A stretch of DNA of 64,000 nt from a virus. This document shows, in pieces, positions 1-64,000 of the stretch (the first letter of the stretch is position 1; every line of letters begins with the position of its first letter). The notes under the pieces were generated by a model. That model did not search any database. It was not told where the DNA came from and saw nothing but the letters and a program-made list of their open reading frames with translations. A program made the position numbers and the translations under genes. The stretch is from IMG/VR virus record IMGVR_UViG_3300042508_000910. The stretch is one strand, 5' to 3'.

Positions 1-3000
1 TGCGTTAAAGCTCGTGGTCATGTTATTTATCCAAATACTTTTACGGAGGAAAGTTATGGTGGAATTGATTATTCATTTGGATTTAATAATACAGGAATTT
101 GGTATCGTGGATTTACAGGAGAATTTGAGTTCAAATTAAATTCAAAAATTTCTGATATAAGAAATTCTACTTTAATGTTTTATTGGAATGCTCCAAGAAT
201 GAATATGTTAAATACTGGATCAGAACCTGATCTTTGGTGGGATTATCCAAAATTATGGATTTCTGGGGCAACTGGTCAAAACGCTCAATTATGGCTGCAA
301 TATCAAGGAAATACAAGTACAAACTGGTTAAGTAATACACAATATATTTCTGGTTATTCTCCATATGGATTTAATAGTTTAGATTTTGTACAAAATAACT
401 ATTCTGGAATTAGACCATTCCAAGTAAATAAATGGAACAAGATTAGATACGAACAAACTTCTGCTCCTATTGGAGATCCAAATGGATATCTTAGTAGTTT
501 TGGAAATCCTTTCCCAGGTCATAATATAAGAATATATGTTAATAATATTTTACGCATATCAGGTATTACCGCTGCGTATACTCCATATATTGATGCGAGT
601 AATAGTGGGCTTCATCATCATATGGGCTTTAGATTATTTCCTAATTTTAATGAATTTGCTCTTGATACTAATCAACGAGAAGTCTTTATTAAAAATTTTA
701 GATTTACTGGAACTAATAGCGTAACTGTAAATGATATTTTAGATACTCAAGATAAACCTAGTGGAAATTTAATATATAATACAAATCTAGTAAGAACAAC
801 TTATCCAAGTCGCGATTATGGATATTATTTAACAGAATTTGGTTATGATAATTTTTATAAAAATGATGCAAGAGTTATTACAGGTTATAGTGGAATTGGT
901 TCAAGATTTCAATTTGGTCCTGGACAAATTCAAAAACCTTTTAGCGGAATTATTGACATTAATAATTTGTATACAAACTCGATTATAAACACTGGAGGAA
1001 TTAGTGTGACTAATTCTTTTGTAATTAGAGAGCAAAAAACGACAAAAATAAGAAACCTATCTAGCTCATATTATGGTGTTCTACCAGCTAAAGTAGAAAC
1101 AAATGCAAAATATATTGAAATAGATTTAGGTTCTGGTCATGCAATAGAAGCTCATATGACCTCTGGTCAAGCAGATTTTACTATCTCTGCTTGGGTGTAT
1201 CCTCAAGTACAAAAAACTCCTTGGTTACCAAACGGAGCAGATATAACTGGAAATAGATCTAATTTAAAAACTTTAATAGCATTTGTACAGGAAACTGGTA
1301 CAGGAGTATTAAAAATTGCAAATCCTAATTGGACTTGGGGATTATTTGTTGGGGCTGTAGAAACAACTGGATATGGAGATAACTCTTTTGGATATGCAAC
1401 GGATTTGCCTTATCCTTATGGGTCACAAAGAATATCGTTAGATACAAGACCAGGAGTTGCTGGCGATCCTTATTCAAATACTGGAGCTTTTTTATTTGGA
1501 TCTTTTGACGGAATGACCTCGTCTGGTACATTATGTTCTAATGAAGTAGGTTATGTGCCAAATCATACTCTTGGAAGATTGTGGACCACTGGTACATCTT
1601 TCAGAGGTGTAAGTCCTTCAATATTTACAGGAGAAAGTCCATTTAATTTTGTCCCTACACCAACTTATGGTGTTTTAAGTGAAATGAGATTAATACCTAA
1701 TCAGTGGAATCATGTTGCATTTTCTTATGATGCCACTAAAAGTTATTATTATAATAATACAAGAAATATAAGATATTATATAAATGGTAATCTTGTAACA
1801 TCTGGACGTAAGAACTTTAGCGCAAGAGCTTCTAAAGGTGATGCCACTTCATATTATGGAAACTTCAACAAAATATATATTGGAGCTATGCCAGTTTTAA
1901 GTGGAGTAAGAAGAGAACTAGTATCGCATGCATTTCAAGGTTATATTGGTGAAGTAAGAATTGATGACTATGCAATTACTGGAGAATCCTTTAATGTTCA
2001 AGGATTTATAGATGAGTTTAGAAGACCTTTATTACATGTAAAACCATCTGGATCAAATATATTTATATCTGATAATTCAAATTTAAAATATAATAAAAAA
2101 CATTTGTCTACAAATTATGTTACTGGATATGTAGACTATTTAGCTAATTTTACTCAAAACTTTATAACAGGAAGATATTATCCTCCAACAACTTTTGGTA
2201 TGAGTAGTTGGATAAATTCTGTAAGTGAAAATGTTTATTCTGGAACTTTTGCGTCAGCATCTGGAAGAAATTCAATAGAAAATAATAAAAGGCTTCAATT
2301 TAAAGTGTTATTAAACTCTTTAAATACTTCTACAAATACGGGAATTAATGTTAACTTTGTAAATAAATTTAATACTGGTGTTGTTAACAATTTTAATTAT
2401 ATCGTGCTTCCTAGCTATATTCAAACTGGAAATATATATAATAATTTTTCTAAGACTGGATTTAAGATAAATAATTTTACAAGCAGTGGATTTAGAGTCA
2501 AAATAGATAATACATTATCATTAGATACAACAGGCATGTTTTTTGTTGCACAAACTGGTGCTTTTCGTGGAATAGATGGTAATTCTGGAAAATTTATAGA
2601 AATAAATTCACTATATTTAAGTGGCGCTAATAATCTTACTGGTGATCAATTCTTTAATGATTATACAGGATGGATTAGGATACCAAGGCTACTTAATGTA
2701 GATTATATTAATTATAATAAACCAAGATTTTTTGGTAATGTATATACTCAAAGTGGCTCGGATATAATTGATTCACAATATTCATATATATATCGTATAG
2801 GAGAGGTATCAGGAGCCGCACAATATCGTCAATATTTTTATTCTCCAGCAGCTAGTATTGCTTTTTCTTCACCAGATACATATCTTCCTTTTAGTGGTGG
2901 TGGTATGTATAGTCCTCCAGAATCTAATATTAATTTATTTGATATAATAACTGGAGGTACAGGAATGCCTATACCATTTTATCCAACAGCTTATCAGATA

Positions 3001-4152
3001 AAGATTTTGAAAGATGATTATTACAATATAGAATATGCTGCTACATTTGATAAAATAAGTGGTCCAGATGTTTCAAAATCTGTTTCATTTAGATTACAAA
3101 AAAGCGTAAATACTGGTTCAAATTGGTTCACAGTTCAAGAAAAAATATATACTGATTCCCATATATATTCTATGCATAATACTGGAATTGATTATGCATC
3201 ATCTGGAGATTTATATAGAGTAAATGTAAATGTATTTTATGATCCAACTGGGACAAATAATGAGATTTATAGTTCTCTCATAAGTATTTCACGACAAGAA
3301 GATTTTGATAATAGAAGAAACATTTATGTTAAACTAAATAATCCAAATATTGATTCATATGCTATTAATAAAAATAGAATGCTAACTGGTCTAAAGATAG
3401 ATTATATATTAACAGATGAAGACATTGATTATTCTACATTAAGAGAATTATTGGGTGAAGGAGCATTTGGTAGAGTTTCTCTATTGGGTTTCGAAGATGT
3501 AGGTAGTTCTTCTATATTCGGTGGAACAGGAAATTATATTAAAGGTTTAGTAAATACAATTGGTGGAGGTATAAATAACTCTATTATTGGAGATTACAAT
3601 ACTATCCCAGGTGGAAGATCAAATACTATTATAGACACTCCTCCTGGCAACTTACCTCCACAAGCATTGTTTTCTACTATTCTTGGTGGTAATTTCAATA
3701 CAATATCTGGCAATGTTGTTGACGGAGTAATTTTAGGAGGCGAAACAAATCTAATTATGAACTCCGCAAGAGACACTGCGGAGGAAATTACGGCAACATC
3801 TATTATAGGTGGAAAAAATAATGTCATTTCTGGATCTTATTCGACTATATTAGGTGGATTTAATAATATAGTTAGCGGAGCGTTTGGTTATGGATTAGGA
3901 AGAAATGTATTTAACACTAAAAGTGGATCTATGGTTTTATCAGACGCAACATCAAATCAATTAAAGCCTAGTTTCAATGAAAATAGTTTAACGTTATTTT
4001 TTACAAATGGCATGTATATAACTGGCGTTGATACTGGTTCAAATAGAGCGCCAATCATATTCGCTCTTAATTCATTACCAACAAGCAGTGGTCTTGTTCC
4101 AGTTGGTGGATTGTATAGAAGTGGTGATTTTATTAAAATCAGACTTTCTTAA
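1..4152 (+). CDS. Large tail fibre/virion structural protein (LamG-like domain, C-terminal GGxxN beta-helix repeats); 5'-truncated
   Basis: Frame is open from base 1 to the annotated ATG at 175, so the true start lies upstream of the window. LamG-like motifs FTISAWVYP, NQWNHVAFSYD, YYINGNL, FQGYIGEVRI; repeats TIGGGINN/TILGGNFN/IIGGKNN; rich in S/T/G/N. Confidence 0.7.
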   Translation, partial: CVKARGHVIYPNTFTEESYGGIDYSFGFNNTGIWYRGFTGEFEFKLNSKISDIRNSTLMFYWNAPRMNMLNTGSEPDLWWDYPKLWISGATGQNAQLWLQYQGNTSTNWLSNTQYISGYSPYGFNSLDFVQNNYSGIRPFQVNKWNKIRYEQTSAPIGDPNGYLSSFGNPFPGHNIRIYVNNILRISGITAAYTPYIDASNSGLHHHMGFRLFPNFNEFALDTNQREVFIKNFRFTGTNSVTVNDILDTQDKPSGNLIYNTNLVRTTYPSRDYGYYLTEFGYDNFYKNDARVITGYSGIGSRFQFGPGQIQKPFSGIIDINNLYTNSIINTGGISVTNSFVIREQKTTKIRNLSSSYYGVLPAKVETNAKYIEIDLGSGHAIEAHMTSGQADFTISAWVYPQVQKTPWLPNGADITGNRSNLKTLIAFVQETGTGVLKIANPNWTWGLFVGAVETTGYGDNSFGYATDLPYPYGSQRISLDTRPGVAGDPYSNTGAFLFGSFDGMTSSGTLCSNEVGYVPNHTLGRLWTTGTSFRGVSPSIFTGESPFNFVPTPTYGVLSEMRLIPNQWNHVAFSYDATKSYYYNNTRNIRYYINGNLVTSGRKNFSARASKGDATSYYGNFNKIYIGAMPVLSGVRRELVSHAFQGYIGEVRIDDYAITGESFNVQGFIDEFRRPLLHVKPSGSNIFISDNSNLKYNKKHLSTNYVTGYVDYLANFTQNFITGRYYPPTTFGMSSWINSVSENVYSGTFASASGRNSIENNKRLQFKVLLNSLNTSTNTGINVNFVNKFNTGVVNNFNYIVLPSYIQTGNIYNNFSKTGFKINNFTSSGFRVKIDNTLSLDTTGMFFVAQTGAFRGIDGNSGKFIEINSLYLSGANNLTGDQFFNDYTGWIRIPRLLNVDYINYNKPRFFGNVYTQSGSDIIDSQYSYIYRIGEVSGAAQYRQYFYSPAASIAFSSPDTYLPFSGGGMYSPPESNINLFDIITGGTGMPIPFYPTAYQIKILKDDYYNIEYAATFDKISGPDVSKSVSFRLQKSVNTGSNWFTVQEKIYTDSHIYSMHNTGIDYASSGDLYRVNVNVFYDPTGTNNEIYSSLISISRQEDFDNRRNIYVKLNNPNIDSYAINKNRMLTGLKIDYILTDEDIDYSTLRELLGEGAFGRVSLLGFEDVGSSSIFGGTGNYIKGLVNTIGGGINNSIIGDYNTIPGGRSNTIIDTPPGNLPPQALFSTILGGNFNTISGNVVDGVILGGETNLIMNSARDTAEEITATSIIGGKNNVISGSYSTILGGFNNIVSGAFGYGLGRNVFNTKSGSMVLSDATSNQLKPSFNENSLTLFFTNGMYITGVDTGSNRAPIIFALNSLPTSSGLVPVGGLYRSGDFIKIRLS

Positions 4153-4927
4153 GTCTTTCTATTAATTCAAATACTTTACTTTTTGGTATATCTTTAATAA
4201 AATTAAAGCTTTCTGCTCCATCGAATTTTTCTTTAATCAATTTCTTCTTTAAGGTATCGAAAGAAATATTTTTATCTTGCATTATTTTTTCCAATAAAAC
4301 AGTTGGATTCATTGGATTTTCTTTTTCTGTATCTTCTTTTGCTACTAGCCCTAATTTGGCATCTCCTAATTCTTCTTGTGATACAATATTGATCTTTAAG
4401 AAATTACGAACACAACGAACAAATGCTCTATTTTCCGCTATAGCTGCAAGAAAATAACGAGCAAAATCTTTAGTATTTACAAGAGATGCATCTGCAAGAG
4501 CTTCAAATGTCACAGGACGATTTCCTGTCTCATAATTAGGTATCCAAGTAATCTTACAAGATGTTGCGAAATAATTATCGGTAGCAGTTACTACATTATA
4601 TTCAACACTAGTAAATCCTCTAATTTGAGCTAGCTCCTTAATTCCACCAAGAAGTATTAAAAGATCTTTATCTTCCAGTTTTGAAACATCTGTCTCTTGT
4701 GTTCTTTGACGATTTGGGACAAGATATTGTGTTTTAACCATTGCTCTCCAATTGATAGAGCCATCATCATTAAAAATATAATTTATATTATCGTTTTCTA
4801 GTAAGCCAAAGCTATTTCTTATAAAGAGTTTTGGAGGAATAATCCTTGGTTCTTGTATAAGAACATTTGCTGCAATAGAGTCTATTTTATTCAACTCTGA
4901 ACTATTGATTGAGATTGATTCTTCCAT
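4139..4927 (-). CDS. Putative Rad52/Rad22-superfamily single-strand annealing protein
   Basis: LLGGIKELA...FEALADAS...AIAENRAFVRCVRNFL resembles the AETRAxxRAL signature; lies in the replication operon. Confidence 0.5.
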   Translation of the reverse strand: MEESISINSSELNKIDSIAANVLIQEPRIIPPKLFIRNSFGLLENDNINYIFNDDGSINWRAMVKTQYLVPNRQRTQETDVSKLEDKDLLILLGGIKELAQIRGFTSVEYNVVTATDNYFATSCKITWIPNYETGNRPVTFEALADASLVNTKDFARYFLAAIAENRAFVRCVRNFLKINIVSQEELGDAKLGLVAKEDTEKENPMNPTVLLEKIMQDKNISFDTLKKKLIKEKFDGAESFNFIKDIPKSKVFELIERLKKV

Positions 4928-4933
4928 TATTGA

Positions 4934-4962
4934 ATTGTAATATATATTTAATCTTTTGTCAA
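4934..4962 (-). promoter_or_regulatory. Sigma70-type promoter, leaderless transcript
   Basis: TTGACA-17-TACAAT, 6 nt before the ATG at 4927. Confidence 0.75.
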
Positions 4963-6117
4963 CTCAAATATGTATAAATGTTTTGCTTCTTCCCAAAAAT
5001 CTTCATGATCAATAATTTTTATTGGTTTACCTTGGAATGGTATATTTAATTTATATGCAGCTTTAGAATTGTATGTATTACCATTACTTAATGTATATTT
5101 ATTAGATTTATAATAAATATCATTTAAATTATTTAAATTTAATTTTAAATCATTTTTACATGTCTTTGGATTAACCATTATTTGTGCAACATCTAAATAA
5201 CTTAACTTTAGAGAATTTACAAAGTTTTCATTTAGAAATGTAGACAATATAAATGGTCTTGCTAGTTTTTTAAGATTTTTAGCAAATTCTACATCGTGAT
5301 TTTCATCTATATTATAGATTATTTGATCTATATTACCCTTAAAAGTATTCAATATATTATAATCTATTTTCTTATCAGTTATAATTGAGCATCTATTTCT
5401 CTTAAGCTGTTCTGCTAAATTTCTCTCGTTAAATTCATAATCCATTCTAATAATTAAAGATTCGATACCAAATTGTGATATATTCTCTATTACTTGATTT
5501 GGAACAGATTCTATTAGCGTTCTATTATAATTCTCTCCTAAAAATATTGTTTTAATTTTATTTGACTCTAGATTTAGATACTCTAAAACAGAATTAGCTA
5601 TATCTGCTGGATTAATTTTATTTATTGTTTTTGGATTTTCTACTGCTGAATAACTTGGTTTTCTGCTCCTATCAACTTCAAATATTTTAATATTTTCCTT
5701 AGAGCTAAAATAAGGTCCAGCATTTTCTGGGCGACTATTAGAATATAAACAGACTATTTTTTTATCAAAATGACTTGCGATATGTACGCCAAAACTATCT
5801 ACTCCTAGATGTAAAATTCCTTTATTTATTAAATATGCGGCTTGACCTATTGATGTTTTACCTTGAAGATGATAACAATTTTGAATTGGTTTTTCATCTT
5901 TTCCACCAATTTGTACTATATGAATATTATGTTCTTGTAATTTAAAGAATAATTGGTCTATTACCTCTTGCCAATAATCGTAGCTTTTTGCATCATACTT
6001 ACTATAAGGTTGAAATGATATGTATTTTTCAAATGGAACTGGGCAATACTTTTGATATATATATGGTTTATCAATTTTTAATCCACAATTTAGAGCGTAT
6101 GTTTCAATTAGGTGCAT
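4948..6117 (-). CDS. GT9 (heptosyltransferase-like) C-terminal domain plus unknown domain
   Basis: KSYDYWQEVI, IVQIGG, GKTSIGQAAYLI, LGVDSFGVHIA match the donor-binding half of GT9. Confidence 0.7.
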   Translation of the reverse strand: MHLIETYALNCGLKIDKPYIYQKYCPVPFEKYISFQPYSKYDAKSYDYWQEVIDQLFFKLQEHNIHIVQIGGKDEKPIQNCYHLQGKTSIGQAAYLINKGILHLGVDSFGVHIASHFDKKIVCLYSNSRPENAGPYFSSKENIKIFEVDRSRKPSYSAVENPKTINKINPADIANSVLEYLNLESNKIKTIFLGENYNRTLIESVPNQVIENISQFGIESLIIRMDYEFNERNLAEQLKRNRCSIITDKKIDYNILNTFKGNIDQIIYNIDENHDVEFAKNLKKLARPFILSTFLNENFVNSLKLSYLDVAQIMVNPKTCKNDLKLNLNNLNDIYYKSNKYTLSNGNTYNSKAAYKLNIPFQGKPIKIIDHEDFWEEAKHLYIFELTKD

Positions 6118-8020
6118 ATTTAAAGTCCTTATAAGCTATATTTGTTTTACCATTATGAAGGTATGTTAAAAATCTTTGAGTTTGAGAATATGGTAAAAAT
6201 GCTATTTCAAAAAATCCATTATGATCTCCACCACCTTCTAGCCATATTAAACTGTCCATTTGTGGAACGTATTGTATAATTTTATCTACATATGGATTAG
6301 CTTCTAAAACATCAAAATATTCCTGTTTTGTAGCAACATAGAATTTATAGTTTGGATATTGTTCTTTGATAGATTTGAAAAGGCTTGTTGACAAGAATAT
6401 ATCTCCTATACTTTCTGGCATAACATATAACAATCTTTTAGATTCATCGTCTTTATCCAATAAATCCTCAAAAGATATTTTTTTAGATTCTTTATTTTTC
6501 TCATTGGCTACATGTCTAAAATAGTTTTCTACATCTGCTCTGCTTTTACCTTTAGATAGTTCATCTAACCAATATCTAACACCATCATCATTATTCTCTA
6601 CTTGCATTTTTAATATATGTTTATACATATATTTTAACCATTCTAAATTCTCTTTTATATCTGGGACTTGATGATATGGGTCTTTTTCTTCAAATTTAAA
6701 ATTAATACTTTTATCAATTGTTTTGCAAGAGTCTATAAAAGATTCTATGGTTTTTCCAATGCTCTCTACGGAATAATTATTAATTGTCCATTGTCTAGCT
6801 TTATTGCCAAAATCTTTTCTTTCTTCAATTGACATTGAATAAACTATTTGTAATTTATCAGCTATGGACTTTGGTAAAGTAGAAGCTTTAATAAATTCTG
6901 TTCCATGCTCTCTATACTCTGCCCATTCTAATGGCAAACTATAGGCTTCTTTTTGACACATTTCTTCTCCACATGAGTAATTAGTGACTAATGTGATTAG
7001 TTCGGCTAGTTTTGCTTCTTGTATTGGAATCTCTTGACCACCGCTCGTAAATGGATGACAATACACATCCATTAAATTATAGATTTGATTTAATTCTTCC
7101 TCTGTTACACCTATGCCTACATTAGTTGTAATCTGTGACTTTGCAGATCTGCAGTATTTACAGTCCAAATCTTGACCAGTGAAATTTTTTACTTCATATT
7201 CTCCGCAAGCTCTGCATATATATGTTGTATATATTTCTCTAGGATCAATACCATATTCTTGGGCTAGTTTCATTATATTCCAGCCTTCTCCAAAATGAGT
7301 GTGAAGTAGCAAGCCACTATTTTTTACATTATTTTCTTTCTTCCACAATGCATATCCTTCTAAAAGATTCGGAACACTCTTTCTTAATTGATTTCTAAAT
7401 ACAAATCCGACTATAAATTTATTCTTGTCTATATTAAACTTATTTCTTAACTCAAGTCGTTTTTCATCTGATAATCTATAGAAATTAGAAGTATCTAAAG
7501 CTCCATGAACAGTTTTTACATGATTATGGCCTAGTTTATGCAAAGCTTGAGTTGCGAAATCACTCCAAATCCAGTAATTCTTTACTTTTGGAGAACACTT
7601 AACTGCTGAATCTAATATAGGCAAGGAATCGAGAGTTGTCCATATTACAGAATTGATTTTATTGAACCAAGGTTTATCTATAGCAAAATCTACGCCCCAT
7701 ATATCTTGCACCGCAATATAAACATCTGGTCTTTCATTTTCAATAACCTCATCTAACAAATGTGCTCCATAACTTGCCATTCTAGCTAGATGAGGATCTC
7801 TATTCAGTTTTTCTATCTCTTGTTGGTTATCTGGTAATGATCCAAGACTTTTCCATGGTGTTCTTTCTAATTGTGGGTTACCTTTTTGCATTCCACAGCA
7901 ATAATGCACAATATCATATTTGCCAGTACTATATAAATATTTTAAGATAGCTTTGGCATTTCTTCCAAAGCCAGTCTTTGCTAAACTAAAGTCTGATTGA
8001 AAAACTATTTTTTTACGCAT
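6104..8020 (-). CDS. GT4 glycosyltransferase with Zn-ribbon insert, DUF4214-like segment and C-terminal GT9 N-domain
   Basis: TGFGR, RNQLRK, SGGQEIPIQEA (GT-B); CRAC...CKYC; DDGVRYWLDEL; PESIGDIFLSTSLF...NPYVD. Confidence 0.75.
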   Translation of the reverse strand: MRKKIVFQSDFSLAKTGFGRNAKAILKYLYSTGKYDIVHYCCGMQKGNPQLERTPWKSLGSLPDNQQEIEKLNRDPHLARMASYGAHLLDEVIENERPDVYIAVQDIWGVDFAIDKPWFNKINSVIWTTLDSLPILDSAVKCSPKVKNYWIWSDFATQALHKLGHNHVKTVHGALDTSNFYRLSDEKRLELRNKFNIDKNKFIVGFVFRNQLRKSVPNLLEGYALWKKENNVKNSGLLLHTHFGEGWNIMKLAQEYGIDPREIYTTYICRACGEYEVKNFTGQDLDCKYCRSAKSQITTNVGIGVTEEELNQIYNLMDVYCHPFTSGGQEIPIQEAKLAELITLVTNYSCGEEMCQKEAYSLPLEWAEYREHGTEFIKASTLPKSIADKLQIVYSMSIEERKDFGNKARQWTINNYSVESIGKTIESFIDSCKTIDKSINFKFEEKDPYHQVPDIKENLEWLKYMYKHILKMQVENNDDGVRYWLDELSKGKSRADVENYFRHVANEKNKESKKISFEDLLDKDDESKRLLYVMPESIGDIFLSTSLFKSIKEQYPNYKFYVATKQEYFDVLEANPYVDKIIQYVPQMDSLIWLEGGGDHNGFFEIAFLPYSQTQRFLTYLHNGKTNIAYKDFKYAPN

Positions 8021-8027
8021 TTATATA

Positions 8028-8606
8028 TTACCAAAGATCATCTTCGTCATTTGAAAGCTCTGAATCTTCAGCATCTTCTACATCTTTAGATTTCTTATTC
8101 TCTAAGGCTTTAGATTTGGCATTTTTTAATTTTTTAATTTCTTCACTTCTTTCTGTTGAGAAGATATGACCTAATCCAAATTTAATATATTCTGCAACAA
8201 GTCTTGCTTCAGCGAAAGTAAATCCTATTAGGAAACTTACTGCTGGTTGAGTTGTTTGAGTCTTAGAATTCTTTATAACATTCAAGCTATAGCCTATCTG
8301 TTTATCTTCCCTTATATATGGCGAAAATTTAATTCCTAGTTTTTGATTCTCTGAATTATGAAAGAAATCTGTGGTTCTATTATTTTCTAATGCATCTAGA
8401 ATCCCACAGGCTTCTATTTTAGATAATTTTACTACTACCTTCTTTTCTGGATTTTGAGCATTCTCTGAGAAACTTCCGATCTTCTTTTGATCGTTCCATG
8501 ATGCTTGTTTAATTAAATTTAAATAAAAATTACCATCTAAATTATTAAATGAAAAGCTGCAAGCTGTACCTGTATTTCTAGGTGTGGGTTTATAAATTTG
8601 TATCAT
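8028..8606 (-). CDS. Whirly-like ssDNA-binding protein with acidic C-terminal tail
   Basis: IYKP, KKVVVKLSKIEACGIL, DFFH, IGFTFAEARLV parallel Whirly motifs; ends DSELSNDEDDLW; directly downstream of dnaE. Confidence 0.6.
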   Translation of the reverse strand: MIQIYKPTPRNTGTACSFSFNNLDGNFYLNLIKQASWNDQKKIGSFSENAQNPEKKVVVKLSKIEACGILDALENNRTTDFFHNSENQKLGIKFSPYIREDKQIGYSLNVIKNSKTQTTQPAVSFLIGFTFAEARLVAEYIKFGLGHIFSTERSEEIKKLKNAKSKALENKKSKDVEDAEDSELSNDEDDLW

Positions 8607-8613
8607 ATATTAT

Positions 8614-8642
8614 ATATTATCACCATTAAGTAGATAAATCAA
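8614..8642 (-). promoter_or_regulatory. Sigma70-type promoter, near-leaderless
   Basis: TTGATT-17-TAATAT, 7 nt before the ATG at 8606. Confidence 0.55.
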
Positions 8643-8643
8643 G

Positions 8644-11184
8644 TTATTTTTCTTTAATTTCTCCAAGTTTCATAAATATCTTATGATCTTGAATAGCTAT
8701 TAAGTCTGCAAAAACTGAATCTTCACTCTTTTTCCTTCCTCGAACAATTACTATATTATTTTCGTCTGGTAATACATTATTCATTTCTTTACATTCTTCA
8801 ATCTTATCGTTAAATATGAGAGCATTAATACTAGATGTTTCATCTTGAATATTAAGTCTTAGATATCTTGTCTTTTTACTGTTATTTGCCACGCCTAAAT
8901 ATTGGTCTTTAATAACCCCGATAAATAAAACTGGCAATCCTTCTGGAGCCTCATTAACTTCTCTAATATTAAGAAGATCTGGCTTTTGATCAGAAAAAAT
9001 ATCTTTTAATGTTGTATTATATGTATAACCTAATAGTTTATTTTCATAATACCAATTTGCAAATCTTTCGTTTTTACTATTCTGCTCGTAAATCTTCTTA
9101 TATGGTGTGTACGCTTTCCTAATTGTCTCTAGTCTAGAGTCTTTAATTATGTTCTTGCCTTTCTCGTCTTTAGTAGAATTAAGAAATTTAATTATCTTAA
9201 ATAGATCGTAATCAAATTTCTCTCCATACATCATTGCATATTTTTGTTCATTTTGATTAAGTATATTCCAAAGTTGAGCTTCTAAAACCACTTTACTTCT
9301 TGATTGTTTAAAGTTTTCTAAAGCTCCAGCTTGTATTAGCGGGGACAATACTCTAATAGATAGTTTAGCTTGTTGGGCAGATTTGAATACATCAAATTTT
9401 GTAGCATACTTATTCCTAAAATTATTAAGTCTTTCAATTGATTTATCTGATATACCCTTAATTGATAAAAGGCCGAATCTAATATCTTTATCTTCCACGC
9501 TAAAATCCATTTCAGACTTTACTATATGCGGTGGTAATAATTTAATATTAAATAGATCCATCTCTTTATGAATTTTAGATATTTCTGCAATAGGATCTGG
9601 TTCGAACCTAGTCATCTTTAGCAAAGATAAAAAGAATTCTTTGGGGTATTTAAATTTTAAATAGATTGTAATTGCTGCCAAAGCTGCATAACTTTGACTA
9701 TGACTTGCATTAAAAGAATAGTTTGCAGAATCTTCTAAGATCTTCCAAAGAACTTCTCCAACTTCTTTTGGTAGATTATTTTTTGTACATTTCTTTTCAA
9801 TCTTTTCTTTCCAAGCTTTAATTTCTTCTACCTTTTTCTTTCCTACAATTCTTCTTAGAATTTCTGCCTCGTCTAATGTAAATCCTATCTTATGTGCCAT
9901 TTGCATAAGCTGTTCTTGATAAAGAGCTACGCCCCCAGTTCTCTTTAGAATATCATCAAAAAATGGATGAATCGATTGAAAGTCTCCAGTTTCTACATAT
10001 TTAGCGTATTGATCTACGAATTGCAAAGCTCCAGGTCTAGCAAGAGCTAATACTCCACTCAATTCTTCTGAGTTTCTAGGCTTAACTTTTTTACAAACTT
10101 TAAAATTAGTATCTGCTTCAATTTGAAAAAGACCATGTGGACTTTTAAGGTCTTGCAATTGTTGGTAAATAAAATTATCTTCTATATCAATATCTTCAAT
10201 ATTTTTATTGATCATGCTACATACATCATAGACTACGGATACGCTTCTTAAACCTAATAAGTCTAGCTTAACATTAAATTGACTAATATCATTCATATCA
10301 AATGCGCTTACAGGCTCTTTGTCAGATGATAACTCTAATGGACAAGCATCGGAAAGTGGACTATGAGAAATTTGGACTCCAGATGGATGTACGCCTTTAT
10401 TTTTAATAAGATTGCGAAGCTTTAGAGCTATATTATATATCTCTGAATTTTCATCACACCATTCTTTAAACTTTTCTACCTCTGTATAAGCGTCAGCAAT
10501 ATCTTTAACTTGACCGAAAACCTTTGGAATTAAAGAGCTTACTCCAGTCATTTCAGTCTCACTTTTTTCATCAACAATCTTACCGCACTCTTTAATTAAT
10601 AGCTTTCCACTCAAAGTATTAAATGTAAGAATCTTGCTTATTCTATTAGGGAATATTTCATTAAGGAAATCTATAACTTTATGTCTATTATAATAACAAA
10701 TATCCAAATCTACGTCACACATTAAACTGCCGTCTAGATACGTTATTCCATCAACAACCTGCTTTTTAGCTCGAATCTTAGATATAAATCTTTCAAAATA
10801 AAGGTTATGTTTAATTGGGTCAATCTTTGTCACCCCAATAAGATATAAAATAAGACTTCCTGCTGCACTTCCTCGACCTAGACCAGTTGGTATTTTATTC
10901 TCTTTGCAATAATCAATAACAAGCCAAACTAAAATAATATAATCAATAAAGCCTAAATCTTCTATAATCTCAAATTCATGATCGAGTCTCTTTTTGTATT
11001 CTTTGCTTTGTGGTAAATTTGAATAAGCAAGCTTTTTTAAGAATTCTGTATTTGATGCATCTTCTGATAAACCTAGATTTCTTTTATGATCTACCTTTAC
11101 TTTAAATTCTGGTAGTCTTACTCCATACAAAGGCAAATCAATCTTATCGAATGAATTAACAAAATCAGAACTCTTCGTCATCAT
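8644..11184 (-). CDS. dnaE: DNA polymerase III alpha, catalytic core lacking the PHP domain
   Basis: GLGRGSAAGSL, CDVDLD, HPSG, KLDLLGL, LYQEQ, YSFNASH, IRFGLLSIKG, C-terminal OB fold. Confidence 0.95.
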   Translation of the reverse strand: MMTKSSDFVNSFDKIDLPLYGVRLPEFKVKVDHKRNLGLSEDASNTEFLKKLAYSNLPQSKEYKKRLDHEFEIIEDLGFIDYIILVWLVIDYCKENKIPTGLGRGSAAGSLILYLIGVTKIDPIKHNLYFERFISKIRAKKQVVDGITYLDGSLMCDVDLDICYYNRHKVIDFLNEIFPNRISKILTFNTLSGKLLIKECGKIVDEKSETEMTGVSSLIPKVFGQVKDIADAYTEVEKFKEWCDENSEIYNIALKLRNLIKNKGVHPSGVQISHSPLSDACPLELSSDKEPVSAFDMNDISQFNVKLDLLGLRSVSVVYDVCSMINKNIEDIDIEDNFIYQQLQDLKSPHGLFQIEADTNFKVCKKVKPRNSEELSGVLALARPGALQFVDQYAKYVETGDFQSIHPFFDDILKRTGGVALYQEQLMQMAHKIGFTLDEAEILRRIVGKKKVEEIKAWKEKIEKKCTKNNLPKEVGEVLWKILEDSANYSFNASHSQSYAALAAITIYLKFKYPKEFFLSLLKMTRFEPDPIAEISKIHKEMDLFNIKLLPPHIVKSEMDFSVEDKDIRFGLLSIKGISDKSIERLNNFRNKYATKFDVFKSAQQAKLSIRVLSPLIQAGALENFKQSRSKVVLEAQLWNILNQNEQKYAMMYGEKFDYDLFKIIKFLNSTKDEKGKNIIKDSRLETIRKAYTPYKKIYEQNSKNERFANWYYENKLLGYTYNTTLKDIFSDQKPDLLNIREVNEAPEGLPVLFIGVIKDQYLGVANNSKKTRYLRLNIQDETSSINALIFNDKIEECKEMNNVLPDENNIVIVRGRKKSEDSVFADLIAIQDHKIFMKLGEIKEK

Positions 11185-11413
11185 TTTTCTTCTTACGCTT
11201 TTTCCTAGATTTATTAATAGATTTATCTAAATTTTGTTGAAATTCGGTTAGGCCTTCTTTTAAGGCGGCGAAAGATTTTTCTTCGTTATTTAATGAATAG
11301 AATACATCTGCTTTACTATTAGTCTTGCCGTGTTGTAAAGTTATTAAAAGATAATCAATATTCTCTTTTTCAAACTTATTCAATATATCGTATATAAAAT
11401 CCATTGATGCCAT
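11165..11413 (-). CDS. Hypothetical protein (likely start MASMDF at 11413)
   Basis: Upstream promoter places the start at 11413 rather than 11485; basic then acidic C-terminus. Confidence 0.6.
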   Translation of the reverse strand: MASMDFIYDILNKFEKENIDYLLITLQHGKTNSKADVFYSLNNEEKSFAALKEGLTEFQQNLDKSINKSRKKRKKKNDDEEF

Positions 11414-11422
11414 AATAAAAGT

Positions 11423-11451
11423 ATTATATGTGTTTATTGTTCTAAATGCAA
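11423..11451 (-). promoter_or_regulatory. Sigma70-type promoter for the hypothetical-dnaE core unit
   Basis: TTGCAT-17-TATAAT, 9 nt before the ATG at 11413. Confidence 0.65.
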
Positions 11452-12093
11452 TCAAATATTTACCATGTATTTGATTTTGTTCCAAACCTTAAAATTTAAC
11501 TCCAAATCTGAGAGTGCGTTATGTAGTGAATCATAATCGTGTTGTATATCTAAATCTTTTCCAGCTGCAGTTAAATTTGTTCTCACATTTTTGACTTTAG
11601 TATGATAAAGTTTGTACATATATTCTGGCAGACTTTCTTTTTTAGAATCGAATGAGTTTGAGGTTTTAATACCTTTATATAGAAGATTTGTATCAATAGA
11701 TTTTTTAATAAAATCAAAAGGCTTTAAACCCATAAATTTATAATATTCACTTAACATATAAAGATCAAATCCTAAGATATTATGCCCAACAATATAATCC
11801 GCTTTTTCTAACCAATCTTGCATTGTTGGAAAAAATGCTTCTGGTGATATACCATGTTTTTCGATATTCTTTGGATCATATCTTGTTATTCTTGCCGCAT
11901 CTTTACTTACTTTAAGATGAGTATTCCATTTTAAATAGACATCTTTAGAATCAATAATTCTATCTCCTTGACATTTAAGCATAGCTATTTGCCAAGGTCT
12001 ATTATGACAATAATTTAAACATAAATTAAATGTCTCACAATCTATAAAAACTAATGTTTTATTCTTATCGAATCTTAGTAGATGTTCATCCAT
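11452..12093 (-). CDS. DEDDh 3'-5' exonuclease (DnaQ/epsilon-like)
   Basis: FIDCET, GHNILGFD, HNALSD. Confidence 0.9.
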   Translation of the reverse strand: MDEHLLRFDKNKTLVFIDCETFNLCLNYCHNRPWQIAMLKCQGDRIIDSKDVYLKWNTHLKVSKDAARITRYDPKNIEKHGISPEAFFPTMQDWLEKADYIVGHNILGFDLYMLSEYYKFMGLKPFDFIKKSIDTNLLYKGIKTSNSFDSKKESLPEYMYKLYHTKVKNVRTNLTAAGKDLDIQHDYDSLHNALSDLELNFKVWNKIKYMVNI

Positions 12094-12637
12094 TGTTATA
12101 TCCTATATCTTTGAATGGGTCTTCAATTTCTAAATCTTTTTTATATTTTTCATATAATTCGTATGGCATCTCTTTATCTCTAATATTATAGTGCCATTCT
12201 AAATGTTCAACCTTATTTTGAAAGATCCATTCACCATTATTCTCTGTTAAGTTGTATAAATGAAACTTTCTAATGCAATCTGAAAAAGCCACAATATATA
12301 CTGGGCATCTAAGTAGCTCTGCAATATCAACGCTAATAGCTCTTTGTTTATCCCTTATACAATATCTATAAATAATAGAATCAAAATAATTTTGTGAAGG
12401 AGTCCATATGTAATTATCTATCCTTGTTAACTCTAATACTGCAACAGGGATATTTTTATGATTCTTTATTTTAAGACATATTAAATCTTGATCTATTGCA
12501 TAAAGTCCATTTTGTTCGTATAAAAATTTTCTATAATCAATAGTTCTATCTTCATTATCTGCTCTTTGACGGACTTTTGATCCGTATTCATTAACTATTT
12601 TTTCTATTGTTTTCATTTTTTGTTTTGTTCTAGCCAA
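12086..12637 (-). CDS. Hypothetical protein, possible PD-(D/E)XK fold
   Basis: YAIDQD...PVAVLEL, then a helix and CPVYIVAF. Confidence 0.4.
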   Translation of the reverse strand: MARTKQKMKTIEKIVNEYGSKVRQRADNEDRTIDYRKFLYEQNGLYAIDQDLICLKIKNHKNIPVAVLELTRIDNYIWTPSQNYFDSIIYRYCIRDKQRAISVDIAELLRCPVYIVAFSDCIRKFHLYNLTENNGEWIFQNKVEHLEWHYNIRDKEMPYELYEKYKKDLEIEDPFKDIGYNNG

Positions 12638-13374
12638 CTTTCAAGACAAAATTCATCACTAGACATATGCTCTATCTCTGGCTTATTTAGGGTGGTTCTA
12701 TTGTTAATACATCTGAACGTTAAAAAGCTTTTAAAATCTTTTTTATTCTTATAGTAAATACTCTTTGTTCGTAGAATATCAAGATTATTTAATTTAGCAA
12801 ACTCTATCATTTTATCTTTAACCAAAGGATCAAATATAAGAGAATTATCTTCTATAAAAACTGTTGGCTTATAGTTCTCTATAAATGGAACACATTGATA
12901 ACCTTTTAGAGTGTTATTGAAGATAAAATTATCATAAAATGGTATAGCAATTTTTATATTTTCATTAAAACATTCTTTTAAAGAATTCATATCTAATCTT
13001 GGCGTATAATAAAAACCTTCTACGCTTGCTTTTGTCCATAACTTAATAAGAGTTTTATATCCTTCGTTTCCATTAGCGAATATAATTAATTTGTGATGTT
13101 TCTTAAGCTCATCTTCATTTTTATTATTTATATTATCACAGAATATAAATTTAATGCCAAATATTAGATCAATATTATTTGCTTTCAAATTTTTGAAAGC
13201 CTGAAGAAAACCGCTAAAACAATCTTCTACAAGAAATACCTTTTTTAACTTACAATCTCTTGCTATCTGTATTATAGAATCTGGTTCGTTTTCTTCAGAG
13301 GTCTCTTCTTCAAGAGTTAATATACTTTTTCCTATTGAAAAGTGACTCTTAAAAAGAGGTATTACGTTGTGCAT
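12613..13374 (-). CDS. Stand-alone PHP domain of DNA polymerase III alpha
   Basis: PLFKSHFSIGKS, LIFGIKF, ANGNEGYKTLIKL, GFYYTPRLD match the DnaE N-terminal PHP domain. Confidence 0.85.
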   Translation of the reverse strand: MHNVIPLFKSHFSIGKSILTLEEETSEENEPDSIIQIARDCKLKKVFLVEDCFSGFLQAFKNLKANNIDLIFGIKFIFCDNINNKNEDELKKHHKLIIFANGNEGYKTLIKLWTKASVEGFYYTPRLDMNSLKECFNENIKIAIPFYDNFIFNNTLKGYQCVPFIENYKPTVFIEDNSLIFDPLVKDKMIEFAKLNNLDILRTKSIYYKNKKDFKSFLTFRCINNRTTLNKPEIEHMSSDEFCLESWLEQNKK

Positions 13375-13380
13375 TTCTTA

Positions 13381-13409
13381 TTTATACTATATTCTATTTT
13401 ATATGTCAA
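13381..13409 (-). promoter_or_regulatory. Sigma70-type promoter, leaderless
   Basis: TTGACA-17-TATAAA, 6 nt before the ATG at 13374. Confidence 0.65.
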
Positions 13410-14398
13410 GATAAATCATCAAAATCATCTTTAGCTTTCGGAGACATTTCTTCTAGTATATCTTCAGATGATTTATTAATTGAAACATTATTAAATCTTG
13501 GACATCCTGCATATTTTCTTTTTTCTATTTTAAATCCTTTAACATCTTTAAAATTGCCATCAAAATTAGATTCAATAATTTCATTCTTTTCGTTTAATTT
13601 AACATGATATTCAAAAGAGTCTTTATATGGACATTTCCAATTTCCAACTCCACACATCCATTTGCTTTTTGGATTATCTAGAGCGAAATTAGATTCTGCG
13701 CTTTTTATATCAAAATTATTAACATGAGCATTAACGTATTCAAGATAATGTTCAAATCCTTTGATTTGATTATCGTCAAATTGAAGCTCTTGAATTGGTT
13801 GTTTTGGAAATCTTAAGAAGAGGAACTTTACAACTGGCTTTAATTTGGGCCATAGCTTTTTACTTGCTAGACTATACATCATAGCTTGAATATTAGCTTC
13901 TAGATCATCCCCTCTAAATTTAGCTTTTGAGCTTTTGTAATCAACTATTACCATTTTATCTTTTGTTTTAATAGGCTTATCAATAAACCCCTTAACATGA
14001 TATTTTGGGTTATCGCTCTTTATCTCAAAAGCATATTCTGGTGCAACAATTTTACCTTCTTCACCATAAAAATCATGCTTTAATCCTACGAGAATCATCT
14101 CATCCAATACTTCAAAATTTGATATATTTAATGGGGCTTGGTTCATTAACTTAATTACTAGTCGTTCTATAGCCTTACTACCTTTAATAGAATTCTTTTT
14201 AATAATTGAATTAAAATGTTTTTTATGTTTCTTATTTAAAAGCAATTCAAATATCTTATGACATACTGTTCCTCTCAATGCTCCGTCATTTTGAGTCTGA
14301 GGGATTTTAGTATGATAGTTATTCCAATAAACCCAAGAACAAGTTTCTAGGGTTTTAATCCTTGAAGCTGATAATATTTTTAAAGATTTGTTTTCCAT
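13406..14398 (-). CDS. Cas4/AddB-like PD-(D/E)XK exonuclease
   Basis: LSASRI..C, GTVCH, GFIDK, IVDYKS, QAMMY, C-terminal Cys cluster. Confidence 0.85.
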   Translation of the reverse strand: MENKSLKILSASRIKTLETCSWVYWNNYHTKIPQTQNDGALRGTVCHKIFELLLNKKHKKHFNSIIKKNSIKGSKAIERLVIKLMNQAPLNISNFEVLDEMILVGLKHDFYGEEGKIVAPEYAFEIKSDNPKYHVKGFIDKPIKTKDKMVIVDYKSSKAKFRGDDLEANIQAMMYSLASKKLWPKLKPVVKFLFLRFPKQPIQELQFDDNQIKGFEHYLEYVNAHVNNFDIKSAESNFALDNPKSKWMCGVGNWKCPYKDSFEYHVKLNEKNEIIESNFDGNFKDVKGFKIEKRKYAGCPRFNNVSINKSSEDILEEMSPKAKDDFDDLS

Positions 14399-15288
14399 TG
14401 TAAAATCTCTTCCTTTTTCATCTCTCCAAAATCTTTCTTTGTTGGTAATCTGATTTCAATATGATGTTTATCAAAATGTTTTAATAATTTATCTTTAGCT
14501 TTTTCTGCAGCCATATTTCCAGCGTTATTATTTTGACTATCATTATTAAAAGATATGTAAATTTTATTTGGGTTTAATATTAGCAATGTATTGAGTATGC
14601 TTATGCTTAAATTTAATCCAAAAGTAACTATAGTATTCTTTACTCCAGCATCCCATAAACTTAGCATATCTCCTATGCTTTCAATTAGAAAGATATCTTT
14701 TGAGTTGTTTAAAATATCATAGTTTACTTGAGTAGGATATATCCAGTTACTTTTATCTCCCACTAGTTTCCATTTTGGACTCATTTTTTCATTTCGATTT
14801 AGAATATCTCTTCCTGCAACGCCTATTAATTGTCCATCTTTATTAAAAATTGGAAATACATATCTACCTTTCATCCTACCTTCTGTTAAAATACCGCCTT
14901 CAAAAATATTAGTTGTTTCATCGCTAATGTTTCTTTTATGCCAAAATGAATTATCTTTTACAAGTTTAGATAGAATATCTTTTGGATAGCATTTTACTTG
15001 TTTTATCTCTGGCTTCTTATAAACTGTATAGGTATTTGTATTTGGTAATTTTTGGTTAATCCATTCTTTAGCTTCAGAATTATTTGGTAAATTTAAAGTC
15101 ATTCTAACTAGATCTTGAAGGTTGCCAGTTATATTCTCTTTATAATCAACCCATTTGCCACTATCTTTATAGATAACTAGAACATTTTCATTATCTGAAT
15201 CTCTATATAGGGGTTTTGTTCGATACTCTTTTGAGTATTCTTTTAAAGAGTAACCTAAATTAGATAAAATTTCTCTTATGTTTTCCAT
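14380..15288 (-). CDS. DnaG-like primase (TOPRIM)
   Basis: RYVFPI...GVAGRD, LIESIGD, FNND, KDFGEM. Confidence 0.85.
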   Translation of the reverse strand: MENIREILSNLGYSLKEYSKEYRTKPLYRDSDNENVLVIYKDSGKWVDYKENITGNLQDLVRMTLNLPNNSEAKEWINQKLPNTNTYTVYKKPEIKQVKCYPKDILSKLVKDNSFWHKRNISDETTNIFEGGILTEGRMKGRYVFPIFNKDGQLIGVAGRDILNRNEKMSPKWKLVGDKSNWIYPTQVNYDILNNSKDIFLIESIGDMLSLWDAGVKNTIVTFGLNLSISILNTLLILNPNKIYISFNNDSQNNNAGNMAAEKAKDKLLKHFDKHHIEIRLPTKKDFGEMKKEEILQWKTNL

Positions 15289-15932
15289 TGTAAAGCTTCG
15301 CTAATAGTTGGAAATTCTTTAATAAAGATTTTCTTACATCTATCTGCAATAATTCTGTGTTCTTTTTGAGTATTCTGCTCAGTCCTTAAATCTAGATAAT
15401 GTATCCAACTTCTAAGTGAGCCTTTCATATACATTGTAGTTTCTGTAGTTAACGGAAGTATCATTCTAGCCACTTCTTTTGCTACTCCATTCTCTATCAT
15501 AGTCTCGTAGCAATGTTGTGATAGTGAAGCGGATTCTGCAATTAAATTACTTATATTCTCATATGCTGGATGATTAACCGACATGAGATTTTCTCCTACT
15601 TGTCTATTTTTATCTCCTTGCATTCTTAATTCTATATCTTCAAATTGCGTTGCTAAACTATATCTTTGACTAAACTCTTGAAATGAAAAAGAGCGATGTC
15701 TAAGTATTTGTGCGGCGATAGCTCTGCTAGTTTTAATCTCAACAGTCATATCCACCATCTCAAATGGAGACCAATGCTTGTGTTTAATTAAAAATCCTAA
15801 TAGTTTAGGCGCAGTTTCAGTATTTATTTGATTAGAAGGATTACTTACTCTTGCACAATAAGCGACTAAATCTTCTGCGTTATCTATTCCATCTATGTAT
15901 GGTTGAGTAATTGATATTAATTTAACATTCAT
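15276..15932 (-). CDS. thyX: Flavin-dependent thymidylate synthase
   Basis: HWSPFEM, RHRSFSFQEFSQRY, ARMILP. Confidence 0.97.
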   Translation of the reverse strand: MNVKLISITQPYIDGIDNAEDLVAYCARVSNPSNQINTETAPKLLGFLIKHKHWSPFEMVDMTVEIKTSRAIAAQILRHRSFSFQEFSQRYSLATQFEDIELRMQGDKNRQVGENLMSVNHPAYENISNLIAESASLSQHCYETMIENGVAKEVARMILPLTTETTMYMKGSLRSWIHYLDLRTEQNTQKEHRIIADRCKKIFIKEFPTISEALQWKT

Positions 15933-17419
15933 AATAATTCTCCATCTTCATTTGATCCTCCTTGATCAAACTCTAATCTTTCGTTTTCTGCATCAACTAT
16001 TTCTCTTAAAGTTCCTCTTTCTTCTACATTAAAATTACCAACTTCAAAATTAATATAGTTATTAAAATACTTAAATTCATTCTCTCCAGTTCTTCTACGA
16101 ACTAGATCATGATGTCCTGTGCCTTCTCTTCCTTGGAAGCGCGTTTTAATTGCTATTAATTTATGTGTTCCAAATTGTTCGCCATCTGTTTGAATTTCGT
16201 CTTGAGTTTTTCTTCTAAAGATACCTACAAAAGAAGCAAACCATTGCATACGATCTGATAGCGATATCGCAGAACTATCATCTGTTACTTGGCTTGCATT
16301 TCTATTAAAATTTTCTCCAGTTCTATTTAATTGCATTGCGGTTATAACTGGACATTTAATTTCTTCTGAGATTCTTTTTAGTTTATCAATCTTTTCTCCG
16401 ATAGCTTGATGTTCTGCCCAATTTTGGCTAACCTTTTCACCAGTTAGTTTAATATAATCATAAGCTATAAGCGCCTGATTGCCTCTGCCAACTTTAGTAT
16501 AATACCATCTACGAATAATAGAAGCTACTTCATCAACATTCTTATTTGCCACATGATAATGATAATGTGTCATCCCTTTGACTTTTGGCCATGCATCACG
16601 CACTTTTTGAATCATTTCTGGATTCTTTCTCCAATTTCCAGTTTCAATAAACCATAGTGGAACTCCAGATATACTAGCTACAAGTCTCATTTGAGTATCT
16701 AAAGTACTCATTTCTGTATCAAGAATTAGAGCCTTTGTATTTTTATTACAAGTATTAGCAGTTTTATAGCATATATCATTTAACCATGTACTCTTACCTT
16801 GGCCAGGTCTACTTACTATAGAATAAATATTCCCCTGTTTTAAGCCTCCATATAGATTATTAAAATTGTTATATGGAGTTCTTAAGCCAGTCTCTTCTCT
16901 TGGATTATTACCTATCTCTTCGATAATATTCTCCATCTCTTCAAATAGATTAACTGGTTCTCCTTCTAGATAATACTGAGTGACTTTATTATTATAAATC
17001 TCGTCTACTTTAGATACTATTGCATCAATACCATCTTCTGCATTTTCTTTAACATATTTCTTTACGTTCTCTGCGGTTTCAAAAAGTTCTCTTCTTACTT
17101 TTATCTTACTTAATTCCTTGCATGCATTTAAAGTTCCTTGAGGATTAATTTGAGTTAATGCAAGTGCGTCAATATAAGAAAATATATCAATTTCATCTTT
17201 GAAAGATATACCAAGATTTTTAATCTTTTGAGCTAAAAGAACTTTATCTATTTTATTATTTTTATTAAGCTCGTCTTTTATACAAGAGAAAATAGTGCTA
17301 TGAACATCATTAAAAAAGTCTTTTTCAGAAATAAATCTTGATACATCAAAAAATACTTCTGGATTCCTAATTAATCCACCAAGAACATGACGTTCAACTT
17401 GAACTGAATATATGGGCAT
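15929..17419 (-). CDS. dnaB: Replicative DNA helicase
   Basis: SRPGQGKST, DTEM, YDYIKL, MQLNR; DnaB N-domain. Confidence 0.92.
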   Translation of the reverse strand: MPIYSVQVERHVLGGLIRNPEVFFDVSRFISEKDFFNDVHSTIFSCIKDELNKNNKIDKVLLAQKIKNLGISFKDEIDIFSYIDALALTQINPQGTLNACKELSKIKVRRELFETAENVKKYVKENAEDGIDAIVSKVDEIYNNKVTQYYLEGEPVNLFEEMENIIEEIGNNPREETGLRTPYNNFNNLYGGLKQGNIYSIVSRPGQGKSTWLNDICYKTANTCNKNTKALILDTEMSTLDTQMRLVASISGVPLWFIETGNWRKNPEMIQKVRDAWPKVKGMTHYHYHVANKNVDEVASIIRRWYYTKVGRGNQALIAYDYIKLTGEKVSQNWAEHQAIGEKIDKLKRISEEIKCPVITAMQLNRTGENFNRNASQVTDDSSAISLSDRMQWFASFVGIFRRKTQDEIQTDGEQFGTHKLIAIKTRFQGREGTGHHDLVRRRTGENEFKYFNNYINFEVGNFNVEERGTLREIVDAENERLEFDQGGSNEDGELL

Positions 17420-17425
17420 ACAAGA

Positions 17426-17454
17426 ATTCTAGTATATATTTGACTTTTAGTCAA
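17426..17454 (-). promoter_or_regulatory. Sigma70-type promoter, leaderless
   Basis: TTGACT-17-TAGAAT, 6 nt before the dnaB ATG. Confidence 0.7.
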
Positions 17455-17703
17455 CTATTCTTTTTTCTTGCGTTTCTTTTTACCAATATCAGCAATATTT
17501 TGTATTGTGCATTCAATATTTAAAGAATTTATAGCTTCTGTCCAATAATTCACATATTGTTGTAATGCCATAGCATTTAATTGATTATCGAACTTTGTCA
17601 TTACTTGAGGATCGCCTTCTCCATTAAAATTAAATAAAATAAATCCGCCAAACGAATTCTCATTTAATGCTTCCAGTAACGACTTGGGAAAATCTTTCTG
17701 CAC
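17455..17703 (-). CDS. Hypothetical protein
   Basis: 82 aa ORF preceded by GTGTAA (17712-17717). Confidence 0.6.
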   Translation of the reverse strand: MQKDFPKSLLEALNENSFGGFILFNFNGEGDPQVMTKFDNQLNAMALQQYVNYWTEAINSLNIECTIQNIADIGKKKRKKKE

Positions 17704-17716
17704 ATAAAAATTTACA

Positions 17717-18136
17717 CTAAAATATGTTAATATCGAAATTTTGAGAAAAGAAATTGGGTGATAGATTTTTTAAATCTTTTTCATATATTTCAATCAATTT
17801 AAAATTATTTTTTTCTAGCCATTGAGCTTTTTTACAATCTCTTTTTATGCTTTGAAGATAATTCATTCTTGAATTTGCATGAAAAAATTCGTTAAAGCTT
17901 TCGTGTTGTTCGCCATTTATCTCTACTGCGATTCGTTTTGTTGCATTTAATAAATCCACTTTCATTAAAGATCCGTAAACTGGAAATTCTTCATAGACAA
18001 TATGATTTTTCCAATACTGCTGAAAGAATTTTTTTACATTAAATTGTATTTTGCTACGACTAGGCTTATCCCAATTAACTAAATACTTTGAGACATTTTT
18101 ATTTACAAGCTTGCCATTTAAGCTATACAACCTCAT
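17717..18136 (-). CDS. Vsr/DUF559-like endonuclease
   Basis: EEFPV...VDLL...IAVEINGEQH...RDCKK. Confidence 0.75.
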   Translation of the reverse strand: MRLYSLNGKLVNKNVSKYLVNWDKPSRSKIQFNVKKFFQQYWKNHIVYEEFPVYGSLMKVDLLNATKRIAVEINGEQHESFNEFFHANSRMNYLQSIKRDCKKAQWLEKNNFKLIEIYEKDLKNLSPNFFSQNFDINIF

Positions 18137-19275
18137 GAAGGAATAAGTTTTTTATATTTATCAAAAAGATAATCTGTAATTTTAGGATTCTCTTCCAGAT
18201 ACTTTCTAAAGTTATCCATTCCTTGATGCTGTTTGGATAATTCTAATCCAGCATCTTTTAATTCTTTTATGAGATCATCTCCAACTGTAATCCATGCGCC
18301 TTTAGCTGTAACAAATTGCCAAGCAATTAGCTGATCAATAATCTCATACTCTCTCCAAATAGATGTTCCATTTTTACGTCCATATTTGATAGGATATTCT
18401 ACTTTATGATTTGTAGTTTCATTCGTAGACTTTTTAATGATTAACTTTGCCGTATGACCAATGATTTTATTTTTGACTGGGTCATACTTTTCGTTTGGCT
18501 TTTCGAGAATAAGATCTTTATTAAAGCGTGGTTCAAATTCTAATATCCAATTTGCAAAATGCAATAAAGCATTTCCTCCTGTAGCTGTAGTTTGTCTAAT
18601 ATCTTTATTAGCAGCATATGGGTCAAGTTTAATATCTGACCTTACTTGACTAATAAATATAGCCATATGACCTCTTTTGGCTAGAGCGATTGACATCTTT
18701 TTCATGAGGACAGAAGATATTACTGCTCCTCCTGCTACTTTAGTTGCATCTGATAAAGTTTTAACAGAATCATTCTTTGGCATGAGTCCATCTACAGAAT
18801 CTAAAATAAAAAGATATCTTTTATTTTCTGGATTATTTTTGACAAGATCTAGCATAAGTTCAGATACTGTCTCAAATATATTAGATTCAAATACAAAACA
18901 ATTGCCATCTTTCCATTGATCTGGATTTGTAACATATTCAACACCAGATCTCTCTTGAATCTCTTTAGATAATCTTCCTTCTGCTTTGATTAATATGCCT
19001 CTTGCATTTGGAACTGTTTTTAAAAAGTTCTTCATAACCTCTAAAGCTTCAGAAGTTTTTCCTCCTTCATTCATTCCTAGAAATCTATGTAATCCTGGAC
19101 AAAATCCGCCACCCATTACAAAATCAAGATTTAAACTACCAGAAGAAACTTTATAATAAGTCTCTTCCTCAAAGTTATAATGATCTTCTTTGTTATCCTT
19201 TAAAAAGGCTTTAAGCCTATCATTTGATATAGGCCCTTGACTAACTTCTTCTGTTACTGTTTTTGTTCTAGCCAT
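18133..19275 (-). CDS. recA: RecA/UvsX-like recombinase
   Basis: SSGSLNLD, GMNEGGKTS, ILDSVDGL, FISQVR, TGGNALLH. Confidence 0.9.
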   Translation of the reverse strand: MARTKTVTEEVSQGPISNDRLKAFLKDNKEDHYNFEEETYYKVSSGSLNLDFVMGGGFCPGLHRFLGMNEGGKTSEALEVMKNFLKTVPNARGILIKAEGRLSKEIQERSGVEYVTNPDQWKDGNCFVFESNIFETVSELMLDLVKNNPENKRYLFILDSVDGLMPKNDSVKTLSDATKVAGGAVISSVLMKKMSIALAKRGHMAIFISQVRSDIKLDPYAANKDIRQTTATGGNALLHFANWILEFEPRFNKDLILEKPNEKYDPVKNKIIGHTAKLIIKKSTNETTNHKVEYPIKYGRKNGTSIWREYEIIDQLIAWQFVTAKGAWITVGDDLIKELKDAGLELSKQHQGMDNFRKYLEENPKITDYLFDKYKKLIPS

Positions 19276-19606
19276 TTAAAAACTCCTTTAATGTTTTTAT
19301 TTTTTTTACTACAATTTTATCATTCCCTATTTTGTTATCTTCTAAATTATAGGTATTTTTTGATTCATTGTCAAGTATAAATGATTGTTTTTGGTTTAAT
19401 AGGTATTTTTTACCATCAAAAGAAAGCAACCAATCTAAAGATTTAAGGTTTTTTGATTTTACCTTGAACCAGAAGCTGGAATTTGGTTCGAATTTTATTA
19501 ATTTTTTCGCTTGACTTATTTCGTAACCCCAAGGTATATTCTTTGATTTTACGAATTTTTTCACGATAAAACAACACAATTTGTGTCCAGATAAGGTGTT
19601 TCTCAT
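19268..19606 (-). CDS. Hypothetical protein (probable start 19606)
   Basis: Coupled to recA; TTGAAA-17-TAAACT at 19618-19646 upstream. Confidence 0.55.
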   Translation of the reverse strand: MRNTLSGHKLCCFIVKKFVKSKNIPWGYEISQAKKLIKFEPNSSFWFKVKSKNLKSLDWLLSFDGKKYLLNQKQSFILDNESKNTYNLEDNKIGNDKIVVKKIKTLKEFLNG

Positions 19607-20471
19607 AGTCAAATAAGAGTTTATCATACTTTTTAAGATTTTTCAATACATATTTTGGACAATTATTTCTATTCAATAAAACTCTAGAAAAAGATTCTCC
19701 AGAATTTAAATCGTTTGACTTTCCATTTTTTATATTATCTTCTATTAAAATGGCATCATTATTTGGCCATTTATTATTTTCCTGATGAGAATAAGAGGAT
19801 ATTTTATATAAAATATCTTGAATATCTTTATAAAAATATGAATAATGCCATCCTGCATCGTTTAGTATAAAACATTCATCTTTAGGAGTTTTTGTTCTAA
19901 GATTTTGCATAGTTGATATATTATTTTTTTGAGTAATAATTGGGCTAGTTGATTTATTTGTGCCATTCATTTTATTATCAAATTTATAGAAATAATTATC
20001 TAAACTTAAACGTATATACTTTCTATTATTTTTATATATTTCATAAAAAGCATCTATAACCTTACTTTTCCTAGGAATTTCATCTAAATCACTTAAAATA
20101 ATTAAATCTTTTTCTGAACTATTTATTGGAAGAAATGGCAAATTAAGACCTTCCATTATTTTATTTCTTTGAAATGTTTCAGTTTCCCATGGATTTGGAG
20201 ATCTGATAAAATCATTGTTCTGGATATATATTATTTTATGATTAAATTTTTTTATTTTTTCTTTGTCTAAGATAAATCCTTTTCCATTTTTTGTAAATGT
20301 GCTACTTGATTCAACAATAACAAAAAAATCAACAACAGAATTTAATTCATTTAGTCTAACTTCTAAAAGATCGTTTTCATTAAAAAATAAAAAACAATCA
20401 TATATTTTAACAGAATTTCTATTGTTTTTAAAAAAATGATATTTTTTTACTTGTTCTAATAAATTTATCAC
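19443..20471 (-). CDS. GT17 (MGAT3-like GlcNAc transferase) glycosyltransferase
   Basis: DCFLFFNENDLLEVRLNEL, WETETFQRN, SDLDEIP, GWHYSY. Confidence 0.85.
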   Translation of the reverse strand: MINLLEQVKKYHFFKNNRNSVKIYDCFLFFNENDLLEVRLNELNSVVDFFVIVESSSTFTKNGKGFILDKEKIKKFNHKIIYIQNNDFIRSPNPWETETFQRNKIMEGLNLPFLPINSSEKDLIILSDLDEIPRKSKVIDAFYEIYKNNRKYIRLSLDNYFYKFDNKMNGTNKSTSPIITQKNNISTMQNLRTKTPKDECFILNDAGWHYSYFYKDIQDILYKISSYSHQENNKWPNNDAILIEDNIKNGKSNDLNSGESFSRVLLNRNNCPKYVLKNLKKYDKLLFDYEKHLIWTQIVLFYREKIRKIKEYTLGLRNKSSEKINKIRTKFQLLVQGKIKKP

Positions 20472-20478
20472 GTAATAT

Positions 20479-21531
20479 TTACACGTTAGATTTTATATCT
20501 GATTCTACCATTCTTTTTACAAGATTGTCAAAAGATATTTTTGGCGCCCAATTTAATTCTTTTCTCGCCTCCGAAGAATCTCCCAAAAGTAAATTAACTT
20601 CTGCAGGTCTATAAAATTTAGGATTCACGATCACAAGTGGTATAAAATTTCCATCTTCTTTTTTAAGATAAAAAGCTTCATCTTCGTCTCTTCCATCTCC
20701 AGTATAAATCCAATGCCCTTCTATATTTATTGTTCGAAACGCTTTTTCAATGAATTCTCTAATGCTATGCGTTTCATTGGAGGATAAAATATATTCTTTA
20801 GGTTTTTCTTGATTTAACATTAACCAAATACCTTCTATAAAATCCTCCGCATGACTCCAGTCTCTTTTTGCATCAAGATTTCCTAATTCAATAGGGCTAA
20901 ATTCTTTATTATTTTTAATTGAATGATATATTTTTGCAACACCTTTAGTAATTTTTCTTGTAACAAATTCTTCTCCTCTGCGTTCACTTTCATGATTGTA
21001 TAGAATAGAATGAATTGCATATAAATTGTAAGAATCTCTATAGACTTTGGTAATATGCCTTGCCGCTGCTTTAGCTGCACCATATGGGCTTCTAGGACGA
21101 ATTGGATGTTTAAGATCTTGTGGACTATATAATACATCACCCATTTCTTCACTAGATCCTGCAGAATAAAATCTACATTCTGGTGAGTATTTTCTTATTG
21201 CCTCTAAACATCTAAGAACTCCTACGGCGGTTGCATCAAAAGTTTGTAAAGGTATTTGCCAACTACTTCCAACGAAAGATTGCGCTGCAAAATTTACAAA
21301 AAAATCTGGTTTTATTTCTTTAACTATTTCATCTATAGAATTGCTATCAGAAAGATCAGCTATTAGCATTTTAAATCTGGAATTATTTAAATTATGTTTA
21401 ATATTTTCTAAATTTGGGTTAGAACTTCTTCTTCTAACTCCATAAACCATATAGTCTGTATTATTAAGCATATAGTCTACCATATATGAACCATCTTGAC
21501 CTGTAACACCTGTTATAATAATTTTCTTCAT
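20479..21531 (-). CDS. gmd: GDP-mannose 4,6-dehydratase
   Basis: ITGVTGQDGSY, AAQSFV, PRSPYGAAK, NHESERRGEEFVTRKI, FYRPAEV. Confidence 0.95.
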   Translation of the reverse strand: MKKIIITGVTGQDGSYMVDYMLNNTDYMVYGVRRRSSNPNLENIKHNLNNSRFKMLIADLSDSNSIDEIVKEIKPDFFVNFAAQSFVGSSWQIPLQTFDATAVGVLRCLEAIRKYSPECRFYSAGSSEEMGDVLYSPQDLKHPIRPRSPYGAAKAAARHITKVYRDSYNLYAIHSILYNHESERRGEEFVTRKITKGVAKIYHSIKNNKEFSPIELGNLDAKRDWSHAEDFIEGIWLMLNQEKPKEYILSSNETHSIREFIEKAFRTINIEGHWIYTGDGRDEDEAFYLKKEDGNFIPLVIVNPKFYRPAEVNLLLGDSSEARKELNWAPKISFDNLVKRMVESDIKSNV

Positions 21532-22700
21532 AATTTATTAAGTCCTTTTGTTAAAAATAAAATCTGTTCTTTTTTTAGATTTGAATATAAGCCTACATAA
21601 AATCCAAAATTATGAATATATGTTGAATTTGGATAGTCCTTAGTCTTATCGAAAAAATCTTTGTAGCAAGTTTGATATCCTAAATACCCAGATATAATTG
21701 GTCTATACTCTATCTTATTAATTCTGCAGAATTCAATTGCTCTATAATATAAATCTTTATCATTCTTCTTAATTATAATTGGTAAACAAAATGGAACGTC
21801 TTCTTGTAGCTCTCGTTCCTCTGGAAGAAAAAATTTATTTAAATTTAAATTAGATTTATATATATCATATAGTTCTTTTCTTCTAAAGGTATATTTTTTA
21901 ATTCTCTTAAAATCTAATTCGCCTATATAAGCATTTAGATCTGTATTTCTAAAATTATTTCCTAGAGAATAGAAATCAAATAGTGAGTCTACTTTGGGGT
22001 TGATGTATTCTTTATTATTAATGCCATATGTTAAGAGACTCCTTGTCATTCCGTGATTTCTATTCATTAAAAAGTATTCATATTCTTTTTGAGAGTTTGT
22101 AAAGATAAATCCTCCTTCTATTGATTGTAATTGATGACCAAAATAAGTTGATGTAGAAGATGTAAAGTAACTAGATATATTTTTACTATTATAGCTACCT
22201 AGCGTATTTTCACAATTATCCATCATGATGTTAATATTAAATTTTTTCTGCAACATTTTATAGAAATCAATATCAATTGAGTAACCTATTAAGGATGTTG
22301 GAAATATGCAAGCGATTTTTTTATGATTGCTTTTGACAAAATCTAAAAGCTTCTTTTTATCTAGAGAAAAATTATCTAAAGATATATCAATAAATTTTGG
22401 GGTCATGCCTTCTCTAATCCAAGGAGAACAAGAAGTTTGCCACGTTGTTGATGGAAAGATTACAATTTTCTTTGTTTTAGTATAAATATTATCTTTGATA
22501 TACATTGACATTAAAGTATTAGCTGTAGATCCGCTTGAAACAAATACGGCATATTTTACGCCTATAAAATTTGCCATGTTTTTTTCAAATGATTTTACAT
22601 GAATATCTTGTGTCCATCTATTTTTTGGATTAATGATAAAACTAGATATTTTTAATCTATCTAAAAATGTAAAATTATTAATATTAAGTGGCCAATTCAT
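21528..22700 (-). CDS. DegT/DnrJ-family PLP enzyme, ColD/RfbH-type 3-dehydratase
   Basis: FVSSGSTAN, DNCE, STYFGHQLQSIEGG with His at the usual Schiff-base Lys position; adjacent to gmd. Confidence 0.8.
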   Translation of the reverse strand: MNWPLNINNFTFLDRLKISSFIINPKNRWTQDIHVKSFEKNMANFIGVKYAVFVSSGSTANTLMSMYIKDNIYTKTKKIVIFPSTTWQTSCSPWIREGMTPKFIDISLDNFSLDKKKLLDFVKSNHKKIACIFPTSLIGYSIDIDFYKMLQKKFNINIMMDNCENTLGSYNSKNISSYFTSSTSTYFGHQLQSIEGGFIFTNSQKEYEYFLMNRNHGMTRSLLTYGINNKEYINPKVDSLFDFYSLGNNFRNTDLNAYIGELDFKRIKKYTFRRKELYDIYKSNLNLNKFFLPEERELQEDVPFCLPIIIKKNDKDLYYRAIEFCRINKIEYRPIISGYLGYQTCYKDFFDKTKDYPNSTYIHNFGFYVGLYSNLKKEQILFLTKGLNKL

Positions 22701-23733
22701 GTTGATTTAGATGTTTAACTAAGTTTTCTGCGGTATATTTCCACTTCCATTTATCTATAATAGCAGTTCTTGTATCTATTTTTCCATAAAAATTCCAATT
22801 AGAATATATATTCTTTAAAAGATCAGCATATTTCTCAATATCAAAATCATAAAATCTAGGTTCCTCTGAATAACCAAATGAACCATAACAATTTAAAAGT
22901 CCCCAATAATTAACTAATTCATTTAATTTATCACCAATATTTATTTCATTAGACGGTTTCAATAAAATTCCATAATCTCTATTAATTAAAACATTAGTCG
23001 GTTCAAAATCTCCTGTAACACACAGACAGTTGCAGGCTGACATTTCGTGCAATGGAAAACCCCACGAAGTCATTCTCAATAAGTTTAATCCTACATGAGA
23101 GGAAGAATACATATCTCTTATTTCTTGCCTTGTTAATCTTTTGGTAATATATTCAATGTTAGATCCTTTATTTTTAAGCTCTTGTATTCTAGTCTTTAGA
23201 GTATCTACATTAGTATTTGTATCTTTTATTATAAGTCTAACATTCTTATTGTTTTGAAATGCTATATGAAATGCTTGAAGCGTTAAGTCTAGACCAGATC
23301 TAACGTTACTGCTATTTACATGTATAAATGTAAATATATTATCTTTCGGTAAAGTCTGATGCCAAAAATCAGTATCACATCCGCAGTGTAATGTTTGACA
23401 GTTTATTCCTTCTTTTAAATATAAATTAGTAATCTGATTGCTCATTCCAAAAATAATTTTGTTTTGATCTTTTAACATTTGAATATGAAAATTTGTAATT
23501 TTATTTATTGTTTCCCAAACAGTTATATAGAATGATTTTTTATCTTTATATTGTTGATGAAAATTTAAACTAGATGGGAATCCTATATATTTTGCAGAAT
23601 CTTGATCAGAATAAAATCCAATTTCTTTAAGTCCTTGATTTAGTCCATAATTAATTACAGAGAATGATCCATGATTATCTTTAAAAGTTGGGTCTGAGTA
23701 AAATCTTGGATCTTCTTCAAATAAATGTATCAT
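22684..23733 (-). CDS. GT4-like glycosyltransferase
   Basis: TVWET, RSGLD, TSWGFPLHEM. Confidence 0.75.
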   Translation of the reverse strand: MIHLFEEDPRFYSDPTFKDNHGSFSVINYGLNQGLKEIGFYSDQDSAKYIGFPSSLNFHQQYKDKKSFYITVWETINKITNFHIQMLKDQNKIIFGMSNQITNLYLKEGINCQTLHCGCDTDFWHQTLPKDNIFTFIHVNSSNVRSGLDLTLQAFHIAFQNNKNVRLIIKDTNTNVDTLKTRIQELKNKGSNIEYITKRLTRQEIRDMYSSSHVGLNLLRMTSWGFPLHEMSACNCLCVTGDFEPTNVLINRDYGILLKPSNEINIGDKLNELVNYWGLLNCYGSFGYSEEPRFYDFDIEKYADLLKNIYSNWNFYGKIDTRTAIIDKWKWKYTAENLVKHLNQHELAT

Positions 23734-23737
23734 ATTT

Positions 23738-24757
23738 TTAATTTAGTATTTGATTAATAATATTATATAAGCTTATGGCACTTTTTTCCCATGTAAATTT
23801 TTGCGCCGAAATCGATCCATAAATACTAATTTTATTTCTTAAATCATTGTCATCTAAAAGCTGTCTCATTGAATGTCTAACGCTTTCTTTTACTGGTATG
23901 GCCCAATAAGGTTGTTTTGGATGCATTGATGGATCAAATAAATGATTTCTTAATCCTATAGAATTTAAATAATTAATATCAAAGTTTGTAAATGGCTCTA
24001 GATTAAATTTAACATGTATAGCAGAAAAATCATGAGTTGTATAATCTCTAGGTCCAGCATATGGAATAACGATTAAAGGAGTTCCAGTACTCATACATTC
24101 AATAGTCCTTAAATTCCATGTGCTAGTTTTATTTAAACAGATTGCTATATCTGCTTCATAATAAATATCTTTTTCTTGTTCAAAATTTTCAAGATGTCTA
24201 TCATCGTGAACAATCTCTACATTAAATTCTCTTGCTTTTTCTTGAATCCATGTCTTGAAAGTTGAGCTTGATTCTCTATCTCTTATGTAAAGTTTTACTG
24301 ATTTTGTATTTTTAAATTCTTCACAAAAATTTTCCACAATCAATTCTAGTCCTCCTCTTGAATTGGATTCCCCAATCCCTAATATAGTAAATTTATCTTT
24401 CTTATATTTTTCTTTGAATTTCCAAATATCTGAATCTACCCCTAAATTAAAATAATCGCATAAATTTTTTGGATATCCTGCTTCTAATATAAAATTAAGA
24501 TTATCTTTTGACACACCAAATATTGGTATTGGATGAACATTATTAAATATAAAATGTGGAAATATTAATTCATAAACAATAATCATTGCATCTGGATTAT
24601 GCCCATGTTTATTGCCTATACAATCATAAACTATTTTATAACCATCTTTAGAATAAATTCCTAGTTTTTCTGCAGATTTATTTAAATTAGAGATAATAAT
24701 ATCACTACTTCTATAAGGTCTATTATTTGGATCTCCTAAAACTTGAATTTTTTTCAT
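23738..24757 (-). CDS. GT4-like glycosyltransferase
   Basis: LGVD, RGGLE, STWNLRTIECMSTGTP, FTWEKSA. Confidence 0.75.
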   Translation of the reverse strand: MKKIQVLGDPNNRPYRSSDIIISNLNKSAEKLGIYSKDGYKIVYDCIGNKHGHNPDAMIIVYELIFPHFIFNNVHPIPIFGVSKDNLNFILEAGYPKNLCDYFNLGVDSDIWKFKEKYKKDKFTILGIGESNSRGGLELIVENFCEEFKNTKSVKLYIRDRESSSTFKTWIQEKAREFNVEIVHDDRHLENFEQEKDIYYEADIAICLNKTSTWNLRTIECMSTGTPLIVIPYAGPRDYTTHDFSAIHVKFNLEPFTNFDINYLNSIGLRNHLFDPSMHPKQPYWAIPVKESVRHSMRQLLDDNDLRNKISIYGSISAQKFTWEKSAISLYNIINQILN

Positions 24758-25518
24758 TTATATGGATTTAAATCATTAAAATATTTTACTCTGTCTTCTC
24801 TGCTTGTAGCTGGTAAATGTACAATAAAGTCTTCTGATTTAACATCATTCCAATATGCATTCATTTTATTATGCGGAAGAATATTAATTCTAGAAGAATC
24901 AATTTCATTATTTAAAAGAAAATGATGAAATGCTCTTTGATCCCACCAATTAGAACAATCAAAATGAAAATCTTTCTTAGCTAATAAAAATTCTAAAAAT
25001 GATACAGAATCTTTGCATTTTTTAATTAGAAACGTTCCAAGACATGGACCATTAACATTACAAACTGACAGCCAAAGAAATGGATCATTTTTTACTTTTA
25101 ATATTTTATTAGCTCTTTCTAGAGCTGGCATAGAAGAACAATTTATATTTTCATTAGAATGAATCAACACGCATTCATCAAGACTATCTAAAGATAAGAT
25201 ATTTTCAATTCTTATATTCTTATTGTGTATAAAAGCGTCTGCATCCATCCATAAGACATATTCATAATCATAATCTTGTAAAATTCTAGATATTATATAT
25301 ATTTTGTCCCAAGAAATTGGCAAGTTAATAAAGCCTTTTCTCTTATAAAGAAAATCATAATTATTTTCTTTGCAATATCTTAATTTATTTTGTAATGTTA
25401 AATCTCCAATATATTGATGATTATCATCATAAGCTGTATAAACTAAAATTTTTTTTATAGTATCTTCTGGTGTAAAAATACAAAAATTTAGATTTTGATC
25501 TAATTTATTCATTTGCAT
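24754..25518 (-). CDS. GT34 (GMA12/MNN10-like) glycosyltransferase
   Basis: SWDKI, YVLWMDADA, WWDQRAF, DFIVHL. Confidence 0.8.
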   Translation of the reverse strand: MQMNKLDQNLNFCIFTPEDTIKKILVYTAYDDNHQYIGDLTLQNKLRYCKENNYDFLYKRKGFINLPISWDKIYIISRILQDYDYEYVLWMDADAFIHNKNIRIENILSLDSLDECVLIHSNENINCSSMPALERANKILKVKNDPFLWLSVCNVNGPCLGTFLIKKCKDSVSFLEFLLAKKDFHFDCSNWWDQRAFHHFLLNNEIDSSRINILPHNKMNAYWNDVKSEDFIVHLPATSREDRVKYFNDLNPYK

Positions 25519-26323
25519 CTTTTAAAGATCTTAAAATCATCCCTATTCTAAAACTTAAATTTAAATTAGTTTTTAATTGATTATCAAAATATTTTTCTAA
25601 CATTATTTTTAACGATTTTCCATCTCTTTGATCTTCCCAATAAATTTTTATATCATTATTTAAAAACTCAAATTTGTTTATTCTTTTCTCGTATTGATTT
25701 CCAAAATTTGCATAAATTCTATTACTATTATAAGATAATTGCATTGAATAATTTTTATTATCGTCTAAATGAAAACCATTTAAACTCAAAATCTCTGGAT
25801 CAAAAATGTAAAATAATACCGACATTACATGACAACCATAGTCCCATAAAGCTGTATAATCTTTTCTAAATGGGCCTTGACCAGCATTTACAATTGTAAA
25901 ATGATTAAAATTATTATTTATATGACTTTTAACTTGATCTAGCGTAGGATTAAATAAATTAATATAATTTGTATAAAAAATATTTTTATTTTTACCTATT
26001 AATTCGTAAATTTCTTCATATTCTTTATTATTAAACATGCATGGTTTTTCGCATATAACATTTTTACCTTTTTCTAATGCATATTTAGATATATTAAAAT
26101 GATCTTTTGGATGAGTAGCTATAATTACTGTATCAACTTGATCGGTTATAGCATTTTTATAATTATCAGTCCATTCTGCTATTCTAAGCGACTCATCAAG
26201 ATTATCAAAAGTATCTCTACTCAACGAACTTAAATATTTAATATTAATATTTTTAAATTCTTTTAAATTTTTAATATAATTCTTGCCCCATTTTCCAATT
26301 CCTATAATAGATACATTATTCAT
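25505..26323 (-). CDS. Gfo/Idh/MocA oxidoreductase
   Basis: IIGIGKWG, IATHPKDH, VICEKP, WDYGCH. Confidence 0.85.
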   Translation of the reverse strand: MNNVSIIGIGKWGKNYIKNLKEFKNINIKYLSSLSRDTFDNLDESLRIAEWTDNYKNAITDQVDTVIIATHPKDHFNISKYALEKGKNVICEKPCMFNNKEYEEIYELIGKNKNIFYTNYINLFNPTLDQVKSHINNNFNHFTIVNAGQGPFRKDYTALWDYGCHVMSVLFYIFDPEILSLNGFHLDDNKNYSMQLSYNSNRIYANFGNQYEKRINKFEFLNNDIKIYWEDQRDGKSLKIMLEKYFDNQLKTNLNLSFRIGMILRSLKDANE

Positions 26324-26372
26324 AATTTTATTAAAATGGCATCTTTATTATTATTTATAATATCTTACAAAT

Positions 26373-27431
26373 TTAAGATTTATAATTTTCTTTTGCCCAA
26401 TTAAAAAATTTATAGATTCCCGTTTCTAGATCAACCGTTGGAATATATTCTAATTCTTTTTTAGCTTTAGATATGTCTGGACATCTTCTATGTGGTTCTG
26501 TGCTTGGATAGTTATTGGGATATGGTATTTCTATTATGTCACCAGAATAATTCGTTATTTTTTTAACAAGTCTTGCTAAATCTGGTATTGTAATTTCTGG
26601 AGTATCACATCCAATATTATATATTTCACCAGCTCTGCCTTTTATTAAAACTTTTAAAAATCCAATTATTGCGTCTGTTATAAAACAAAAAGTTCTAGTG
26701 TTGTTATTGTTTCCATAAACTTTTAATGGTTGATTATTTAAAACTCCTTTAATAAAATTTGGTAAAACTCTTGTATCAGACTGATGAGCATATGAATATA
26801 CATTAAATGGTCTAATTACTTTGACATTAACATCATGATGAGTATAAAATATATAACTTAAAGTTTCTACAACCATTTTTCCTATATCATAACAGCTTCT
26901 AGTGTCCATTGATGGACATGAACCAATAAAAGTCTCTGGTGTTGGTATTTGATCATCTGGAGGCGTTCCGTAGACCTCTGAAGATGAAAAAGTTATAATA
27001 GACTCTACTGAATGTTGGTATGCAAGTTCTAATACATTTAAAATTCCAGAGTAGCTTACATCTAAAGTTTCTAATGGGTATTTTTTATATACGGCTGGTG
27101 CTGCAATTCCTGCTGCAGCAATTATATAATCTATTTTTACGGAATTTTTTAATTTGGTTTTTAAAGGCTGAGTGATATCATGTCGAATGATTTCTATATT
27201 AGGATCATCGTATATTTTTTCATCTATATCGCTTCCAACAATATAATTATCAACAGATATTATCTTAGCTGGTTTCTTTAAAATATTTTTATTTATAAAT
27301 TGAAAGAAAGCTAAAAAATTTCTACCTAAAAAACCAGATCCTCCAGTTATTAATATAGTTTTTCCTTCAAAACGAAAAATATCGTTTTTAAGACCATTTG
27401 CAATATCTAGAAGATCTTGTTCTGGAATCAT
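26373..27431 (-). CDS. NAD-dependent SDR, UDP-glucuronate decarboxylase (UXS)-like
   Basis: TGGSGFLG, SSSEVYG, RSCYDIGK, RPFNVY, TRTFC, RRCPDI. Confidence 0.8.
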   Translation of the reverse strand: MIPEQDLLDIANGLKNDIFRFEGKTILITGGSGFLGRNFLAFFQFINKNILKKPAKIISVDNYIVGSDIDEKIYDDPNIEIIRHDITQPLKTKLKNSVKIDYIIAAAGIAAPAVYKKYPLETLDVSYSGILNVLELAYQHSVESIITFSSSEVYGTPPDDQIPTPETFIGSCPSMDTRSCYDIGKMVVETLSYIFYTHHDVNVKVIRPFNVYSYAHQSDTRVLPNFIKGVLNNQPLKVYGNNNNTRTFCFITDAIIGFLKVLIKGRAGEIYNIGCDTPEITIPDLARLVKKITNYSGDIIEIPYPNNYPSTEPHRRCPDISKAKKELEYIPTVDLETGIYKFFNWAKENYKS

Positions 27432-27826
27432 TTATTATATAAATCCTTTAGACTATAGTCAACTCTAGTAGTATCATTTTCATAGTTGGCACTTGTTCTA
27501 CTTAATGTACTATAACAATGAAATACTGTTTCTACTGGGAAATACATTTCATGCACAACATTTGGTGGAGTATAAAATAACTCCCCCTCTTTAATAATTT
27601 CCATTGTTATTTTATCTGGATTATCTATTGGTTGTTCAAAATAGTGAATTTCGCCTTTTGTAACAAGACAATAATGTGAATCTGCTTTATGCCAATGTTT
27701 GGCTCTCGTACTATTTGGTTCGCTAGATATAATTGAAACGCTATTAATAGTCTGATTTTCTAAAATCATATCTATTGATCCTCTTGCGTCTTTATATGAT
27801 GGTCCTAGATTAATTTTGGTTTGCAT
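27428..27826 (-). CDS. Cupin-fold NDP-sugar isomerase/epimerase (likely start MQTKIN)
   Basis: DARGSI, RAKHWHK, TPPNVVH; AAGGAG upstream of the ATG at 27826. Confidence 0.7.
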   Translation of the reverse strand: MQTKINLGPSYKDARGSIDMILENQTINSVSIISSEPNSTRAKHWHKADSHYCLVTKGEIHYFEQPIDNPDKITMEIIKEGELFYTPPNVVHEMYFPVETVFHCYSTLSRTSANYENDTTRVDYSLKDLYNK

Positions 27827-28736
27827 TTCTTGGGTTCTCCTTAAGATATTTATTATTCCATGTTGGAGAGCATACAAATGTTTGTCCTTCTGGCACAATC
27901 ATTCCATTGACTCCTCCTCCACATATATGTTCTGATATACTATAATCACATATACTTAAAAATGGAAAATTCTTTGATAAATCTATATTATTTAATTCTA
28001 AATTCATTTCTCCGTATTTTGATACCGTACTACTCATCCATCCGTCAGATGCATTTTTTCTGGTATCATGTGAGACATTTTTATTAAAAGCTCTATCCAT
28101 TCTCCTCCAAAAGTCATTATATTGTATTTTTTTGGATTGTTCAAGATTTTTAATAACTTGTTTGAGCCTTTTCCAATGAAGAATCGTGCAACCGCAAGAA
28201 TTGCTTACTCCTTGGACTTTAATTAATCCAGATTTAGTATTTAAATCAAAAGGAATATAGAGATTATTTCTACTTTTCAAATCCTCACTAAAACATTCCT
28301 TCATTATATCTGGAAATGTTTCATGTGTCTTTTTCCTATCATACATATCTGGGTGATCTGTGCCAGCTATTGCTATAGTATTTTCAGAAGCCTCGAAAAC
28401 ATCTACACAGTCTCTTAGCCAATCTTTTCTCCACACATAATCAGATTCTAGTATACAAGCTATATCCAAATCATCATTTTGATGCATTAAATTGTATACT
28501 CTTTCAAAAGAATATCCTATTCCATAGTTTTTACCATGCAGAAGTAAATTAATAGGAAATTTATCAGAATATTTTAATGAAAAATCTAATAAGGCTTGCT
28601 GCATATTAGGCAAAGATCCATCGTCTATAATCCAAGCTTCATTTGGCTTAATACTTGTATTATTTATAGCCGAATATATTGATTCTCCTAAGATTTTAGG
28701 TCTATTGTATGTTAAAAAATAGAATGCAATATTCAT
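27810..28736 (-). CDS. GT2-like glycosyltransferase
   Basis: LTYNRP, IIDDGS, LESD. Confidence 0.75.
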   Translation of the reverse strand: MNIAFYFLTYNRPKILGESIYSAINNTSIKPNEAWIIDDGSLPNMQQALLDFSLKYSDKFPINLLLHGKNYGIGYSFERVYNLMHQNDDLDIACILESDYVWRKDWLRDCVDVFEASENTIAIAGTDHPDMYDRKKTHETFPDIMKECFSEDLKSRNNLYIPFDLNTKSGLIKVQGVSNSCGCTILHWKRLKQVIKNLEQSKKIQYNDFWRRMDRAFNKNVSHDTRKNASDGWMSSTVSKYGEMNLELNNIDLSKNFPFLSICDYSISEHICGGGVNGMIVPEGQTFVCSPTWNNKYLKENPRNANQN

Positions 28737-29959
28737 ATAATTTTTAATTGTGGCATAGGAATAATAAATTTTCCTTTATATTGTTTATTATTGTTTATAA
28801 TTGCTTCTGCCATATTCCATACAGAAATAATACAATAATCTGTAGGATTTTCATAAAAATAATCTCTATTAACTATAGGTATCTTCTTACTTGGAGAAAA
28901 TTTACCTTGTTTTAAGGGAGAATCATCAACAACATAGTCTATAATTGTAGCGTCTAGTTCAAAGAATTTGCTAAATAAGGCAAATTTAGCTGGACATCCA
29001 TAGCAAGAAATCCTGCCGCCTTTAGATTTGATATCTTTTATAAAACTTTGTAAATCATTCTTTAAAACATTTAATTTATGTAAAAAATCTTCATAAGTTT
29101 TATTTGAATATAGATTAAAATCTTTTTCATTTTGAACAAATTTTAGAACATTCTCTGATGTCTTATATATTTGATTCTGAATCTTTTTTGCATATATTCT
29201 AAATGATCCGCCTTGAGTATTTACTCTTTTTATATCAAAAATTTCCATTTTATAAGAAGCTAAATACTTAATTAATGGTATAATGCCATAATATTGCAAA
29301 TGCTCATGATAAACTTGATCAAAATATAAACCCTTTATTGTATCATAAAGATATGCATTTTCAAAAATAAATACCCCATCATCTGCTAAACAATGGACTA
29401 TCCCATCCATCATAGAATCTAACTGGTCAACATGTGCAAATACATTATTCGCACAGATAATATCTATTGCTCCGAATTTATTTTTAATTTTAGTTGCGCT
29501 TTCAATATTGAAAAAATCTGTTATAATATTAGCATTTTGAATTGATTTCGCTCTTTCAGATATGTTTTCTGCTGGATCAATTCCTATTAGCTTGCCAAAT
29601 TTAATATTATCAAACTCCTTCAAGAGGATTCCGTCATTTGAACCTATTTCTAATATATTAGCATCATTTTTATAAAAACGACTTTTGATATCTTCGGCAT
29701 ATTCACTAAAATGTTTTATGAGAGATGGTGAATCTGAGCTTGAGTATAAATAATTAGAGAATAATATCTTTGGATCAATTGTTTCTTTTAATTGTACATG
29801 GCCACAGTTAGAACATTTTATAACAGTCAATGGATATAAATTTTCATTTTCATCTTGAGTTTTTGGATAAGAATTAGCTAAAGGACTTAATCCAAAATCG
29901 ATAACAGTTTGAACATGCTCTTCCTTGCAAAGACGGCAATTATTAATATTTTTGTACAT
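28733..29959 (-). CDS. NDP-sugar C-methyltransferase (TylCIII/EryBIII-like)
   Basis: CRLC...CSNCGHVQL, EIGSNDG, NNVFAH, YHEH, YGCPAK, DDSPLKQG. Confidence 0.9.
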   Translation of the reverse strand: MYKNINNCRLCKEEHVQTVIDFGLSPLANSYPKTQDENENLYPLTVIKCSNCGHVQLKETIDPKILFSNYLYSSSDSPSLIKHFSEYAEDIKSRFYKNDANILEIGSNDGILLKEFDNIKFGKLIGIDPAENISERAKSIQNANIITDFFNIESATKIKNKFGAIDIICANNVFAHVDQLDSMMDGIVHCLADDGVFIFENAYLYDTIKGLYFDQVYHEHLQYYGIIPLIKYLASYKMEIFDIKRVNTQGGSFRIYAKKIQNQIYKTSENVLKFVQNEKDFNLYSNKTYEDFLHKLNVLKNDLQSFIKDIKSKGGRISCYGCPAKFALFSKFFELDATIIDYVVDDSPLKQGKFSPSKKIPIVNRDYFYENPTDYCIISVWNMAEAIINNNKQYKGKFIIPMPQLKII

Positions 29960-30018
29960 ATTTAATGATATTATTAATTATTATATAATTTAAAATTTCT
30001 ATTTTCAATTAAAATATC

Positions 30019-30846
30019 TTATCTAATATTTTTATATAAATTATATATATCTAATTCAGAATTTATTACGGCTTGATGAGCGTATGGTTCTGCTCCAAGG
30101 TGTATGGAATATGCATATGAAGGCGAAAATGCATAAATTTTTATATTTTTATTATATATTTTGTAAGCTTTATCAAAAGCATCCTCTGGATGCAGAAACT
30201 TAAAATATTCTTCCCATTTGCTTTTAATAATTCTGCAAATATTTATAAGATCTTCTGTCTTATTTACTCTTGGTTGAAAATTATACCAATATCTACCTTT
30301 ATATATCTCTTGAGAAAGATCTGGCACTTCGATTTCGTGACGAATAAACCACTCCACAGGATCTGTTGGTATTTCATTGTGGCTAAGTCTTAAAAAATGT
30401 ATTCCTTCTAGATTTGGATCATTTTCTAATTCAGAAATACTTTTTTCTATATAAAAATCTAAAGAATGTTGTTTGATAATTATTGGCGAGTCGTCTTCTA
30501 GAACAAAAACGTATTTAGATAATTTTGAAGAATTTTCTATAAAAAAAGAACAGATATCATGTGCAATTCCGCCTATAAATTTTTGTCTATTAATATATCT
30601 ATCATCATCTTGTATGTTATGGTTATCTTTTATGATAAATATTTGAAACCCATATCCTGAAAAAAAATTAATAATGTTATTTGCATTATCTAAATCATTT
30701 TCAAAAATCTTTAAACTGAGAAATTTATTCTTAAAGATCTTGTCTTCATTATTATTAAATAAATGACGTATTGTTATTTTATAGTCATCATATCTTCCAT
30801 ATCTATTTTTAGAGCTAATAAAGACGCAAAGATCAATATCAGACAT
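30019..30846 (-). CDS. Putative GT-A glycosyltransferase
   Basis: YVFVLEDD and SIHLG; inside the GT island. Confidence 0.5.
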   Translation of the reverse strand: MSDIDLCVFISSKNRYGRYDDYKITIRHLFNNNEDKIFKNKFLSLKIFENDLDNANNIINFFSGYGFQIFIIKDNHNIQDDDRYINRQKFIGGIAHDICSFFIENSSKLSKYVFVLEDDSPIIIKQHSLDFYIEKSISELENDPNLEGIHFLRLSHNEIPTDPVEWFIRHEIEVPDLSQEIYKGRYWYNFQPRVNKTEDLINICRIIKSKWEEYFKFLHPEDAFDKAYKIYNKNIKIYAFSPSYAYSIHLGAEPYAHQAVINSELDIYNLYKNIR

Positions 30847-30872
30847 TGTATGTTGCTCCTTTATTTAATGAT

Positions 30873-31658
30873 CTATTTTTCATCTTTATTGAGTACTGGC
30901 TTTGGTAAATTAAATTTAGAATAAAACTCTTCATTTAATTTTAATTTATCATTATCTTCATCCCAAGCGTAGGAACAAACTCCGTATCTTAAACTTTGAA
31001 AATTTAGTTTTCTTTTCAAATATTCTTTTGATCCAACCCAGCTATAATGTTTTGGAAATATTAAATTTTTTGGTATAGTTAAATGTGATCGATCAACATC
31101 CTTAGAATTATCATCAAAATCTACAAGGTCATCTTTATAAAAACTTTTTAGTCTTGGATTTTTCTTAGTAAACCATATTCTTGGAACAATAAAATCGTCT
31201 ACCCACGTATTATAATCTATACAATAATTTTTAAAATTAACTTTAAAATAATATACTAAATCATTATTTTTAATATACCTAATCATTTTCTTTATTTCAT
31301 TTAAATCCCAAATTTCATCAACATTTACCATTATTAAAAGATCAATGTCATATTTTTTTAATTCTAAGAAATTATTTGTCCACATCTGATATTCTTTCTG
31401 TGGTGTATCATATATGATCAAATCATCTATTATGCCTGATTCTTTTTGCTCTTTAATCAACTCCAATGTTCCATCTGTGGAATAAATTGGAAATCCTAAA
31501 TTATAAGTTTCTTCAAAACATCCGTGTCCAAAGCATATTTTAATATCTTCAATTTCTGGTATTATAGTTTTATCTTTCTTTAATTCATTCCAAGATAAGA
31601 AACACTTTTCTACTAGCTCCTTTGAATCATATCCTATAGATGATATTCCAATTTTCAT
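30873..31658 (-). CDS. Putative GT2-like glycosyltransferase
   Basis: STDGT, VNVDE, HYSW. Confidence 0.6.
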   Translation of the reverse strand: MKIGISSIGYDSKELVEKCFLSWNELKKDKTIIPEIEDIKICFGHGCFEETYNLGFPIYSTDGTLELIKEQKESGIIDDLIIYDTPQKEYQMWTNNFLELKKYDIDLLIMVNVDEIWDLNEIKKMIRYIKNNDLVYYFKVNFKNYCIDYNTWVDDFIVPRIWFTKKNPRLKSFYKDDLVDFDDNSKDVDRSHLTIPKNLIFPKHYSWVGSKEYLKRKLNFQSLRYGVCSYAWDEDNDKLKLNEEFYSKFNLPKPVLNKDEK

Positions 31659-32599
31659 ACAATTACATCCTTTACATTCCTATTATTGATAATAACTGCT
31701 TCGTGCGCCCTATCTTTAAGTTCTTTAGCAATTTTTGTAATCGTACCCTCAAACTCGAAATCAAAATTTGTTATAAATTTATCAGATGATATTGCGAAGT
31801 CATATACTTTAGAATGAAGTTTCTTATTAATATTTTCTTCTTTTGTTGGCTCACCATCTATAATGGATAATTTTACATCTTCAAAAACTTCGGCTACTTT
31901 TCTGCCAATTATATCTACTGTAGAATTAAAAGAGGCTAAATTATAAACTCCCCTTAAATCTCTTTCATTAAGAATTATTTTTTCAATAGCTCTGCATAAA
32001 TCGCCAATGTATAAAATTGGTCTTTTAATCATGGGATTGAACACTCTGATCTCTCCTTTTGTTATTGCACTATTTACCATCGAATTTATCATTATGTCGT
32101 TCCTAATATTTCGAGAAAATCCATTTACTGTACCAAATCTCAATCCATAATATTCAACATTATCAAATATTTTTGCATAATAGTCTATTTCGGCTTTTGA
32201 AAGATCGTAAAAACTTCCAGCGACATATTCTTGACATTCTTCAGTTACTACATTTCTATTAACGTTTCCATATACGCTTGAGCTACTAGCATAAATAAAC
32301 TTTTGATTAGGATTAATCTTTAAAAGAAGCTCTATAAAATATTCAACATTATTTTTAAATGCTCCTAACATATTATCTTCACACATTTTTACGCTTGAAT
32401 GTCCAGCAAGTAATACTATATCTGTAAACTGTGATAGATATTCTTTGCTCAAATCTTTAAAATTTATTCTAAAGTTTTTAATGTTAGGGTTACCAAATAT
32501 CTCTAAATCAACAGATTCAACATTGTATTTACCATTTAAATATGTAAAAAGACTACTTCCTATATAGCCACAACCACCAATAATTAATATTTTTTTCAT
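31655..32599 (-). CDS. NAD-dependent sugar epimerase/reductase (SDR)
   Basis: GGCGYIG, ASSSSVYG, YDLSK, LRFGTV. Confidence 0.85.
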   Translation of the reverse strand: MKKILIIGGCGYIGSSLFTYLNGKYNVESVDLEIFGNPNIKNFRINFKDLSKEYLSQFTDIVLLAGHSSVKMCEDNMLGAFKNNVEYFIELLLKINPNQKFIYASSSSVYGNVNRNVVTEECQEYVAGSFYDLSKAEIDYYAKIFDNVEYYGLRFGTVNGFSRNIRNDIMINSMVNSAITKGEIRVFNPMIKRPILYIGDLCRAIEKIILNERDLRGVYNLASFNSTVDIIGRKVAEVFEDVKLSIIDGEPTKEENINKKLHSKVYDFAISSDKFITNFDFEFEGTITKIAKELKDRAHEAVIINNRNVKDVIV

Positions 32600-33501
32600 T
32601 AAAATTTAAAGTAAAAGATGTCTTTCCAATTATTATATCCTTTATTTATTAAATCTAAAAGAATTTTTCTATCAATCATTGTTGTTTGTGGGATAGTAAT
32701 ATTATTATATACAACCTTCGCTATGCTTTCTTTATCAAGATATATTGGTAAACACTCTTCAAAATCTTCTTTCCAGCGTATCATCCATGGAATTCTGCCA
32801 TATTGAGGATCAAGTACTAGTCTTGGCAAACCTAATTGATAGGCGATATGACTTGGGCCATTACATGTAAATACTCCATAGACACTTTTAGTAAGATAAT
32901 CTAAAGAATCTTCAAAGGATGGATCTTCATGTATAAAAACATTTGGTGGAAAATTAATTGAAAAATCACCTAGATTATCAATTTTTTTATCCCAACTTTT
33001 TATCATAGGAAAATATATAATATATTGTGGTAGATATTCTGCTATAGATTTTAATAGGCCTGGAATATCATTATAAACATATCCTTCTGTGGTGCTACAT
33101 AAACCGCAATATATTATGTTTTCTTTTTTAGAAAAGTGTTTTGTTAATGTCTTAGTTTTTTTAATTAATTGAGGATTAAGGCCATAATCTTCATATTTAA
33201 ATGCTAAAGGATGTTTAAATAATAAATCTGGAACATTATATGTTATATCAGATCCATATTTGTTTTTTACTTCGTTTAAGATTAAATCATCTTTTAATAA
33301 TGCATTATCATTTGCATATTTTTCGTCTATTTGCTTTAATTCAAATTCATTTCCAAAAATATACCATAAAGGTTTATAAACATCATTTCGTGTTGATATT
33401 AGATTTTTATGAGGTATATTTTTTTGATTTAAAAGATATGAAATTTGAAGGGATAATATGCAATCTCCAAGTCCATGTCCACCGATATTAACTAATCTCA
33501 T
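32599..33501 (-). CDS. GT9-like glycosyltransferase
   Basis: GHGLGDCIL, TCNGPSHIAYQLGLP. Confidence 0.65.
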   Translation of the reverse strand: MRLVNIGGHGLGDCILSLQISYLLNQKNIPHKNLISTRNDVYKPLWYIFGNEFELKQIDEKYANDNALLKDDLILNEVKNKYGSDITYNVPDLLFKHPLAFKYEDYGLNPQLIKKTKTLTKHFSKKENIIYCGLCSTTEGYVYNDIPGLLKSIAEYLPQYIIYFPMIKSWDKKIDNLGDFSINFPPNVFIHEDPSFEDSLDYLTKSVYGVFTCNGPSHIAYQLGLPRLVLDPQYGRIPWMIRWKEDFEECLPIYLDKESIAKVVYNNITIPQTTMIDRKILLDLINKGYNNWKDIFYFKF

Positions 33502-34360
33502 ATTTCATGATACTTTCTTCCAAGGCTTCAACAATATGTCTCATATTAAAACCAGTCTTTAAGATCTTTGAATTGTCTAATACGCAATTTGATCTTGGTG
33601 TTTTTGCTGCTGTAGAATAAAAATCTTCATCATTATCAAAAAATATAAATTTCTTATTAGATATATATTTATTTATTAACTTTGCAACAAATTTTGTATC
33701 TATAGATCCTGTATTGGTTAGATTATATATTCCTGTTTCACATTCGCTCTCAGGCAAGTAAAAACATCCTTTAACAAATTCATCTGTGTGAGATAGCGAA
33801 TTGACAGCGTTCAATGCCTTTTCATAGTTTAATAATTTAGTTATATAGTTTTTCCTATTAGAGATTTCGTTAAATGGTATTCTTAATCTACATACATATA
33901 CTTTTTTGTCATTTTTTAAAAATTTTTCTGCTTCAGCTTTAACTCCGCTATAATAAGAGCATGGAAGCGAATCAAAGCAAAAATTTGGCTTATCTTCTTC
34001 TGTAAAACCTTTGCCATTATTGTCTCCATTATAAATACAGCCGCTTGATATATGTATCCATTTTAAATTAAGTTCATTTGCTATAATAGATATGTTTTGA
34101 GGTATTTTATAATTTTTGTCTTTACATTCTTCTTTATTTGTTTCACATCCATCTACATTAGGATATCCAGTATAACCAGCGCAATTTATAATTAGATCGG
34201 GCTTGATTTCTCTAGTAATCTTAAATAGATTATCTTTATCTAGCAGATCGCATTTTTCTCTATCAATCGATATAAAATCTATAGATCTGGTATTAAAATA
34301 ATTTTTGAAAGCTTGTCCAATATAACCTTTTGATCCCAATAAAACTATTTTATTAAGCAT
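33488..34360 (-). CDS. RmlD / NRS-ER-type NDP-4-keto-6-deoxyhexose (epimerase-)reductase
   Basis: GSKGYIG, NCAGYTGYPNVDGCE, SSGCIY, YSGVK, RLRIP, PRSNC. Confidence 0.85.
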   Translation of the reverse strand: MLNKIVLLGSKGYIGQAFKNYFNTRSIDFISIDREKCDLLDKDNLFKITREIKPDLIINCAGYTGYPNVDGCETNKEECKDKNYKIPQNISIIANELNLKWIHISSGCIYNGDNNGKGFTEEDKPNFCFDSLPCSYYSGVKAEAEKFLKNDKKVYVCRLRIPFNEISNRKNYITKLLNYEKALNAVNSLSHTDEFVKGCFYLPESECETGIYNLTNTGSIDTKFVAKLINKYISNKKFIFFDNDEDFYSTAAKTPRSNCVLDNSKILKTGFNMRHIVEALEESIMKYEIS

Positions 34361-34367
34361 AACATAT

Positions 34368-34396
34368 ATTATATGTTATATTTTAAAATATGTCAA
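34368..34396 (-). promoter_or_regulatory. Consensus sigma70 promoter heading the glycan island
   Basis: TTGACA-17-TATAAT, 7 nt before the ATG at 34360. Confidence 0.85.
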
Positions 34397-34695
34397 GATA
34401 AATTGTGTTCTTTTTTAGTAGACTCTGGAATAGCTGCAACAAATTCTGGACCTTTACTTTTGGCTTTACGATAAAGTTTTTTAATAAAAGCGTCATAACT
34501 CATACCTTTTTTCATGCGTCCAAAATTACTAATTGCATCGCGAACATCTTGTGGGCTTACTATTGGAAAAGAGCGATCTTCTGGAAAAAGGAAATCACTA
34601 TCTTTTAATTCGCTTCTTTTTGTGCCTTTATAAGTTTTTTGATAGGCTTCACTTAGAGTAATATCTAATTCGTATGATTTAACTTTTTTGTTCAT
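34393..34695 (-). CDS. Small phage protein (DUF6582-like module)
   Basis: RSELKDSDFLFPEDRSFPI...VRDAI. Confidence 0.5.
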   Translation of the reverse strand: MNKKVKSYELDITLSEAYQKTYKGTKRSELKDSDFLFPEDRSFPIVSPQDVRDAISNFGRMKKGMSYDAFIKKLYRKAKSKGPEFVAAIPESTKKEHNLS

Positions 34696-35131
34696 CTTTT
34701 TTTTCTTCGACTTTGACTTCTGTAACTGGTGCTTCTATTACTGGCTCTGCTGGTGCTGTAACAGCTGTATGAGTTGGTTCGACTATTGGTGCTTCTACTT
34801 TAATCTCTGGAGCAGGAGCTTCTATTTTTTGCTCTATTACAGGGCTAATATTTTGTACTTTTTCTTCAATTACTGGTTGCGATTTGGCTTGTTTTTCTGC
34901 TTCTTCTCTAGCTTTTTTGTCTTTAATCTCTTTAATTTTATCTGAAAAATCAATTTCGATGCCTTGTCTGTCTGCTTTTGCTTTCTTCTTTGGGGTATTA
35001 AATGTATTGAGACAGATTGCAACTTTTTGCTTTTGAGGTCTATTAGTGCGCTCCTCTTTGCTTAGAAAGTCCATGCAACGCCCCATATAATCATTCTGTT
35101 TTTCGTTGTCTTTTGGTTGGGGCATTGGCAT
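34679..35131 (-). CDS. Small phage protein with MPxPxP...RCM...QxxAIC module and E/A/P-rich tail
   Basis: Recurrent phage head-associated module; GTGTAA 10 nt upstream. Confidence 0.55.
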   Translation of the reverse strand: MPMPQPKDNEKQNDYMGRCMDFLSKEERTNRPQKQKVAICLNTFNTPKKKAKADRQGIEIDFSDKIKEIKDKKAREEAEKQAKSQPVIEEKVQNISPVIEQKIEAPAPEIKVEAPIVEPTHTAVTAPAEPVIEAPVTEVKVEEKKDEQKS

Positions 35132-35141
35132 ATACTATATA

Positions 35142-35167
35142 TTACACATGTTTTTAATAGAGTGTAA
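35142..35167. promoter_or_regulatory. Back-to-back GTGTAA putative late promoters
   Basis: TTACAC 35142-35147 and GTGTAA 35162-35167, 10 and 8 nt from divergent ATGs. Confidence 0.65.
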
Positions 35168-35175
35168 TTGAAAAT

Positions 35176-35250
35176 ATGAGTATTGCTTCTTGGTTAATCT
35201 GTGGTGCGGTTTTAATTTATATACTTTATTTAAAAGAGAGAATTAAATAA
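35176..35250 (+). CDS. 24-aa single-TM peptide MSIASWLICGAVLIYILYLKERIK (not in ORF track)
   Basis: GTGTAA 8 nt upstream; fills the intergenic gap exactly; hydrophobic helix plus basic tail. Confidence 0.5.
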   Translation: MSIASWLICGAVLIYILYLKERIK

Positions 35251-35970
35251 TTAATAAATTGCATACTTTGAGTTGAGATAATTTTCAATCTTTGTTATGT
35301 CTTCTGCAGATATCAAATTGTCATAAATAATAATTTCACTAACATAAACATTAGCAGGCTGACCTGTGCTTCCATCATTGCCAATGTATAAAGCTGATCG
35401 GCTAACAAATCCTTCACCATCTGATTCAGTTAAGTTGTTTTGTCCATTAAGCCTAAATTCATAGCTTATACCATCGTTTGATATACTGGCTATAACAGCC
35501 GCTGTATTTGCAGAGATTGTTGTGTTGGCTGGTATTTCTATACTAAAATAGCTTCCCCAAGTATTTCCTAAAACTGCACTATATAAGCTACCACCAGTAG
35601 CCTCAAGAATTGCGGCATACTGACTTGGCTGGGAGGCCAATGTTTTGATAACGGCATAAATTGTTTTAGCTGTGACAATATTTGTTCCATCAAGTCTTCC
35701 TCCATCAAACTTTATAGCTGGTTTACCGTTGATGACATTATTTTCGAAAACAGGGTTCGTTGTCGTAACAGAAAGATTATTGTTCTGACCACTTTGATCT
35801 GCCCATGCTGTTACATTTGAGCCAGAAAGAGAAACTCCAGCATCAGCTTTGAGCCAAAGTTTTAATCCATTAAGTGGGATTGGTAGTTCTGGTGTTGCTA
35901 TATTTTTAGGAATGTATAAATTTATTCCTCTCCTAAAAGAACCTAATTGTCTTGTACCTTTAACTATCAT
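35251..35970 (-). CDS. LamG/concanavalin-like virion protein
   Basis: LKLWLKADAG...WADQSG, INGKPAIKFDG, SEIIIYD...IENYLNSKY. Confidence 0.75.
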   Translation of the reverse strand: MIVKGTRQLGSFRRGINLYIPKNIATPELPIPLNGLKLWLKADAGVSLSGSNVTAWADQSGQNNNLSVTTTNPVFENNVINGKPAIKFDGGRLDGTNIVTAKTIYAVIKTLASQPSQYAAILEATGGSLYSAVLGNTWGSYFSIEIPANTTISANTAAVIASISNDGISYEFRLNGQNNLTESDGEGFVSRSALYIGNDGSTGQPANVYVSEIIIYDNLISAEDITKIENYLNSKYAIY

Positions 35971-35986
35971 TTAAGTAAATTACACC

Positions 35987-36262
35987 TTATTTATCGAGAT
36001 AATCTTTAATGTCTTTTATCAATTGTTTTCTTTTTCGGCGTTCTAGAGCGGTAATATAAAGAGCTAAAGAGATCGGAAAAAAGATCCTAAGAAAAAATCC
36101 CAAATGATGCTCTTTAGTAAGAAGATCAAAATGATTAAGGTAAAGATCGCTGAGTCCGTAAATTGTAAACAAAATAGCTGGAATAAAAACAATAAAAAAG
36201 AACTTCTCGTAATATTCAAGATTATTCCACCAATCTTTTAATTTTTTGATAATATCCAACAT
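35987..36262 (-). CDS. Small 2-TM membrane protein
   Basis: Two hydrophobic helices and a basic C-terminus. Confidence 0.55.
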   Translation of the reverse strand: MLDIIKKLKDWWNNLEYYEKFFFIVFIPAILFTIYGLSDLYLNHFDLLTKEHHLGFFLRIFFPISLALYITALERRKRKQLIKDIKDYLDK

Positions 36263-36423
36263 ATAAAGAAGATTACAGCCAAGACAGAGAACCAGAGAAT
36301 GTTTCTTTTCTTATTTTGCCTCTTATGATATTTCCAAAATTCAGCTATAAATTGTTCTGTATTATTACAAGATGGCGCTATTAATTTGACATCTCTTATT
36401 AATTTATTTACTCTCTTATCCAT
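36238..36423 (-). CDS. Small protein with C-terminal TM helix
   Basis: 61 aa, overlaps both neighbours in operon fashion. Confidence 0.5.
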   Translation of the reverse strand: MDKRVNKLIRDVKLIAPSCNNTEQFIAEFWKYHKRQNKKRNILWFSVLAVIFFICWILSKN

Positions 36424-36968
36424 GCTTTAGTTCTTTCTGCATCATCATCTATTAATATGCTATTGAAAACTATAGCTTTATATTTTTCTTCTATCCATTT
36501 GGTGATTCTTATTTGATATTCTGCTCTATTACCAGCAAGACCAACTGGCATTGTACCATAATTACTATCGTAAACCCAAAGCATACCTTTGTGCTCAAAA
36601 ACACAGATTGCATGTCCTCTATGTTGAGGTATGGAGACTTTATATTCTATTAGAGTTTTATCGAAAATAACTGAAACATTATTTAGCTCATCTGTATAGT
36701 GAAATTGAAAAGCAAAAATTTGAGCCCATGTATTTTCTTGAGATAATAGATAGTTGGCGTTAGATGCGAATACAACAGAATCAACAAAACAAGAATTAGG
36801 AATTTTTGATATGCTATGAGTCCTAGCTAAATTAAAACCTATATTAAGAAAGTAATAAGCAATAGCTATATTTATAATTAAAACTAAAGTTAGTTTACTT
36901 TTCCAACCGAACCAATTTAATATCCTTTTCAATACCAATAAGACTTTATTCTTAGGCTTTTCGTTCAA
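36408..36968 (-). CDS. Membrane-anchored transglutaminase/papain-fold protein
   Basis: N-terminal TM; NSCF...GHAICV...WVYDSN gives a Cys-His-Asp triad. Confidence 0.55.
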   Translation of the reverse strand: MNEKPKNKVLLVLKRILNWFGWKSKLTLVLIINIAIAYYFLNIGFNLARTHSISKIPNSCFVDSVVFASNANYLLSQENTWAQIFAFQFHYTDELNNVSVIFDKTLIEYKVSIPQHRGHAICVFEHKGMLWVYDSNYGTMPVGLAGNRAEYQIRITKWIEEKYKAIVFNSILIDDDAERTKAWIRE

Positions 36969-36969
36969 A

Positions 36970-37335
36970 CTATTTTGTTCTGTAATTGATCTCGTATGTT
37001 TTATTCTTTCTATTTAAGACTTTAAAGGCTGCCATAGATTCTTCTTTTATATCTTGCTCTGATATAATCCAAAATTTACACCAAGCTTCTTCTTCAATTG
37101 GTCCTTGTATAAGTTCGCATCTTGGTTGATCACCCTCTAAATAATAAAAAACACAATGATAGCATTCTTGGCCTTGATTTTTAAATGGGTTATTTGCTGA
37201 GTCTATATATTGAATACCATTTGCGCCTGATCCGCGATCAAAATAACCATATGTTTGAAGATTAGTTATAACTTTAAGATAAAGATCTTTTTGTCTTTCG
37301 TTAAGTTTTGGAAAGATTAAGCCTTCGTTTGCCAT
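36970..37335 (-). CDS. HiPIP-like 4-Cys protein
   Basis: CYHCVFY-x8-CELIQGPIEEEAWCKFW. Confidence 0.6.
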   Translation of the reverse strand: MANEGLIFPKLNERQKDLYLKVITNLQTYGYFDRGSGANGIQYIDSANNPFKNQGQECYHCVFYYLEGDQPRCELIQGPIEEEAWCKFWIISEQDIKEESMAAFKVLNRKNKTYEINYRTK

Positions 37336-37339
37336 AGAA

Positions 37340-38620
37340 TTATTTCTTATTTTTATAATCCTCTAGACAGGATTTAAATTTAGCTTTATCATTACCTTGC
37401 TTTGTAGGAATACACTGTTTTAAAAATTCATTAAATTTTTGACCTTCTGTAGCCATCATCTTTTTATATTCGTCATCTTCTTCATATCCGCAATTTGAGC
37501 CTTTATTTTCACAATATTGTTTTTGACTAAAACCTTTTGGATTATTGCAGTCTATACTTCTTTTATATTTTATGCTCCATTTTGCTTCAATTTTTTGTAA
37601 TTGAATCTCTGTCTTACCAAGCATGTCGCCCTTTTTCCATGTAGCACCATCATTTGTGCATTCATAAACTACTGCATATCCCATATCTTCTGGAAGATCG
37701 CGAATCTCTTTGACTATTCCTTCGCTGCCATAATGTTTACATTGAGCATTGATATTTTTTACTTTATCTCCAACTTTAAACATAGTAGATGATTCTATTT
37801 CTTCTATTTCCATCTCTTCTGGCTCTTCGTTCTCTTTATTGAACATTACATAATTGTGAATTGTAATCATATAATCTTCTGCGAGAATTGCCATTTGTTG
37901 TAAAAATGGTTCAGTAAGATTCTCTTTTACCATTGGGTCGTTTAGTTTGTCTATTACATTCTTTGAATGTTGGTAAATAGAATTAATTGAACCTACTATC
38001 ATTCCATAAAAATCTTCTTTATAATCTTCAAATTCGTCTTCAATATCTTCTACTTCTTCTGCTTGAGCGAGTGTTTGATCCATTTTTAATAATTCAGATT
38101 GATCAAATTCTGTTTCGCCATCCCATTCATATTCTTCATTTAAATAATCACTAGCTTGAGCTTTTTTAAGAGCTTCTTGAGTTGGACGATCTTTAGAGCC
38201 TTCTGGTGCGGGGCGATAATTTTTACCCATTCTTTTCTTTTTTTGTTGAATATTATACCAAAGACCTTTGTTTTTAGCTTGAATATCAATATCTATTCCG
38301 ATTTCTTCTTGTGAATTTTCGCTAGCTGCAACTTTTTTGCTTGGATGCCATGACCATTGACAGCTCCAATATCGAGCGCGAAATTTTGGGCCAGGATTAT
38401 CGCAATTATGTCTAGCCCTAAACGACTTTCTTCTGACTGGATCTGATCTTTTTATAGATAAGTTTGGATCACCAAATTTAACCATTACTATATTACCCTT
38501 ATCATTTTTTACATAAACGCCAAACTTCTTTTTGCTTCCTTGAGGAAGACGGAATGGTTTATTAAGTGGAGCTTTACCCTTTTTGGCTGCTTTTAATTGC
38601 TCTGTAAAATCTATTTCCAT
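37340..38620 (-). CDS. Multi-module phage protein (DUF6321-like and other small modules), probable internal head protein
   Basis: LNKPFR...KFGVYVKN...FGDPN...RRKSFRARHNC...YWSC; KWSIKYKRSIDCNNPKGFSQ; acidic linkers. Confidence 0.6.
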   Translation of the reverse strand: MEIDFTEQLKAAKKGKAPLNKPFRLPQGSKKKFGVYVKNDKGNIVMVKFGDPNLSIKRSDPVRRKSFRARHNCDNPGPKFRARYWSCQWSWHPSKKVAASENSQEEIGIDIDIQAKNKGLWYNIQQKKKRMGKNYRPAPEGSKDRPTQEALKKAQASDYLNEEYEWDGETEFDQSELLKMDQTLAQAEEVEDIEDEFEDYKEDFYGMIVGSINSIYQHSKNVIDKLNDPMVKENLTEPFLQQMAILAEDYMITIHNYVMFNKENEEPEEMEIEEIESSTMFKVGDKVKNINAQCKHYGSEGIVKEIRDLPEDMGYAVVYECTNDGATWKKGDMLGKTEIQLQKIEAKWSIKYKRSIDCNNPKGFSQKQYCENKGSNCGYEEDDEYKKMMATEGQKFNEFLKQCIPTKQGNDKAKFKSCLEDYKNKK

Positions 38621-38638
38621 ATACCCATGTATTACACC

Positions 38639-39433
38639 TTATAGACCCAATTTATTAACCATTAATTGTATTTTATTCCTAAACTTTTCGTCATTCTTGG
38701 CGCTCATACAATGAGTATATTGCTTTTCTCTTGCTTGTTCATTATTAGGCCATCCATTAGGAAATAACATTTCAACTTTTTTATCATAATGTTTAGCGCA
38801 TACTGCAAGATAATATTGCTCTGCTATTACAGCTTTATGCCAATGATTATAGAATCCTCTATAATTTAACCAAAAATCTTTGTTTTTTGGATCTAAAATT
38901 AATTCTAAAGCAGAGTTACTATAATTATATAAAAATTCAAGATCATTTCCACCTATAACTCCAACATTAATCCCATCTATTGCGTCAACTTTTCCTGCAA
39001 TATGTAAATTTGGACAATTAGCTTTAAATCTTTCTATCTCATACCAATGATAAGAACCTTCTTCAATGCATTGAGCAAAAACATCTGCTTTTTTTAGTCT
39101 ATCTTCTAAACCTTTCCAAAGTATAACATCATAATCTACATGAACGAAAGGGTCGCCTTTTTTTGCTATTAATTTATAAGCTAATAATTTATTAATGCTC
39201 CAAGTCTCGCCATATTCTTTTGGCAGATCATTAAATTCTATTGCTACTGATGAAAATTTAATATCTTTAAAATAAGGTAAACTAGCATCGTCTGTTATAA
39301 AATGAACTTCACCAAAATTTTGTTTTAAAAAATAAGCACAAACTTTATGCATGTTTATTGTAAACTGATCTGGGATTTTTCTATATCCCCCAGACCAATA
39401 ACTCATGTATGGTTTCATGCTATAATGTCTCAA
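38639..39433 (-). CDS. GT-A-like (DUF6734-like) putative glycosyltransferase
   Basis: WSINKL, PFVHVDYDV, INVGVIGG, AEQY. Confidence 0.6.
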   Translation of the reverse strand: MRHYSMKPYMSYWSGGYRKIPDQFTINMHKVCAYFLKQNFGEVHFITDDASLPYFKDIKFSSVAIEFNDLPKEYGETWSINKLLAYKLIAKKGDPFVHVDYDVILWKGLEDRLKKADVFAQCIEEGSYHWYEIERFKANCPNLHIAGKVDAIDGINVGVIGGNDLEFLYNYSNSALELILDPKNKDFWLNYRGFYNHWHKAVIAEQYYLAVCAKHYDKKVEMLFPNGWPNNEQAREKQYTHCMSAKNDEKFRNKIQLMVNKLGL

Positions 39434-41747
39434 ACATTGTATCGTTATATTCAGTAATTTTTCCAGAAATTAAAGCTTGTATATCTGGATGCTTTAGATT
39501 TGGTCCTCCAACGCATTGATTACTTATACTTAAGTAAGGCGTTAATGAAGGTGTGCTACTTTGGCAATAGGCGCATGATGCAATATACCAATGCGCAGAG
39601 GCTAAGATTGGTTGATTATTCTTAGCAAATATAAATATTGGATTTGAGCTATCGCCTCCAACAAGCTGTTCGCCTTTTAGCTTTGTTGTTAATATATATT
39701 TATTTGATAAGGTTGAGCCTAATCCACAAGTTACTTCAGCTAAAACTATTGCTGGTAATTCTTTATCTTGAGCATCTGCTGCTATACTCCAAGCTCCTGT
39801 AATATTTTTATTAGATGCTGGCAATGGATAGTATTTTCCACTTGGTAAATCAGAGCTTAACCTATAAATTTTTAGATCACAATTTTGATTATTTGGATTA
39901 ATATTAAATGCTGCTTCTATAGTTACTGTCGTACCATCAAAATCTATGCTAGATCCAACTGTGGCTGGTGCATGTTGATTTCCAATTCCCCATCTTGGTG
40001 ATATTGCTGTCACAATTCCACCTGCGCCTTTACCTTTTATTATATTAAAACCTGTTGGTTGCCATGGATTTCCAGAGTATTGATATTTACCATAATCAGC
40101 TGTTGCAATAGATGGTACGCTATCTTGGTCATAATTGCTTGATCCAAAATAGTTTTCTTCGTACCATTCCCAACTATCATAATCGGGATCTGTCCATCCT
40201 AAATTTACCTGAGTTCCAGTAAGAGCATAACTGTCTTTTATCTCTTTAAAACTATTAACCGAAAGATTATTTAATGAAAAATTATTAAAAGTTTTTGTAT
40301 CGGGATTGTATTTTGCCAATCCATCGTATTGATTTATAATATAGATTTCTTTTTGTTCTATTCCTCCCTGGCTAGTTGTTATATCTTTCGCTTGAAATGG
40401 ACTAGTTGGGTCTACACCAAATCCACTAATTTTAATTAGTTTACCGCTATTCGTTTGAGGATCTCCGCTCAACATATAAACTTGATTATAATTATCTCTA
40501 ACAAATGTTTTGCCTTCGGCATAACTTATAGGGTATTTCTCTGAATACACAATATCTCTAATATTCTGATTTGCAGAAAAGACTATGTTTTCTGCGGAGA
40601 TCGCAATCCTTCCTCTTTCTTTATAGCCTTTTATATAAGGACTTGAGCTATCATATATATATACTGTATGGGCTGGATTTGGAGCGCTTGCAAATTTTAC
40701 ATTTGTATCAATTGCGTCTTGATTTCCGTAATTATTGCTTCCGTAATAATAAGCCATATTGCCACTGGTTAAAAGTATTGATACATTTCCATTTGCTGCT
40801 ATTTGTTTTATGTCTGTAGAAAAAGTAAAATTTAATTGATTTAATTGATTATCGCCCCAATATTTAATTGTTCCATCTTTTTTCAAAAGAAGAGCATGAT
40901 TAAGTCCAAATTGTAAATCTTTTATCTCTCCAGAGATATCGTCTAAATATTTTTTAATATTCAAACCTTGTGGATTATCTATCCCACCCAAAGATTGTTG
41001 TATTTCCCATGTTATTAAATTATTTGATAGGAGGAGGGTCGCTGCTCCATTTTCTACTCTTAAATTCCAAGTATTGGTAGCTGCATTCCACTCAATCCAA
41101 TTCTCATTTGTTAAATCTCCATTTGGATAGAATTTTCCAGTTTGAAATACTGCATTTCTTATATATTTGCCATTATAGTTCCCAGCGCCAGTGAGAGTAA
41201 CCTCTGAGGTGAAATTTTTAATATAATTAATATTATCATTTGCGCCAGATAATAATAAAGTTCCATCTGTTTTTAAAAGACCTAAATGATAGGTTGTCTC
41301 ACTAAAACTGCTTGGTCCACTAAAAATTTTATCTATTTGTGGATAATTTTTTGTTAAATATTGATTATAATTAATGTTATTTTCTATCTGTAAGTCTACT
41401 GGAATTTGTTCAAAATTTGATGAAGTAAAATTTATTTTACCAAAATTATCACTTTTTATTATACCATTTAATACTATCCATTCTCCAGTAGGTGTCTCAG
41501 AAGTTAGGTTAATTATATTATTTGTATCGTCACTTTTATACCAACCAGTAAGTGGTAATTTATTGTCATTATAATCGATATCATGATAGTATGTACCTAA
41601 AGCTTGTAAAGTATTTCTATAAACATATTTATTAAGAGTCTTATCTAACCAAATTGCTCTACAATCTCCGCACCCTCCATTATAATATAAATATGTTCTA
41701 TTATCGTCATTTAATGTTGTGCCATAATTTCTTTTTACTGATATCAT
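39420..41747 (-). CDS. Virion protein with RCC1-like repeats and C-terminal trypsin-like protease domain
   Basis: HALLLKKDGTIKYWGDN; AISPRWGIGNQH, CDLKIYRL, GGDSSNP. Confidence 0.6.
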   Translation of the reverse strand: MISVKRNYGTTLNDDNRTYLYYNGGCGDCRAIWLDKTLNKYVYRNTLQALGTYYHDIDYNDNKLPLTGWYKSDDTNNIINLTSETPTGEWIVLNGIIKSDNFGKINFTSSNFEQIPVDLQIENNINYNQYLTKNYPQIDKIFSGPSSFSETTYHLGLLKTDGTLLLSGANDNINYIKNFTSEVTLTGAGNYNGKYIRNAVFQTGKFYPNGDLTNENWIEWNAATNTWNLRVENGAATLLLSNNLITWEIQQSLGGIDNPQGLNIKKYLDDISGEIKDLQFGLNHALLLKKDGTIKYWGDNQLNQLNFTFSTDIKQIAANGNVSILLTSGNMAYYYGSNNYGNQDAIDTNVKFASAPNPAHTVYIYDSSSPYIKGYKERGRIAISAENIVFSANQNIRDIVYSEKYPISYAEGKTFVRDNYNQVYMLSGDPQTNSGKLIKISGFGVDPTSPFQAKDITTSQGGIEQKEIYIINQYDGLAKYNPDTKTFNNFSLNNLSVNSFKEIKDSYALTGTQVNLGWTDPDYDSWEWYEENYFGSSNYDQDSVPSIATADYGKYQYSGNPWQPTGFNIIKGKGAGGIVTAISPRWGIGNQHAPATVGSSIDFDGTTVTIEAAFNINPNNQNCDLKIYRLSSDLPSGKYYPLPASNKNITGAWSIAADAQDKELPAIVLAEVTCGLGSTLSNKYILTTKLKGEQLVGGDSSNPIFIFAKNNQPILASAHWYIASCAYCQSSTPSLTPYLSISNQCVGGPNLKHPDIQALISGKITEYNDTMFETL

Positions 41748-41759
41748 CGTAAATTCTCC

Positions 41760-42761
41760 TTATAGTTGATCTGGTCCAAATATTACTGAACTTACAAATG
41801 CATTAAATAAAGCATCATCTACAATATCTATGCCAATAGAATTCCCTCCACTACTTCCATCACTACCACTTCCTCCTAAGAATTCATCTACTAGATCTGT
41901 CCCGATAGAATTGCCTCCACTACTTCCATCGCTACCACTTCCGCCTAAGAATTGATCTACGAGATCTGTACCGATAGAGTTACCTGTTCCATCTGCGCTA
42001 CCTCCTGATCCACCACTTCCAGATCCACTTCCACTTGAAGTTATAGTTTTTACTTTTAATTCTATTGATGTCTTATATAAAACATCTGGACGATACCATT
42101 TTTTAGTTGGAAAATTATTTCCAGTATAGTTGTTGTAATAGACTATATCATTAAGATTATCATAAAGAATCCAGATGTCGTTTCTCTTATATTTAAGATA
42201 ATTTTTTCTATATTCTCCACCAATTGTAATTCCATTAGAAGTATAGGTTTTATAATATCCTCTTGAATCTGTAGTATTTTCTAATTGACTTGAGATTCTT
42301 AAATAATCTATAGCATTTTGTCCTTTGAAAATTATAAATCTATTATTAAAATAACTATTAACAGCATTAGGACCAAAAAAGTAAGACATACTATCTATAT
42401 TCCCATCAAGATTATAATATATTGAATTATTAAAAGAAATTTGTTTATTGTATAATGAGATAACTGGTTCATAGTCTTCATCTGACTCTGAAGTTAAGGC
42501 GGCTGCAACTTTTTGTTCAATTTTTTGTACAACAATAGAGTTTACTTTTTTTTCTGATTTCTTGACTTTCTCTTCTATTTTTTTTATTTTAGTTAATATT
42601 TTTTGTTCTTTTTCTAAGATAAGTTCAGCATTATTTATTGGATCTAGTTGTAGATTAGTTTTTTCCGTAGTTAGAGCGGCTGCTTCAGCAAGAGTCTTTT
42701 TAATTTCAGTTACTTTTGAAACTATCCTACTAACAAATGATCTTTTACTAGCGCGAGCCAT
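41760..42761 (-). CDS. Hypothetical protein: coiled-coil N-terminus, Gly/Ser-rich repeat C-terminus
   Basis: Composition and tandem repeat. Confidence 0.6.
   Translation of the reverse strand: MARASKRSFVSRIVSKVTEIKKTLAEAAALTTEKTNLQLDPINNAELILEKEQKILTKIKKIEEKVKKSEKKVNSIVVQKIEQKVAAALTSESDEDYEPVISLYNKQISFNNSIYYNLDGNIDSMSYFFGPNAVNSYFNNRFIIFKGQNAIDYLRISSQLENTTDSRGYYKTYTSNGITIGGEYRKNYLKYKRNDIWILYDNLNDIVYYNNYTGNNFPTKKWYRPDVLYKTSIELKVKTITSSGSGSGSGGSGGSADGTGNSIGTDLVDQFLGGSGSDGSSGGNSIGTDLVDEFLGGSGSDGSSGGNSIGIDIVDDALFNAFVSSVIFGPDQL
41816..41992. repeat. 69-bp coding tandem repeat, about 2.5 copies (GNSIGTDLVDxFLGGSGSDGSSG)
   Basis: ccRatagaRtt recurs at 41833, 41902 and 41971. Confidence 0.9.
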
Positions 42762-42773
42762 ATTCTGGCTCCA

Positions 42774-43271
42774 TTAACTTCTTTCCCAGCTAATATAGTT
42801 TGGGGTTACTCCAGAAACACTAACTACGCCAGTATAAGCTTGGTCAGAAAGACTTCCGCCATCACCAGCATTAGAAGCTGTATTTGCAGCTAATACAAAA
42901 TTAAATGAAGAACTACTTGCATTTGTTCCATATTTTACATAAAGAGCGCCAGTAGCAAGATTTTGAACAAACAATTCTAAACGATTTTCGTTAGCAAGTA
43001 AAATTGCACCATTTGAACCGCTTACTGTACTATTAGATATTGAAGAACTCTGAATAGGTGATGTAGAAACATTATCAAGATTTTTATCTAAATTAGCTTG
43101 ATAGACTGTCATTCCAGAAGGAATATTTGCTCCTGTTACAAGGAAAGCATTCAGAAGAGTCTCTATTCCATCAATTTTACTAAAATCGATAGCTTGAAAG
43201 CCGCTAATTTCACTGTTATATACTAAAGATATTCTTTTTTCGGATGGATCATTTATATTAATATTTGCCAT
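42774..43271 (-). CDS. Small virion/decoration-like protein
   Basis: Beta-rich C-terminus (NRLELFVQNL...LYVKYG); N-terminus shared with the adjacent gene. Confidence 0.55.
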   Translation of the reverse strand: MANININDPSEKRISLVYNSEISGFQAIDFSKIDGIETLLNAFLVTGANIPSGMTVYQANLDKNLDNVSTSPIQSSSISNSTVSGSNGAILLANENRLELFVQNLATGALYVKYGTNASSSSFNFVLAANTASNAGDGGSLSDQAYTGVVSVSGVTPNYISWERS

Positions 43272-43302
43272 AATACTAATATTACACTAAAAATATTATA
43301 AA

Positions 43303-44688
43303 TTATCTAGTTTCTCGCCATTGTAAACTTGCAAAAGTATTGCTTGCTCCACCACCAATTCCAGATCCAATTATAACAAAAACATTACTATTTGTGCTAT
43401 CAATATTTTGACTAATATAACCTCTTTTTGCGCTTGATAAAGTTTGTATTTGAGATTGAGAACTAAATTTTCCTGCTCCTTGGCCTCCAGCAATACAATA
43501 TGCAGCATCTACTAACATACCACTAGTAAAATTAACACTTGTTGCACTAATATTATATTGAACAACGCTTTCATCGTTTGCACTTATCCAAGTTCCACCA
43601 ACTATTTGACCCGTGCTTGGAATTCTCCAAAGTTCATAAGTTATTGCTTCTGTTGCGGTATAAATATTAGCCATGTTTGGTCTAACAACGCTTCGATTTG
43701 GTTTGCCATAATATCCAGTTTTTAGTGCTATTGCGACTAGCGGAAGTTGGCTAGTTGTAGGCACTGATCTTGCTGTAAGATTTCTTGCTGAAAAATCTAC
43801 TCCTGCTTCATTGTATCCACCTTCACTCATTACTGTAGCGCAAATTTGATCCATAGTATCTGTTCCAACTGCTACAGCATAATTTCTAATTTCACATCTA
43901 ACTGGAAGATTTGGGTTACTCCAATAAACAGTTGGTTTGTTGTTGCTATTATAAAATTCATGAGCAATAACTGATTCACCATTATGTACAAATCCAGCTC
44001 GTAGTCTTCCTACTCCTAGCCATTGAAAATCTGCTGTGAATAATTGTGTTTTTGTTCGGTCTAAATTAAATTGAGAAATTCCACTTCCATTACATTTATC
44101 TATATTCCAATTGTTTTGGGTTATTCTTTCTTCTGATACAACTCCCGAAACATCGTTTCTTAAAACAAGAGCTAGTGTTCCATCTCCACTTTGTTCAAAA
44201 AATATTCCGTTGCGTTCATCAAAAAGACCAATTCTTTTATTTGTACCAGCTCTATATCCTGTAAAATTAAAACTTTGAAAAGTTAATTGACTTTTTCCTG
44301 GCATGTAGTGATGATACATTCTGCTTTGGTGAATTGTAAAATCATTAGCTCCAGTTCCAACTTGGAGCACTGCTTTTGCTTGATTGATATTAAATGTTGT
44401 ATTAGAATTTGTACCACTAGTTTTAGTTAATAATTCTGTTTCTTCTCCGTAAACGTGAGAATAATCCGCAAGAGTAAATGGATTTGAAATTCTTTGGCGG
44501 CCAAATGCGTCTATTTGAGCAGATTGTGCTGAAAAATTAGTTACATTAACATTAATACCACTATTTAAAATTCCTTCTATATTATCTATTTTACTAAAAT
44601 CAAGAGCTTGGAAAGCACCGCTATCACTATTGTAAACAAGAGATATTCTTTTCTCTGATGGATCTGGAATTAGAACATTATTAACCAT
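43303..44688 (-). CDS. Virion structural protein (DAFGRxRxSxPxTL family)
   Basis: DAFGRQRISNPFTL, YMPGKSQL, DFQWLGVGR, PNLPVRCEI, SEGG. Confidence 0.6.
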   Translation of the reverse strand: MVNNVLIPDPSEKRISLVYNSDSGAFQALDFSKIDNIEGILNSGINVNVTNFSAQSAQIDAFGRQRISNPFTLADYSHVYGEETELLTKTSGTNSNTTFNINQAKAVLQVGTGANDFTIHQSRMYHHYMPGKSQLTFQSFNFTGYRAGTNKRIGLFDERNGIFFEQSGDGTLALVLRNDVSGVVSEERITQNNWNIDKCNGSGISQFNLDRTKTQLFTADFQWLGVGRLRAGFVHNGESVIAHEFYNSNNKPTVYWSNPNLPVRCEIRNYAVAVGTDTMDQICATVMSEGGYNEAGVDFSARNLTARSVPTTSQLPLVAIALKTGYYGKPNRSVVRPNMANIYTATEAITYELWRIPSTGQIVGGTWISANDESVVQYNISATSVNFTSGMLVDAAYCIAGGQGAGKFSSQSQIQTLSSAKRGYISQNIDSTNSNVFVIIGSGIGGGASNTFASLQWRETR

Positions 44689-44760
44689 TTGATAATAAAT
44701 TACACTAAATTAAAAATTTAATTACACTATTATAGTATATATCCCTTAAGAGATATACCT

Positions 44761-45177
44761 TGGACCCGAGAGGAGTTGAACCTCTGTCTTTTAAAAAGTT
44801 AAATTAAAATACTACAAGTTTAGCCTATTCCGTTGTTTCGCAATAGTGTCGAACAGGCAATCGGGCTATTGCTATTTATTTAATTCTAGATCTGGCCTTG
44901 GTCAAATCTAGCCATTATAATCAATTTAAAAATCAAATAAAAAGGATTTAAACTGATACATCTAAATACCCACTAGTCTAGTAGATGTGTCGTAGATAGC
45001 AGGTCGCAGGTTTTAGGCTGCGATTAGGGAGTCCTTCTTGTGAGAAACTCTCAAGGAGAAACTACCCTTTAACTTAGCTGGTTTGGCAGTTAAGTATTTT
45101 AAAGTTGTTTAAAGAGTCCACTTTAACTCTACTTGCATTCTAATTCCAATTTTTAAAATCGATACCAGTACGGGCCC
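44761..45177 (-). ncRNA. ssrA: tmRNA (one-piece, 417 nt, CCA not encoded)
   Basis: 5' GGGCCCG pairs with 3' CGGGTCC-A with a G3.U70 wobble; T-arm AGAGG-TTCAACT-CCTCT; pk1 AGAGT/ACTCT plus AAAGT/ACTTT; TAACT-GCC resume site; tag ORF 45087..45013 AKPAKLKGSFSLRVSHKKDSLIAA*. Confidence 0.95.
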
Positions 45178-45210
45178 AATGAGAAAGAACTATAAATCGT
45201 CTTACACAGA

Positions 45211-45426
45211 TTATACTTTACTTAAAAGTTTTTTGCAATCTTTTTTATATATAAATATAAATTTTAATCTAACTCCGTTTACATCTGAACTTAAATATTG
45301 TTGAGCTAAACAAGGATATTCGTCAGGACAATAATTTGTGTCAATATCTTTTTCATCAATATTATAATTTAAGGCTTTTTGCTTTTTATATTTATTCCAG
45401 CCATTTTCATTTTTTATTACTTCCAT
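45211..45426 (-). CDS. Hypothetical protein (likely start MEVIKN)
   Basis: PDEYPCLA motif; the longer start overlaps the divergent promoter. Confidence 0.55.
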   Translation of the reverse strand: MEVIKNENGWNKYKKQKALNYNIDEKDIDTNYCPDEYPCLAQQYLSSDVNGVRLKFIFIYKKDCKKLLSKV

Positions 45427-45446
45427 AAAAAAATTATATAAAAAAA

Positions 45447-45475
45447 TTGACAAAATTCAAAGATCTTTGTATTAT
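45447..45475 (+). promoter_or_regulatory. Sigma70-type promoter for the putative ncRNA
   Basis: TTGACA-17-TATTAT with no credible CDS downstream. Confidence 0.75.
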
Positions 45476-45481
45476 AAGCTA

Positions 45482-45790
45482 TTGACATAGCCTTCTTATT
45501 ATAGGCAATTTTGATAGTTTTATAGAAAACTGTTTAGTACATGGTTTCAAGAGATAGCAACGCTGTGAAGACTTGCGACTATGAAAACCCTCATTGTGCA
45601 TTATATGGCTTTGAGGTTAATGTGTGGATGTATGGGACGGCAGTATGTACAGGGAGTAAGCCACCTCGCCCCTATAAGTGCCGTAGTCTGTTTCCTCGCA
45701 AGAGGAAAATGGGAGTTAAAAGAAAAGTAGAGATCTTGTACTAGGCACAACCTCAATATAAAAAATCTGAGGGAAAGTCTTCTATGGGAT
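45482..45790 (+). ncRNA. Putative structured ncRNA of unknown family
   Basis: More GC-rich than flanks; several long-range helices, a GCAA tetraloop hairpin (45691-45708) and a crossing helix 45535-45548/45730-45743. Confidence 0.6.
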
Positions 45791-45822
45791 ATTAAAGAAA
45801 AGTTAATAATTAAGATAAGATA

Positions 45823-46338
45823 CTAATACCAAACTTCATTATGAATTCTTCTCAATACTCTAATCCAATTCTTTAGGTTATAAGATATATCATCTCTTTC
45901 TGCAATCTCAAAACCATTCTTAGCTATATTATAATAAATACTTTCTGATGGATATGATCTTCTCAACTTCTCTAAACTCTTATAGAAAAAGCCAAGAAAT
46001 ACTGTGACAGATTTTGCTGTATCTTCATTTAATTCTAATTGAAAGAAATATTTATTCTGAAGTGGATATTCTATGAGATTATAAAAATTGCTACTTACAG
46101 CTTCTGATATATATTCCTTCTCTTCAAAAGAACATTTTATATCTTTACTATATTTTACTATTGTAAGCTCTGTGAATACTGGGAAACTAATATCTACTAT
46201 ACCATTTATATCTTCTTCTGTAACTTTATTTATTATTTCTGGTAAGCAATCTGGATCTTGTATAAGCAAAAAGGTTTTTTCTGGTGATAAACCTAGCTTC
46301 TTTGCAAAAAAATCTATATCCCTCTCTGAAACCGTCAC
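45823..46338 (-). CDS. Hypothetical protein
   Basis: 171 aa ORF. Confidence 0.6.
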   Translation of the reverse strand: MTVSERDIDFFAKKLGLSPEKTFLLIQDPDCLPEIINKVTEEDINGIVDISFPVFTELTIVKYSKDIKCSFEEKEYISEAVSSNFYNLIEYPLQNKYFFQLELNEDTAKSVTVFLGFFYKSLEKLRRSYPSESIYYNIAKNGFEIAERDDISYNLKNWIRVLRRIHNEVWY

Positions 46339-46352
46339 AAGACTAATTACAT

Positions 46353-46688
46353 TTAATTTTTATCTTTGGATATGTGTTTTTGTATATAGTCGAAATTTCT
46401 ATCTAGTTTATTATCTATTCTTTCTATTGCATGCTCTAAAGAGTCTTGAGTAGCATAAGTTGTGCTAACTTTTAGTGCTAAATCAGATATTTCTTGTTGA
46501 TATTTTCTGCTTTCAGCTTCAACTTCTTTTCTTAATGTTATAAAATCTGTAAATGTTTTATCATTTAACTCTTTAATTAAATTTTCTTGCTTATCAAACA
46601 ATGAGAATACTCTAGTAAATAACCATCCACCCAGAAAAGAAAGGGCTCCCAAAACGATATTAAATAGGAATATTGGATCGATATTCAC
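46353..46688 (-). CDS. N-terminal TM plus coiled-coil protein (holin-like?)
   Basis: FNIVLGALSFLGGWLF then heptads; GTGTAA 8 nt upstream. Confidence 0.5.
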   Translation of the reverse strand: MNIDPIFLFNIVLGALSFLGGWLFTRVFSLFDKQENLIKELNDKTFTDFITLRKEVEAESRKYQQEISDLALKVSTTYATQDSLEHAIERIDNKLDRNFDYIQKHISKDKN

Positions 46689-46717
46689 ACATATATTTAC
46701 ACTTTTTAGAATAAATA

Positions 46718-47782
46718 TTATAGCTTTAAATTATCAAAATCATCGTCAGATATGTCTGTTTTTCTTGCGCCTATTTTATATGTTGAAATTTCTGTTTCTT
46801 GTGGTGCAACTTGAACTTTGCTACTGTCGAGATAGCTATCTAACCAGCCAGCGATAGGATTATCTTTTTGATTGAATATCTTTTTATATCCTAATGATCT
46901 CAAGCGAGCATCACAAAGCCATTTTGAATATCCACCTAGAACTTCAGCATTTAAACCTAATAGAGAGCCATTACTAAAAAGATATTCCGCCCATTCAATC
47001 TCATTCTTAGCGGCTTGTTCATAAAACGCATATATTTTATCTTCACTTTTTTTGACTATAGAAGTAAAACCTTCTTTATCTTCTTCCTTAAGAATCTTTA
47101 GAAGATTTTGAGTAGTAGCAAAATGTAAAGCTTCATCTCTTTGAATAAACTTGATGATTTTAGCATTTCCTTCCATTTTACCACGATATCCAAAATAGAA
47201 AGAGCAGGCGAATGAGACGTAAAATACAAGACCTTCCATTACATTAACAGAAAGAATACAATCAAATATCTTTTGTTTTAAGTCTTTCTTATCATCATCG
47301 CCAAGAATTTTATCAAAATTATTTCTAATTAACTCGGCACGAGATACGATTTCTTTATCTTCCATGATGCTATCGAAAAATTTACTAGCATCTGGATGTA
47401 CATTATTTAATAGATATGAATAAGAGTAACTGTGAATACCCTCAAATCTTTGCCAAGTATTCATACATATTTCAAGCTCTGGATTGCTTACATAATCTTT
47501 AAGAGAATGTATACTTCTCGAAAGCATGCTATCACCAAGAGTTTGGAATTTTAGATTAGTGTCAAATACAAATCTTTCTTGACCAGCAAGCTCTTTATAA
47601 TCGCTACGATCTTTATTAAGAGCGATTTCATGAGGCCACCAGAAAAATTCTTCTTGCTTCTTAAACAATTCAAAGAAAATAGGATATTTAAAACGATCAT
47701 ATCTTTGAAGATTAAGATCTTCTCCAAAGAATAGAGGTTGTTTTGTATAATCTATATTTTTTAAATTTAAAACACTTTTCAT
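46718..47782 (-). CDS. nrdB: Ribonucleotide reductase class Ia beta subunit
   Basis: WWPHEI, GDSML, EGIHSYSY, EGLVFYVSF, DEALH, VAPQETEI. Confidence 0.96.
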   Translation of the reverse strand: MKSVLNLKNIDYTKQPLFFGEDLNLQRYDRFKYPIFFELFKKQEEFFWWPHEIALNKDRSDYKELAGQERFVFDTNLKFQTLGDSMLSRSIHSLKDYVSNPELEICMNTWQRFEGIHSYSYSYLLNNVHPDASKFFDSIMEDKEIVSRAELIRNNFDKILGDDDKKDLKQKIFDCILSVNVMEGLVFYVSFACSFYFGYRGKMEGNAKIIKFIQRDEALHFATTQNLLKILKEEDKEGFTSIVKKSEDKIYAFYEQAAKNEIEWAEYLFSNGSLLGLNAEVLGGYSKWLCDARLRSLGYKKIFNQKDNPIAGWLDSYLDSSKVQVAPQETEISTYKIGARKTDISDDDFDNLKL

Positions 47783-47785
47783 AGG

Positions 47786-50047
47786 TTATAATTTACACGC
47801 TCCAGAAGAACAATCACGATCTTCTTTTTGATTCATTAATTGTTCTTTATCTCCATCATCAGTATTATTGTAATAAAGACTGATTAAGCCTAAAGAATAT
47901 GCAAGCATTATTTCTTTCATAACTTTTGCATCAGGAAGAACATTGTTTTCATAATGAGAATAGTTATAGTATACATTAGTTGATATGGCCATGTCAATGT
48001 ATTTTTGAATTATAGCGTTTACTTTTAGTAGACCAGAATTATCTTTAAAATCATAAGCTAATTCATAATTACCATCATACTTTCCTACTCCTGGAACTAA
48101 TACTGGAAGTTTACCCATTTTACTCATTTTATAAGTAATTAAACTACGAATAGGTTCAACTCCATTTGTTGAAGATTGAATTACGGAACTACTCTCACAA
48201 GGCATGCATGCAGAAAGAGTAGAATGTCTTAAACCAAATTCTTTTATTTCTTTTCTTAGTTTTTCCCAATCAAGAGACAATTTTCTTTTACATAATTCAT
48301 CTACTTTATCTTTGTAAGTATCAATAGGTAAAATGCCTTTTGAATATTTTGTCCTATCAAACTTCTCGCACTTACCCTTTTCTTTAGCAAGTTCTAGGCT
48401 TGACTTTAAAAGATAGTATTGAAAATGCTCCATCCACTCATCTAATACAGGCAAGCATTTATCTGAATTATATTTTAATTCACTCTTAGCGAAAAAAGCT
48501 GCAAGATTAGTTATTCCAACACCAAGACTACGACGTTTTTTAGCAAAATTTTCAGCAGCAATATTAAAGTAATCTTGAATTTCAATGATTTCATCAAGAA
48601 ATCTTACGATAAGATCGCAAGTCTTTTCAAGATCTTGCCAGTTTTTTATTTCTAACATATTCACTGCTGAAAGAATACACATTCCAATTTCGCCTTCTTT
48701 ATCATTATAATCATTTAGTGGAATAGTTGGATGTATAACTTCTGTACAAAGATTACTCATTGTAACTTTATCCAACCAAGCGCCATGATTGTTAGCATGG
48801 TCTACATTAAGAATATATATTCTACCAGTTTCAACTCGTTCTTTAATAATTAGAGAGAATAATTTACGAGCAGATACTTTCTTTTTAATTTTTAATTTTT
48901 TAGATTCACATTCTTTATATATCTTATCAAAATCTTTTGTACCCCAAGCTTCATATAATTCTGGTACTTCTGCTGTATTAAATAGAGTAATTTCTTCGTC
49001 CTTAAGAACTCTATCATAGAACAACTTACTCATTCCAACTGTATAGTCTAACTTTCTTACTCTATTATCATCTGTTCCAGCATTATTCTTTAATACTACA
49101 ATATCTTCTATTTCATAATGCCACCATTGTATATTGCATGTTGCACTTCCACCTCTTAACCCATTTTGTTGCCAAGCTTTTACGCTACTTTCATATATTT
49201 TTAGAAATGGAATTAAGCCAGTATGAACAACTTCACCATTCTTAATAGGCGATCCTATAGCTCTAACTTTTGAGACATCAATACCTATTCCACAACGATT
49301 TGCTGTAGCCATACTTACTGCAGTTGCACTAGCGGTAATACTTTCTTTACTATCATCAACACCAATTAAACAACAACTTGCGTAATTTTTAGTAGATGTC
49401 CTAACTCCTGCCATTACTGGAGTTGGTAAATTAATCTTGTGCTTGCTAATAGCATCATAAAATTTACGAACATAATTTAAACGTGTCTCTTTTGGATAAT
49501 TTATAAAAGCATAAGCAGCAATTAATACATAAGCAAATTGTGGAGTCTCATATATTAAACCGTTTGTTCTATTTTTTATTAAATATTTATCGCATAATTG
49601 TTTAATACCAGCATATGTAAAATTATAATCTCTATCGTGATCTATAAATTCGCCTATTTTATTTAGCTCATCTTCATCATACTTTTCTAATAGTATTGAA
49701 TCATAGATTTTATTTTTTATGTTATTTTGTATAAATTCTAAAAGTCTTGGAGCATGTTTACCTTTCCAAACTTCTTTTCTCAATTGATAATTTAAAAGAC
49801 GACTTGCAACATATTGGTAATTTGGACTAGATATTGATATTAAATTTGCTGCACTTTCTATTAGTAGTTTATGGATTTCTTTCGTTGTAATCCCTTCATG
49901 CATATTGATATTAGCATTGATTTCTATATCTGTTAGACTTACTCCAGAGTAACCATCTATTGCCCATTTGATTACTTTATTAATTTTTTCTATGTTAAAT
50001 TTTTCAGTTGATCCATTGCGTTTTTTGACGAGTAAGTTTTTATTCAT
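47786..50047 (-). CDS. nrdA: Ribonucleotide reductase class Ia alpha subunit with ATP cone
   Basis: VKKRNG ATP cone, PTPVMAG, ASCC, SNLCTE, MPCESSS, C-terminal CSSGACKL. Confidence 0.97.
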   Translation of the reverse strand: MNKNLLVKKRNGSTEKFNIEKINKVIKWAIDGYSGVSLTDIEINANINMHEGITTKEIHKLLIESAANLISISSPNYQYVASRLLNYQLRKEVWKGKHAPRLLEFIQNNIKNKIYDSILLEKYDEDELNKIGEFIDHDRDYNFTYAGIKQLCDKYLIKNRTNGLIYETPQFAYVLIAAYAFINYPKETRLNYVRKFYDAISKHKINLPTPVMAGVRTSTKNYASCCLIGVDDSKESITASATAVSMATANRCGIGIDVSKVRAIGSPIKNGEVVHTGLIPFLKIYESSVKAWQQNGLRGGSATCNIQWWHYEIEDIVVLKNNAGTDDNRVRKLDYTVGMSKLFYDRVLKDEEITLFNTAEVPELYEAWGTKDFDKIYKECESKKLKIKKKVSARKLFSLIIKERVETGRIYILNVDHANNHGAWLDKVTMSNLCTEVIHPTIPLNDYNDKEGEIGMCILSAVNMLEIKNWQDLEKTCDLIVRFLDEIIEIQDYFNIAAENFAKKRRSLGVGITNLAAFFAKSELKYNSDKCLPVLDEWMEHFQYYLLKSSLELAKEKGKCEKFDRTKYSKGILPIDTYKDKVDELCKRKLSLDWEKLRKEIKEFGLRHSTLSACMPCESSSVIQSSTNGVEPIRSLITYKMSKMGKLPVLVPGVGKYDGNYELAYDFKDNSGLLKVNAIIQKYIDMAISTNVYYNYSHYENNVLPDAKVMKEIMLAYSLGLISLYYNNTDDGDKEQLMNQKEDRDCSSGACKL

Positions 50048-50168
50048 ATAGAGAAGTAAAATCTATATTACATCTTTCTTTAAGAAAAGAAAAGAAAAAA
50101 AATAAAAGTTATAAACAAAAAAACTTTTTAATTTTTTATGTGTAGAATAAAAAGTGTAATATATAAAA

Positions 50169-50609
50169 ATGAATTCAGCAGAAAAAATCAATAAAATTTT
50201 AGATAGTAATAATATAGAATACAGAGATGTTGTTCATAAATTTATAAATATATATGAACACAATAAGAGTACAGCATATTTTTACATGGATGAATTTGGA
50301 TTAATAGGCGCTATAGATATAAATCATTATGAGTTATACGGTCTTCATAATTTTATTAATAATTTTCCAGAAATAAATAACGTTTCTACTCAGAATAAAG
50401 AATACATTGTTCACTGTATGATAAGTAAAAATAAAGAAGTTTTAGGGAATTTAATAAAAGGATTTGTAGAAAATAAAAAACCAAATAATATTTATTTTTT
50501 TAATATTAAATCAGGTACTTATAAAAAATGGTCTTCAGATTATCTAAATAAATTAATAAGTCTTTATGCAACAAAATCTACAAATAATTTAGATTCTACT
50601 ATTTCTTAA
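50169..50609 (+). CDS. Hypothetical protein
   Basis: 146 aa; GTGTAA at 50154-50159, 9 nt upstream. Confidence 0.55.
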   Translation: MNSAEKINKILDSNNIEYRDVVHKFINIYEHNKSTAYFYMDEFGLIGAIDINHYELYGLHNFINNFPEINNVSTQNKEYIVHCMISKNKEVLGNLIKGFVENKKPNNIYFFNIKSGTYKKWSSDYLNKLISLYATKSTNNLDSTIS

Positions 50610-52469
50610 TATACCAGCAATATAACTATCTACTTGATGATTAGAAGCGATTTCAAGAGTTTCTTTAATATTATCTTGATTCTTATCTACTGGACTCTCA
50701 ACATAACTAGAAGCAGTTTCAATCCATTGTTCAACATTTTCATTTGCGATAATCATCTTAGTGATATCATCAATAATAGATTTTTGCTGTTTATTTAGTC
50801 TTTTAATGTTAAACTTTTGTTTGACTAGATCTGATACATGTTCCTCTAGTTTAGAAGCAAGAGCGAAATTTTCAGATACTTTTTTAGCACTAAACTCGGC
50901 TCTAGATTGTTGACCAGTTCCAATTGGACTTACATTCTTTGTGGATTGAGGGGTACTAGAACCAGTTGGTCTTCCAGCTTGAGGTTGGCTACCACCAATT
51001 AGTGGTGTATAATAGCCTTGATCTCTTAATTCTTTATATTTAATTTGACTCTCTAATGAAGCTTCTGGATCTGGAAGGCGACCAGTTTCAATTGCTGTAA
51101 GACCCTCTTCTGGAGTAAGAACGCCAAGTTCAACAAGACGATTATAAACTCTAGCATATTGAATATCATCCTTAAGGTCAATATCTTCAAAATATGGAGT
51201 AGGATAATTTTTAAATCCTAAACTTTTACTTATCCTTACGATTTCTGGAAATAAAAATTCATTTATAAATGCTTCACGAGCTTGTTTTAGTCTTTCTATA
51301 AAGACTTGGACCTTAATACTCTGATTAGCAAATTTTTCATCACCAATAAGAATATTGTTTAGACCAATTTGAATATCGCGATCAATTACTTCATACTTTT
51401 TAGGGTCAAGAAGATCAGCGATTGCAGGAATAACAAACTCTGCTTTTGTTGTATAATCTGCAATTAATACTCTACCAACACTTTCATTTTGGAATAAAGT
51501 TTGCATTGCTTCAAGATTTTTTTGATTAACGCCACCTTTATCTGGATCTGTTCCCATTGTAACAAGAAGAATAGCTTGTTGAGTAGTTCTTGTAACTGCC
51601 ATATCCATTTTACGCATCTCTGCTTTAGCATTTATATCTTCAAGGACAGGATATCCCATTGGTACAGAAAATGGCTCGTAATCTTGCTTCTTATAAAAAA
51701 CTGCAACAAGTCTAGCTGTATCTAATGGCATTACTGCACTATTAGTTTTCTTTTTTATATTTTCTTTTACATCATCAGGAAGAGCATCATAAACTTCTTG
51801 ATCTTCTTGAGTTCTTGGATTCCTTAATCTTTCTAATTCATAATCGCTAAGAACTTTATAAAACTTATTAGAAACAAAACTTATATTCCCACCAATTTGG
51901 ATATCAGCAGGATTAATAATTATGTAACGAGCAGGAAGAATAACAGAAGCTGCTTTGCTTACTCCAAATGTCTGAGTAATTTTAATTAAATCATCTTCTT
52001 TAATATTAGTATCAAAACGATATATAAATACATTACCAGAGCGATAGTATTCACGGAAAAACTTATCTTGAAAACTCCAAAGATTAATTTTATCAAATAG
52101 TGCTTCAAAGAAGTCTCTGCTCTTTTGACTACCGCCCTTAAAGTAGATTTTACTAGAACTAAATTCAGTCATAAGATCAATTGTATTTCTGAATATAGCA
52201 AAATTATAATAGCATTTTTGACAAAGAATAACTGCATCTCTAACATCCATGTTAGATGCACTATAGATATTTGTTGTTGATCTATTAAATGGAATTAGTC
52301 CATTAGAGATATTAGCATATTTATCAGTACGCTCTATTGTTCCAGCTCTATTTCTGCGAGCTTTATCACTACTAGCCTTAATCTCTTTAAATCCAGAACC
52401 CGCCATAAGGGGTTCAGTACTAGTTGTAAAGTTAGTCAATTTTGGGTTATTTTCGTCTTTTTTAGCCAT
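50589..52469 (-). CDS. Portal protein
   Basis: Next to terminase; FRNTIDLMTEF, EYYRSGNVFIY, NPADI, GRVLIADYTTKAEF; size 626 aa. Confidence 0.75.
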   Translation of the reverse strand: MAKKDENNPKLTNFTTSTEPLMAGSGFKEIKASSDKARRNRAGTIERTDKYANISNGLIPFNRSTTNIYSASNMDVRDAVILCQKCYYNFAIFRNTIDLMTEFSSSKIYFKGGSQKSRDFFEALFDKINLWSFQDKFFREYYRSGNVFIYRFDTNIKEDDLIKITQTFGVSKAASVILPARYIIINPADIQIGGNISFVSNKFYKVLSDYELERLRNPRTQEDQEVYDALPDDVKENIKKKTNSAVMPLDTARLVAVFYKKQDYEPFSVPMGYPVLEDINAKAEMRKMDMAVTRTTQQAILLVTMGTDPDKGGVNQKNLEAMQTLFQNESVGRVLIADYTTKAEFVIPAIADLLDPKKYEVIDRDIQIGLNNILIGDEKFANQSIKVQVFIERLKQAREAFINEFLFPEIVRISKSLGFKNYPTPYFEDIDLKDDIQYARVYNRLVELGVLTPEEGLTAIETGRLPDPEASLESQIKYKELRDQGYYTPLIGGSQPQAGRPTGSSTPQSTKNVSPIGTGQQSRAEFSAKKVSENFALASKLEEHVSDLVKQKFNIKRLNKQQKSIIDDITKMIIANENVEQWIETASSYVESPVDKNQDNIKETLEIASNHQVDSYIAGILRNSRI

Positions 52470-52498
52470 TTTTAGTTATTTTTAAAAATTACACCTAT

Positions 52499-54331
52499 TT
52501 ATAACATTATAGGTCTAAATGTTTCATTTTCAACTTTATCTTGTACTTTAGCCATATCAAAGTAAATTTTACTTGCCCAATTTCCCAACATAAGAGCTGT
52601 ATATCTGTCTTTTCTAGCTCTTTGTGCGCTTGTATTTCTTTTAAGATGTTGAGGTAAATCAAATGATTGGATTCCACGACTTGTACTCCTTACTTCTATT
52701 AGACTACATTCCTTTTTAGTACCATATATCATATCGTCTTGGTTTTCCACAAAATCTATTAAATTATCAAATCCTGTACTTTTAATATCAAGATTAGATC
52801 CAGTTATTCTTCCAAAAGCTTCGCCATTAGCCGAGATACGACTTGCAAACCAGATTTTTTTATGATCAATAGAAGCTTGCAGATATTCATTGCCTCTTCT
52901 AATAAATTCGGTTGTAAACATTTGTTTAAAACAAATTCTTTTAGTTTCTTTATTATATTGTCTTTTTGCGTCTTTGATTGTTCTGTCATATTCACTACCT
53001 TCTGCATCTGAATTAACATCAAAAAATTTTAATTCAATTCCTGACTTTCTAAATAATTCGTTTTCATTTGCAGAATCTATGAATTGATATCCAGCGTTAT
53101 CAATGATAATCATATCAATATTAAAATTAGTTATTAGATAATGAAAATATAATATATGGTCTTTTAGATCTCCACCAGCTACAGCATAACTATGAACTAA
53201 TATTCCATCTTTTTTATCTTCATCTAATTCTATAATGCTCATAGCAAAATAATCTGAACTTGGACTATTACTAAAACTTGGATCAATAGCTAAAATATAT
53301 TTTTTATCCTTATCACCATAGATTTTTGAAGTAGGTGAATCACCATCTGGAATAGTACATTCATGCATTTTTTTAGCAGAGAAATAACTATCGCTACCAT
53401 CTGTAAATTGAGCGCAATACTCTCGCAAAAATCCGCTATGACTTAATCCTCCAGCTTGAGCTTCTTCGATAATAGTCTTGTCTACCATTTCTTCTGGTAA
53501 AGCTTCATATCCCATTTGACTAACAAAATATGTAGCATCTTTAACAGCTTCTTCAGAATATATGTTTGCAACCCATTCTTTATAAGTTTTATATAAATTC
53601 TCAAAAGTATAACTAGCAGAAGAAAGAGCAATCATTTTTGATTTATTAGGAAATACTGTTCGATCCTCTTCTTTCATAATTCCTTCTTGTATTAGCTTAT
53701 CTTCCATTTCTCTTATTTGAATACGTTCTTTCATATTCTGAGGAGCAACTAAGAATGGCATAAGAACATTTTTAATAATATCTTCTGGTATAAGAAGGAA
53801 CTCGTCAAGCACAAGAACATTAGCTCGAAAACCTCGAACTTTTTCACCATTGAGAGGGATAGCTACAATATTTCCGCCATTGATCTCCCATTCAAATAAA
53901 TCATTTCTTTTACTCTTTACTCCAAAAGCCTGCTGTAGTAATTGAGCTTCTTTACTATTAACAATCTTTTCTAAATTTGTAAAAATATTTCTTGCGGTTC
54001 TAAAGGTTGGTCCTGCTATAAGTATTTTAGAATTAGGCTCAAATATACATTGAAGAAAGCAATAGACACTAGCAATAAATGATTTAGAGCATCCTCGACC
54101 CCAAACGCACATATTAAAATTACGATTAAAGAATGCTTTTAAATTTACCTCTTGGTATGGTGCAAGTTTAATCCCACTGATAAGTTCTGTTGTTATACCA
54201 AGATTAGCTCTAAGAAATTTAGCAAGTGTTATCTTAGCTTCTTTATCAAGCATAGGTCCTTGTATTTCTAGTAGTTGTTTATTTATATCTACTAGATCTT
54301 TTTTAGTATATTTTTCTGGACAATGCCACAT
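52499..54331 (-). CDS. terL: Terminase large subunit
   Basis: LAPYQ, GRGCSKS, RGFRANVLVLDE, FLREYCAQF, AIDPS, KDRYTAL. Confidence 0.9.
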   Translation of the reverse strand: MWHCPEKYTKKDLVDINKQLLEIQGPMLDKEAKITLAKFLRANLGITTELISGIKLAPYQEVNLKAFFNRNFNMCVWGRGCSKSFIASVYCFLQCIFEPNSKILIAGPTFRTARNIFTNLEKIVNSKEAQLLQQAFGVKSKRNDLFEWEINGGNIVAIPLNGEKVRGFRANVLVLDEFLLIPEDIIKNVLMPFLVAPQNMKERIQIREMEDKLIQEGIMKEEDRTVFPNKSKMIALSSASYTFENLYKTYKEWVANIYSEEAVKDATYFVSQMGYEALPEEMVDKTIIEEAQAGGLSHSGFLREYCAQFTDGSDSYFSAKKMHECTIPDGDSPTSKIYGDKDKKYILAIDPSFSNSPSSDYFAMSIIELDEDKKDGILVHSYAVAGGDLKDHILYFHYLITNFNIDMIIIDNAGYQFIDSANENELFRKSGIELKFFDVNSDAEGSEYDRTIKDAKRQYNKETKRICFKQMFTTEFIRRGNEYLQASIDHKKIWFASRISANGEAFGRITGSNLDIKSTGFDNLIDFVENQDDMIYGTKKECSLIEVRSTSRGIQSFDLPQHLKRNTSAQRARKDRYTALMLGNWASKIYFDMAKVQDKVENETFRPIML

Positions 54332-54332
54332 A

Positions 54333-55274
54333 TTAAATGATACCTAAATCAACTAATAATTGCAAATCATATTTCTTATGAAAACAATTACCAGTTAATA
54401 TTTTAATTAATAATTCAGATGCTCTTTTTCTACCATCAGCAAATATAAATTGTATATTATCATACTTTTGATTTAGTTCTCTTACTCTATGAAAGATAAA
54501 TTCTGGAGTAGCTTTAATCTTCTTGGAAATATGAGGAAGATAATTAAAAGAAAGTGCATCAGTTATAGACTCCTCAATTAGTACTACTAGATAATAATTA
54601 GCGTTCTTAGCTCTTTCTATCTCATTATTAAATCGATCATATCCAGCACTCATAGTTCCTATAAAGTCTGATAAATTTTTTCTTTCAACTGCTGTAAAGC
54701 AACACTTCTCAAGATCATTTAATGTATAATCCCCAAAATCTAGTTTAGCTATTTGCTGTTGGTATTTAAATTTCAAAGGATTTTGCTCTCTTGTGTCCAC
54801 CATAATCTGATATCTTTCAGATTCTTCAAAATTTAGCTCTTCTCCAATATAGTTACTAAACTTATTCTTTAGTCCAATAGAATTACATATATCATAATAA
54901 TCTAATTTATATTTATTAAAAGTAATAATTGAAGGCATAATTAATGATCGAAGCTCAACTTGAGTTGGGGAATATATTAGAGATTTACGCTCTTTTCTTT
55001 TGATTAGTAATTCTGTTAGGAATTTTTTTAATTCGTCTTGACTGAGATTCTTAACATAAGCCTTTAAATTATTTTTATTATTAAAGTCATCTGTAAAATA
55101 TTGATCTTTATTCTTGAAATTAATCATCTCGCCAGATTGTAAATCGTATCTGGGATAATATTTTTGATAATACTCTGCTGTAGTAATTTTATGAGCTTTT
55201 AGATGCAGATGTAGAAATTTATCTGCTGCAAATATTTCGTTGCATATTTTACATTGAATTTGCATTTCATCCAT
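54333..55274 (-). CDS. C2H2 Zn finger plus ERCC4 (XPF/Mus81-type) nuclease
   Basis: CKIC...HLKAH; VDTREQ, GDY, VERKNLSDF. Confidence 0.85.
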   Translation of the reverse strand: MDEMQIQCKICNEIFAADKFLHLHLKAHKITTAEYYQKYYPRYDLQSGEMINFKNKDQYFTDDFNNKNNLKAYVKNLSQDELKKFLTELLIKRKERKSLIYSPTQVELRSLIMPSIITFNKYKLDYYDICNSIGLKNKFSNYIGEELNFEESERYQIMVDTREQNPLKFKYQQQIAKLDFGDYTLNDLEKCCFTAVERKNLSDFIGTMSAGYDRFNNEIERAKNANYYLVVLIEESITDALSFNYLPHISKKIKATPEFIFHRVRELNQKYDNIQFIFADGRKRASELLIKILTGNCFHKKYDLQLLVDLGII

Positions 55275-56346
55275 TCAAGATTTCGTCTTTAGAAATTCCC
55301 ATAATTCTAGCCTTAATTTCATCTATTGTAGATAGCCTTTCTACTTCTTTAGCTAGTAATTCTTTTCTCATTTCTGCAAGCCTTATCATTTCTTTTCGAC
55401 TTTCTTCTTCTTTCCAAATCTCAACTAGATTTAATATTGAAGCATTTTCTTTTACTTGCTTACTTAATCTTTCGCTTCTTTTTACTTTTAGATCACTTAA
55501 AAGTTTTTGTTGACGACCAACGCTTTGATTATATTCATTTCTAGCTGTACTGATAGCTTCCACAAGCGACATAGATATTTTTTCACCAGCCTCAACAGCA
55601 GCGTCTAATTGCATCTGTAATGCTTGAATTGTTCCTTGAATGTTTGAAGATATAACTACCTCTGTAGCTAAAACAATGTATTGATCTACTTCTTCTTGAG
55701 TCAGATCATTCTTATCATAAGTATATCTTACAAAACTACTTTCGAATAATTCTCTTTCGCTTTCATCTTGATATGTATTAATTTGATGAAGGAAACGATA
55801 AGTATGTAAATAACCAATTAAAGATTGTATATCCCTTTTTTGTTTTCCTGTTAGTTTATTTTCATCTATGCCTTCATGAACATATCTATTGATTCTAGCT
55901 AAACATCTATTTTGAGTTGTAGGTGGCTTGTAGTCTCCTTCTGGTATTTCATTTGGATTTGCATATACAAGTTTAGTATCTAAAGTCTTAATATATTCTG
56001 CAACGCTTCTTGTTTCTTGATTTAAATTAGTCAAATCATTATTTTTAAATATTATTTTAGCCATTTCAACAGCTGTCATTGTAGGACAATTATTGCTTAT
56101 ATATTCTTTTTGCTCATCTGTTAATTCGATTAAACCTTTAGCTTCATATTCATGACTCTTTTTAGGAACAATTTGTCTAGAAGCCAAATAATTTTTAATT
56201 AATTTACCCTGTTGACTTCTTCCATCAAAACCTTCTCCAAAAATTAATTTAGTTAATTCTGCAAGTGATGGAGGATTAGAAGGACGAGAATTCCATTCTT
56301 CAAGTATCTTCTTCTTATGGTCATCTGTTAGAATTATTTCATTCAT
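55267..56346 (-). CDS. Hypothetical helical protein, possible terminase small subunit
   Basis: HTH-like N-terminus, coiled-coil C-terminus, position upstream of terL. Confidence 0.35.
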   Translation of the reverse strand: MNEIILTDDHKKKILEEWNSRPSNPPSLAELTKLIFGEGFDGRSQQGKLIKNYLASRQIVPKKSHEYEAKGLIELTDEQKEYISNNCPTMTAVEMAKIIFKNNDLTNLNQETRSVAEYIKTLDTKLVYANPNEIPEGDYKPPTTQNRCLARINRYVHEGIDENKLTGKQKRDIQSLIGYLHTYRFLHQINTYQDESERELFESSFVRYTYDKNDLTQEEVDQYIVLATEVVISSNIQGTIQALQMQLDAAVEAGEKISMSLVEAISTARNEYNQSVGRQQKLLSDLKVKRSERLSKQVKENASILNLVEIWKEEESRKEMIRLAEMRKELLAKEVERLSTIDEIKARIMGISKDEILNG

Positions 56347-57020
56347 GATATATCAATCTCATCACTATAAATATATTTTTTAACTTTAATCATTATTGCT
56401 TTTTTAATATTTTGGACCTGCTTATATCCAGGAGCACGATTTTTTTCGTTTGTTCTATATCCCATACTAGAAGCCACTTGGTCTTCATCTTTATGCTCTA
56501 TATAAAGCATTTGATAAACTTTCCACTCAGTTGGTTTTAAAACTTGCTGCATCTTACGATGAATATTTTTTGCGCTTTCTTCTATATCTACTTTTCCATC
56601 TTGCATTTCATGTACTTCTTTTGTATGATTTTCTAAAGCAAGAGGCAGTTTAGTATCATGTGCATTCTTTTTATTCTTTTCCCAAGCCGCATAAAGAGGG
56701 CAAGCGTTACATTGTTTGCCATATATGTTGCAATGCTCATCATCTTCAGCAGCAGCACATTTTAAACATGGACGAGAATAATTACCATAGTTATTACGAA
56801 TGAGATTTTTAATTTGATTACTTACTATTCTGTTAATCCATGGAGCTAATGGCTGCTTTGGATCATACATATTCCATTTCTTATGGATATGTATTCTTAG
56901 TATTTGTGCAACATCATCAAAATCCATCCAAGCAAGCGAAGTCAAATTCCACTTATGCTTTCGCTTGTAGATTTCAATATTTATTTCGTTAAACTTATTT
57001 TCAAATGTTGGTTTTTTCAC
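56343..57020 (-). CDS. Sigma70/ECF-like phage sigma factor with Cys-rich insert
   Basis: MDFDDVAQ...YDP...WINRIVSNQIKN (region 2); LKPTEWKV...QVASSMG (region 4). Confidence 0.75.
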   Translation of the reverse strand: MKKPTFENKFNEINIEIYKRKHKWNLTSLAWMDFDDVAQILRIHIHKKWNMYDPKQPLAPWINRIVSNQIKNLIRNNYGNYSRPCLKCAAAEDDEHCNIYGKQCNACPLYAAWEKNKKNAHDTKLPLALENHTKEVHEMQDGKVDIEESAKNIHRKMQQVLKPTEWKVYQMLYIEHKDEDQVASSMGYRTNEKNRAPGYKQVQNIKKAIMIKVKKYIYSDEIDIS

Positions 57021-57400
57021 GCATCTTCTGGTTCTTCATCGTAACCATCATCAGAAGCTTGGTAATCTTGATTACCTCTGCGTAAAGTGCCTGCTTCTTT
57101 TTGAAATTGTTTTAAAAATTCTTCTTTTGATAAACCTTCTGTATTTCTTGGTTGTAAATTATTATCTTTTTCTCCACGGGCCAAATCTTTTAATTTTTGA
57201 CCCTTTGGTTTTTGTATTTCAATATCCCAATTTAAATTATTAACTCTAGGTCTGACTTCTTGAACAATCTCTATCTCTGGTTTAGCAACTGCTTGAACTT
57301 TACCAGAATTAATATTTGCTCCACATTTTTGACAAAAATTAGGTTTAATATCGCTATACTGAATAGGATTTCCACAATTGCTACAATAAATTTTTGGCAT
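57017..57400 (-). CDS. Zn-ribbon protein
   Basis: YCSNCG...FCQKCG. Confidence 0.7.
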   Translation of the reverse strand: MPKIYCSNCGNPIQYSDIKPNFCQKCGANINSGKVQAVAKPEIEIVQEVRPRVNNLNWDIEIQKPKGQKLKDLARGEKDNNLQPRNTEGLSKEEFLKQFQKEAGTLRRGNQDYQASDDGYDEEPEDA

Positions 57401-57432
57401 ATTCTATATTATATATCTATAGATTATTTTTT

Positions 57433-58179
57433 CTACTTTTTATTATTATTTTTAGGTGTAGATAGTTCTTCGAATTTTTCAATAATATATGCTAGTATAT
57501 CATTTCGCATAATATCATCTGTTCCAAATTTAAATGTTTGTATACCTTTTTCTTTACTTTTTTTATCATCAAAAAGATCATATATAGATTCAAAACCACT
57601 ATTCTTAATATCTGATTGTCTAATATCTCCAATTAATATAAGCTTACTAAATCTTCCCATTCTAGTAGTTATCAATAATAAATCATGTATACTTAAATTT
57701 TGAGCTTCGTCACATATAATGTAACTAGCATTAATACTTAATCCACGAAGAAAACCTACTGGTAGTCCCTTAACCCTCTCTTCTTTTAACAATCTTTCGA
57801 CTTGTGATTTAGGTAATAATTCATGGAGCTTATCCATAAGTGGTTGTAAATATGGATCTAACTTACTGTGTAGATCTCCTTTTAAAAATCCAAGATTATG
57901 AGTAGAACTCTCTACAGGATTACGAATATAGAATATTTCACCTATTTTCTTATCATTTAAGGATTTTAAAGCAGAATATACTGATAATAGACTCTTGGCT
58001 GTTCCAGCAGGACCTTTGCATAATACTATCTTAGTCTCTTTATTCTGTATTAATTCTATGAATTTTTTTTGATTATCTGTCCATTGTAATTCACGAATAT
58101 CTAGAAAACCTTCAATTTTATCTCTTTGAGGAACTACTGGTGACTTATCTTGTGCTTTTTGTTTGTGTTTCTTAGACAT
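57433..58179 (-). CDS. phoH: PhoH-family ATPase
   Basis: GPAGTAKS, LGFLKG, FLRG, DEAQN, TRMG, GDIRQSD. Confidence 0.93.
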   Translation of the reverse strand: MSKKHKQKAQDKSPVVPQRDKIEGFLDIRELQWTDNQKKFIELIQNKETKIVLCKGPAGTAKSLLSVYSALKSLNDKKIGEIFYIRNPVESSTHNLGFLKGDLHSKLDPYLQPLMDKLHELLPKSQVERLLKEERVKGLPVGFLRGLSINASYIICDEAQNLSIHDLLLITTRMGRFSKLILIGDIRQSDIKNSGFESIYDLFDDKKSKEKGIQTFKFGTDDIMRNDILAYIIEKFEELSTPKNNNKK

Positions 58180-58197
58180 TAAAACTTACATTGATAT

Positions 58198-58224
58198 TTA
58201 CACGAAATATCAAATAATGTGTAA
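58198..58224. promoter_or_regulatory. Back-to-back GTGTAA putative late promoters
   Basis: TTACAC 58198-58203 and GTGTAA 58219-58224 between divergent genes; overlapping hairpin 58191-58213. Confidence 0.6.
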
Positions 58225-58235
58225 ATAATTTAGAG

Positions 58236-58877
58236 ATGGCTTTTTTAAATGCTAATATTCCGCCAATTGGATGTTTCGTAAGAGGAAACTACTTAAGAGA
58301 TCAACAAGACAGCCATGATAAATATTTTCCATGCCTTATCTTTGGTGTTACAAGTCTTCCAAGTCAAGTCCCGCTTTTTAATTTTATAATGGAAGATGGA
58401 GGAATTTGGTGGCATGCCCCAATTAGCGCATTCTGTACAAAAGAAAATACTCCAGAACAAGATCTTCATGAATTAGAACTTTGGGATAATTTTAGTTATC
58501 ATATTGCAGTTACTAAATTTTCTGTATTACAAAATAAAAAGATAAAATTTTTAGCCAGAAGTGGTAAAGAATATTTTGGTACGTATCTATTTACTCTTGA
58601 TTGGGCGCATAGTGATTTTAATGAGTTAAATTTTGGATTTAGCGAACATCCAGATCAACATAAATGCGGACATGTTTTACAACTAGATAATGGTAATTTT
58701 GCAATACAACCAAATAATAGAATAAGACTATATGATCCTAACTTCGTAACTAAACAAGGACAAAATCTTATTGAAAGAAAAGTAAATACAAAGCTTTATA
58801 CCGTAGAGAATTGCCCAAAATGGGTAACAGAAGATAGTAATAACTATGAGTATAAAATAGAGGAGGTAAAGGAATGA
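58236..58877 (+). CDS. Conserved hypothetical phage protein
   Basis: LNANIP, PISAF, YLFTLDW, QHKCGH, GNFAIQPNNR. Confidence 0.7.
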   Translation: MAFLNANIPPIGCFVRGNYLRDQQDSHDKYFPCLIFGVTSLPSQVPLFNFIMEDGGIWWHAPISAFCTKENTPEQDLHELELWDNFSYHIAVTKFSVLQNKKIKFLARSGKEYFGTYLFTLDWAHSDFNELNFGFSEHPDQHKCGHVLQLDNGNFAIQPNNRIRLYDPNFVTKQGQNLIERKVNTKLYTVENCPKWVTEDSNNYEYKIEEVKE

Positions 58878-59137
58878 GAAAACATATAACAATAACAAAT
58901 AAGAATATTAAAGATGGCGAATTAGCTAATCCAGAAAATTGTGCAATTGCGCGTTCTCTAAAAGATAGTATTCGTAGTCTTAAAACTGTTTCTGTTTTAG
59001 CAGACCATATTAAGATAGGCCTAAAAAATGGCAGATCTTATTACGCAGAGATGCCAAAAGAAGGAACAGATTTTATTAAAAGATTTGACAGAGGACAAGC
59101 TGTTTTTAAATTAAAGTTAGATTTAAATTTCGTTTAA
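58874..59137 (+). CDS. Hypothetical protein
   Basis: ATGA-coupled to the upstream gene; CAIARSL motif. Confidence 0.6.
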   Translation: MRKHITITNKNIKDGELANPENCAIARSLKDSIRSLKTVSVLADHIKIGLKNGRSYYAEMPKEGTDFIKRFDRGQAVFKLKLDLNFV

Positions 59138-59139
59138 AT

Positions 59140-59493
59140 TTAATCTTCAAACATCTTTGGATGTTTCTTGCCTTTTCTAGTCTTACTCCAGTTTTCCCAA
59201 TACTTTTGCTTAACTGGATCTTTTCCGCCATATACTTTCTTGCGAGCTTCTGATAATTCTTTACTTTGATCGTACAAATCACCTAAAGTACCCTTTTTAT
59301 TACCAGTCATCTCAGCAAACTTTTTAGAATTCATAGAAGCATCCATTTTAGTATCAACACCCATTTGTGGAACAGTATATATGCGATTCCATTTTATTCC
59401 ATCTTTATCAATATATTCATGCTTATCATGAACACTTTGAAATACGCTTTTTAGTTCTTCAGTCTTAGGATGCTGATATAAATACTCTGGCAT
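59140..59493 (-). CDS. FmdB-like small protein
   Basis: MPEYLYQHP N-terminus. Confidence 0.55.
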   Translation of the reverse strand: MPEYLYQHPKTEELKSVFQSVHDKHEYIDKDGIKWNRIYTVPQMGVDTKMDASMNSKKFAEMTGNKKGTLGDLYDQSKELSEARKKVYGGKDPVKQKYWENWSKTRKGKKHPKMFED

Positions 59494-59494
59494 A

Positions 59495-60583
59495 TTATTG
59501 TAAATATGACAAAATTGAGTCTGTCATTTTTTCAAATGTAAACTTTTTCTGAAGCTCTAATCCAGCTTCATTTGTCTTGTTGATTTTGACTCTTTCGATA
59601 GCCTTATCACAAGCTTGGATGAATTCAGAAGGATTAAAATCAAAAATATTACCCTGATTAAATTGAGTTCCTTTTTTGAAGAACATATTATCGTAACATT
59701 CTATTTTACCACAAGGATTAACTAAAACAGAATTATCTTCATTTGCCCAACCTTTATAAGCATGAGCATTCATGATTACTGCATGTTTACCAAGCGCAAC
59801 GCTATTGAATTCTGGTAATCCCCATCCCTCTGCTCCACTCATTCCTAGCACAATATCAGCAGAATTTAAATAGTCATTATATATACTATTATTAGGCATG
59901 AATCCTAAGAAGTTAATATTGAAAAACTTTTGACCTTGTAGAATATGATTTATTAATTGCTGTTGGTCTTCTTGCTTTAAGAAAGGATTAAAAATGGAAC
60001 AATTTAAAAAGTATTCTCTTTTATTTCCATATCTTGAAAGCCAAGATTGAATAATTTTAGCATGATGCTTTCTCTTCTCTAATTTACCAACTAGATTAAA
60101 TGTTGTACGATCATTTAGATAGTTAGCTTTCTTCACAGAAAAACTATGTTTATCAAATGCTAATGGTAGATATTCAATATTATCAATACCATTATCTTCA
60201 AAAACTCTTTTTGTATATTCAGATGATACAAGAACTTTTCTATTATTTTTGATAATATTTATTTCTTCTTTAGTTGGCGAATCAAGTTCATAGAATGTTA
60301 ATAGTACTTGATTATCGCTGAAGTTTTCTAAAGAACCATTTAGATGCCATAATTTAAATATAGGATTAGATCTATTATGATCTTTTAGAGCCTTATCTGA
60401 ACATAGCTTTATCCATTCAACGAAATCTTTTTCTACATTATGCACACCAAGATCAGCTTGATTACCTATTAAGAATAGGCAAGGTTCCAGTTTTCTCTTA
60501 TAGATTTCTCTTAAGATACCGACTGAAACCTGCCCAAAACTTACTGCATTGACAGGTAAATGTAATGCAAAGTCTTTACTCAC
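59495..60583 (-). CDS. GT4 glycosyltransferase
   Basis: FYELD, GKLEKRK, SGAEGWGLPEF. Confidence 0.8.
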   Translation of the reverse strand: MSKDFALHLPVNAVSFGQVSVGILREIYKRKLEPCLFLIGNQADLGVHNVEKDFVEWIKLCSDKALKDHNRSNPIFKLWHLNGSLENFSDNQVLLTFYELDSPTKEEINIIKNNRKVLVSSEYTKRVFEDNGIDNIEYLPLAFDKHSFSVKKANYLNDRTTFNLVGKLEKRKHHAKIIQSWLSRYGNKREYFLNCSIFNPFLKQEDQQQLINHILQGQKFFNINFLGFMPNNSIYNDYLNSADIVLGMSGAEGWGLPEFNSVALGKHAVIMNAHAYKGWANEDNSVLVNPCGKIECYDNMFFKKGTQFNQGNIFDFNPSEFIQACDKAIERVKINKTNEAGLELQKKFTFEKMTDSILSYLQ

Positions 60584-60885
60584 AGAATGTCTTCGTCTTC
60601 TTCTTGAACAACAGCCTTGACTGGAGCTTTTACGAACTTCTTAGACGTAGATGCTGTATCAACTGCTGGCTTTGAAGCCTGAGCCTTTGGTTCAGAAACA
60701 TATACGCGAAAGTCTGGAGCCTTGTCATTCTTCTTATTCTTATTAGAAAAGACAACAACATTAATACGCTCACCATCTTCAAAAGATAGGTGACCAGTCA
60801 AATAGGTTTGAGTAGCACCTTTCTTCTTCCATAGTGCGCCAAGCTCACGCTTAGACCAATCATTTGTTTTATTATTTTCGCTCAT
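60580..60885 (-). CDS. DUF736-like putative ssDNA-binding protein
   Basis: ELGALW...YLTG...NKNKKNDKAPDFRVY; acidic tail EEDEDIL; SD AAGGAG. Confidence 0.65.
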   Translation of the reverse strand: MSENNKTNDWSKRELGALWKKKGATQTYLTGHLSFEDGERINVVVFSNKNKKNDKAPDFRVYVSEPKAQASKPAVDTASTSKKFVKAPVKAVVQEEDEDIL

Positions 60886-60909
60886 TTTGTTTTTTGTATC
60901 TCCTTATTT

Positions 60910-61515
60910 TTATATTTTATCAAACAAATCCTTACTTGTCAATTTATTTTTTAGAATTTGAACACCTTTATTATGTAAATTAATTGCATTTTGCGTACTC
61001 ATGTTCATCTTCTTACCTATTTTTGTCCAAGTTTGAGTCGTATCAGTTTCAAAATATCTCATGTTAAATATTTTGGATATTCTCTCATCCTTTAATTGGT
61101 CTAATAGTAGCGTTATATATTCTTTTAATTCTACCAACTTATTAGTGTTCATATTGTTTTGATTTTGCTGATCAATTATATTTGCTAAATCTTTAGTCTC
61201 CATATAAATTATATCTTCTTTTTTGTTTATCGTATTTAAACAATGGTATCTTATTTGATTGCCTAGCCAAGTAGAGAATTTAACTTTTTTACTTAATTTA
61301 AAAGACTTTGCAGATTTATATATAACATAATCTTTCTCTCTGCATACTTCATCAATATCTATATTTTTAACCCCAAATGATGGTGAATATTTCTTGTATA
61401 TTTTATAACAAAGAGGAGAATGTCTTGCTGATAGAATTTTTAAGCTATCTTCACAATTAAGATTCTTTATTCTTTTTATAAGATATTCGTCAGTTTTATC
61501 ATCTAGTCTTTTCAT
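60910..61515 (-). CDS. Second sigma70-like factor
   Basis: KSAKSF...KFSTWLGNQIRY (region 2); IFNMRYF...TWTKIGKKMNMS (region 4). Confidence 0.8.
   Translation of the reverse strand: MKRLDDKTDEYLIKRIKNLNCEDSLKILSARHSPLCYKIYKKYSPSFGVKNIDIDEVCREKDYVIYKSAKSFKLSKKVKFSTWLGNQIRYHCLNTINKKEDIIYMETKDLANIIDQQNQNNMNTNKLVELKEYITLLLDQLKDERISKIFNMRYFETDTTQTWTKIGKKMNMSTQNAINLHNKGVQILKNKLTSKDLFDKI
60914..60942 (-). promoter_or_regulatory. Sigma70-type promoter (leadered, with SD)
   Basis: TTGACA-17-TAAAAT inside the 3' end of the sigma gene. Confidence 0.7.
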
Positions 61516-62089
61516 AGAATTTAATAAATCCTTTTACAGCTTCATTCAGAGAATCATCATCAACTGCATTCTGATTAGAATCAACGGTTGGCCATTTAAT
61601 TGAATAATCAGCTTTAGTCTTTAATTTCTCGTTATTGATAGATTCTTCTTCATTTGCTGGTGGTATTTCATCTTCTCCAAAGGTTCTAGTTATATGAACT
61701 AGAGTACCACTATTCTCTTCTTTTAGCCAGTGAAATTCATCTTTAGGATATATATCATATCTTATATCAGTTATAACAGGGATTTTATCGCTTCTTAGTA
61801 TTTCATTAATCTTTTTTTGTGCTAGACATGTCCAATATGTGCCTTCTGTTTGTTGCCTTTTAATTTTTCCGTACTCTACCATTAGACCTCTTATCAAGGA
61901 CTTTTCTTTTGTATCATCAGTAAAAACAGAAATTCCAATCTTTGATTTTAAGAAATCATTTAAATCCTTTTTAAGTTCATAAGCCAAAGCCACTTGTTCA
62001 ACTTCTGGTAAATATTTTTTTAGTATATTAAAAAATGTATCTTTACCTGCTCTGGCACAACCAGATACTCCAATGATTTTATTAGACAT
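61499..62089 (-). CDS. Deoxynucleoside monophosphate kinase
   Basis: IGVSGCARAGKDT, ALAYELK, ITDIRY. Confidence 0.8.
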   Translation of the reverse strand: MSNKIIGVSGCARAGKDTFFNILKKYLPEVEQVALAYELKKDLNDFLKSKIGISVFTDDTKEKSLIRGLMVEYGKIKRQQTEGTYWTCLAQKKINEILRSDKIPVITDIRYDIYPKDEFHWLKEENSGTLVHITRTFGEDEIPPANEEESINNEKLKTKADYSIKWPTVDSNQNAVDDDSLNEAVKGFIKFYEKTR

Positions 62090-62095
62090 TTGTAT

Positions 62096-62124
62096 ATTTT
62101 ATACTAAGTTTATCTATTCGTCAA
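62096..62124 (-). promoter_or_regulatory. Sigma70-type promoter, leaderless
   Basis: TTGACG-17-TAAAAT, 6 nt before the ATG at 62089. Confidence 0.7.
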
Positions 62125-62530
62125 GACTTTCTTGTTTTTCCGTTGTAGCCATTGAAGCTAAAAATATCAAATTTCTTATATCCTTTTCTACAATAGACTT
62201 TGCATCACAATAATCTCTTTTATCTTTTATCTTATCGCAAAAATCATTAATAATTTTCGCTACCATATTAGCTGTTATTCCGCCAATCAAGACGTTTTGA
62301 TCATAATTATTTAAAGGCTTTTTTAAGATATATGTTTTGGTTTTTCCAGAACTAAAGCATTTTAATATCTCATTCTTTTCTAGATCTTCTAGTGCTAAAT
62401 TTATAGCCATCTTATCCTTGTCTGGATTTTCTGAAATTAAAATCAAATCTTTATAATTGTCTTCGATACTAAATGCGTCATTTTTTTGAAAGAAATCTAA
62501 TAATTTATTTGCTGCATCTAAAACAGTCAT
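62114..62530 (-). CDS. Hypothetical protein (winged-helix-like?)
   Basis: 138 aa ORF. Confidence 0.55.
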   Translation of the reverse strand: MTVLDAANKLLDFFQKNDAFSIEDNYKDLILISENPDKDKMAINLALEDLEKNEILKCFSSGKTKTYILKKPLNNYDQNVLIGGITANMVAKIINDFCDKIKDKRDYCDAKSIVEKDIRNLIFLASMATTEKQESLDE

Positions 62531-62588
62531 CTTTATAATTATATTAAAAAAACCTTGTTTTCACTATAAAAAGTTGTATAATATAAAT

Positions 62589-62666
62589 ATGGAAATAACC
62601 TTAATTCTAATAATGTCTTTATATATCTATCATAGACTAGGGGTAATGGCTTCAAAAACTAGATGA
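62589..62666 (+). CDS. 25-aa hydrophobic peptide MEITLILIMSLYIYHRLGVMASKTR (not in ORF track)
   Basis: ATG 6 nt after TATAAT (62577-62582); its stop overlaps the dCMP deaminase start (ATGA). Confidence 0.55.
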   Translation: MEITLILIMSLYIYHRLGVMASKTR

Positions 62667-63082
62667 ATAGAATATCTTTTGAAGATATGGCTATTGAAAT
62701 AGCTATTATTGCATCTAAGCGATCAGAAGATCCACATAAGAAAGTCGGAGCATGCGTATTAGACAAGGATGGAAAAGTTCTTGGAGTTGGATACAATGGT
62801 ATAAGAAAAAAGCAGACAAAATCCGATGAATTTTGGTCTGATAGAGATAATAGAAGGAAATATATTATACATGCAGAAGTTAATGCTCTTTCAAATGTAG
62901 ATACTACTAAGGCTAATCTGTTAGCGGTGACTTTACTTCCATGTACTAGCTGTGCAAATTTTATAGCTTCTCATAATATTGAGAAGGTTATTTATCTAGA
63001 AGAATATGATAAAGATCCTCAATCTAAAGACATTTTTAAATTTCATAATATAGAACTTATCAAGTATGAATCCAGAAGTTAA
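62663..63082 (+). CDS. dCMP deaminase
   Basis: RSEDP..KVGA, GYNG, HAEVNAL, PCTSC. Confidence 0.92.
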   Translation: MNRISFEDMAIEIAIIASKRSEDPHKKVGACVLDKDGKVLGVGYNGIRKKQTKSDEFWSDRDNRRKYIIHAEVNALSNVDTTKANLLAVTLLPCTSCANFIASHNIEKVIYLEEYDKDPQSKDIFKFHNIELIKYESRS

Positions 63083-63491
63083 ATTTAAAAAATTATTTGA
63101 TAAAGCTCAAAATATAAACGATGAATATAAATCTTCTATATACTCAATATCTAGCGCAGAAAGGTGTTATGTAGCTCCTGGAGAAAGAAAAAAAATAAAG
63201 ACATTTCTAGAGATAAATATTCCTTCTGGTTTTTTCGGACTTATCCAACCAAGAAAAGATGAATATTTAAGAATTGGTCTCAATGTATTTCCAGAGATAT
63301 TATATCCAGAAGATAAAAAAGAGTTGCAATTGGTAGTAACTAATGTTAATATTCCTAAATCACCATTTTTTATGAGCGATAAAGAAAGATTCCTTGGAGA
63401 TAAATCTAAAATAGATATTTATATTGGAGACAAGATATGTAATTTTATTATCTTGCCTATTACAGAATTTAATGTAAAAGAAGTCTTATGA
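63066..63491 (+). CDS. dUTPase-fold protein with degenerate active site
   Basis: VAPGERKKIKT...IPSGFFGLIQPR...IGDKICNF; catalytic motifs missing. Confidence 0.7.
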   Translation: MNPEVKFKKLFDKAQNINDEYKSSIYSISSAERCYVAPGERKKIKTFLEINIPSGFFGLIQPRKDEYLRIGLNVFPEILYPEDKKELQLVVTNVNIPKSPFFMSDKERFLGDKSKIDIYIGDKICNFIILPITEFNVKEVL

Positions 63492-64000
63492 ATAAACTTA
63501 TATTTATAATATTATTTCTTGGTATCAACTTTAATCTTTTTGCACAAAGAGAAGAAGCATATATTACAAGAACGACATCTACTAATAGTGTTTTTCCTAG
63601 ACAATTTCCAGAAATGACTATTAGGAAAATGAGCGACAAAGAATATTATCTCTACGAGTCTCTAAGTACAAATACGATCTTTCATAGACAATTTCCTACA
63701 TATATTATAAGAAAAGAAAACTACGGTACACAAAAGTATAGATATGGAGTTTACAGAACTTTAAATACCAATACAATCTTTCATGCACAATTTCCAGATA
63801 GATATATTGGAGATCTCTCTTCATTTGGAATTAAAGATAATAACTACAAACAAGAGACAGCACCGTTAAACAACTCAAGAACCTATAGCCCAAGATATAA
63901 TACAACAGAGAATAATCAATCTCACACATCTGGCTATTCATATTCATCATCTCTTAGAACAGATGGGAAAAGAGCGTACTCTCCAGAAAGTCCAGAATGA
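63488..64000 (+). CDS. Signal-peptide protein with three internal repeats
   Basis: MNKLIFIILFLGINFNLFA|Q; STNSVFPRQFP / STNTIFHRQFP / NTNTIFHAQFP. Confidence 0.65.
   Translation: MNKLIFIILFLGINFNLFAQREEAYITRTTSTNSVFPRQFPEMTIRKMSDKEYYLYESLSTNTIFHRQFPTYIIRKENYGTQKYRYGVYRTLNTNTIFHAQFPDRYIGDLSSFGIKDNNYKQETAPLNNSRTYSPRYNTTENNQSHTSGYSYSSSLRTDGKRAYSPESPE

Follow-up and report, generated by a model that had tools for sequence, protein, structure and literature searches.

The stretch of DNA analysed here (64,000 nt, IMG/VR record IMGVR_UViG_3300042508_000910; hereafter, the window) belongs to an uncultured lake phage, and the group that bears the trait described below is a large set of uncultured aquatic phages. 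On the plus strand, the window opens with a frame (1–4152) whose 5' part lies beyond the window edge; the 1383 codons present encode the C-terminal part of a giant fibre-like tail protein. Counts given below for this focal ORF refer to the version that runs from the ATG at 175 to 4152 (1325 aa). A Laminin_G_3/ConA-like lectin domain (PF13385, E 3.4e-09) was revealed by Pfam within it at positions 1666–1986 (plus strand; residues 498–604 of the 1325-aa form). Its homologues, 1824–3384 aa in length, are three database proteins (P0003, P0004, and P0001) and the product of G007 47404–52875. When the focal protein was compared with 50,697 phage records by tblastn, no match was obtained, and PDB sequence searches with this protein and two other strongly biased ones returned no useful match; the AlphaFold2 model of focal residues 226–1383, built on a five-sequence alignment, had a mean pLDDT of 31.

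The fibre gene is followed on the minus strand by a conserved gene for a 262-aa protein (4139–4927; orthologue at 125770–126519 in the related contig G001), which separates it from a pair of glycosyltransferase (GT) genes located within the replication block. The 389-aa product of 4948–6117 (minus strand) contains a GT9-type C-terminal (nucleotide-sugar) lobe (PF01075, E 2.6e-13) together with an unknown domain, and LPS heptosyltransferase profiles match it at positions 233–333. The 638-aa product of 6104–8020 (minus strand) is GT4/GT1-like, with a C-terminus that corresponds to the N-terminal lobe of GT9 heptosyltransferases. In the NCBIfam scan, both proteins gave only weak partial matches to LPS heptosyltransferases I–III and no match to TIGR04414 (E ≤ 0.01). 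For the 262-aa gene, the Atlas search returned weak leads (0.88–0.89) to single-strand-annealing proteins; it assigned no function to this gene or to the DUF6734 genes. In addition, Pfam scans delineated a variable 15-kb island of sugar-nucleotide and glycosyltransferase genes (19443–34360, minus strand), which includes GT17, Gmd, an aminotransferase, two GT4, GT34, GT2, a C-methyltransferase, epimerases, and an RmlD-like gene. The phage therefore encodes its own GTs (GT17, several GT4, GT34, GT2, and GT9-like) along with sugar-nucleotide enzymes, while no membrane export, flippase, or polymerase component was found among the sugar genes by Pfam.

The initial annotation estimated that about 60 of about 135 glycines in the focal ORF follow Ser or Thr, and our count is 62 of 136 (64 [ST]G sites in the open frame 1–4152), with Ser and Thr together accounting for 234 residues (17.7%). 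The excess withstood composition-controlled shuffling, which predicted 24.0 such sites (ratio 2.58, z 9.2); none of 1000 shuffles matched the observed number. The two most deviant common dipeptides were TG (z 7.2) and SG (z 5.0), with ratios of 2.97 for Thr-Gly and 2.27 for Ser-Gly, whereas NG (4 vs. 13.8 expected) and AG (1 vs. 5.5) were depleted. The effect is directional, since G-S and G-T are not enriched. As had been noticed by eye, most glycines in the middle of the protein occur as SG or TG (26 of 34 in residues 681–1100 of the open frame, the densest stretch), and the sites are dispersed rather than tandem: their spacing is near-geometric, and autocorrelation peaks of ≤0.1 here and in most other strongly biased proteins indicate aperiodic sites.

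A compositional, codon-level, or mutational artefact could be suspected, given that Ser and Thr codons preceding Gly carry T in the third position in 77% of cases vs. 51%, a codon-pair effect. However, this preference ahead of GGN extends to other amino acids, composition-preserving shuffles of the focal ORF and its homologues gave z of 9–14, the effect has a direction, and genes adjoining biased ones in the same genome have ratios of 1.0 or are depleted. A nucleotide motif is ruled out because AAT-GGN and GCT-GGN are depleted. We therefore rejected such an artefact, which we regard as scarcely credible; the [ST]G bias acts at the amino-acid level, and it is real, conserved, and lineage-specific.

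The same bias had been proposed for three further ORFs, and this proposal stood in part. The excess is weaker in the 775-aa RCC1-repeat-containing protein of the structural module (39420–41747, minus strand; moderate excess, 17 vs. 10.0, z 2.5) and in the 165-aa virion-module protein (42774–43271, minus strand; 7 of 13 Gly after Ser or Thr, 2.8 expected, z 2.9), homologues of which in the near and intermediate clades have ratios of about 2. The third one, the phrog_1645 virion structural protein (43303–44688, minus strand), shows a mild excess (12 vs. 7.5, z 1.9) but lies outside the trait, because the fraction of Ser or Thr before Gly in its family is equal in the trait-free sister clade; comparison of near and far clades revealed no lineage-specific shift in this family. 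A 333-aa structural-module protein that had not been named before (41760–42761, minus strand) has a moderate excess (11 vs. 5.8). No excess was found in a LamG_3-like virion structural protein (35251–35970, minus strand; 4 vs. 3.8), whose pooled family (46 vs. 47.5, about 1.0) serves as an internal control of the same fold class; thus, a lectin-like fold does not require the bias. In agreement with the first impression that the bias is not obvious in replication enzymes, the remaining ORFs of the window gave a pooled ratio of 1.04 (91 vs. 87.5), and none of 254 large replication-side ORFs was strongly biased. The effect is absent from enzymes.

Among contigs of related phages, 45 strongly biased ("hyper-[ST]G") proteins together contain 2018 sites vs. 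737 expected, and the ratio for the reverse dipeptide is 0.93. Counted with the three database homologues of the focal protein, they form 18 phmmer-independent groups that differ in domain type (LamG, FG-GAP, LRR, and ConA-like plus ribbon), so the trait is independent of fold family. It is strongest in G001, with ratios of 3.47 for Thr-Gly and 2.41 for Ser-Gly in the hyper set. The homologues of the focal protein retain the ratio (2.4–2.6) at 33–49% identity, and at 43% identity about 65% of the single sites still occupy the same position. Ser or Thr ahead of Gly stays Ser or Thr in 73–90% of cases vs. 43–59% for other Ser and Thr residues, with swaps between the two tolerated. Evolutionarily young glycines are preceded by Ser or Thr in 37–38% of cases vs. 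a Ser plus Thr content of 16–18%. The hydroxyl is the conserved element, and the turn formers Asn and Asp are under-used ahead of Gly.

The GT encoded at 6104–8020 is conserved (42–81% identity) in all trait-bearing relatives examined, and each of the six contigs carrying the GT pair contains 3–11 hyper-[ST]G proteins. Phages that share 81% identity in the GT share only 38% in the fibre, the [ST]G ratio of which is nonetheless kept. GT-pair loci lacking a hyper-[ST]G ORF were considered as counter-examples and discarded, as moderately biased ORFs are present there (1.6–1.9; small ORFs, 2.3–4.6). A search for GT-free phages with homologous biased proteins, the comparison proposed in the initial annotation, found none. 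Three contigs of the distant sister clade (35–53% complete) have neither the trait nor GT1/GT2/GT9 matches, and the co-occurrence of trait and GT pair is a single phylogenetic contrast at the clade level. The island composition seen in the window is not needed for the trait, because the island of G001 differs and is smaller. Due to its location in the replication block, the GT pair could have another substrate, and it may adjoin the fibre genes merely because a module boundary lies there; phage GTs are able to glycosylate DNA (bioRxiv 10.1101/2023.12.21.572611; PMC13326640).

The context of the sites bears on whether the trait is structural. Across 837 pooled sites, positions −1 and +2 are hydrophobic, Pro and Gly are excluded at +2, Asp is depleted at −1 and −2 (0.4–0.5x), and Glu is not enriched around the sites. 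In the model of a related hyper-[ST]G family (pLDDT 85.5), which predicts two jelly rolls resembling lectin-like domains, 14 of 33 sites are located on a long two-stranded ribbon and most others within 0–3 residues of a strand end. Burial, raised earlier as a possible objection, is not apparent in this model of a related family, where the sites map to predicted strand ends, turns, and the beta-ribbon and not clearly to cores.

These observations fit a purely structural idiom, in which S/T-Gly would act as a strand cap or tight turn without any modification: the hydroxyl would cap the backbone, Gly would adopt the left-handed conformation, (I/V)-T-G would build beta-ribbons, and module shuffling would spread the habit. 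We see this as a real possibility, its probability being somewhat below even. The hydrophobic flanks, the modelled strand-end and ribbon locations, and the conservation of about two-thirds of the sites in position agree with a structural motif and speak against glycosylation, and some [ST]G sites are indeed part of a fold motif, e.g., the canonical L-[ST]-G-x-I-P element of LRR proteins (as L-T-G-x-I-P) and the Rossmann TGxxGxxG. Yet structural idioms track folds, not lineages, whereas here 18 unrelated groups share the trait. Moreover, it is missing from T4 fibres (gp34–37, no excess, ratios 0.9–1.3), from the LamG-like family, from the giant proteins of the sister clade (1.2–1.3, none hyper), and from the Ag43 beta-helix. 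N-G and D-G, although turn formers, are avoided, young glycines also follow the rule, and the HExxH paralogues interleaved with biased genes in G001 are three-fold depleted in [ST]G (9 vs. 28.4).

The avoidance of N-G and D-G led us to consider chemical longevity, i.e., the replacement of deamidation- or isomerisation-prone Asn-Gly and Asp-Gly by S/T-Gly in long-lived virion parts. Although the ratios in the focal family (NG 0.37, DG 0.51) are in line with this explanation, Asn before Gly in the hyper set of G001 (0.60) is no lower than the average non-S/T residue, N-G and D-G pairs are invariant in the phrog_1645 protein, NG is not avoided in T4 fibres, and the preference for Ser and Thr specifically would be left unexplained. 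N-G avoidance was thus rejected as an insufficient driver, and we consider the longevity explanation very improbable.

A lineage-specific and fold-independent pattern demands something beyond folds, and an extrinsic factor other than a GT might recognize [S/T]-Gly, e.g., for phosphorylation, acylation, or cross-linking, or as an assembly chaperone or protease. The HExxH paralogues, metallopeptidase-like proteins whose genes alternate with biased genes at 54–70 kb of G001, would be candidates for the last role. However, this array was observed in G001 alone and not in the window, and Pfam scans near the biased genes found no kinase, acyltransferase, or cross-linking enzyme. We consider this type of explanation unlikely, albeit less so than chemical longevity.

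The trait may mark sites of sugar attachment, or may just as well reflect a structural habit. The proposal of the initial annotation that S/T-G is an O-glycosylation site for the GTs of the phage is supported in part: the checks carried out did not go against it, but several points, given above and below, are contrary. We infer, with a probability not far short of even, that S/T-Gly turns are O-glycosylation acceptors for soluble phage GTs in the infected cell. In the putative mechanism, hydrophobic-[S/T]-Gly-hydrophobic segments would form short strand-end or turn elements, where Gly, free of a side chain, would expose the neighbouring hydroxyl as an acceptor, and lineage-specific selection would keep S/T-Gly in tail and fibre proteins that face outward and evolve fast. 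Since no component for export, no flippase, and no polymerase turned up among the sugar genes in Pfam scans, the acceptor is expected to be in the cytoplasm. Attachment would most plausibly fall to the split GT4/GT9 pair, with the variable sugar island providing the glycan and its diversity, and the resulting coat might contribute to shielding, stability, or contact with the host surface. More tentatively, and at a lower probability than for the acceptor turns themselves, we suggest that hundreds of uncultured aquatic phages may have the tail proteins that contact the host coated by sequon-directed cytoplasmic O-glycosylation, with a conserved two-chain GT4/GT9 enzyme starting the glycan and the rapidly changing island diversifying it.

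If the sites are glycosylated, virion glycosylation would be widespread among phages of lakes and oceans, beyond a curiosity of mycobacteriophages. This would provide the first defined bacteriophage glycosylation sequon readable from sequence, making glycosylated proteins, and even single sites, predictable from metagenomes; consequences would follow for host recognition, virion stability, grazing, and immune evasion, and protein glycoengineering would gain a compact set of tools. If the trait is purely structural, it would represent an unusual lineage-wide design rule for fibres, unexplained by current knowledge of folds. On either reading, a dipeptide accounting for every second glycine across dozens of unrelated proteins calls for an explanation.

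Virion glycosylation is described for mycobacteriophages (Che8 and relatives) by Freeman et al. (2023), as summarized in PMC12619734. The likeness to the window lies in phage GTs with structural proteins of the same phage as substrates, a scheme that here is predicted and would be cytoplasmic, without export machinery. The mycobacteriophage glycans are carried by capsid and tail-tube subunits, at their C-termini, and no sequon is known for them. The candidate sites in our phages, on the contrary, are not C-terminal but dispersed along proteins of the distal tail and fibres at one per 15–25 residues, and phrog_1645, the main structural protein, is outside the trait.

Another parallel is provided by the bacterial autotransporter heptosyltransferases TibC/Aah, GT9-related GT-B enzymes that carry out dense cytoplasmic O-glycosylation of TibA, AIDA-I, and Ag43; Ser-313 of TibA, so modified, lies in an N-S-G-G turn of this beta-rich surface protein (PMC4358343). 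Ag43 and AIDA-I are also given as glycosylated in PMC3835316. The window shares the combination of a GT9-related enzyme with a beta-rich surface protein, known here from genes. The TibC/Aah acceptor, however, is Ser and not Thr (PMC4358343), while Thr is enriched at least as much in our phages; its substrates consist of beta-helix repeats with a regular 19-residue period, as opposed to aperiodic sites here; and the GT9-like gene of the window is split across two ORFs. Without a match at E ≤ 0.01 to TIGR04414, the model for these strand-loop-strand O-heptosyltransferases, or a repeat of about 19 residues, membership in TibC/Aah was rejected. Ag43, a heptosylated adhesin used as a benchmark, has no [ST]G excess (0.99), so glycosylation of this kind need not leave such a signature.

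In the eukaryotic motifs, as might be the case here, a small Gly after the hydroxyl residue gives the transferase access to a turn of a folded domain. Proteoglycans are xylosylated at Ser-Gly, and EGF domains receive O-GlcNAc at ...[T/S]-G...; xylosylation is Ser-specific with a preference for acidic flanks. The analogy with the proteoglycan motif, drawn initially, fails: Thr is enriched at least as strongly as Ser, acidic residues are depleted, and the flanks are hydrophobic. Pfam scans of the window also revealed no GT14-type enzyme.

Finally, one hyper-[ST]G protein of G001 (10389–11489) is an LRR protein of the plant-specific type (L-x-x-L-x-L-x-x-N-x-L-[ST]-G-x-I-P) with two [ST]G per 23-residue repeat. 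This repeat explains that one protein alone, whereas the focal protein and most others are aperiodic.

The source phage is an uncultured, low-GC (about 29%) lake virus of about 170 kb, of whose genome the window forms a part. At its start (1-4152, + strand) lie the last 1383 codons of a fibre-like gene whose open frame leaves the window; the full-length gene is much longer, and homologues of its product measure 1824-3384 aa. The product, a fibre-like protein of the tail, contains one Laminin_G_3/ConA-like domain and had no relative in PHROG or PDB. Convergent to this gene are a conserved 262-aa gene and the genes for a 389-aa protein and for a 638-aa GT4-like protein, followed by replication genes; a 15-kb island of sugar-nucleotide and glycosyltransferase genes (19.4-34.4 kb) and the virion module (35-45 kb) complete the layout.

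In the 1325-aa form of this protein, which contains 234 Ser and Thr (17.7%), 62 of the 136 glycines directly follow Ser or Thr ([ST]G), against 24.0 expected (z 9.2). The hand count of the initial annotation (about 60 of about 135) was therefore accurate, and the enrichment stays after composition control. The description of the sites as mostly SG/TG in mid-protein and dispersed rather than tandem also held, with 26 of 34 glycines in codons 681-1100 preceded by Ser or Thr and a near-geometric spacing. Among common dipeptides, TG and SG deviate most from expectation; NG and AG are rarer than expected, and G-S and G-T show no enrichment. Since AAT-GGN and GCT-GGN are depleted, the bias operates at the amino-acid rather than the DNA level; this and the z value make an artefact highly improbable. 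Throughout the window genes, codons before GGN favor third-position T over A (77% vs 51% for Ser/Thr codons; 43% vs 31% for other four-fold codons). As other codons share it, the T preference of Ser/Thr codons is a general codon-pair effect, a possible reason being that A-GGA, Shine-Dalgarno-like strings are avoided.

The remaining window ORFs pool to an observed/expected ratio of 1.04, in agreement with the earlier impression that the bias is not obvious in the replication enzymes. The excess also noted in 39420-41747, 42774-43271 and 43303-44688 is present but weaker (z 1.9-2.9). The last of these, the phrog_1645 virion structural protein, was dropped from the finding, because the fraction of its glycines preceded by Ser or Thr is alike in near (0.23), intermediate (0.21) and far (0.21) clades, with swaps both ways. 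An RmlD-like reductase (33488-34360, - strand) was the sole enzyme with a nominal excess (6 vs 1.8, p 0.003), located outside its Rossmann motif and probably due to chance, 64 ORFs having been tested.

An exhaustive HMMER search against 1.8 billion representatives returned only three homologues of the fibre-like protein, and a word-index search added one. The three long homologues (33-49% identity) have ratios of 2.4-2.6 (z 12-14) over their entire length. About 65% of the sites remain [ST]G in a homologue at 43% identity, and Ser/Thr before Gly is kept as Ser/Thr in 73-90% of cases vs 43-59% for other Ser/Thr (Fisher p 2e-4 to 5e-6), Ser-Thr exchange being tolerated. Relatives of the phage were gathered through the phrog_1645 protein, and the full length of eleven large contigs was analyzed. 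The relative G001 (complete, 166.5 kb) shows a bimodal distribution, with eight large proteins far above expectation (e.g., 82 vs 22; 33 vs 8.7) and adjoining large proteins that match or fall below it. In the whole set of contigs a strict threshold is exceeded by 45 proteins (pooled 2018 vs 737; reverse dipeptide 0.93); these and the three database homologues form 18 groups without detectable sequence relation. A family of 599-aa proteins, drawn from a 5.8-billion-protein database, shows ratios of 1.9-4.2 in 65 of 65 members, down to 26% identity.

The controls behaved differently. The T4 long-fibre proteins gp34-37 have ratios of 0.9-1.3. In a sister clade (phrog_1645 about 48% identical), none of the 9-14 large ORFs per contig exceeds the threshold, and ratios of 1.3 and 1.2 were obtained for its proteins of 4043 and 2432 aa. 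In the trait-bearing clade itself, a 2370-aa family, probably of tape-measure size, has a ratio of 0.99 and a LamG-like virion family, including window 35251-35970, of about 1.0.

The model of the fibre-like protein had a pLDDT of only 31, and sites were mapped on that of the 599-aa family (pLDDT 85.5, pTM 0.76). The modelled protein has two jelly rolls of ConA-like/LamG type (Foldseek matches: lectin-like jelly-roll domains), linked by a long two-stranded ribbon of (I/V)-T-G repeats. In the member at L092:15044-16840 (- strand), residues 255-332, with Gly every 3-4 residues, are modelled as a ~38-residue beta-ribbon, which probably belongs to the shaft of an oligomeric fibre. The ribbon holds 14 of 33 sites, and most others lie 0-3 residues from a strand end. 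Furthermore, a 367-aa protein of G001 (L094:10389-11489, - strand), encoded near the phrog_1645 gene, is built of plant-specific-type leucine-rich repeats of 23 residues (NQLTGSIPSLSGLSNL...), in which the [ST]G pairs belong to the canonical element L-[ST]-G-x-I-P; TGxxGxxG is found in SDR enzymes. Thus, [ST]G can be purely structural, and a structural idiom is almost as probable an explanation of the whole as the glycosylation favored below. It is opposed by the evolutionarily young glycines, 37-38% of which are preceded by Ser or Thr at an S+T content of 16-18%, and by the under-use in the biased proteins of Asn and Asp, the usual turn formers before Gly.

Structure alone accounts for the positions of the sites, but not for adoption of the motif by 18 unrelated families. 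The motif occurs in one lineage, only in its outer tail proteins, whereas the same fold classes elsewhere lack it. The simplest explanation is an extrinsic factor specific to the lineage, for which the soluble glycosylation machinery encoded by the phage is the obvious candidate. We tentatively favor, at somewhat less than an even chance, putative acceptor sites for phage-encoded glycosylation, in which Gly at +1 would give steric access to the turn hydroxyl. Another modification or recognition factor is unlikely, and selection for chemical longevity very unlikely. Among 837 pooled sites, hydrophobic residues precede (-1, I/V/L/F) and follow (+2, V/I/F/L/W), whereas +2 excludes Pro (0.2x) and Gly (0.3x) and Asp is rarer than expected upstream; a more extended motif did not emerge.

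The proposal that [ST]G is an O-glycosylation site of the phage's glycosyltransferases is partly supported by lineage specificity and co-occurrence with the GT pair (the 638-aa and 389-aa genes), but this association amounts to a single phylogenetic contrast together with inherited synteny. Of 20 related contigs, six carry the 638-aa gene, and it is precisely these that hold 3-11 strongly biased proteins each; two further contigs, only 52-58% complete, have such proteins at their ends. Three sister-clade contigs (only 35-53% complete) contain neither the trait nor a GT1, GT2 or GT9 match. IMG/VR contains more than 534 relatives of the gene; around the best 80 of these loci, 67 of 215 large ORFs downstream (convergent side) are strongly biased vs 0 of 254 upstream, and loci without such ORFs have moderately biased ones. 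In the phage whose GT4-like protein is closest (81% identity), the fibre (L152:13869-21917) is only 38% identical, with a ratio still of 2.5, which points to rapid divergence or replacement of the fibre next to a stable GT pair. Most of the window island is missing from G001, where a GT17-like gene, three methyltransferases of the FkbM type and Gmd occur instead; the island is thus variable and its window composition unnecessary for the trait. The GT pair lies in the replication block, and phage GTs can glycosylate DNA (bioRxiv 10.1101/2023.12.21.572611; PMC13326640).

The two ORFs of the pair (4948-8020, - strand) overlap by 14 nt, and a GT9-type GT-B fold is apparently divided between them, with the N-lobe at the C-terminus of the 638-aa protein and the C-lobe at the beginning of the 389-aa protein. 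Judged by sequence, they look like one GT9 enzyme split over two ORFs, and the identical split is kept in G001 (122605-124521 and 124526-125728).

Regarding known systems, the suggested analogy with proteoglycan Ser-Gly xylosylation was rejected, as the sites are neither Ser-specific nor acid-flanked. Membership in the TibC/Aah family was likewise rejected on enzyme model, Ser specificity and repeat regularity: its reported acceptors are Ser and not Thr, in regular repeats (PMC4358343), whereas the window sites also use Thr and are near-geometrically spaced. Ag43, listed as glycosylated alongside AIDA-I (PMC3835316), has no excess (0.99). Mycobacteriophage virion glycosylation, as summarized in PMC12619734, is the closest known phenomenon; it differs in glycan location.

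Four paralogous 559-655-aa proteins of G001 (L091:1061-16666, i.e., G001 54061-69666) with an HExxH (HELGH) zinc-metallopeptidase motif and weak Reprolysin matches alternate gene by gene with strongly biased proteins; their own [ST]G is about three-fold depleted (7 vs 21.9; 9 vs 28.4 with a fifth depleted protein of 899 aa). A DUF6734 gene (38639-39433, - strand), whose Atlas neighbours are nearly all viral, adjoins an RCC1-like protein within the structural module. Finally, the 165-aa protein at 42774-43271 (- strand) and the phrog_1645 proteins of many relatives have in common a segment of ~37 residues (59-73% identity), which points to a common module for attachment or assembly.

Follow-up and report, generated by a model that had tools for sequence, protein, structure and literature searches.

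A hypervariable glycan locus in a fixed slot of an abundant lake phage lineage, with virion proteins as candidate acceptors

Positions 19443-34360 of the window, by which we mean the whole 64,000-nucleotide stretch analysed (IMG/VR record IMGVR_UViG_3300042508_000910), hold a ~15 kb island of 16 co-oriented, tightly packed genes on the minus strand, with neighbouring ORFs either overlapping by 1-17 nt or separated by gaps of at most 59 nt (Table 1). An ORF check recovered all 16 where the original prediction, made from the letters alone, had placed them, and its division into eight glycosyltransferase (GT)-like genes (GT17, two GT4, GT34, GT2, two GT-A-like and one GT-B/GT9-like) and eight nucleotide-sugar enzyme genes (Gmd, ColD-type 3-dehydratase, UXS-like, 3-C-methyltransferase, NRS/ER-type reductase, cupin, SDR and Gfo/Idh/MocA) held up as well; the classes rest on Pfam, NCBIfam and PDB matches and, for two GT genes without a Pfam match, on structure only. 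We add a 17th gene to the stretch, the conserved 119-aa ORF p119, which overlaps the 3' end of the GT17 gene and has no Pfam match. The source of the window is a phage, as had been proposed: it carries terminase, portal, capsid-like protein, DNA polymerase, RNR and tmRNA genes, and 359 viral contigs are syntenic with it. The lineage is one of very abundant lake phages of ~170 kb; terminase matches point to SPbeta-like and Bacillus phages, and the backbone is, as judged by sequence, not T4-like.

Table 1. Features of the island, its borders and the core glycosyltransferases, with the basis of each assignment
Feature	Assignment	Coordinates	Strand	Basis
Core GT pair	Glycosyltransferases outside island	4948..8020	-	Pfam
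p119	Conserved small protein between island and RecA, right border	19268..19627	-	tblastn matches in 72 loci
I01	GT17-family glycosyltransferase	19443..20471	-	Pfam 7.6e-36
I02	GDP-mannose 4,6-dehydratase (Gmd)	20479..21531	-	Pfam 1.8e-106; TIGR01472 359 bits
I03	ColD-type PMP-dependent GDP-4-keto-6-deoxymannose 3-dehydratase (DegT family)	21528..22700	-	PDB 2gms (ColD) 1.6e-34, top match
I04	GT4 glycosyltransferase	22684..23733	-	Pfam Glycos_transf_1 4.2e-11
I05	GT4 glycosyltransferase	23738..24757	-	Pfam Glycos_transf_1 4e-7
I06	GT34-family glycosyltransferase	24754..25518	-	Pfam 8.6e-21
I07	Gfo/Idh/MocA oxidoreductase	25505..26323	-	Pfam 1e-17, N-domain
I08	UDP-glucuronate decarboxylase (UXS)-like SDR	26373..27431	-	PDB human UXS1 2b69 2e-43
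I09	Small cupin	27428..27898	-	Generic cupin Pfam matches ~1e-5
I10	GT2 glycosyltransferase	27810..28736	-	Pfam 6.1e-13
I11	Nucleotide-sugar 3-C-methyltransferase, TylC3/TcaB9 type, Zn-binding N-domain	28733..29959	-	Pfam Methyltransf_14 1.3e-37, Methyltransf_13 6.9e-20
I12	GT-A-fold protein	30019..30846	-	Atlas structure only
I13	Weak GT2-like (GT-A) glycosyltransferase	30873..31658	-	Pfam GT2 E 0.0016, under cut-off
I14	NDP-sugar epimerase/reductase (SDR)	31655..32599	-	Pfam Epimerase 9e-20; PDB 6dnt 1e-12
I15	GT-B-fold, GT9-like glycosyltransferase	32599..33501	-	Structure only; no Pfam match
I16	RmlD-family 4-reductase, NRS/ER (3,5-epimerase/4-reductase) type	33488..34360	-	Pfam RmlD_sub_bind 1.4e-30
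Promoter	TTGACA-17-TATAAT	34368..34396	-	sigma-70 consensus, 12/12
u100	Conserved flank gene, left border of variable region	34393..34695	-	70-86% identity in 19 relatives, always right before island

The enzyme matches (ColD, UXS, TylC3-type and NRS/ER-type) predict rare sugars, in line with the initial claim. In I03 a His aligns with the catalytic His188 of ColD, where aminotransferases have Lys; I08 carries the motifs SSEVYG and YDIGK; and the nearest PDB relatives of I11 (4rv9, TylC3, 1.2e-68) are antibiotic-pathway enzymes. I16 is closest to Arabidopsis NRS/ER (4qqr, 3.7e-32), also matches UDP-L-rhamnose synthase (7jid, 3e-22), and its homologue adjoins Gmd in the short islands of three relatives (L003, L004 and L008), while I14 has YxxxK at 131 and no TDE dehydratase motif. 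The cupin I09, with its D-x-R-G and H-x-H motifs, probably acts as an RmlC/FdtA-like NDP-ketosugar epimerase or isomerase; its true start probably lies downstream of the TTG. I07 matches the NCBIfam UDP-GlcNAc 3-dehydrogenase model at 3e-17, far under the cut-off of that model, and is possibly a sugar 3-dehydrogenase. As for the GT-like genes, the final ~60 codons of I01 overlap the next gene and its C-terminus is conserved to residue 341; homologues of I01 were found in 19 of 47 loci and those of I13 in nine relatives, I10 is 69% identical to its homologue in L140, and a tblastn search of 144 related loci returned no homologue of I04, I05 or I12. With neither a Pfam nor a PDB sequence match, I12 is GT-like by structure only, its Atlas model reaching TM 0.59-0.66 against GT2/GT25-like clusters. 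The same qualification applies to the GT9-like I15: its AF2 model is moderate (pLDDT 68), Foldseek leads to GT-B enzymes with the GT9 member WaaC on top (2gt1, TM 0.50), and one neighbouring Atlas cluster has GT9 in 19% of its members. As the gene that opens the island after u100, I15 is semi-conserved in four relatives (L087, L091, L109 and L140); its homologues are 62-65% identical.

The consensus promoter reported ahead of the island is confirmed; the 64 kb contain just one other perfect sigma-70 site. Its -10 box ends 7 nt ahead of the ATG at 34360, which is a leaderless-type layout; 11/12 promoters lie within the island at 30008, 27462 and 20531, and 19 relatives have a promoter-like site (9-11 of 12 matches) after u100. 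The phage encodes sigma-like factors of its own. The island would be an early or middle operon, transcribed by the host sigma-70 RNA polymerase.

Synteny maps show that the order of the slot is constant in the lineage: u100, the island, then Gmd-p119-RecA, with homology breakpoints falling at u100 and at Gmd. What the slot holds varies: island length ranges over ~5-24 kb, and the 510 island ORFs of 47 relatives fall into ~195 families. Gmd, present in 45 of the 47, is by sequence the conserved anchor of the island. Even phages with RecA 92% identical have only Gmd (84%), GT17 (53%) and RmlD (56%) in common with the window, and the islands of relatives also hold GT10, GT11, GT14, GT15, GT25, GT31, GT47 and GT61 genes as well as FkbM/TylF methyltransferases and TPP enzymes. 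The island is a hypervariable glycan locus in a fixed slot, with a different gene set in each relative.

The proposed combination of conserved core GTs and a swappable island is upheld: outside the island, at least 51 contigs keep a full-length 638-aa GT4, with identities of 46-81%. This protein contains a 4-Cys insert and ends in a GT9 N-lobe, with the overlapping next ORF starting with the GT9 C-lobe. The original list of four outside GT genes (4948, 6104, 38639 and 59495) needs amending, since ORF 4948 is just the donor half of this split GT9, ORF 59495 is GT4-like but marginally under the Pfam cut-off, and ORF 38639, a DUF6734 protein, is at most a candidate GT. Two GT genes sit within the replication block, which, together with the finding that LPS/teichoic-acid-related phage GTs attach mono- to trisaccharides to 5hmC (bioRxiv 10.1101/2023.12.21.572611), might suggest that the GTs put sugars on modified bases of the phage DNA and so evade restriction. 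We consider this highly improbable. In a complete and three partial relatives, neither a ThyA-like hydroxymethylase nor a C5-cytosine methyltransferase turned up, and the dTMP synthase of the window is an ordinary ThyX. As judged by sequence, the known routes of DNA glycosylation are absent, although the search of those four relatives for Tet/JBP dioxygenases, which gave no match, missed its positive control too. Furthermore, 8-12 GTs with deoxy-, dideoxy- and C-methyl-sugar pathways go far beyond any known DNA glycan, and metagenomic assemblers had no trouble with this DNA.

Hydrophobic segments above KD 1.6 are missing from all island proteins, as expected from the predicted solubility of the products; three or more such segments occur in none of the 510 island ORFs of the 47 relatives, and more than three in none of the 214 ORFs of a complete relative (171,916 bp). 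The reported lack of a flippase, polymerase and polyprenyl-phosphate transferase extends to both sets, neither of which contains a look-alike of a flippase, polymerase or priming transferase, and the ~195 island families and the complete genome likewise have no ligase or ABC-transporter permease. The island chemistry requires no phage-encoded membrane protein. Because the ABC-transporter route to O-antigen can be carried through with soluble GTs alone, and priming, export and ligation could come from the host, the missing flippase and polymerase are compatible with glycans of the host envelope. Under this alternative, which we regard as rather unlikely, phage GTs working in the cytoplasm would lengthen an undecaprenyl-linked primer of the host, and a host ABC transporter or flippase, together with the ligase, would display the polysaccharide, blocking superinfection by competing phages or re-adsorption of progeny to debris; an arms race with other phages would explain the hypervariability. 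The genes are of the kinds found in O-antigen/capsule clusters (Gmd, ColD, RmlD-like, GT2, GT4, GT9 and GT25), the GC content of the island (26.6% vs 29-32% in the flanks) is low as is typical of O-antigen loci, the promoter is of an early, host type, the island is found in all relatives while varying at strain level, and comparable islands of pelagimyophages (PMC7029224) and cyanophages (PMC12801897) have been read as host-surface modification, itself a hypothesis. However, structure-matched export genes, absent here, are almost always present in bacterial loci. The phage O-antigen modifications known from experiment all use membrane proteins of temperate phages (Gtr, Oac, polymerases), and no lysogeny gene is visible in the window.

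The mechanism that we favour instead, for which we infer the order of steps, timing, exact sugars and acceptor, would draw on host pools of GDP-mannose, UDP-glucuronate and, probably, UDP- or dTDP-hexose to make unusual sugar donors. Gmd would yield GDP-4-keto-6-deoxymannose, from which ColD would strip the 3-OH to give a colitose-like 3,6-dideoxyhexose; the 3-C-methyl branch would fall to the TylC3-type enzyme and the stereochemistry to the cupin and the NRS/ER-type reductase, and UXS would provide UDP-xylose. In the cytoplasm, the eight soluble GTs would then build up the glycan step by step on the acceptor itself, with no lipid carrier: conserved GTs (the 638-aa GT4, the split GT9 and the GT17 beside Gmd) would prime a constant acceptor, and variable GTs would extend it to a strain-specific glycan.

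We tentatively place this glycan on an exposed virion protein of the fibre or head surface, by analogy with chloroviruses, Megavirinae and mycobacteriophages (Freeman et al. 2023, cited in PMC12619734). To our knowledge, soluble virus-encoded GTs with sugar pathways and a proven non-DNA target make a virion glycan in every case. Three weak leads point towards a protein acceptor: the likeness of the core GT4 model (pLDDT 85) to the chlorovirus NY-2A GT B736L, its top structural match (3oy2, E 3e-17); the 4-Cys insert, which recalls the metal finger that TibC uses to hold its beta-helical protein substrate (PMC4358343); and the S/T-G excess of the 1325-aa fibre (62 observed vs 23.9 expected, z 9.1; lambda J, z -0.5). 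The first two leads are analogies. The bias in virion proteins originally claimed is strong in this fibre but modest elsewhere (z 2-3), and the excess could be a turn motif of beta-rich proteins. We counted against a virion acceptor that the island lies beside replication genes under a host-type promoter, outside the late structural operons, and that bacterial O-antigen/capsule clusters use soluble GTs too; by way of a priming enzyme, an ABC exporter and a ligase of the host, the phage product could reach the cell surface. Since the sequence names no acceptor, we also weighed another cytoplasmic one (a non-virion phage protein, small molecule or free oligosaccharide), for example a decoy, a protective compound or a sink that draws off host GDP-mannose and UDP-GlcA to stop host capsule synthesis. 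Early expression would suit it, the methyltransferase-rich and TPP-enzyme island variants look like natural-product sugar tailoring, and the antibiotic-pathway kinship of I11 points the same way. Nevertheless, no island contains aglycone-forming genes (PKS, NRPS etc.) and a simple metabolic sink needs neither eight GTs nor strain-specific diversity, which makes this reading quite improbable.

Virion glycosylation has precedents. Freeman et al. are said to have described, in 2023 in Cell Host Microbe, O-glycosylation of mycobacteriophage virions by a few genes beside the structural genes, with the C-terminal tails of capsid and tail-tube proteins modified. There, phage proteins are reportedly modified within the bacterial cytoplasm by soluble phage-encoded GTs and methyltransferases, with no need for a lipid carrier, as proposed here, whereas our island has 16 or more genes with full sugar pathways and lies beside replication genes. 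Megavirinae, whose glycosylation gene clusters are clade-specific, and chloroviruses, which glycosylate their capsids, encode nucleotide-sugar pathways and soluble GTs in clusters of 6-33 genes, make rare bacterial-like sugars and differ in cluster content between close relatives (PMC10117803; PMC9614988); like the island, they employ Gmd and a reductase of the UDP-L-rhamnose-synthase type. In contrast, ours is a tailed phage with a bacterial host, its predicted sugars are a ColD-type 3,6-dideoxyhexose, a 3-C-methyl sugar and xylose, the variation is at strain level in one fixed slot, and virion attachment is a candidate. The autotransporter heptosyltransferases TibC/Aah, which are GT-B enzymes similar to WaaC and bear a 4-Cys metal finger, hyperglycosylate Ser of beta-helical surface proteins in the cytoplasm before export (PMC4358343); the GT9-like enzymes and the 4-Cys insert of the phage resemble them by analogy only. 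No sequence homology to TibC can be detected, and the insert lies in the GT4 part.

Bacterial O-antigen/capsule loci, such as those of colitose-containing E. coli O55/O111, share the enzyme classes, the Gmd-ColD pair, a GC content below the surroundings and hypervariability at a fixed slot between conserved flanks, but neither the island nor the complete relative genome has their priming transferase, Wzx/Wzy, Wzm/Wzt or ligase. The 'LPS-gene' or host-recognition hypervariable islands of cyano- and pelagimyophages (P-SSM2, S-SCSM1/2R; PMC7029224, PMC12801897, PMC9602691) likewise belong to large aquatic phages of streamlined hosts and are variable, GT-rich (up to 13) and equipped with sugar-nucleotide enzymes, including GDP-mannose-pathway genes, without export genes. 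Our island differs in its unrelated backbone, in holding glycan genes only, without tail fibres, and in its conserved Gmd anchor and defined borders. The stretch is best read as the 'glycotype locus' of large lake phages that form an abundant lineage: while GT-rich variable islands have been published for cyano- and pelagimyophages, a slot with defined borders and hypervariable content in this lake phage lineage is new here.

The island is filled by sixteen ORFs on the minus strand with small overlaps and gaps of at most 59 nt, and its GC content (26.6%) is lower than that of either flank in a window that is itself AT-rich (29% GC). Our gene calls, based on sequence-family evidence and PDB look-ups, agree with the original prediction throughout, including its ‘ColD-like’, ‘UXS-like’ and ‘NRS-ER’ assignments. 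The phage thus encodes its own nucleotide-sugar enzymes (Gmd, ColD-type, UXS-like, 3-C-methyltransferase, NRS/ER-type and SDR), alongside eight clustered glycosyltransferase (GT)-like genes whose products lack hydrophobic segments. PDB sequence searches with I12 and I15, the fifth and second genes to be transcribed, returned no matches.

Features of the window; island genes are numbered in order of transcription
Feature	Position (strand)	Size	Assignment
Fibre-like protein	175-4152 (+)	1325 aa	LamG/ConA-like lectin domain (Pfam 3.4e-9)
Start of replication-block gene	4927-4962 (-)		Leaderless-type
Core GT pair	4948-8020 (-)	638 aa (GT4)	GT4 and split GT9
Start of replication-block gene	13374-13409 (-)		Leaderless-type
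p119	19268-19627 (-)	119 aa	Right border gene, before RecA
Second perfect promoter	19374-19346		Precedes RecA
Island	19443-34360 (-)	16 genes	
Gene 16 (I01)	19443-20471 (-)		GT17
Gene 15 (I02)			Gmd (1.8e-106)
Gene 14			DegT family, best match ColD; His replaces the Schiff-base Lys of aminotransferases
Genes 12 and 13			Two GT4 in succession
Gene 11			GT34
Gene 10			Gfo/Idh/MocA protein
Gene 9			UXS-like decarboxylase (human UXS1, 2e-43)
Gene 8			Small cupin (motifs DxRG and HxH)
Gene 7			GT2
Gene 6			Sugar 3-C-methyltransferase, TylC3/TcaB9-type (1e-68)
Gene 5 (I12)	30019-30846 (-)	275 aa	GT-A according to Atlas model
Gene 4			GT2-like, weak
Gene 3			SDR epimerase/reductase
Gene 2 (I15)	32599-33501 (-)	300 aa	No Pfam match; GT-B fold in model (pLDDT 68), best TM WaaC
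Gene 1 (I16)			RmlD-family reductase, closest to Arabidopsis NRS/ER and a UDP-L-rhamnose synthase
Start of gene 1	34360-34396 (-)		Leaderless-type
Island promoter	34396-34368		TTGACA-17-TATAAT
u100	34393-34695		Left border gene
Second LamG-domain protein	35251-35970		
DUF6734 gene	38639		
Ser-rich protein (u165)	42774-43271 (-)	165 aa	
Capsid-like protein	43303-44688 (-)	461 aa	
Sigma-like protein	56343-57020 (-)		Sigma-70 region 2 (E 1.8e-5)
Sigma-like protein	60910-61515 (-)		Sigma-70 region 2 (E 3.7e-4)

As judged by enzyme family, Gmd would yield GDP-4-keto-6-deoxy-D-mannose, the ColD-type enzyme the 3,6-dideoxy-4-keto intermediate of the colitose pathway, and the UXS-like decarboxylase UDP-xylose; the 3-C-methyltransferase, acting with the cupin and the NRS/ER-type or SDR reductases, may generate C-methyl-branched and/or epimerised 6-deoxyhexoses. 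Minimal islands in close relatives retain just Gmd, a reductase and two GT17 genes, which suggests a GDP-6-deoxyhexose core. Since the island of the window has neither a sugar-1-phosphate nucleotidyltransferase nor a UDP-glucose dehydrogenase, GDP-mannose and UDP-GlcA must be supplied by the host.

The lineage is very common in IMG/VR, where a RecA-like protein query recovered 359 related stretches, and our literature search found it described nowhere. Besides RecA, the window encodes the large terminase, portal and capsid-like proteins, a family-A DNA polymerase (in pieces), primase, DnaB, RNR, PhoH, two sigma-like proteins and a tmRNA, the last being one-piece and uninformative as to the host. 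A megablast search of 50,697 cultured-phage records with the island gave zero matches, and the best terminase relatives by tblastn, SPbeta-like, Bacillus and Clostridioides phages, are only 24–26% identical, so that cultured phages supply neither a recognised relative nor a host. Genome-wide checks were made on G001, a CheckV-complete relative of 171,916 bp (31% GC).

The proteins of the window were mapped to 144 related loci, for which RecA or the 426-aa head-region protein u426 served as anchor. The constant frame runs from the capsid-like gene through u426, u186, a variable segment, u91, another variable segment, u150 and u100 to the island, and resumes with Gmd, GT17 (where present), p119, RecA and the replication module. 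Nucleotide homology with the relatives ends at u100 and its promoter and restarts at Gmd, the content in between being replaced. The right border gene p119, conserved in 72 loci, overlaps the 3′ end of GT17 by approximately 180 nt; the overlap is dual-coding, with both frames kept in the GT17-bearing relatives L001–L010. The two variable segments upstream of the island (u186–u91 and u91–u150) span 0.4–6 kb in L081–L144. DUF6734 genes are found in these segments in L090 and L112 and beside u426 in L087 and L137, and a gene whose place differs in this way between relatives is mobile within the region. Four contigs (L045/L095, L048/L100, L049/L132 and L080/L144) differ from the window in having their u426 and RecA homologues on different strands, the result of a genome inversion or else of circular-permutation/assembly effects.

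Every relative has an island, ranging in length from ~5 to ~24 kb (from the end of u100/u150 to the start of RecA; 15.1 kb in the window). Clustering at 30% identity sorts the 510 ORFs from the 10 kb upstream of RecA (47 loci) into ~195 families, most of them confined to a single locus; 45 of the 47 loci have Gmd. Relatives whose RecA is 92% and whose DnaB is 96% identical have only Gmd, GT17 and the reductase in common with the window, and neither the two GT4 nor the 275-aa GT-A of the window has a homologue in any related locus. A five-gene module is shared with one locus, L140, at 65–71% identity. The Pfam tally of the 195 family representatives comprises glycan chemistry only: SDR epimerases, dehydratases and reductases, DegT enzymes, nucleotidyltransferases, TPP enzymes (used for branched-chain sugars), C- and O-methyltransferases (FkbM, TylF, Methyltransf_24) and GTs of families 2, 4, 10, 11, 14, 15, 25, 31, 47 and 61.

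Glycan islands have been on record in large aquatic phages for two decades, to our knowledge with no target assigned. Published GT-rich variable islands include those of P-SSM2 and S-SCSM1/2R (13 GTs) and the HRC of pelagimyophages (PMC7029224, PMC12801897, PMC9602691). Like the islands of T4-like aquatic myophages, ours is a variable set of GT and sugar-enzyme genes at a fixed place in a large syntenic genome (PMC7029224); however, while theirs sit among tail-fibre genes, here the backbone is non-T4 and no fibre genes lie inside.

The predicted consensus promoter of the island proved real: it is a perfect TTGACA-17-TATAAT, one of just two in the 64 kb, the other preceding RecA from within the p119 ORF. 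Its −10 box ends 7 nt ahead of the ATG and there is no Shine-Dalgarno sequence. Sites with 11 of 12 matches are also present inside the island, and in the relatives a promoter-like site follows u100 with 9–11 of 12 matches, which is suggestive at most in DNA this AT-rich. No upstream site of at least 11 matches precedes the capsid-region genes of the window. Starts of the leaderless type, with the −10 box 6–7 nt ahead of the ATG and Shine-Dalgarno absent, are shared by the first gene of the island and two replication-block genes. Two small proteins match sigma-70 region 2 and may act as phage sigma factors on late genes.

No island protein has a 19-residue window above KD 1.6, in keeping with the expectation that the products are soluble. 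The predicted lack of flippase, polymerase, ligase and priming transferase extends to the lineage: our hydropathy screen (used in place of a trained TM predictor) detected no ORF with three or more hydrophobic segments among the 510 island ORFs of 47 relatives and none with more than three in the complete G001, and in the window three segments are reached only by antisense shadow frames. Wzx, Wzy, WecA or WbaP-like proteins, with their 5–12 helices, would be unable to escape such a screen. While the island resembles bacterial O-antigen and capsule loci in combining nucleotide-sugar genes and GTs in one co-oriented, strain-variable cluster, it differs from them in lacking a priming polyprenyl-phosphate transferase, Wzx/Wzy and an ABC exporter. 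Serotype-converting Gtr/Oac systems rely on the membrane proteins GtrA, GtrB and GtrC, or on an acetyltransferase, in temperate phages, whereas membrane proteins are absent here and no integrase was seen within the window. These differences weigh against the possibility that the glycan remodels the host envelope, a reading that we regard as possible though doubtful. It draws on the likeness of the gene repertoire and the GC dip to O-antigen loci, on soluble GTs sufficing for ABC-transporter-type O-antigen synthesis, and on the island adjoining replication genes under a host sigma-70 promoter, the phage’s own sigma-like factors presumably serving late genes; it has also been published, as conjecture, for analogous pelagi- and cyanomyophage islands (PMC7029224, PMC12801897).

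At least 51 contigs carry a full-length version of the 638-aa GT4 of the core pair, which lies outside the island (46–81% identity), so the proposed scheme of a conserved core GT and a swappable island holds. The GT4 carries a CxxC...CxxC insert at approximately residues 269–290. Its C-terminus bears the acceptor (N) lobe of a GT9-type GT-B enzyme, the donor (C) lobe of which starts the next, overlapping ORF in a different frame; as the arrangement is kept in at least 51 relatives, the split is not a sequencing error. The only PDB match of the GT9 half is WaaF (E 0.1). We consider this Zn-finger GT4/split GT9 a candidate priming machine. Of the four outside GTs originally predicted, the 638-aa GT4 stands, and the gene at 38639 is at most a putative GT: it is a DUF6734 member that has an invariant HxDxD, but its hhalign comparison with a GT34-like profile is not significant (Prob 0.55%). 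DUF6734 and a GT4-like gene stand among the structural and packaging genes.

What is the glycan put on? Other viruses are established to glycosylate their virions with enzymes of their own and, as far as we know, the particle has been the target in every proven non-DNA case of soluble virus-encoded GTs combined with sugar pathways (chloroviruses, Megavirinae, mycobacteriophages). Together with the complete absence of export genes across hundreds of cassettes and the universal presence of the locus, this precedent favours virion proteins as the acceptor, to which we give somewhat less than an even chance. Autonomous glycosylation in chloroviruses and Megavirinae, where the glycan is bound covalently to virion proteins, likewise involves nucleotide-sugar enzymes of the virus’s own and several clustered soluble GTs, in sets that vary from clade to clade; the present gene set is hypervariable across 47 or more relatives. 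In the mycobacteriophage type, GT genes occur inside or beside the structural operon, and the glycans are placed on C-terminal tails of capsid or tail-tube proteins. The island of the window has head-associated genes on one side and RecA on the other. A weak lead towards virion proteins is the predicted likeness of the 638-aa GT4 to a chlorovirus GT, its best structural match; another weak lead is its four-Cys insert, which is analogous to the substrate-gripping metal finger of TibC (PMC4358343). The fibre provides a further weak lead in its S/T-G excess: ~46% of its glycines follow Ser or Thr (62/136, z 9.1; lambda J, −0.5).

The fibre also contains a lectin domain, and a second LamG-domain protein is encoded in the variable stretch immediately before the island. 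Ser-rich stretches occur in u165 and u333. The former is Ser-rich after ~35 N-terminal residues that it has in common with the 461-aa capsid-like protein (…DPSEKRISLVYNS…FQA.DFSKID.IE…), and the latter, a 333-aa protein encoded beside them, ends in C-terminal tandem GSGSDGSSGGNSIGTDLVD repeats.

Another cytoplasmic acceptor appears improbable to us, and modification of phage DNA highly so. Phage DNA glycosylation uses a hydroxymethyl- or hydroxy-pyrimidine route (ThyA-like, or C5-MTase with TET/5mYOX), which is missing from G001 and the three partial relatives G002–G004: PF00303 (ThyA) and PF00145 (C5-MTase) are absent, as is PF12851 (Tet_JBP), though the positive control of the latter search was silent. 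Furthermore, the window encodes ThyX, and the scale of the system far exceeds that of known DNA glycans (bioRxiv 10.1101/2023.12.21.572611).

Returning to the virion, we tentatively propose, as a possibility that we rate well below even, that this globally abundant lake-phage lineage maintains an always-present, cytoplasmic ‘glycotype’ locus that would coat the particle with strain-specific rare-sugar glycans, primed by the GT4/split GT9 on the S/T-G turns of the fibre. The locus would be O-antigen-like, with a fixed slot, a Gmd anchor, low GC and hundreds of interchangeable sugar/GT cassettes, and the sugars would be 3,6-dideoxy, C-methyl-branched and xylose-containing.

New here are a lineage with a non-T4 backbone, the clean architecture (borders, Gmd anchor, promoter), the documented degree of variability, a lack of membrane components throughout the lineage, the predicted set of sugars (ColD-type dideoxyhexose, 3-C-methyl sugar, xylose) and the candidate priming machine. 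The lineage is an unusually clean case, in which the borders are sharp and both an anchor gene and a candidate priming enzyme are conserved; public data hold hundreds of natural variants, and reconstitution is uncomplicated by membrane components. Whatever the acceptor, the island is a rich source of rare-sugar enzymes (ColD-type dideoxy, 3-C-methyl, branched-chain) and compact soluble GTs. If the glycan is on the host, a lytic phage would have a new, export-gene-free means to re-dress the infected cell. If it is on the virion, lake phage particles would wear strain-specific sugar coats, with bearing on adsorption, grazing, particle stickiness, immune and lectin recognition and the delimitation of phage ‘species’; and should the tentative virion-coat proposal be true, the autonomous glycosylation of giant viruses would gain its first counterpart in a bacteriophage, and phage particles would have serotypes under diversifying selection.

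What the first reader, a model, noticed from the sequence alone, without database searches (positions are those of the whole stretch)
45447..45790. Unassigned ~300-nt pseudoknotted RNA divergent from the tmRNA
Seen: a near-consensus sigma70 promoter fires into the only long intergenic gap apart from the tmRNA. Nested helices: GAAGACTT 45567-74/AAGTCTTC 45775-82; CCCTCA 45588-93/TGAGGG 45768-73; TTGAGGTT 45611-18/AACCTCAA 45749-56; ACGGCA 45637-42/TGCCGT 45679-84; hairpin TTTCCTC-GCAA-GAGGAAA 45691-708. A 14-bp helix 45535-48/45730-43 (one mismatch, two G.U) crosses them, and GACTATG 45577-83/CGTAGTC 45682-88 is an alternative pairing. The G.U pairs and GNRA loop fit the + strand. I cannot match it to a family. 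Inference: a new phage ncRNA (ribozyme, protein sponge, 6S-like regulator or replication primer RNA).
Basis: partly seen in the sequence, partly recalled or inferred. Interest (0 to 1): 0.8.

Follow-up and report, generated by a model that had tools for sequence, protein, structure and literature searches.

The report
New knotted RNA gene of lake phages
This gene-free gap of an uncultured freshwater phage is a separately transcribed gene for a roughly 320-base, intricately folded non-coding RNA that matches no catalogued RNA family; it carries two matching single-stranded purine-rich tracts, and its job is still unknown.

Summary
The feature is real. Window 45485-45807 (+) is a ~320-nt non-coding RNA gene with at least 65 relatives in three clades of uncultured freshwater phage contigs.

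- **Promoter:** all 50 relatives with enough upstream sequence have TTGACA, a 17-nt spacer and TAnnAT, 6-10 nt before a conserved ACAUAGC.
- **Fold:** twelve helices (76 pairs) are 94.4% canonical, and 48 pairs show compensatory changes. No shuffle of 500 reached either value.
- **Pseudoknots:** three helices left out of the alignment model also covary.
- **Strand and coding:** G.U outnumbers A.C 161:32, which puts the RNA on the + strand. The 67-aa ORF is already broken in a 91%-identical relative.
- **Known families:** Rfam 15 gives nothing meaningful for any clade at E<=10.

Its two long nested helices are not conserved; those strands form two local hairpins.

Two single-stranded tracts, NNNGGA(N)UYAAA(A)GAAAAGU, change together: C,C or U,U, never mixed.

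Function is unknown. My best guess (~0.3) is a rigid scaffold or decoy RNA with two identical sites for one bivalent partner. Rivals are a self-assembling RNA, a ribozyme or switch, and a primer RNA.

The scan found this family before on other genomes.

The parts
45447..45475 (+). Sigma70-type promoter: TTGACA (45447-52), 17-nt spacer, TATTAT (45470-75)
   Evidence: 11 of 12 matches; all 50 relatives with enough upstream sequence have TTGACA, a 17-nt spacer and TAnnAT, 6-10 nt before ACAUAGC.
45485..45807 (+). The ncRNA gene (~323 nt; 304-323 nt in relatives). The 5' end is inferred from the promoter and conserved ACAUAGC. The 3' end is the end of sequence conservation; no terminator was found.
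   Evidence: Covariance-model hits over the full model length; alignments A3 and A4; no terminator-like site on +.
45490..45506 (+). P0 hairpin: GCCT 45490-93 / AGGC 45503-06
   Evidence: helix 1: 100% paired, 3 of 4 pairs covary.
45514..45533 (+). P0b hairpin: ATAGTTTT 45514-21 / AAAACTGT 45526-33. Clade-specific register; clades B and C use GTTGA/TCAAC and GTGGAT/ATCCTC.
   Evidence: helix 2 (4 of 5 pairs covary, 86% paired on an imperfect alignment).
45535..45548 (+). PK1 5' strand; pairs with 45730-45743 (long-range helix closing the core)
   Evidence: helix 3: 9 of 9 pairs covary, and this helix was not part of the model.: -9 to -27 kcal/mol in all 26 sequences tested.
45554..45582 (+). 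SL1 stem-loop: ATAG 45554-57 / CTAT 45579-82 and CGC 45561-63 / GCG 45575-77. The loop carries GAAGACTT 45567-74.
   Evidence: helices 4 and 5: AU<->GC at one pair; CG<->UA 27:24 at another.
45567..45574 (+). P2 5' strand (the SL1 loop); pairs with 45775-45782 (pseudoknot)
   Evidence: helix 6: 99.4% paired, 4 of 7 pairs covary, not in the model.
45589..45616 (+). P3 local hairpin: CCTCA 45589-93 / TGAGG 45612-16, with a conserved loop TTGTRCATNANATGGCT
   Evidence: (helix 7, 5 of 7 pairs covary).
45624..45629 (+). PK2 5' strand GTGGAT; pairs with AGCCAC 45659-64 inside the P7 loop
   Evidence: helix 8: 98% paired, 2 of 6 pairs covary, not in the model.
45637..45684 (+). P6 (ACGGCA 45637-42 / TGCCGT 45679-84) enclosing P7 (AGGG 45651-54 / CCCT 45670-73)
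   Evidence: helices 9 and 10: 98% and 94% paired; 3 of 9 and 4 of 5 pairs covary.
45691..45708 (+). P8 hairpin: TTTCCTC-GCAA-GAGGAAA
   Evidence: helix 11: 97% paired, 7 of 8 pairs covary.
45711..45728 (+). Purine tract 1: GGGAGTTAAAAGAAAAGT, predicted single-stranded, nearly invariant
45730..45743 (+). PK1 3' strand GAGATCTTGTACTA
45751..45772 (+). P9 local hairpin: CCTCA 45751-55 / TGAGG 45768-72
   Evidence: helix 12 (95% paired, 4 of 8 pairs covary).
45775..45782 (+). P2 3' strand AAGTCTTC
45786..45803 (+). Purine tract 2: GGGATATTAAAGAAAAGT, the 3' tail, which changes in step with tract 1
   Evidence: C,C 40; U,U 11; mixed 0; at least 2 changes on the tree; 14 more relatives, none mixed.

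Best explanation
Window 45485-45807 (+) is an independent gene for a stable, compactly folded non-coding RNA. It belongs to an uncatalogued family found in AT-rich freshwater phages.

**Shown**
- The family has an invariant host-type sigma70 promoter.
- Twelve helices are supported by covariation. A long-range helix (PK1) closes a core made of SL1, P3, P6/P7 and P8.
- Two further pseudoknots exist: the SL1 loop pairs with a 3' strand (P2), and a joining strand pairs with the P7 loop (PK2).
- Joining regions are highly conserved.
- There is no conserved ORF.
- Two single-stranded purine tracts stay matched to each other as the family diverges.

**Inferred**
- Host RNA polymerase transcribes the gene without needing phage factors.
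- The knotted core acts as a rigid scaffold. It presents the two identical GGA...YAAAGAAAAGU tracts to one bivalent partner, so the RNA works in trans as a ribonucleoprotein scaffold or decoy. The partner could be a dimeric or two-site RNA-binding protein of phage or host, or a repeated pyrimidine-rich nucleic acid.

I put 'real new ncRNA gene' at about 0.95 and this particular mechanism at about 0.3.
For: - **Relatives:** 60 and 28 covariance-model hits, with overlap, plus 14 full-length metagenome hits found from an anchor that does not include the tracts.
- **Promoter:** conserved in 50 of 50 relatives with enough upstream sequence.
- **Structure:** 94.4% canonical against 84.7% shuffled; 48 of 76 pairs change on both sides; 0 of 500 shuffles reach either value; slid controls give 31-50%.
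- **Pseudoknots:** the three pseudoknot helices were not in the model and still covary.
- **Strand:** 161 G.U against 32 A.C.
- **Non-coding:** the ORF is broken in all relatives.
- **Known families:** no Rfam family at E<=10 in three clades.
- **Presence in RNA libraries:** metatranscriptome contigs of four studies cover relatives of 45505-45809, and none crosses the promoter.
- **Twin tracts:** the Y position is C,C in 40 and U,U in 11, never mixed. The tree needs at least 2 changes. The three bases before GGA also agree between the tracts within each clade. The same holds in 14 tract-independent hits.
Against: - No partner has been identified. Pfam finds no family in the three neighbouring ORFs, and none of 27 other window proteins scanned matched an RNA-binding family.
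- Strong conservation of joining regions is more typical of ribozymes and other RNAs with demanding tertiary folds than of simple sponges.
- Two sites is few for a sponge.
- No neighbouring protein gene is conserved across all three clades.
- The transcript's strand, ends and abundance are not measured, because only contigs were available.
- The tracts' identity could equally reflect alternative intramolecular pairing or a DNA-level protein site.
Confidence: 0.55

Rival explanations
1. Self-assembling 'ornate' RNA. Like ROOL, GOLLD and OLE, the RNA forms an RNA-only homo-oligomer. The loop-strand pairings supported by covariation (SL1 loop with the 3' strand, or with the second RGYCY copy) would then form between molecules, not within one.
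For: - There are two copies of the RGYCY element complementary to one loop, so one copy is always left free for a second molecule.
- A self-complementary GAUAUY sits in the invariant tail, and self-complementary hexamers sit in the P3 loop.
- Large phage-associated RNAs of unknown function are known to form cages (PMC12286853).
- Covariation cannot tell pairing within a molecule from pairing between molecules.
Against: - No similarity to ROOL or GOLLD in Rfam.
- Short palindromes in AU-rich loops are expected by chance (my estimate: about 0.2-0.6 per loop).
- Nothing here tests oligomerisation.
Confidence: 0.15
2. Ribozyme or two-state switch. Hairpin loops (the SL1 loop, possibly the P0 loop) recognise two copies of one module, [RGYCY - U-rich - NNNGGA..YAAAGAAAAGU]. 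The RNA then toggles between them, or processes itself at the second copy, which would make its own 3' end.
For: - No terminator follows the conserved tail.
- The joining regions are nearly invariant.
- Alignment columns 89, 209 and 315 change together.
- The P0 loop is UCCAA in clade B and UCCUA in clade C, matching UUGGA and UAGGA in both tracts.
Against: - The P0-loop pairing fails in L055 and in most of clade A.
- The first RGYCY copy is also explained by an extension of P6.
- RNA contigs run 69-112 nt past the conserved end, although strand and molecule are unknown.
- No match to any known self-cleaving class in Rfam.
Confidence: 0.12
3. Replication primer or R-loop RNA. The purine tracts form stable RNA-DNA hybrids with the pyrimidine-rich template and prime DNA synthesis. 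The comparison to ColE1 RNA II or retroviral polypurine tracts is from my own knowledge.
For: - A strong promoter, no terminator, and a purine-rich 3' tail followed by AT-rich DNA.
- The phage encodes its own DnaE-type polymerase.
Against: - There is no change in GC skew at the locus; skew follows gene orientation.
- The position relative to neighbouring genes varies between clades.
- A 12-helix conserved fold is more than priming is known to need.
Confidence: 0.06
4. The conserved tracts are DNA-level sites (an operator or iterons for a co-evolving phage DNA-binding protein), or the transcript is a cis-antisense regulator of the convergent 171-aa gene.
For: - Two direct repeats that stay identical are typical of protein-binding sites.
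- The RNA ends 16 nt from the stop codon of a convergent gene, and RNA contigs run on into it.
Against: - The tracts lie inside a transcript whose other ~290 nt are constrained at the RNA level.
- The convergent 171-aa gene is replaced by other neighbours in several relatives and in clade C.
- No -10 element follows the -35-like reverse complement of the tracts (read directly from the sequence).
Confidence: 0.05
5. The region encodes the 67-aa protein (45541-45744), and the apparent structure is incidental.
For: An intact ATG-started ORF exists in the window.
Against: - The start codon and reading frame are lost in the 91%-identical relative L104, and every other relative has 2-8 in-frame stops.
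- Substitutions are compensatory in stems and do not follow codon periodicity.
Confidence: 0.01

Closest known systems
ROOL and GOLLD (large 'ornate' phage and prophage ncRNAs; Rfam families; cryo-EM in PMC12286853)
   Same: A large, complex-folded, multi-pseudoknot RNA carried by phages, apparently free-standing, with no known biochemical function and highly conserved joining regions.
   Different: No sequence or structure match in Rfam 15. It is about 320 nt, whereas those RNAs are several hundred nt longer (from memory). It sits beside a tmRNA gene, not in tRNA clusters. Oligomerisation was not tested. The twin purine tracts have no counterpart that I know of.
tmRNA (RF00023)
   Same: A pseudoknot-rich stable RNA. 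A phage tmRNA gene lies 300 nt away and is divergently transcribed in clades A and B.
   Different: No tRNA-like domain and no tag reading frame. ARAGORN and Rfam find only the genuine tmRNA at 44760-45177. In clade C locus L054 the tmRNA lies 10 kb from the RNA, and none was found within loci L041 and L053.
6S RNA (RF00013)
   Same: A host sigma70-driven, trans-acting RNA that could act as a decoy. The phage encodes two sigma70-like proteins, so sequestering the host holoenzyme would make sense.
   Different: 6S RNA is a long rod with a central bubble (established knowledge). This RNA is a branched, pseudoknotted fold. There is no Rfam hit.
CsrB/RsmZ-type protein-sponge RNAs
   Same: Repeated, identical single-stranded motifs containing GGA that could bind a homodimeric protein.
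   Different: Only two sites, embedded in a rigid 12-helix fold, where a sponge has many sites on simple hairpins. The host is unknown, as is whether it has CsrA.
Candidate structured RNAs catalogued from IMG/VR (PMC10690425)
   Same: The same data source (IMG/VR intergenic regions) and the same covariation-based logic. A fragment of this RNA may be among the 8495 unnamed candidates.
   Different: Those candidates are 29-151 nt long. The supplementary files are not held, so membership could not be checked. No full-length model, promoter or twin-tract description is given there.

Membership tests
tmRNA (RF00023) | A tRNA-like domain formed by the 5' and 3' ends, plus an internal tag reading frame | tested here: not met
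   Rfam and ARAGORN call only 44760-45177. No hit in 45300-45900 at E<=10.
6S RNA (RF00013) | A largely double-stranded rod of about 180 nt with a large central bubble | tested here: not met
   The covariation-supported fold is branched, with three long-range or pseudoknot helices. No Rfam hit.
Bacterial RNase P RNA (RF00010/RF00011) | The P4 pseudoknot with its conserved CR-I and CR-V sequences, and a P1-P3 framework | tested here: not met
   No Rfam match at E<=10 in three clades. The 5' and 3' ends do not pair with each other, so there is no P1.
Group I intron (RF00028) | Interrupts a gene; P3-P8/P7 core with a guanosine-binding site; exons that rejoin into an ORF or RNA | tested here: not met
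   It has its own promoter directly upstream. It lies on the strand opposite the flanking ORFs. No Rfam hit.
ROOL / GOLLD | A match to the Rfam covariance models | tested here: not met
   No hit at E<=10.
ROOL / GOLLD | RNA-only homo-oligomeric assembly | not testable with these tools
   Needs native gel or cryo-EM. Only weak sequence hints exist (a free second RGYCY copy and palindromic loops).
phi29-type packaging RNA (pRNA) | Encoded by phi29-like podoviruses near a genome end; about 120-174 nt; intermolecular loop-loop pairing | tested here: not met
   No Rfam hit. The phage is large (related contigs of 120-172 kb) and has a T4-type terminase.
Primer RNA of ColE1 RNA II type | The transcript forms a persistent hybrid at an origin and is cut to prime DNA synthesis | tested here: inconclusive
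   No GC-skew switch at the locus, but skew here follows transcription, so it is uninformative. No terminator.
Protein-coding gene (67-aa ORF) | The reading frame is conserved in relatives | tested here: not met
   The frame is broken in all relatives tested.

The most novel reading that the evidence does not exclude
The RNA is catalytic or self-organising, not a passive scaffold. One or two hairpin loops recognise two copies of the same sequence module. The RNA would then either define its own 3' end by self-processing at the second copy, or link molecules head-to-tail into an RNA-only assembly. The concerted evolution of the two modules would be the signature of that shared recognition.
Probability: 0.2. 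Interest if true: 0.9.

Novelty: categorically new. Interest (0 to 1): 0.75.

Why it matters
Complex-folded RNAs of this size with this much covariation are rare. Historically most have turned out to be ribozymes, riboswitches, ribonucleoprotein cores or, recently, RNA cages.

- **Ecology:** this one is carried by a widespread group of large AT-rich phages of lakes. DNA matching the window is held by at least 16 lake or freshwater metagenome runs, and relatives appear in four metatranscriptome studies.
- **Expression:** it is driven by a perfect host-type promoter, and it usually sits back-to-back with a phage tmRNA gene.
- **Testable clue:** two single-stranded tracts stay identical to each other through at least 2 independent changes. 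This is a concrete clue to a bivalent partner or a two-state mechanism.
- **Tractability:** the RNA is small enough for chemical probing, cryo-EM and pull-downs.

If the function is found, it would show how phages of streamlined freshwater bacteria use RNA to take over their hosts.

Tried and rejected
- **Rfam:** run at gathering threshold and at E<=10 on the window and on clade B and C representatives. Only chance-level hits came back: CRISPR-DR57 at 16 bits, Termite-leu, RybB and similar.
- **Cultured phages:** no DNA match for the RNA and no protein match for the 171-aa neighbour. The 461-aa structural protein is at most 42% identical to cyanophage proteins.
- **Whole genome:** none is held for this window.
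- **Tail-motif scan of viral contigs:** no new clade, only copies cut by contig ends and chance matches.
- **Prokaryote genome scan:** It is L272, a 9.5-kb contig binned with a freshwater Actinomycetota MAG and cut at the contig end. This is at most a weak host hint, or a mis-binned contig.
- **Pairing of the tracts with the cognate phage tmRNA:** the best duplex sites differ from phage to phage, so there is no conserved site.
- **Complement of the tract in the window:** not enriched, 28 matches against 27.4 expected.
- **Tracts as mimics of translation-initiation regions:** the phage's gene starts do not look like the tracts.
- **Origin of replication:** no skew switch at the locus.
- **P0 loop pairing with both tracts:** one covariation between clades B and C, but it is broken in L055 and in most of clade A. 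Left open as weak.
- **RNA-binding partner among window proteins:** Pfam found none among the 30 proteins scanned.
- **Catalogue of PMC10690425:** the supplementary files are not held.
- **Metatranscriptome contigs:** they cannot give strand, ends or level. The absence of cover over 45840-46200 says nothing, because the reads come from relatives.

Full report
**What is there.** The window is a piece of an uncultured, AT-rich (~27-30% GC) phage.
- Nearly all genes lie on the - strand.
- It encodes a DnaE-type polymerase, ribonucleotide reductase, a T4-type terminase, PhoH, nucleotide-metabolism enzymes and two sigma70-like proteins.
- A complete tmRNA gene lies at 44760-45177 (-).
- Between a small divergent ORF (45211-45453, -) and a convergent 171-aa ORF (45823-46338, -) lies a 45% GC island that is G-rich on the + strand.
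- Rfam 15 finds nothing there beyond a 16-bit chance match, even at E<=10.

**Relatives.**
- The 171-aa neighbour led to 35 IMG/VR loci, and 24 of them carry DNA 67-91% identical to 45551-45800.
- A scan for one invariant motif, followed by a covariance model, raised this to 60 hits in new loci plus 28 in the first set. The two sets overlap.
- A separate metagenome scan was anchored on a different part of the RNA, the SL1 stem.
- The sequences fall into three clades. Clade A has 9 sequences and includes the window. Clade B is the majority. Clade C has 5 and is the most divergent.
- DNA matching the window is held by lake-water and freshwater metagenomes.

**Promoter, extent and strand.**
- All 50 relatives with enough upstream sequence have TTGACA, exactly 17 nt, then TAnnAT. 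The conserved ACAUAGC follows 6-10 nt later.
- In the window these elements are at 45447-52 and 45470-75, so the RNA should start at about 45485.
- Conservation ends at ...AAAGAAAAGUUAA (about 45807), 16 nt before the stop codon of the convergent gene.
- No terminator-like hairpin follows.
- In the paired columns, G.U cells outnumber A.C cells 161 to 32, which places the RNA on the + strand.

**Structure.** I built a second covariance model from a 51-sequence alignment and aligned all copies to it. I then counted 76 pairs in 12 helices.
- 94.4% of cells are canonical, against 84.7% in shuffles (0 of 500 reach the observed value).
- 48 pairs change on both sides (0 of 500).
- With partners slid by 1-3 columns, only 31-50% of cells pair.

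The helices are:
- two 5' hairpins, P0 and P0b;
- a long-range helix, PK1 (45535-48 with 45730-43), which encloses SL1, P3, P6/P7 and P8;
- a 3' hairpin, P9;
- a pseudoknot, P2, between the SL1 loop (45567-74) and 45775-82;
- a pseudoknot, PK2, between 45624-29 and the P7 loop (45659-64).

PK1, P2 and PK2 were deliberately left out of the model, so their alignment is not fitted to them. They still show 9 of 9, 4 of 7 and 2 of 6 covarying pairs. PK1 forms a duplex of -9 to -27 kcal/mol in each of the 26 sequences tested.

Four of its helices are right, as are the promoter and the strand.
- Its two nested long-range helices, CCCTCA/TGAGGG and TTGAGGTT/AACCTCAA, do exist in the window. They pair in only 76/64/40% and 54/51/48% of cells in clades A/B/C.
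- The second has a weak duplex (-3.6 kcal/mol or weaker) in 16 of 26 relatives.
- The same four strands form two local hairpins, P3 and P9, which covary in all clades. In the window the two hairpins happen to have near-identical stems, which explains the mispairing.
- The proposed alternative, GACTATG/CGTAGTC, is not conserved.

**Not coding.** The 67-aa ORF loses its start codon and frame in a 91%-identical relative. Every other relative has 2-8 in-frame stops.

**Presence in RNA libraries.** Contigs from four freshwater or lake metatranscriptome studies cover relatives of 45505-45809.
- None extends upstream across the promoter.
- Two run 69-112 nt past the conserved 3' end.
- Contigs give no strand, ends or abundance, so this is supportive only.

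**The unusual part.** Two tracts predicted to be single-stranded are nearly invariant in every clade: 45711-28 (...GGAGUYAAAAGAAAAGU) and 45786-803 (...GGAUAUYAAAGAAAAGU).
- The Y is C in both tracts (40 sequences) or U in both (11), and never mixed.
- The tree needs at least two independent changes. One of them lies in a well-supported subclade deep inside clade B.
- The three bases before GGA also match between the two tracts within each clade: AUG in A, UUU in B, and (N)NA or YUA in C.
- The 14 copies found without using the tracts as bait behave the same way.
- Upstream of each tract lies a short RGYCY element complementary to the SL1 loop, and the three alignment columns involved change together.

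The 3' third of the RNA therefore looks like two copies of one module, with the first interrupted by hairpin P8. Something forces both copies to stay alike. I could not find the partner.
- The cognate tmRNA has no conserved complementary site.
- The phage DNA is not enriched for the complement.
- The P0 loop matches the tracts in clades B and C but not reliably elsewhere.

**Context.** In clades A and B the RNA is usually back-to-back with the phage tmRNA gene. In clade C locus L054 the tmRNA lies 10 kb away, and none was found within loci L041 and L053. No neighbouring protein gene is conserved across all clades. There is no GC-skew switch at the locus.

**Interpretation.** That this is a real, new, structured ncRNA gene is close to certain. 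The mechanism is inferred.
- The invariant host-type promoter suggests transcription by unmodified host polymerase.
- The conserved joining regions and three long-range pairings suggest a demanding three-dimensional fold.
- The concerted twin tracts suggest one partner with two identical sites, or two alternative states.
- I rank a bivalent scaffold or decoy RNA first (~0.3). A self-assembling RNA (0.15), a ribozyme or switch (0.12), a primer RNA (0.06) and DNA-level or antisense readings (0.05) follow. Protein coding is excluded.

**Known families.** tmRNA, 6S, RNase P, group I intron, ROOL/GOLLD and pRNA each fail at least one defining feature tested here (see the membership table).
- The closest in kind are ROOL and GOLLD, which are large phage-borne RNAs that assemble into RNA-only complexes (PMC12286853). 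There is no detectable homology to them.
- A large catalogue of short candidate structured RNAs from IMG/VR exists (PMC10690425; 29-151 nt) and may contain a fragment. That could not be checked.

**Earlier scan notes.** The same family was reported on other genomes, with the same verdict: a new class of unknown function. One note mentioned the identical tracts. I tested that claim here and extended it.

Noticed in passing
window 44760-45177 (-): A complete phage-encoded tmRNA (110 bits) with an unusual 24-residue tag, AKPAKLKGSFSLRVSHKKDSLIAA. tmRNA genes were found in 8 of 12 related loci scanned, usually within 1 kb of the new RNA and divergent from it.
   Followed up: partly
window 56343-57020 (-) and 60910-61515 (-): Two proteins with weak matches to sigma-70 region 2 (E 1.8e-5 and 3.7e-4). 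The phage may redirect host RNA polymerase with its own sigma factors.
   Followed up: no
window, - strand: 35141, 35979, 38631, 43281, 44699, 44721, 46696, 52488, 58197: The motif GTGTAAW recurs 10-25 nt upstream of many - strand gene starts, in short intergenic gaps, and twice upstream of the 461-aa structural gene. It is not enriched overall (18 matches against 15.5 expected), but its placement suggests a phage-specific promoter or start signal.
   Followed up: partly
window 45211-45453 (-): A small lysine-rich ORF transcribed divergently from the RNA promoter. Its start (TTCCAT on the + strand) recurs about 20-30 nt upstream of the -35 box in most relatives. It is absent in L109, L128, L055 and L019, and has a different sequence in clade C. 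No Pfam family.
   Followed up: partly
L272 (RGER01000055.1, 9.5-kb contig of a freshwater Actinomycetota MAG), 1406-1512: The only copy of the RNA family found in the prokaryote genome collection, cut off by the contig end. It is either a mis-binned phage contig or a weak hint to the host.
   Followed up: no
L104 (same contig as L002) and L019: In L104/L002, about 190 nt is inserted between the RNA and the 171-aa gene. In L019 the RNA lies about 1.3 kb from that gene. The RNA gene therefore moves as its own unit.
   Followed up: no
window 8644-11184 (-), 46718-50047 (-), 54333-55274 (-), 57433-58179 (-), 62663-63491 (+): DnaE-type Pol III alpha, class I ribonucleotide reductase (both subunits), an ERCC4-family nuclease, PhoH, dCMP deaminase and dUTPase. 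This is the replication and nucleotide-metabolism gene set of a large lytic phage with no close cultured relative.
   Followed up: partly
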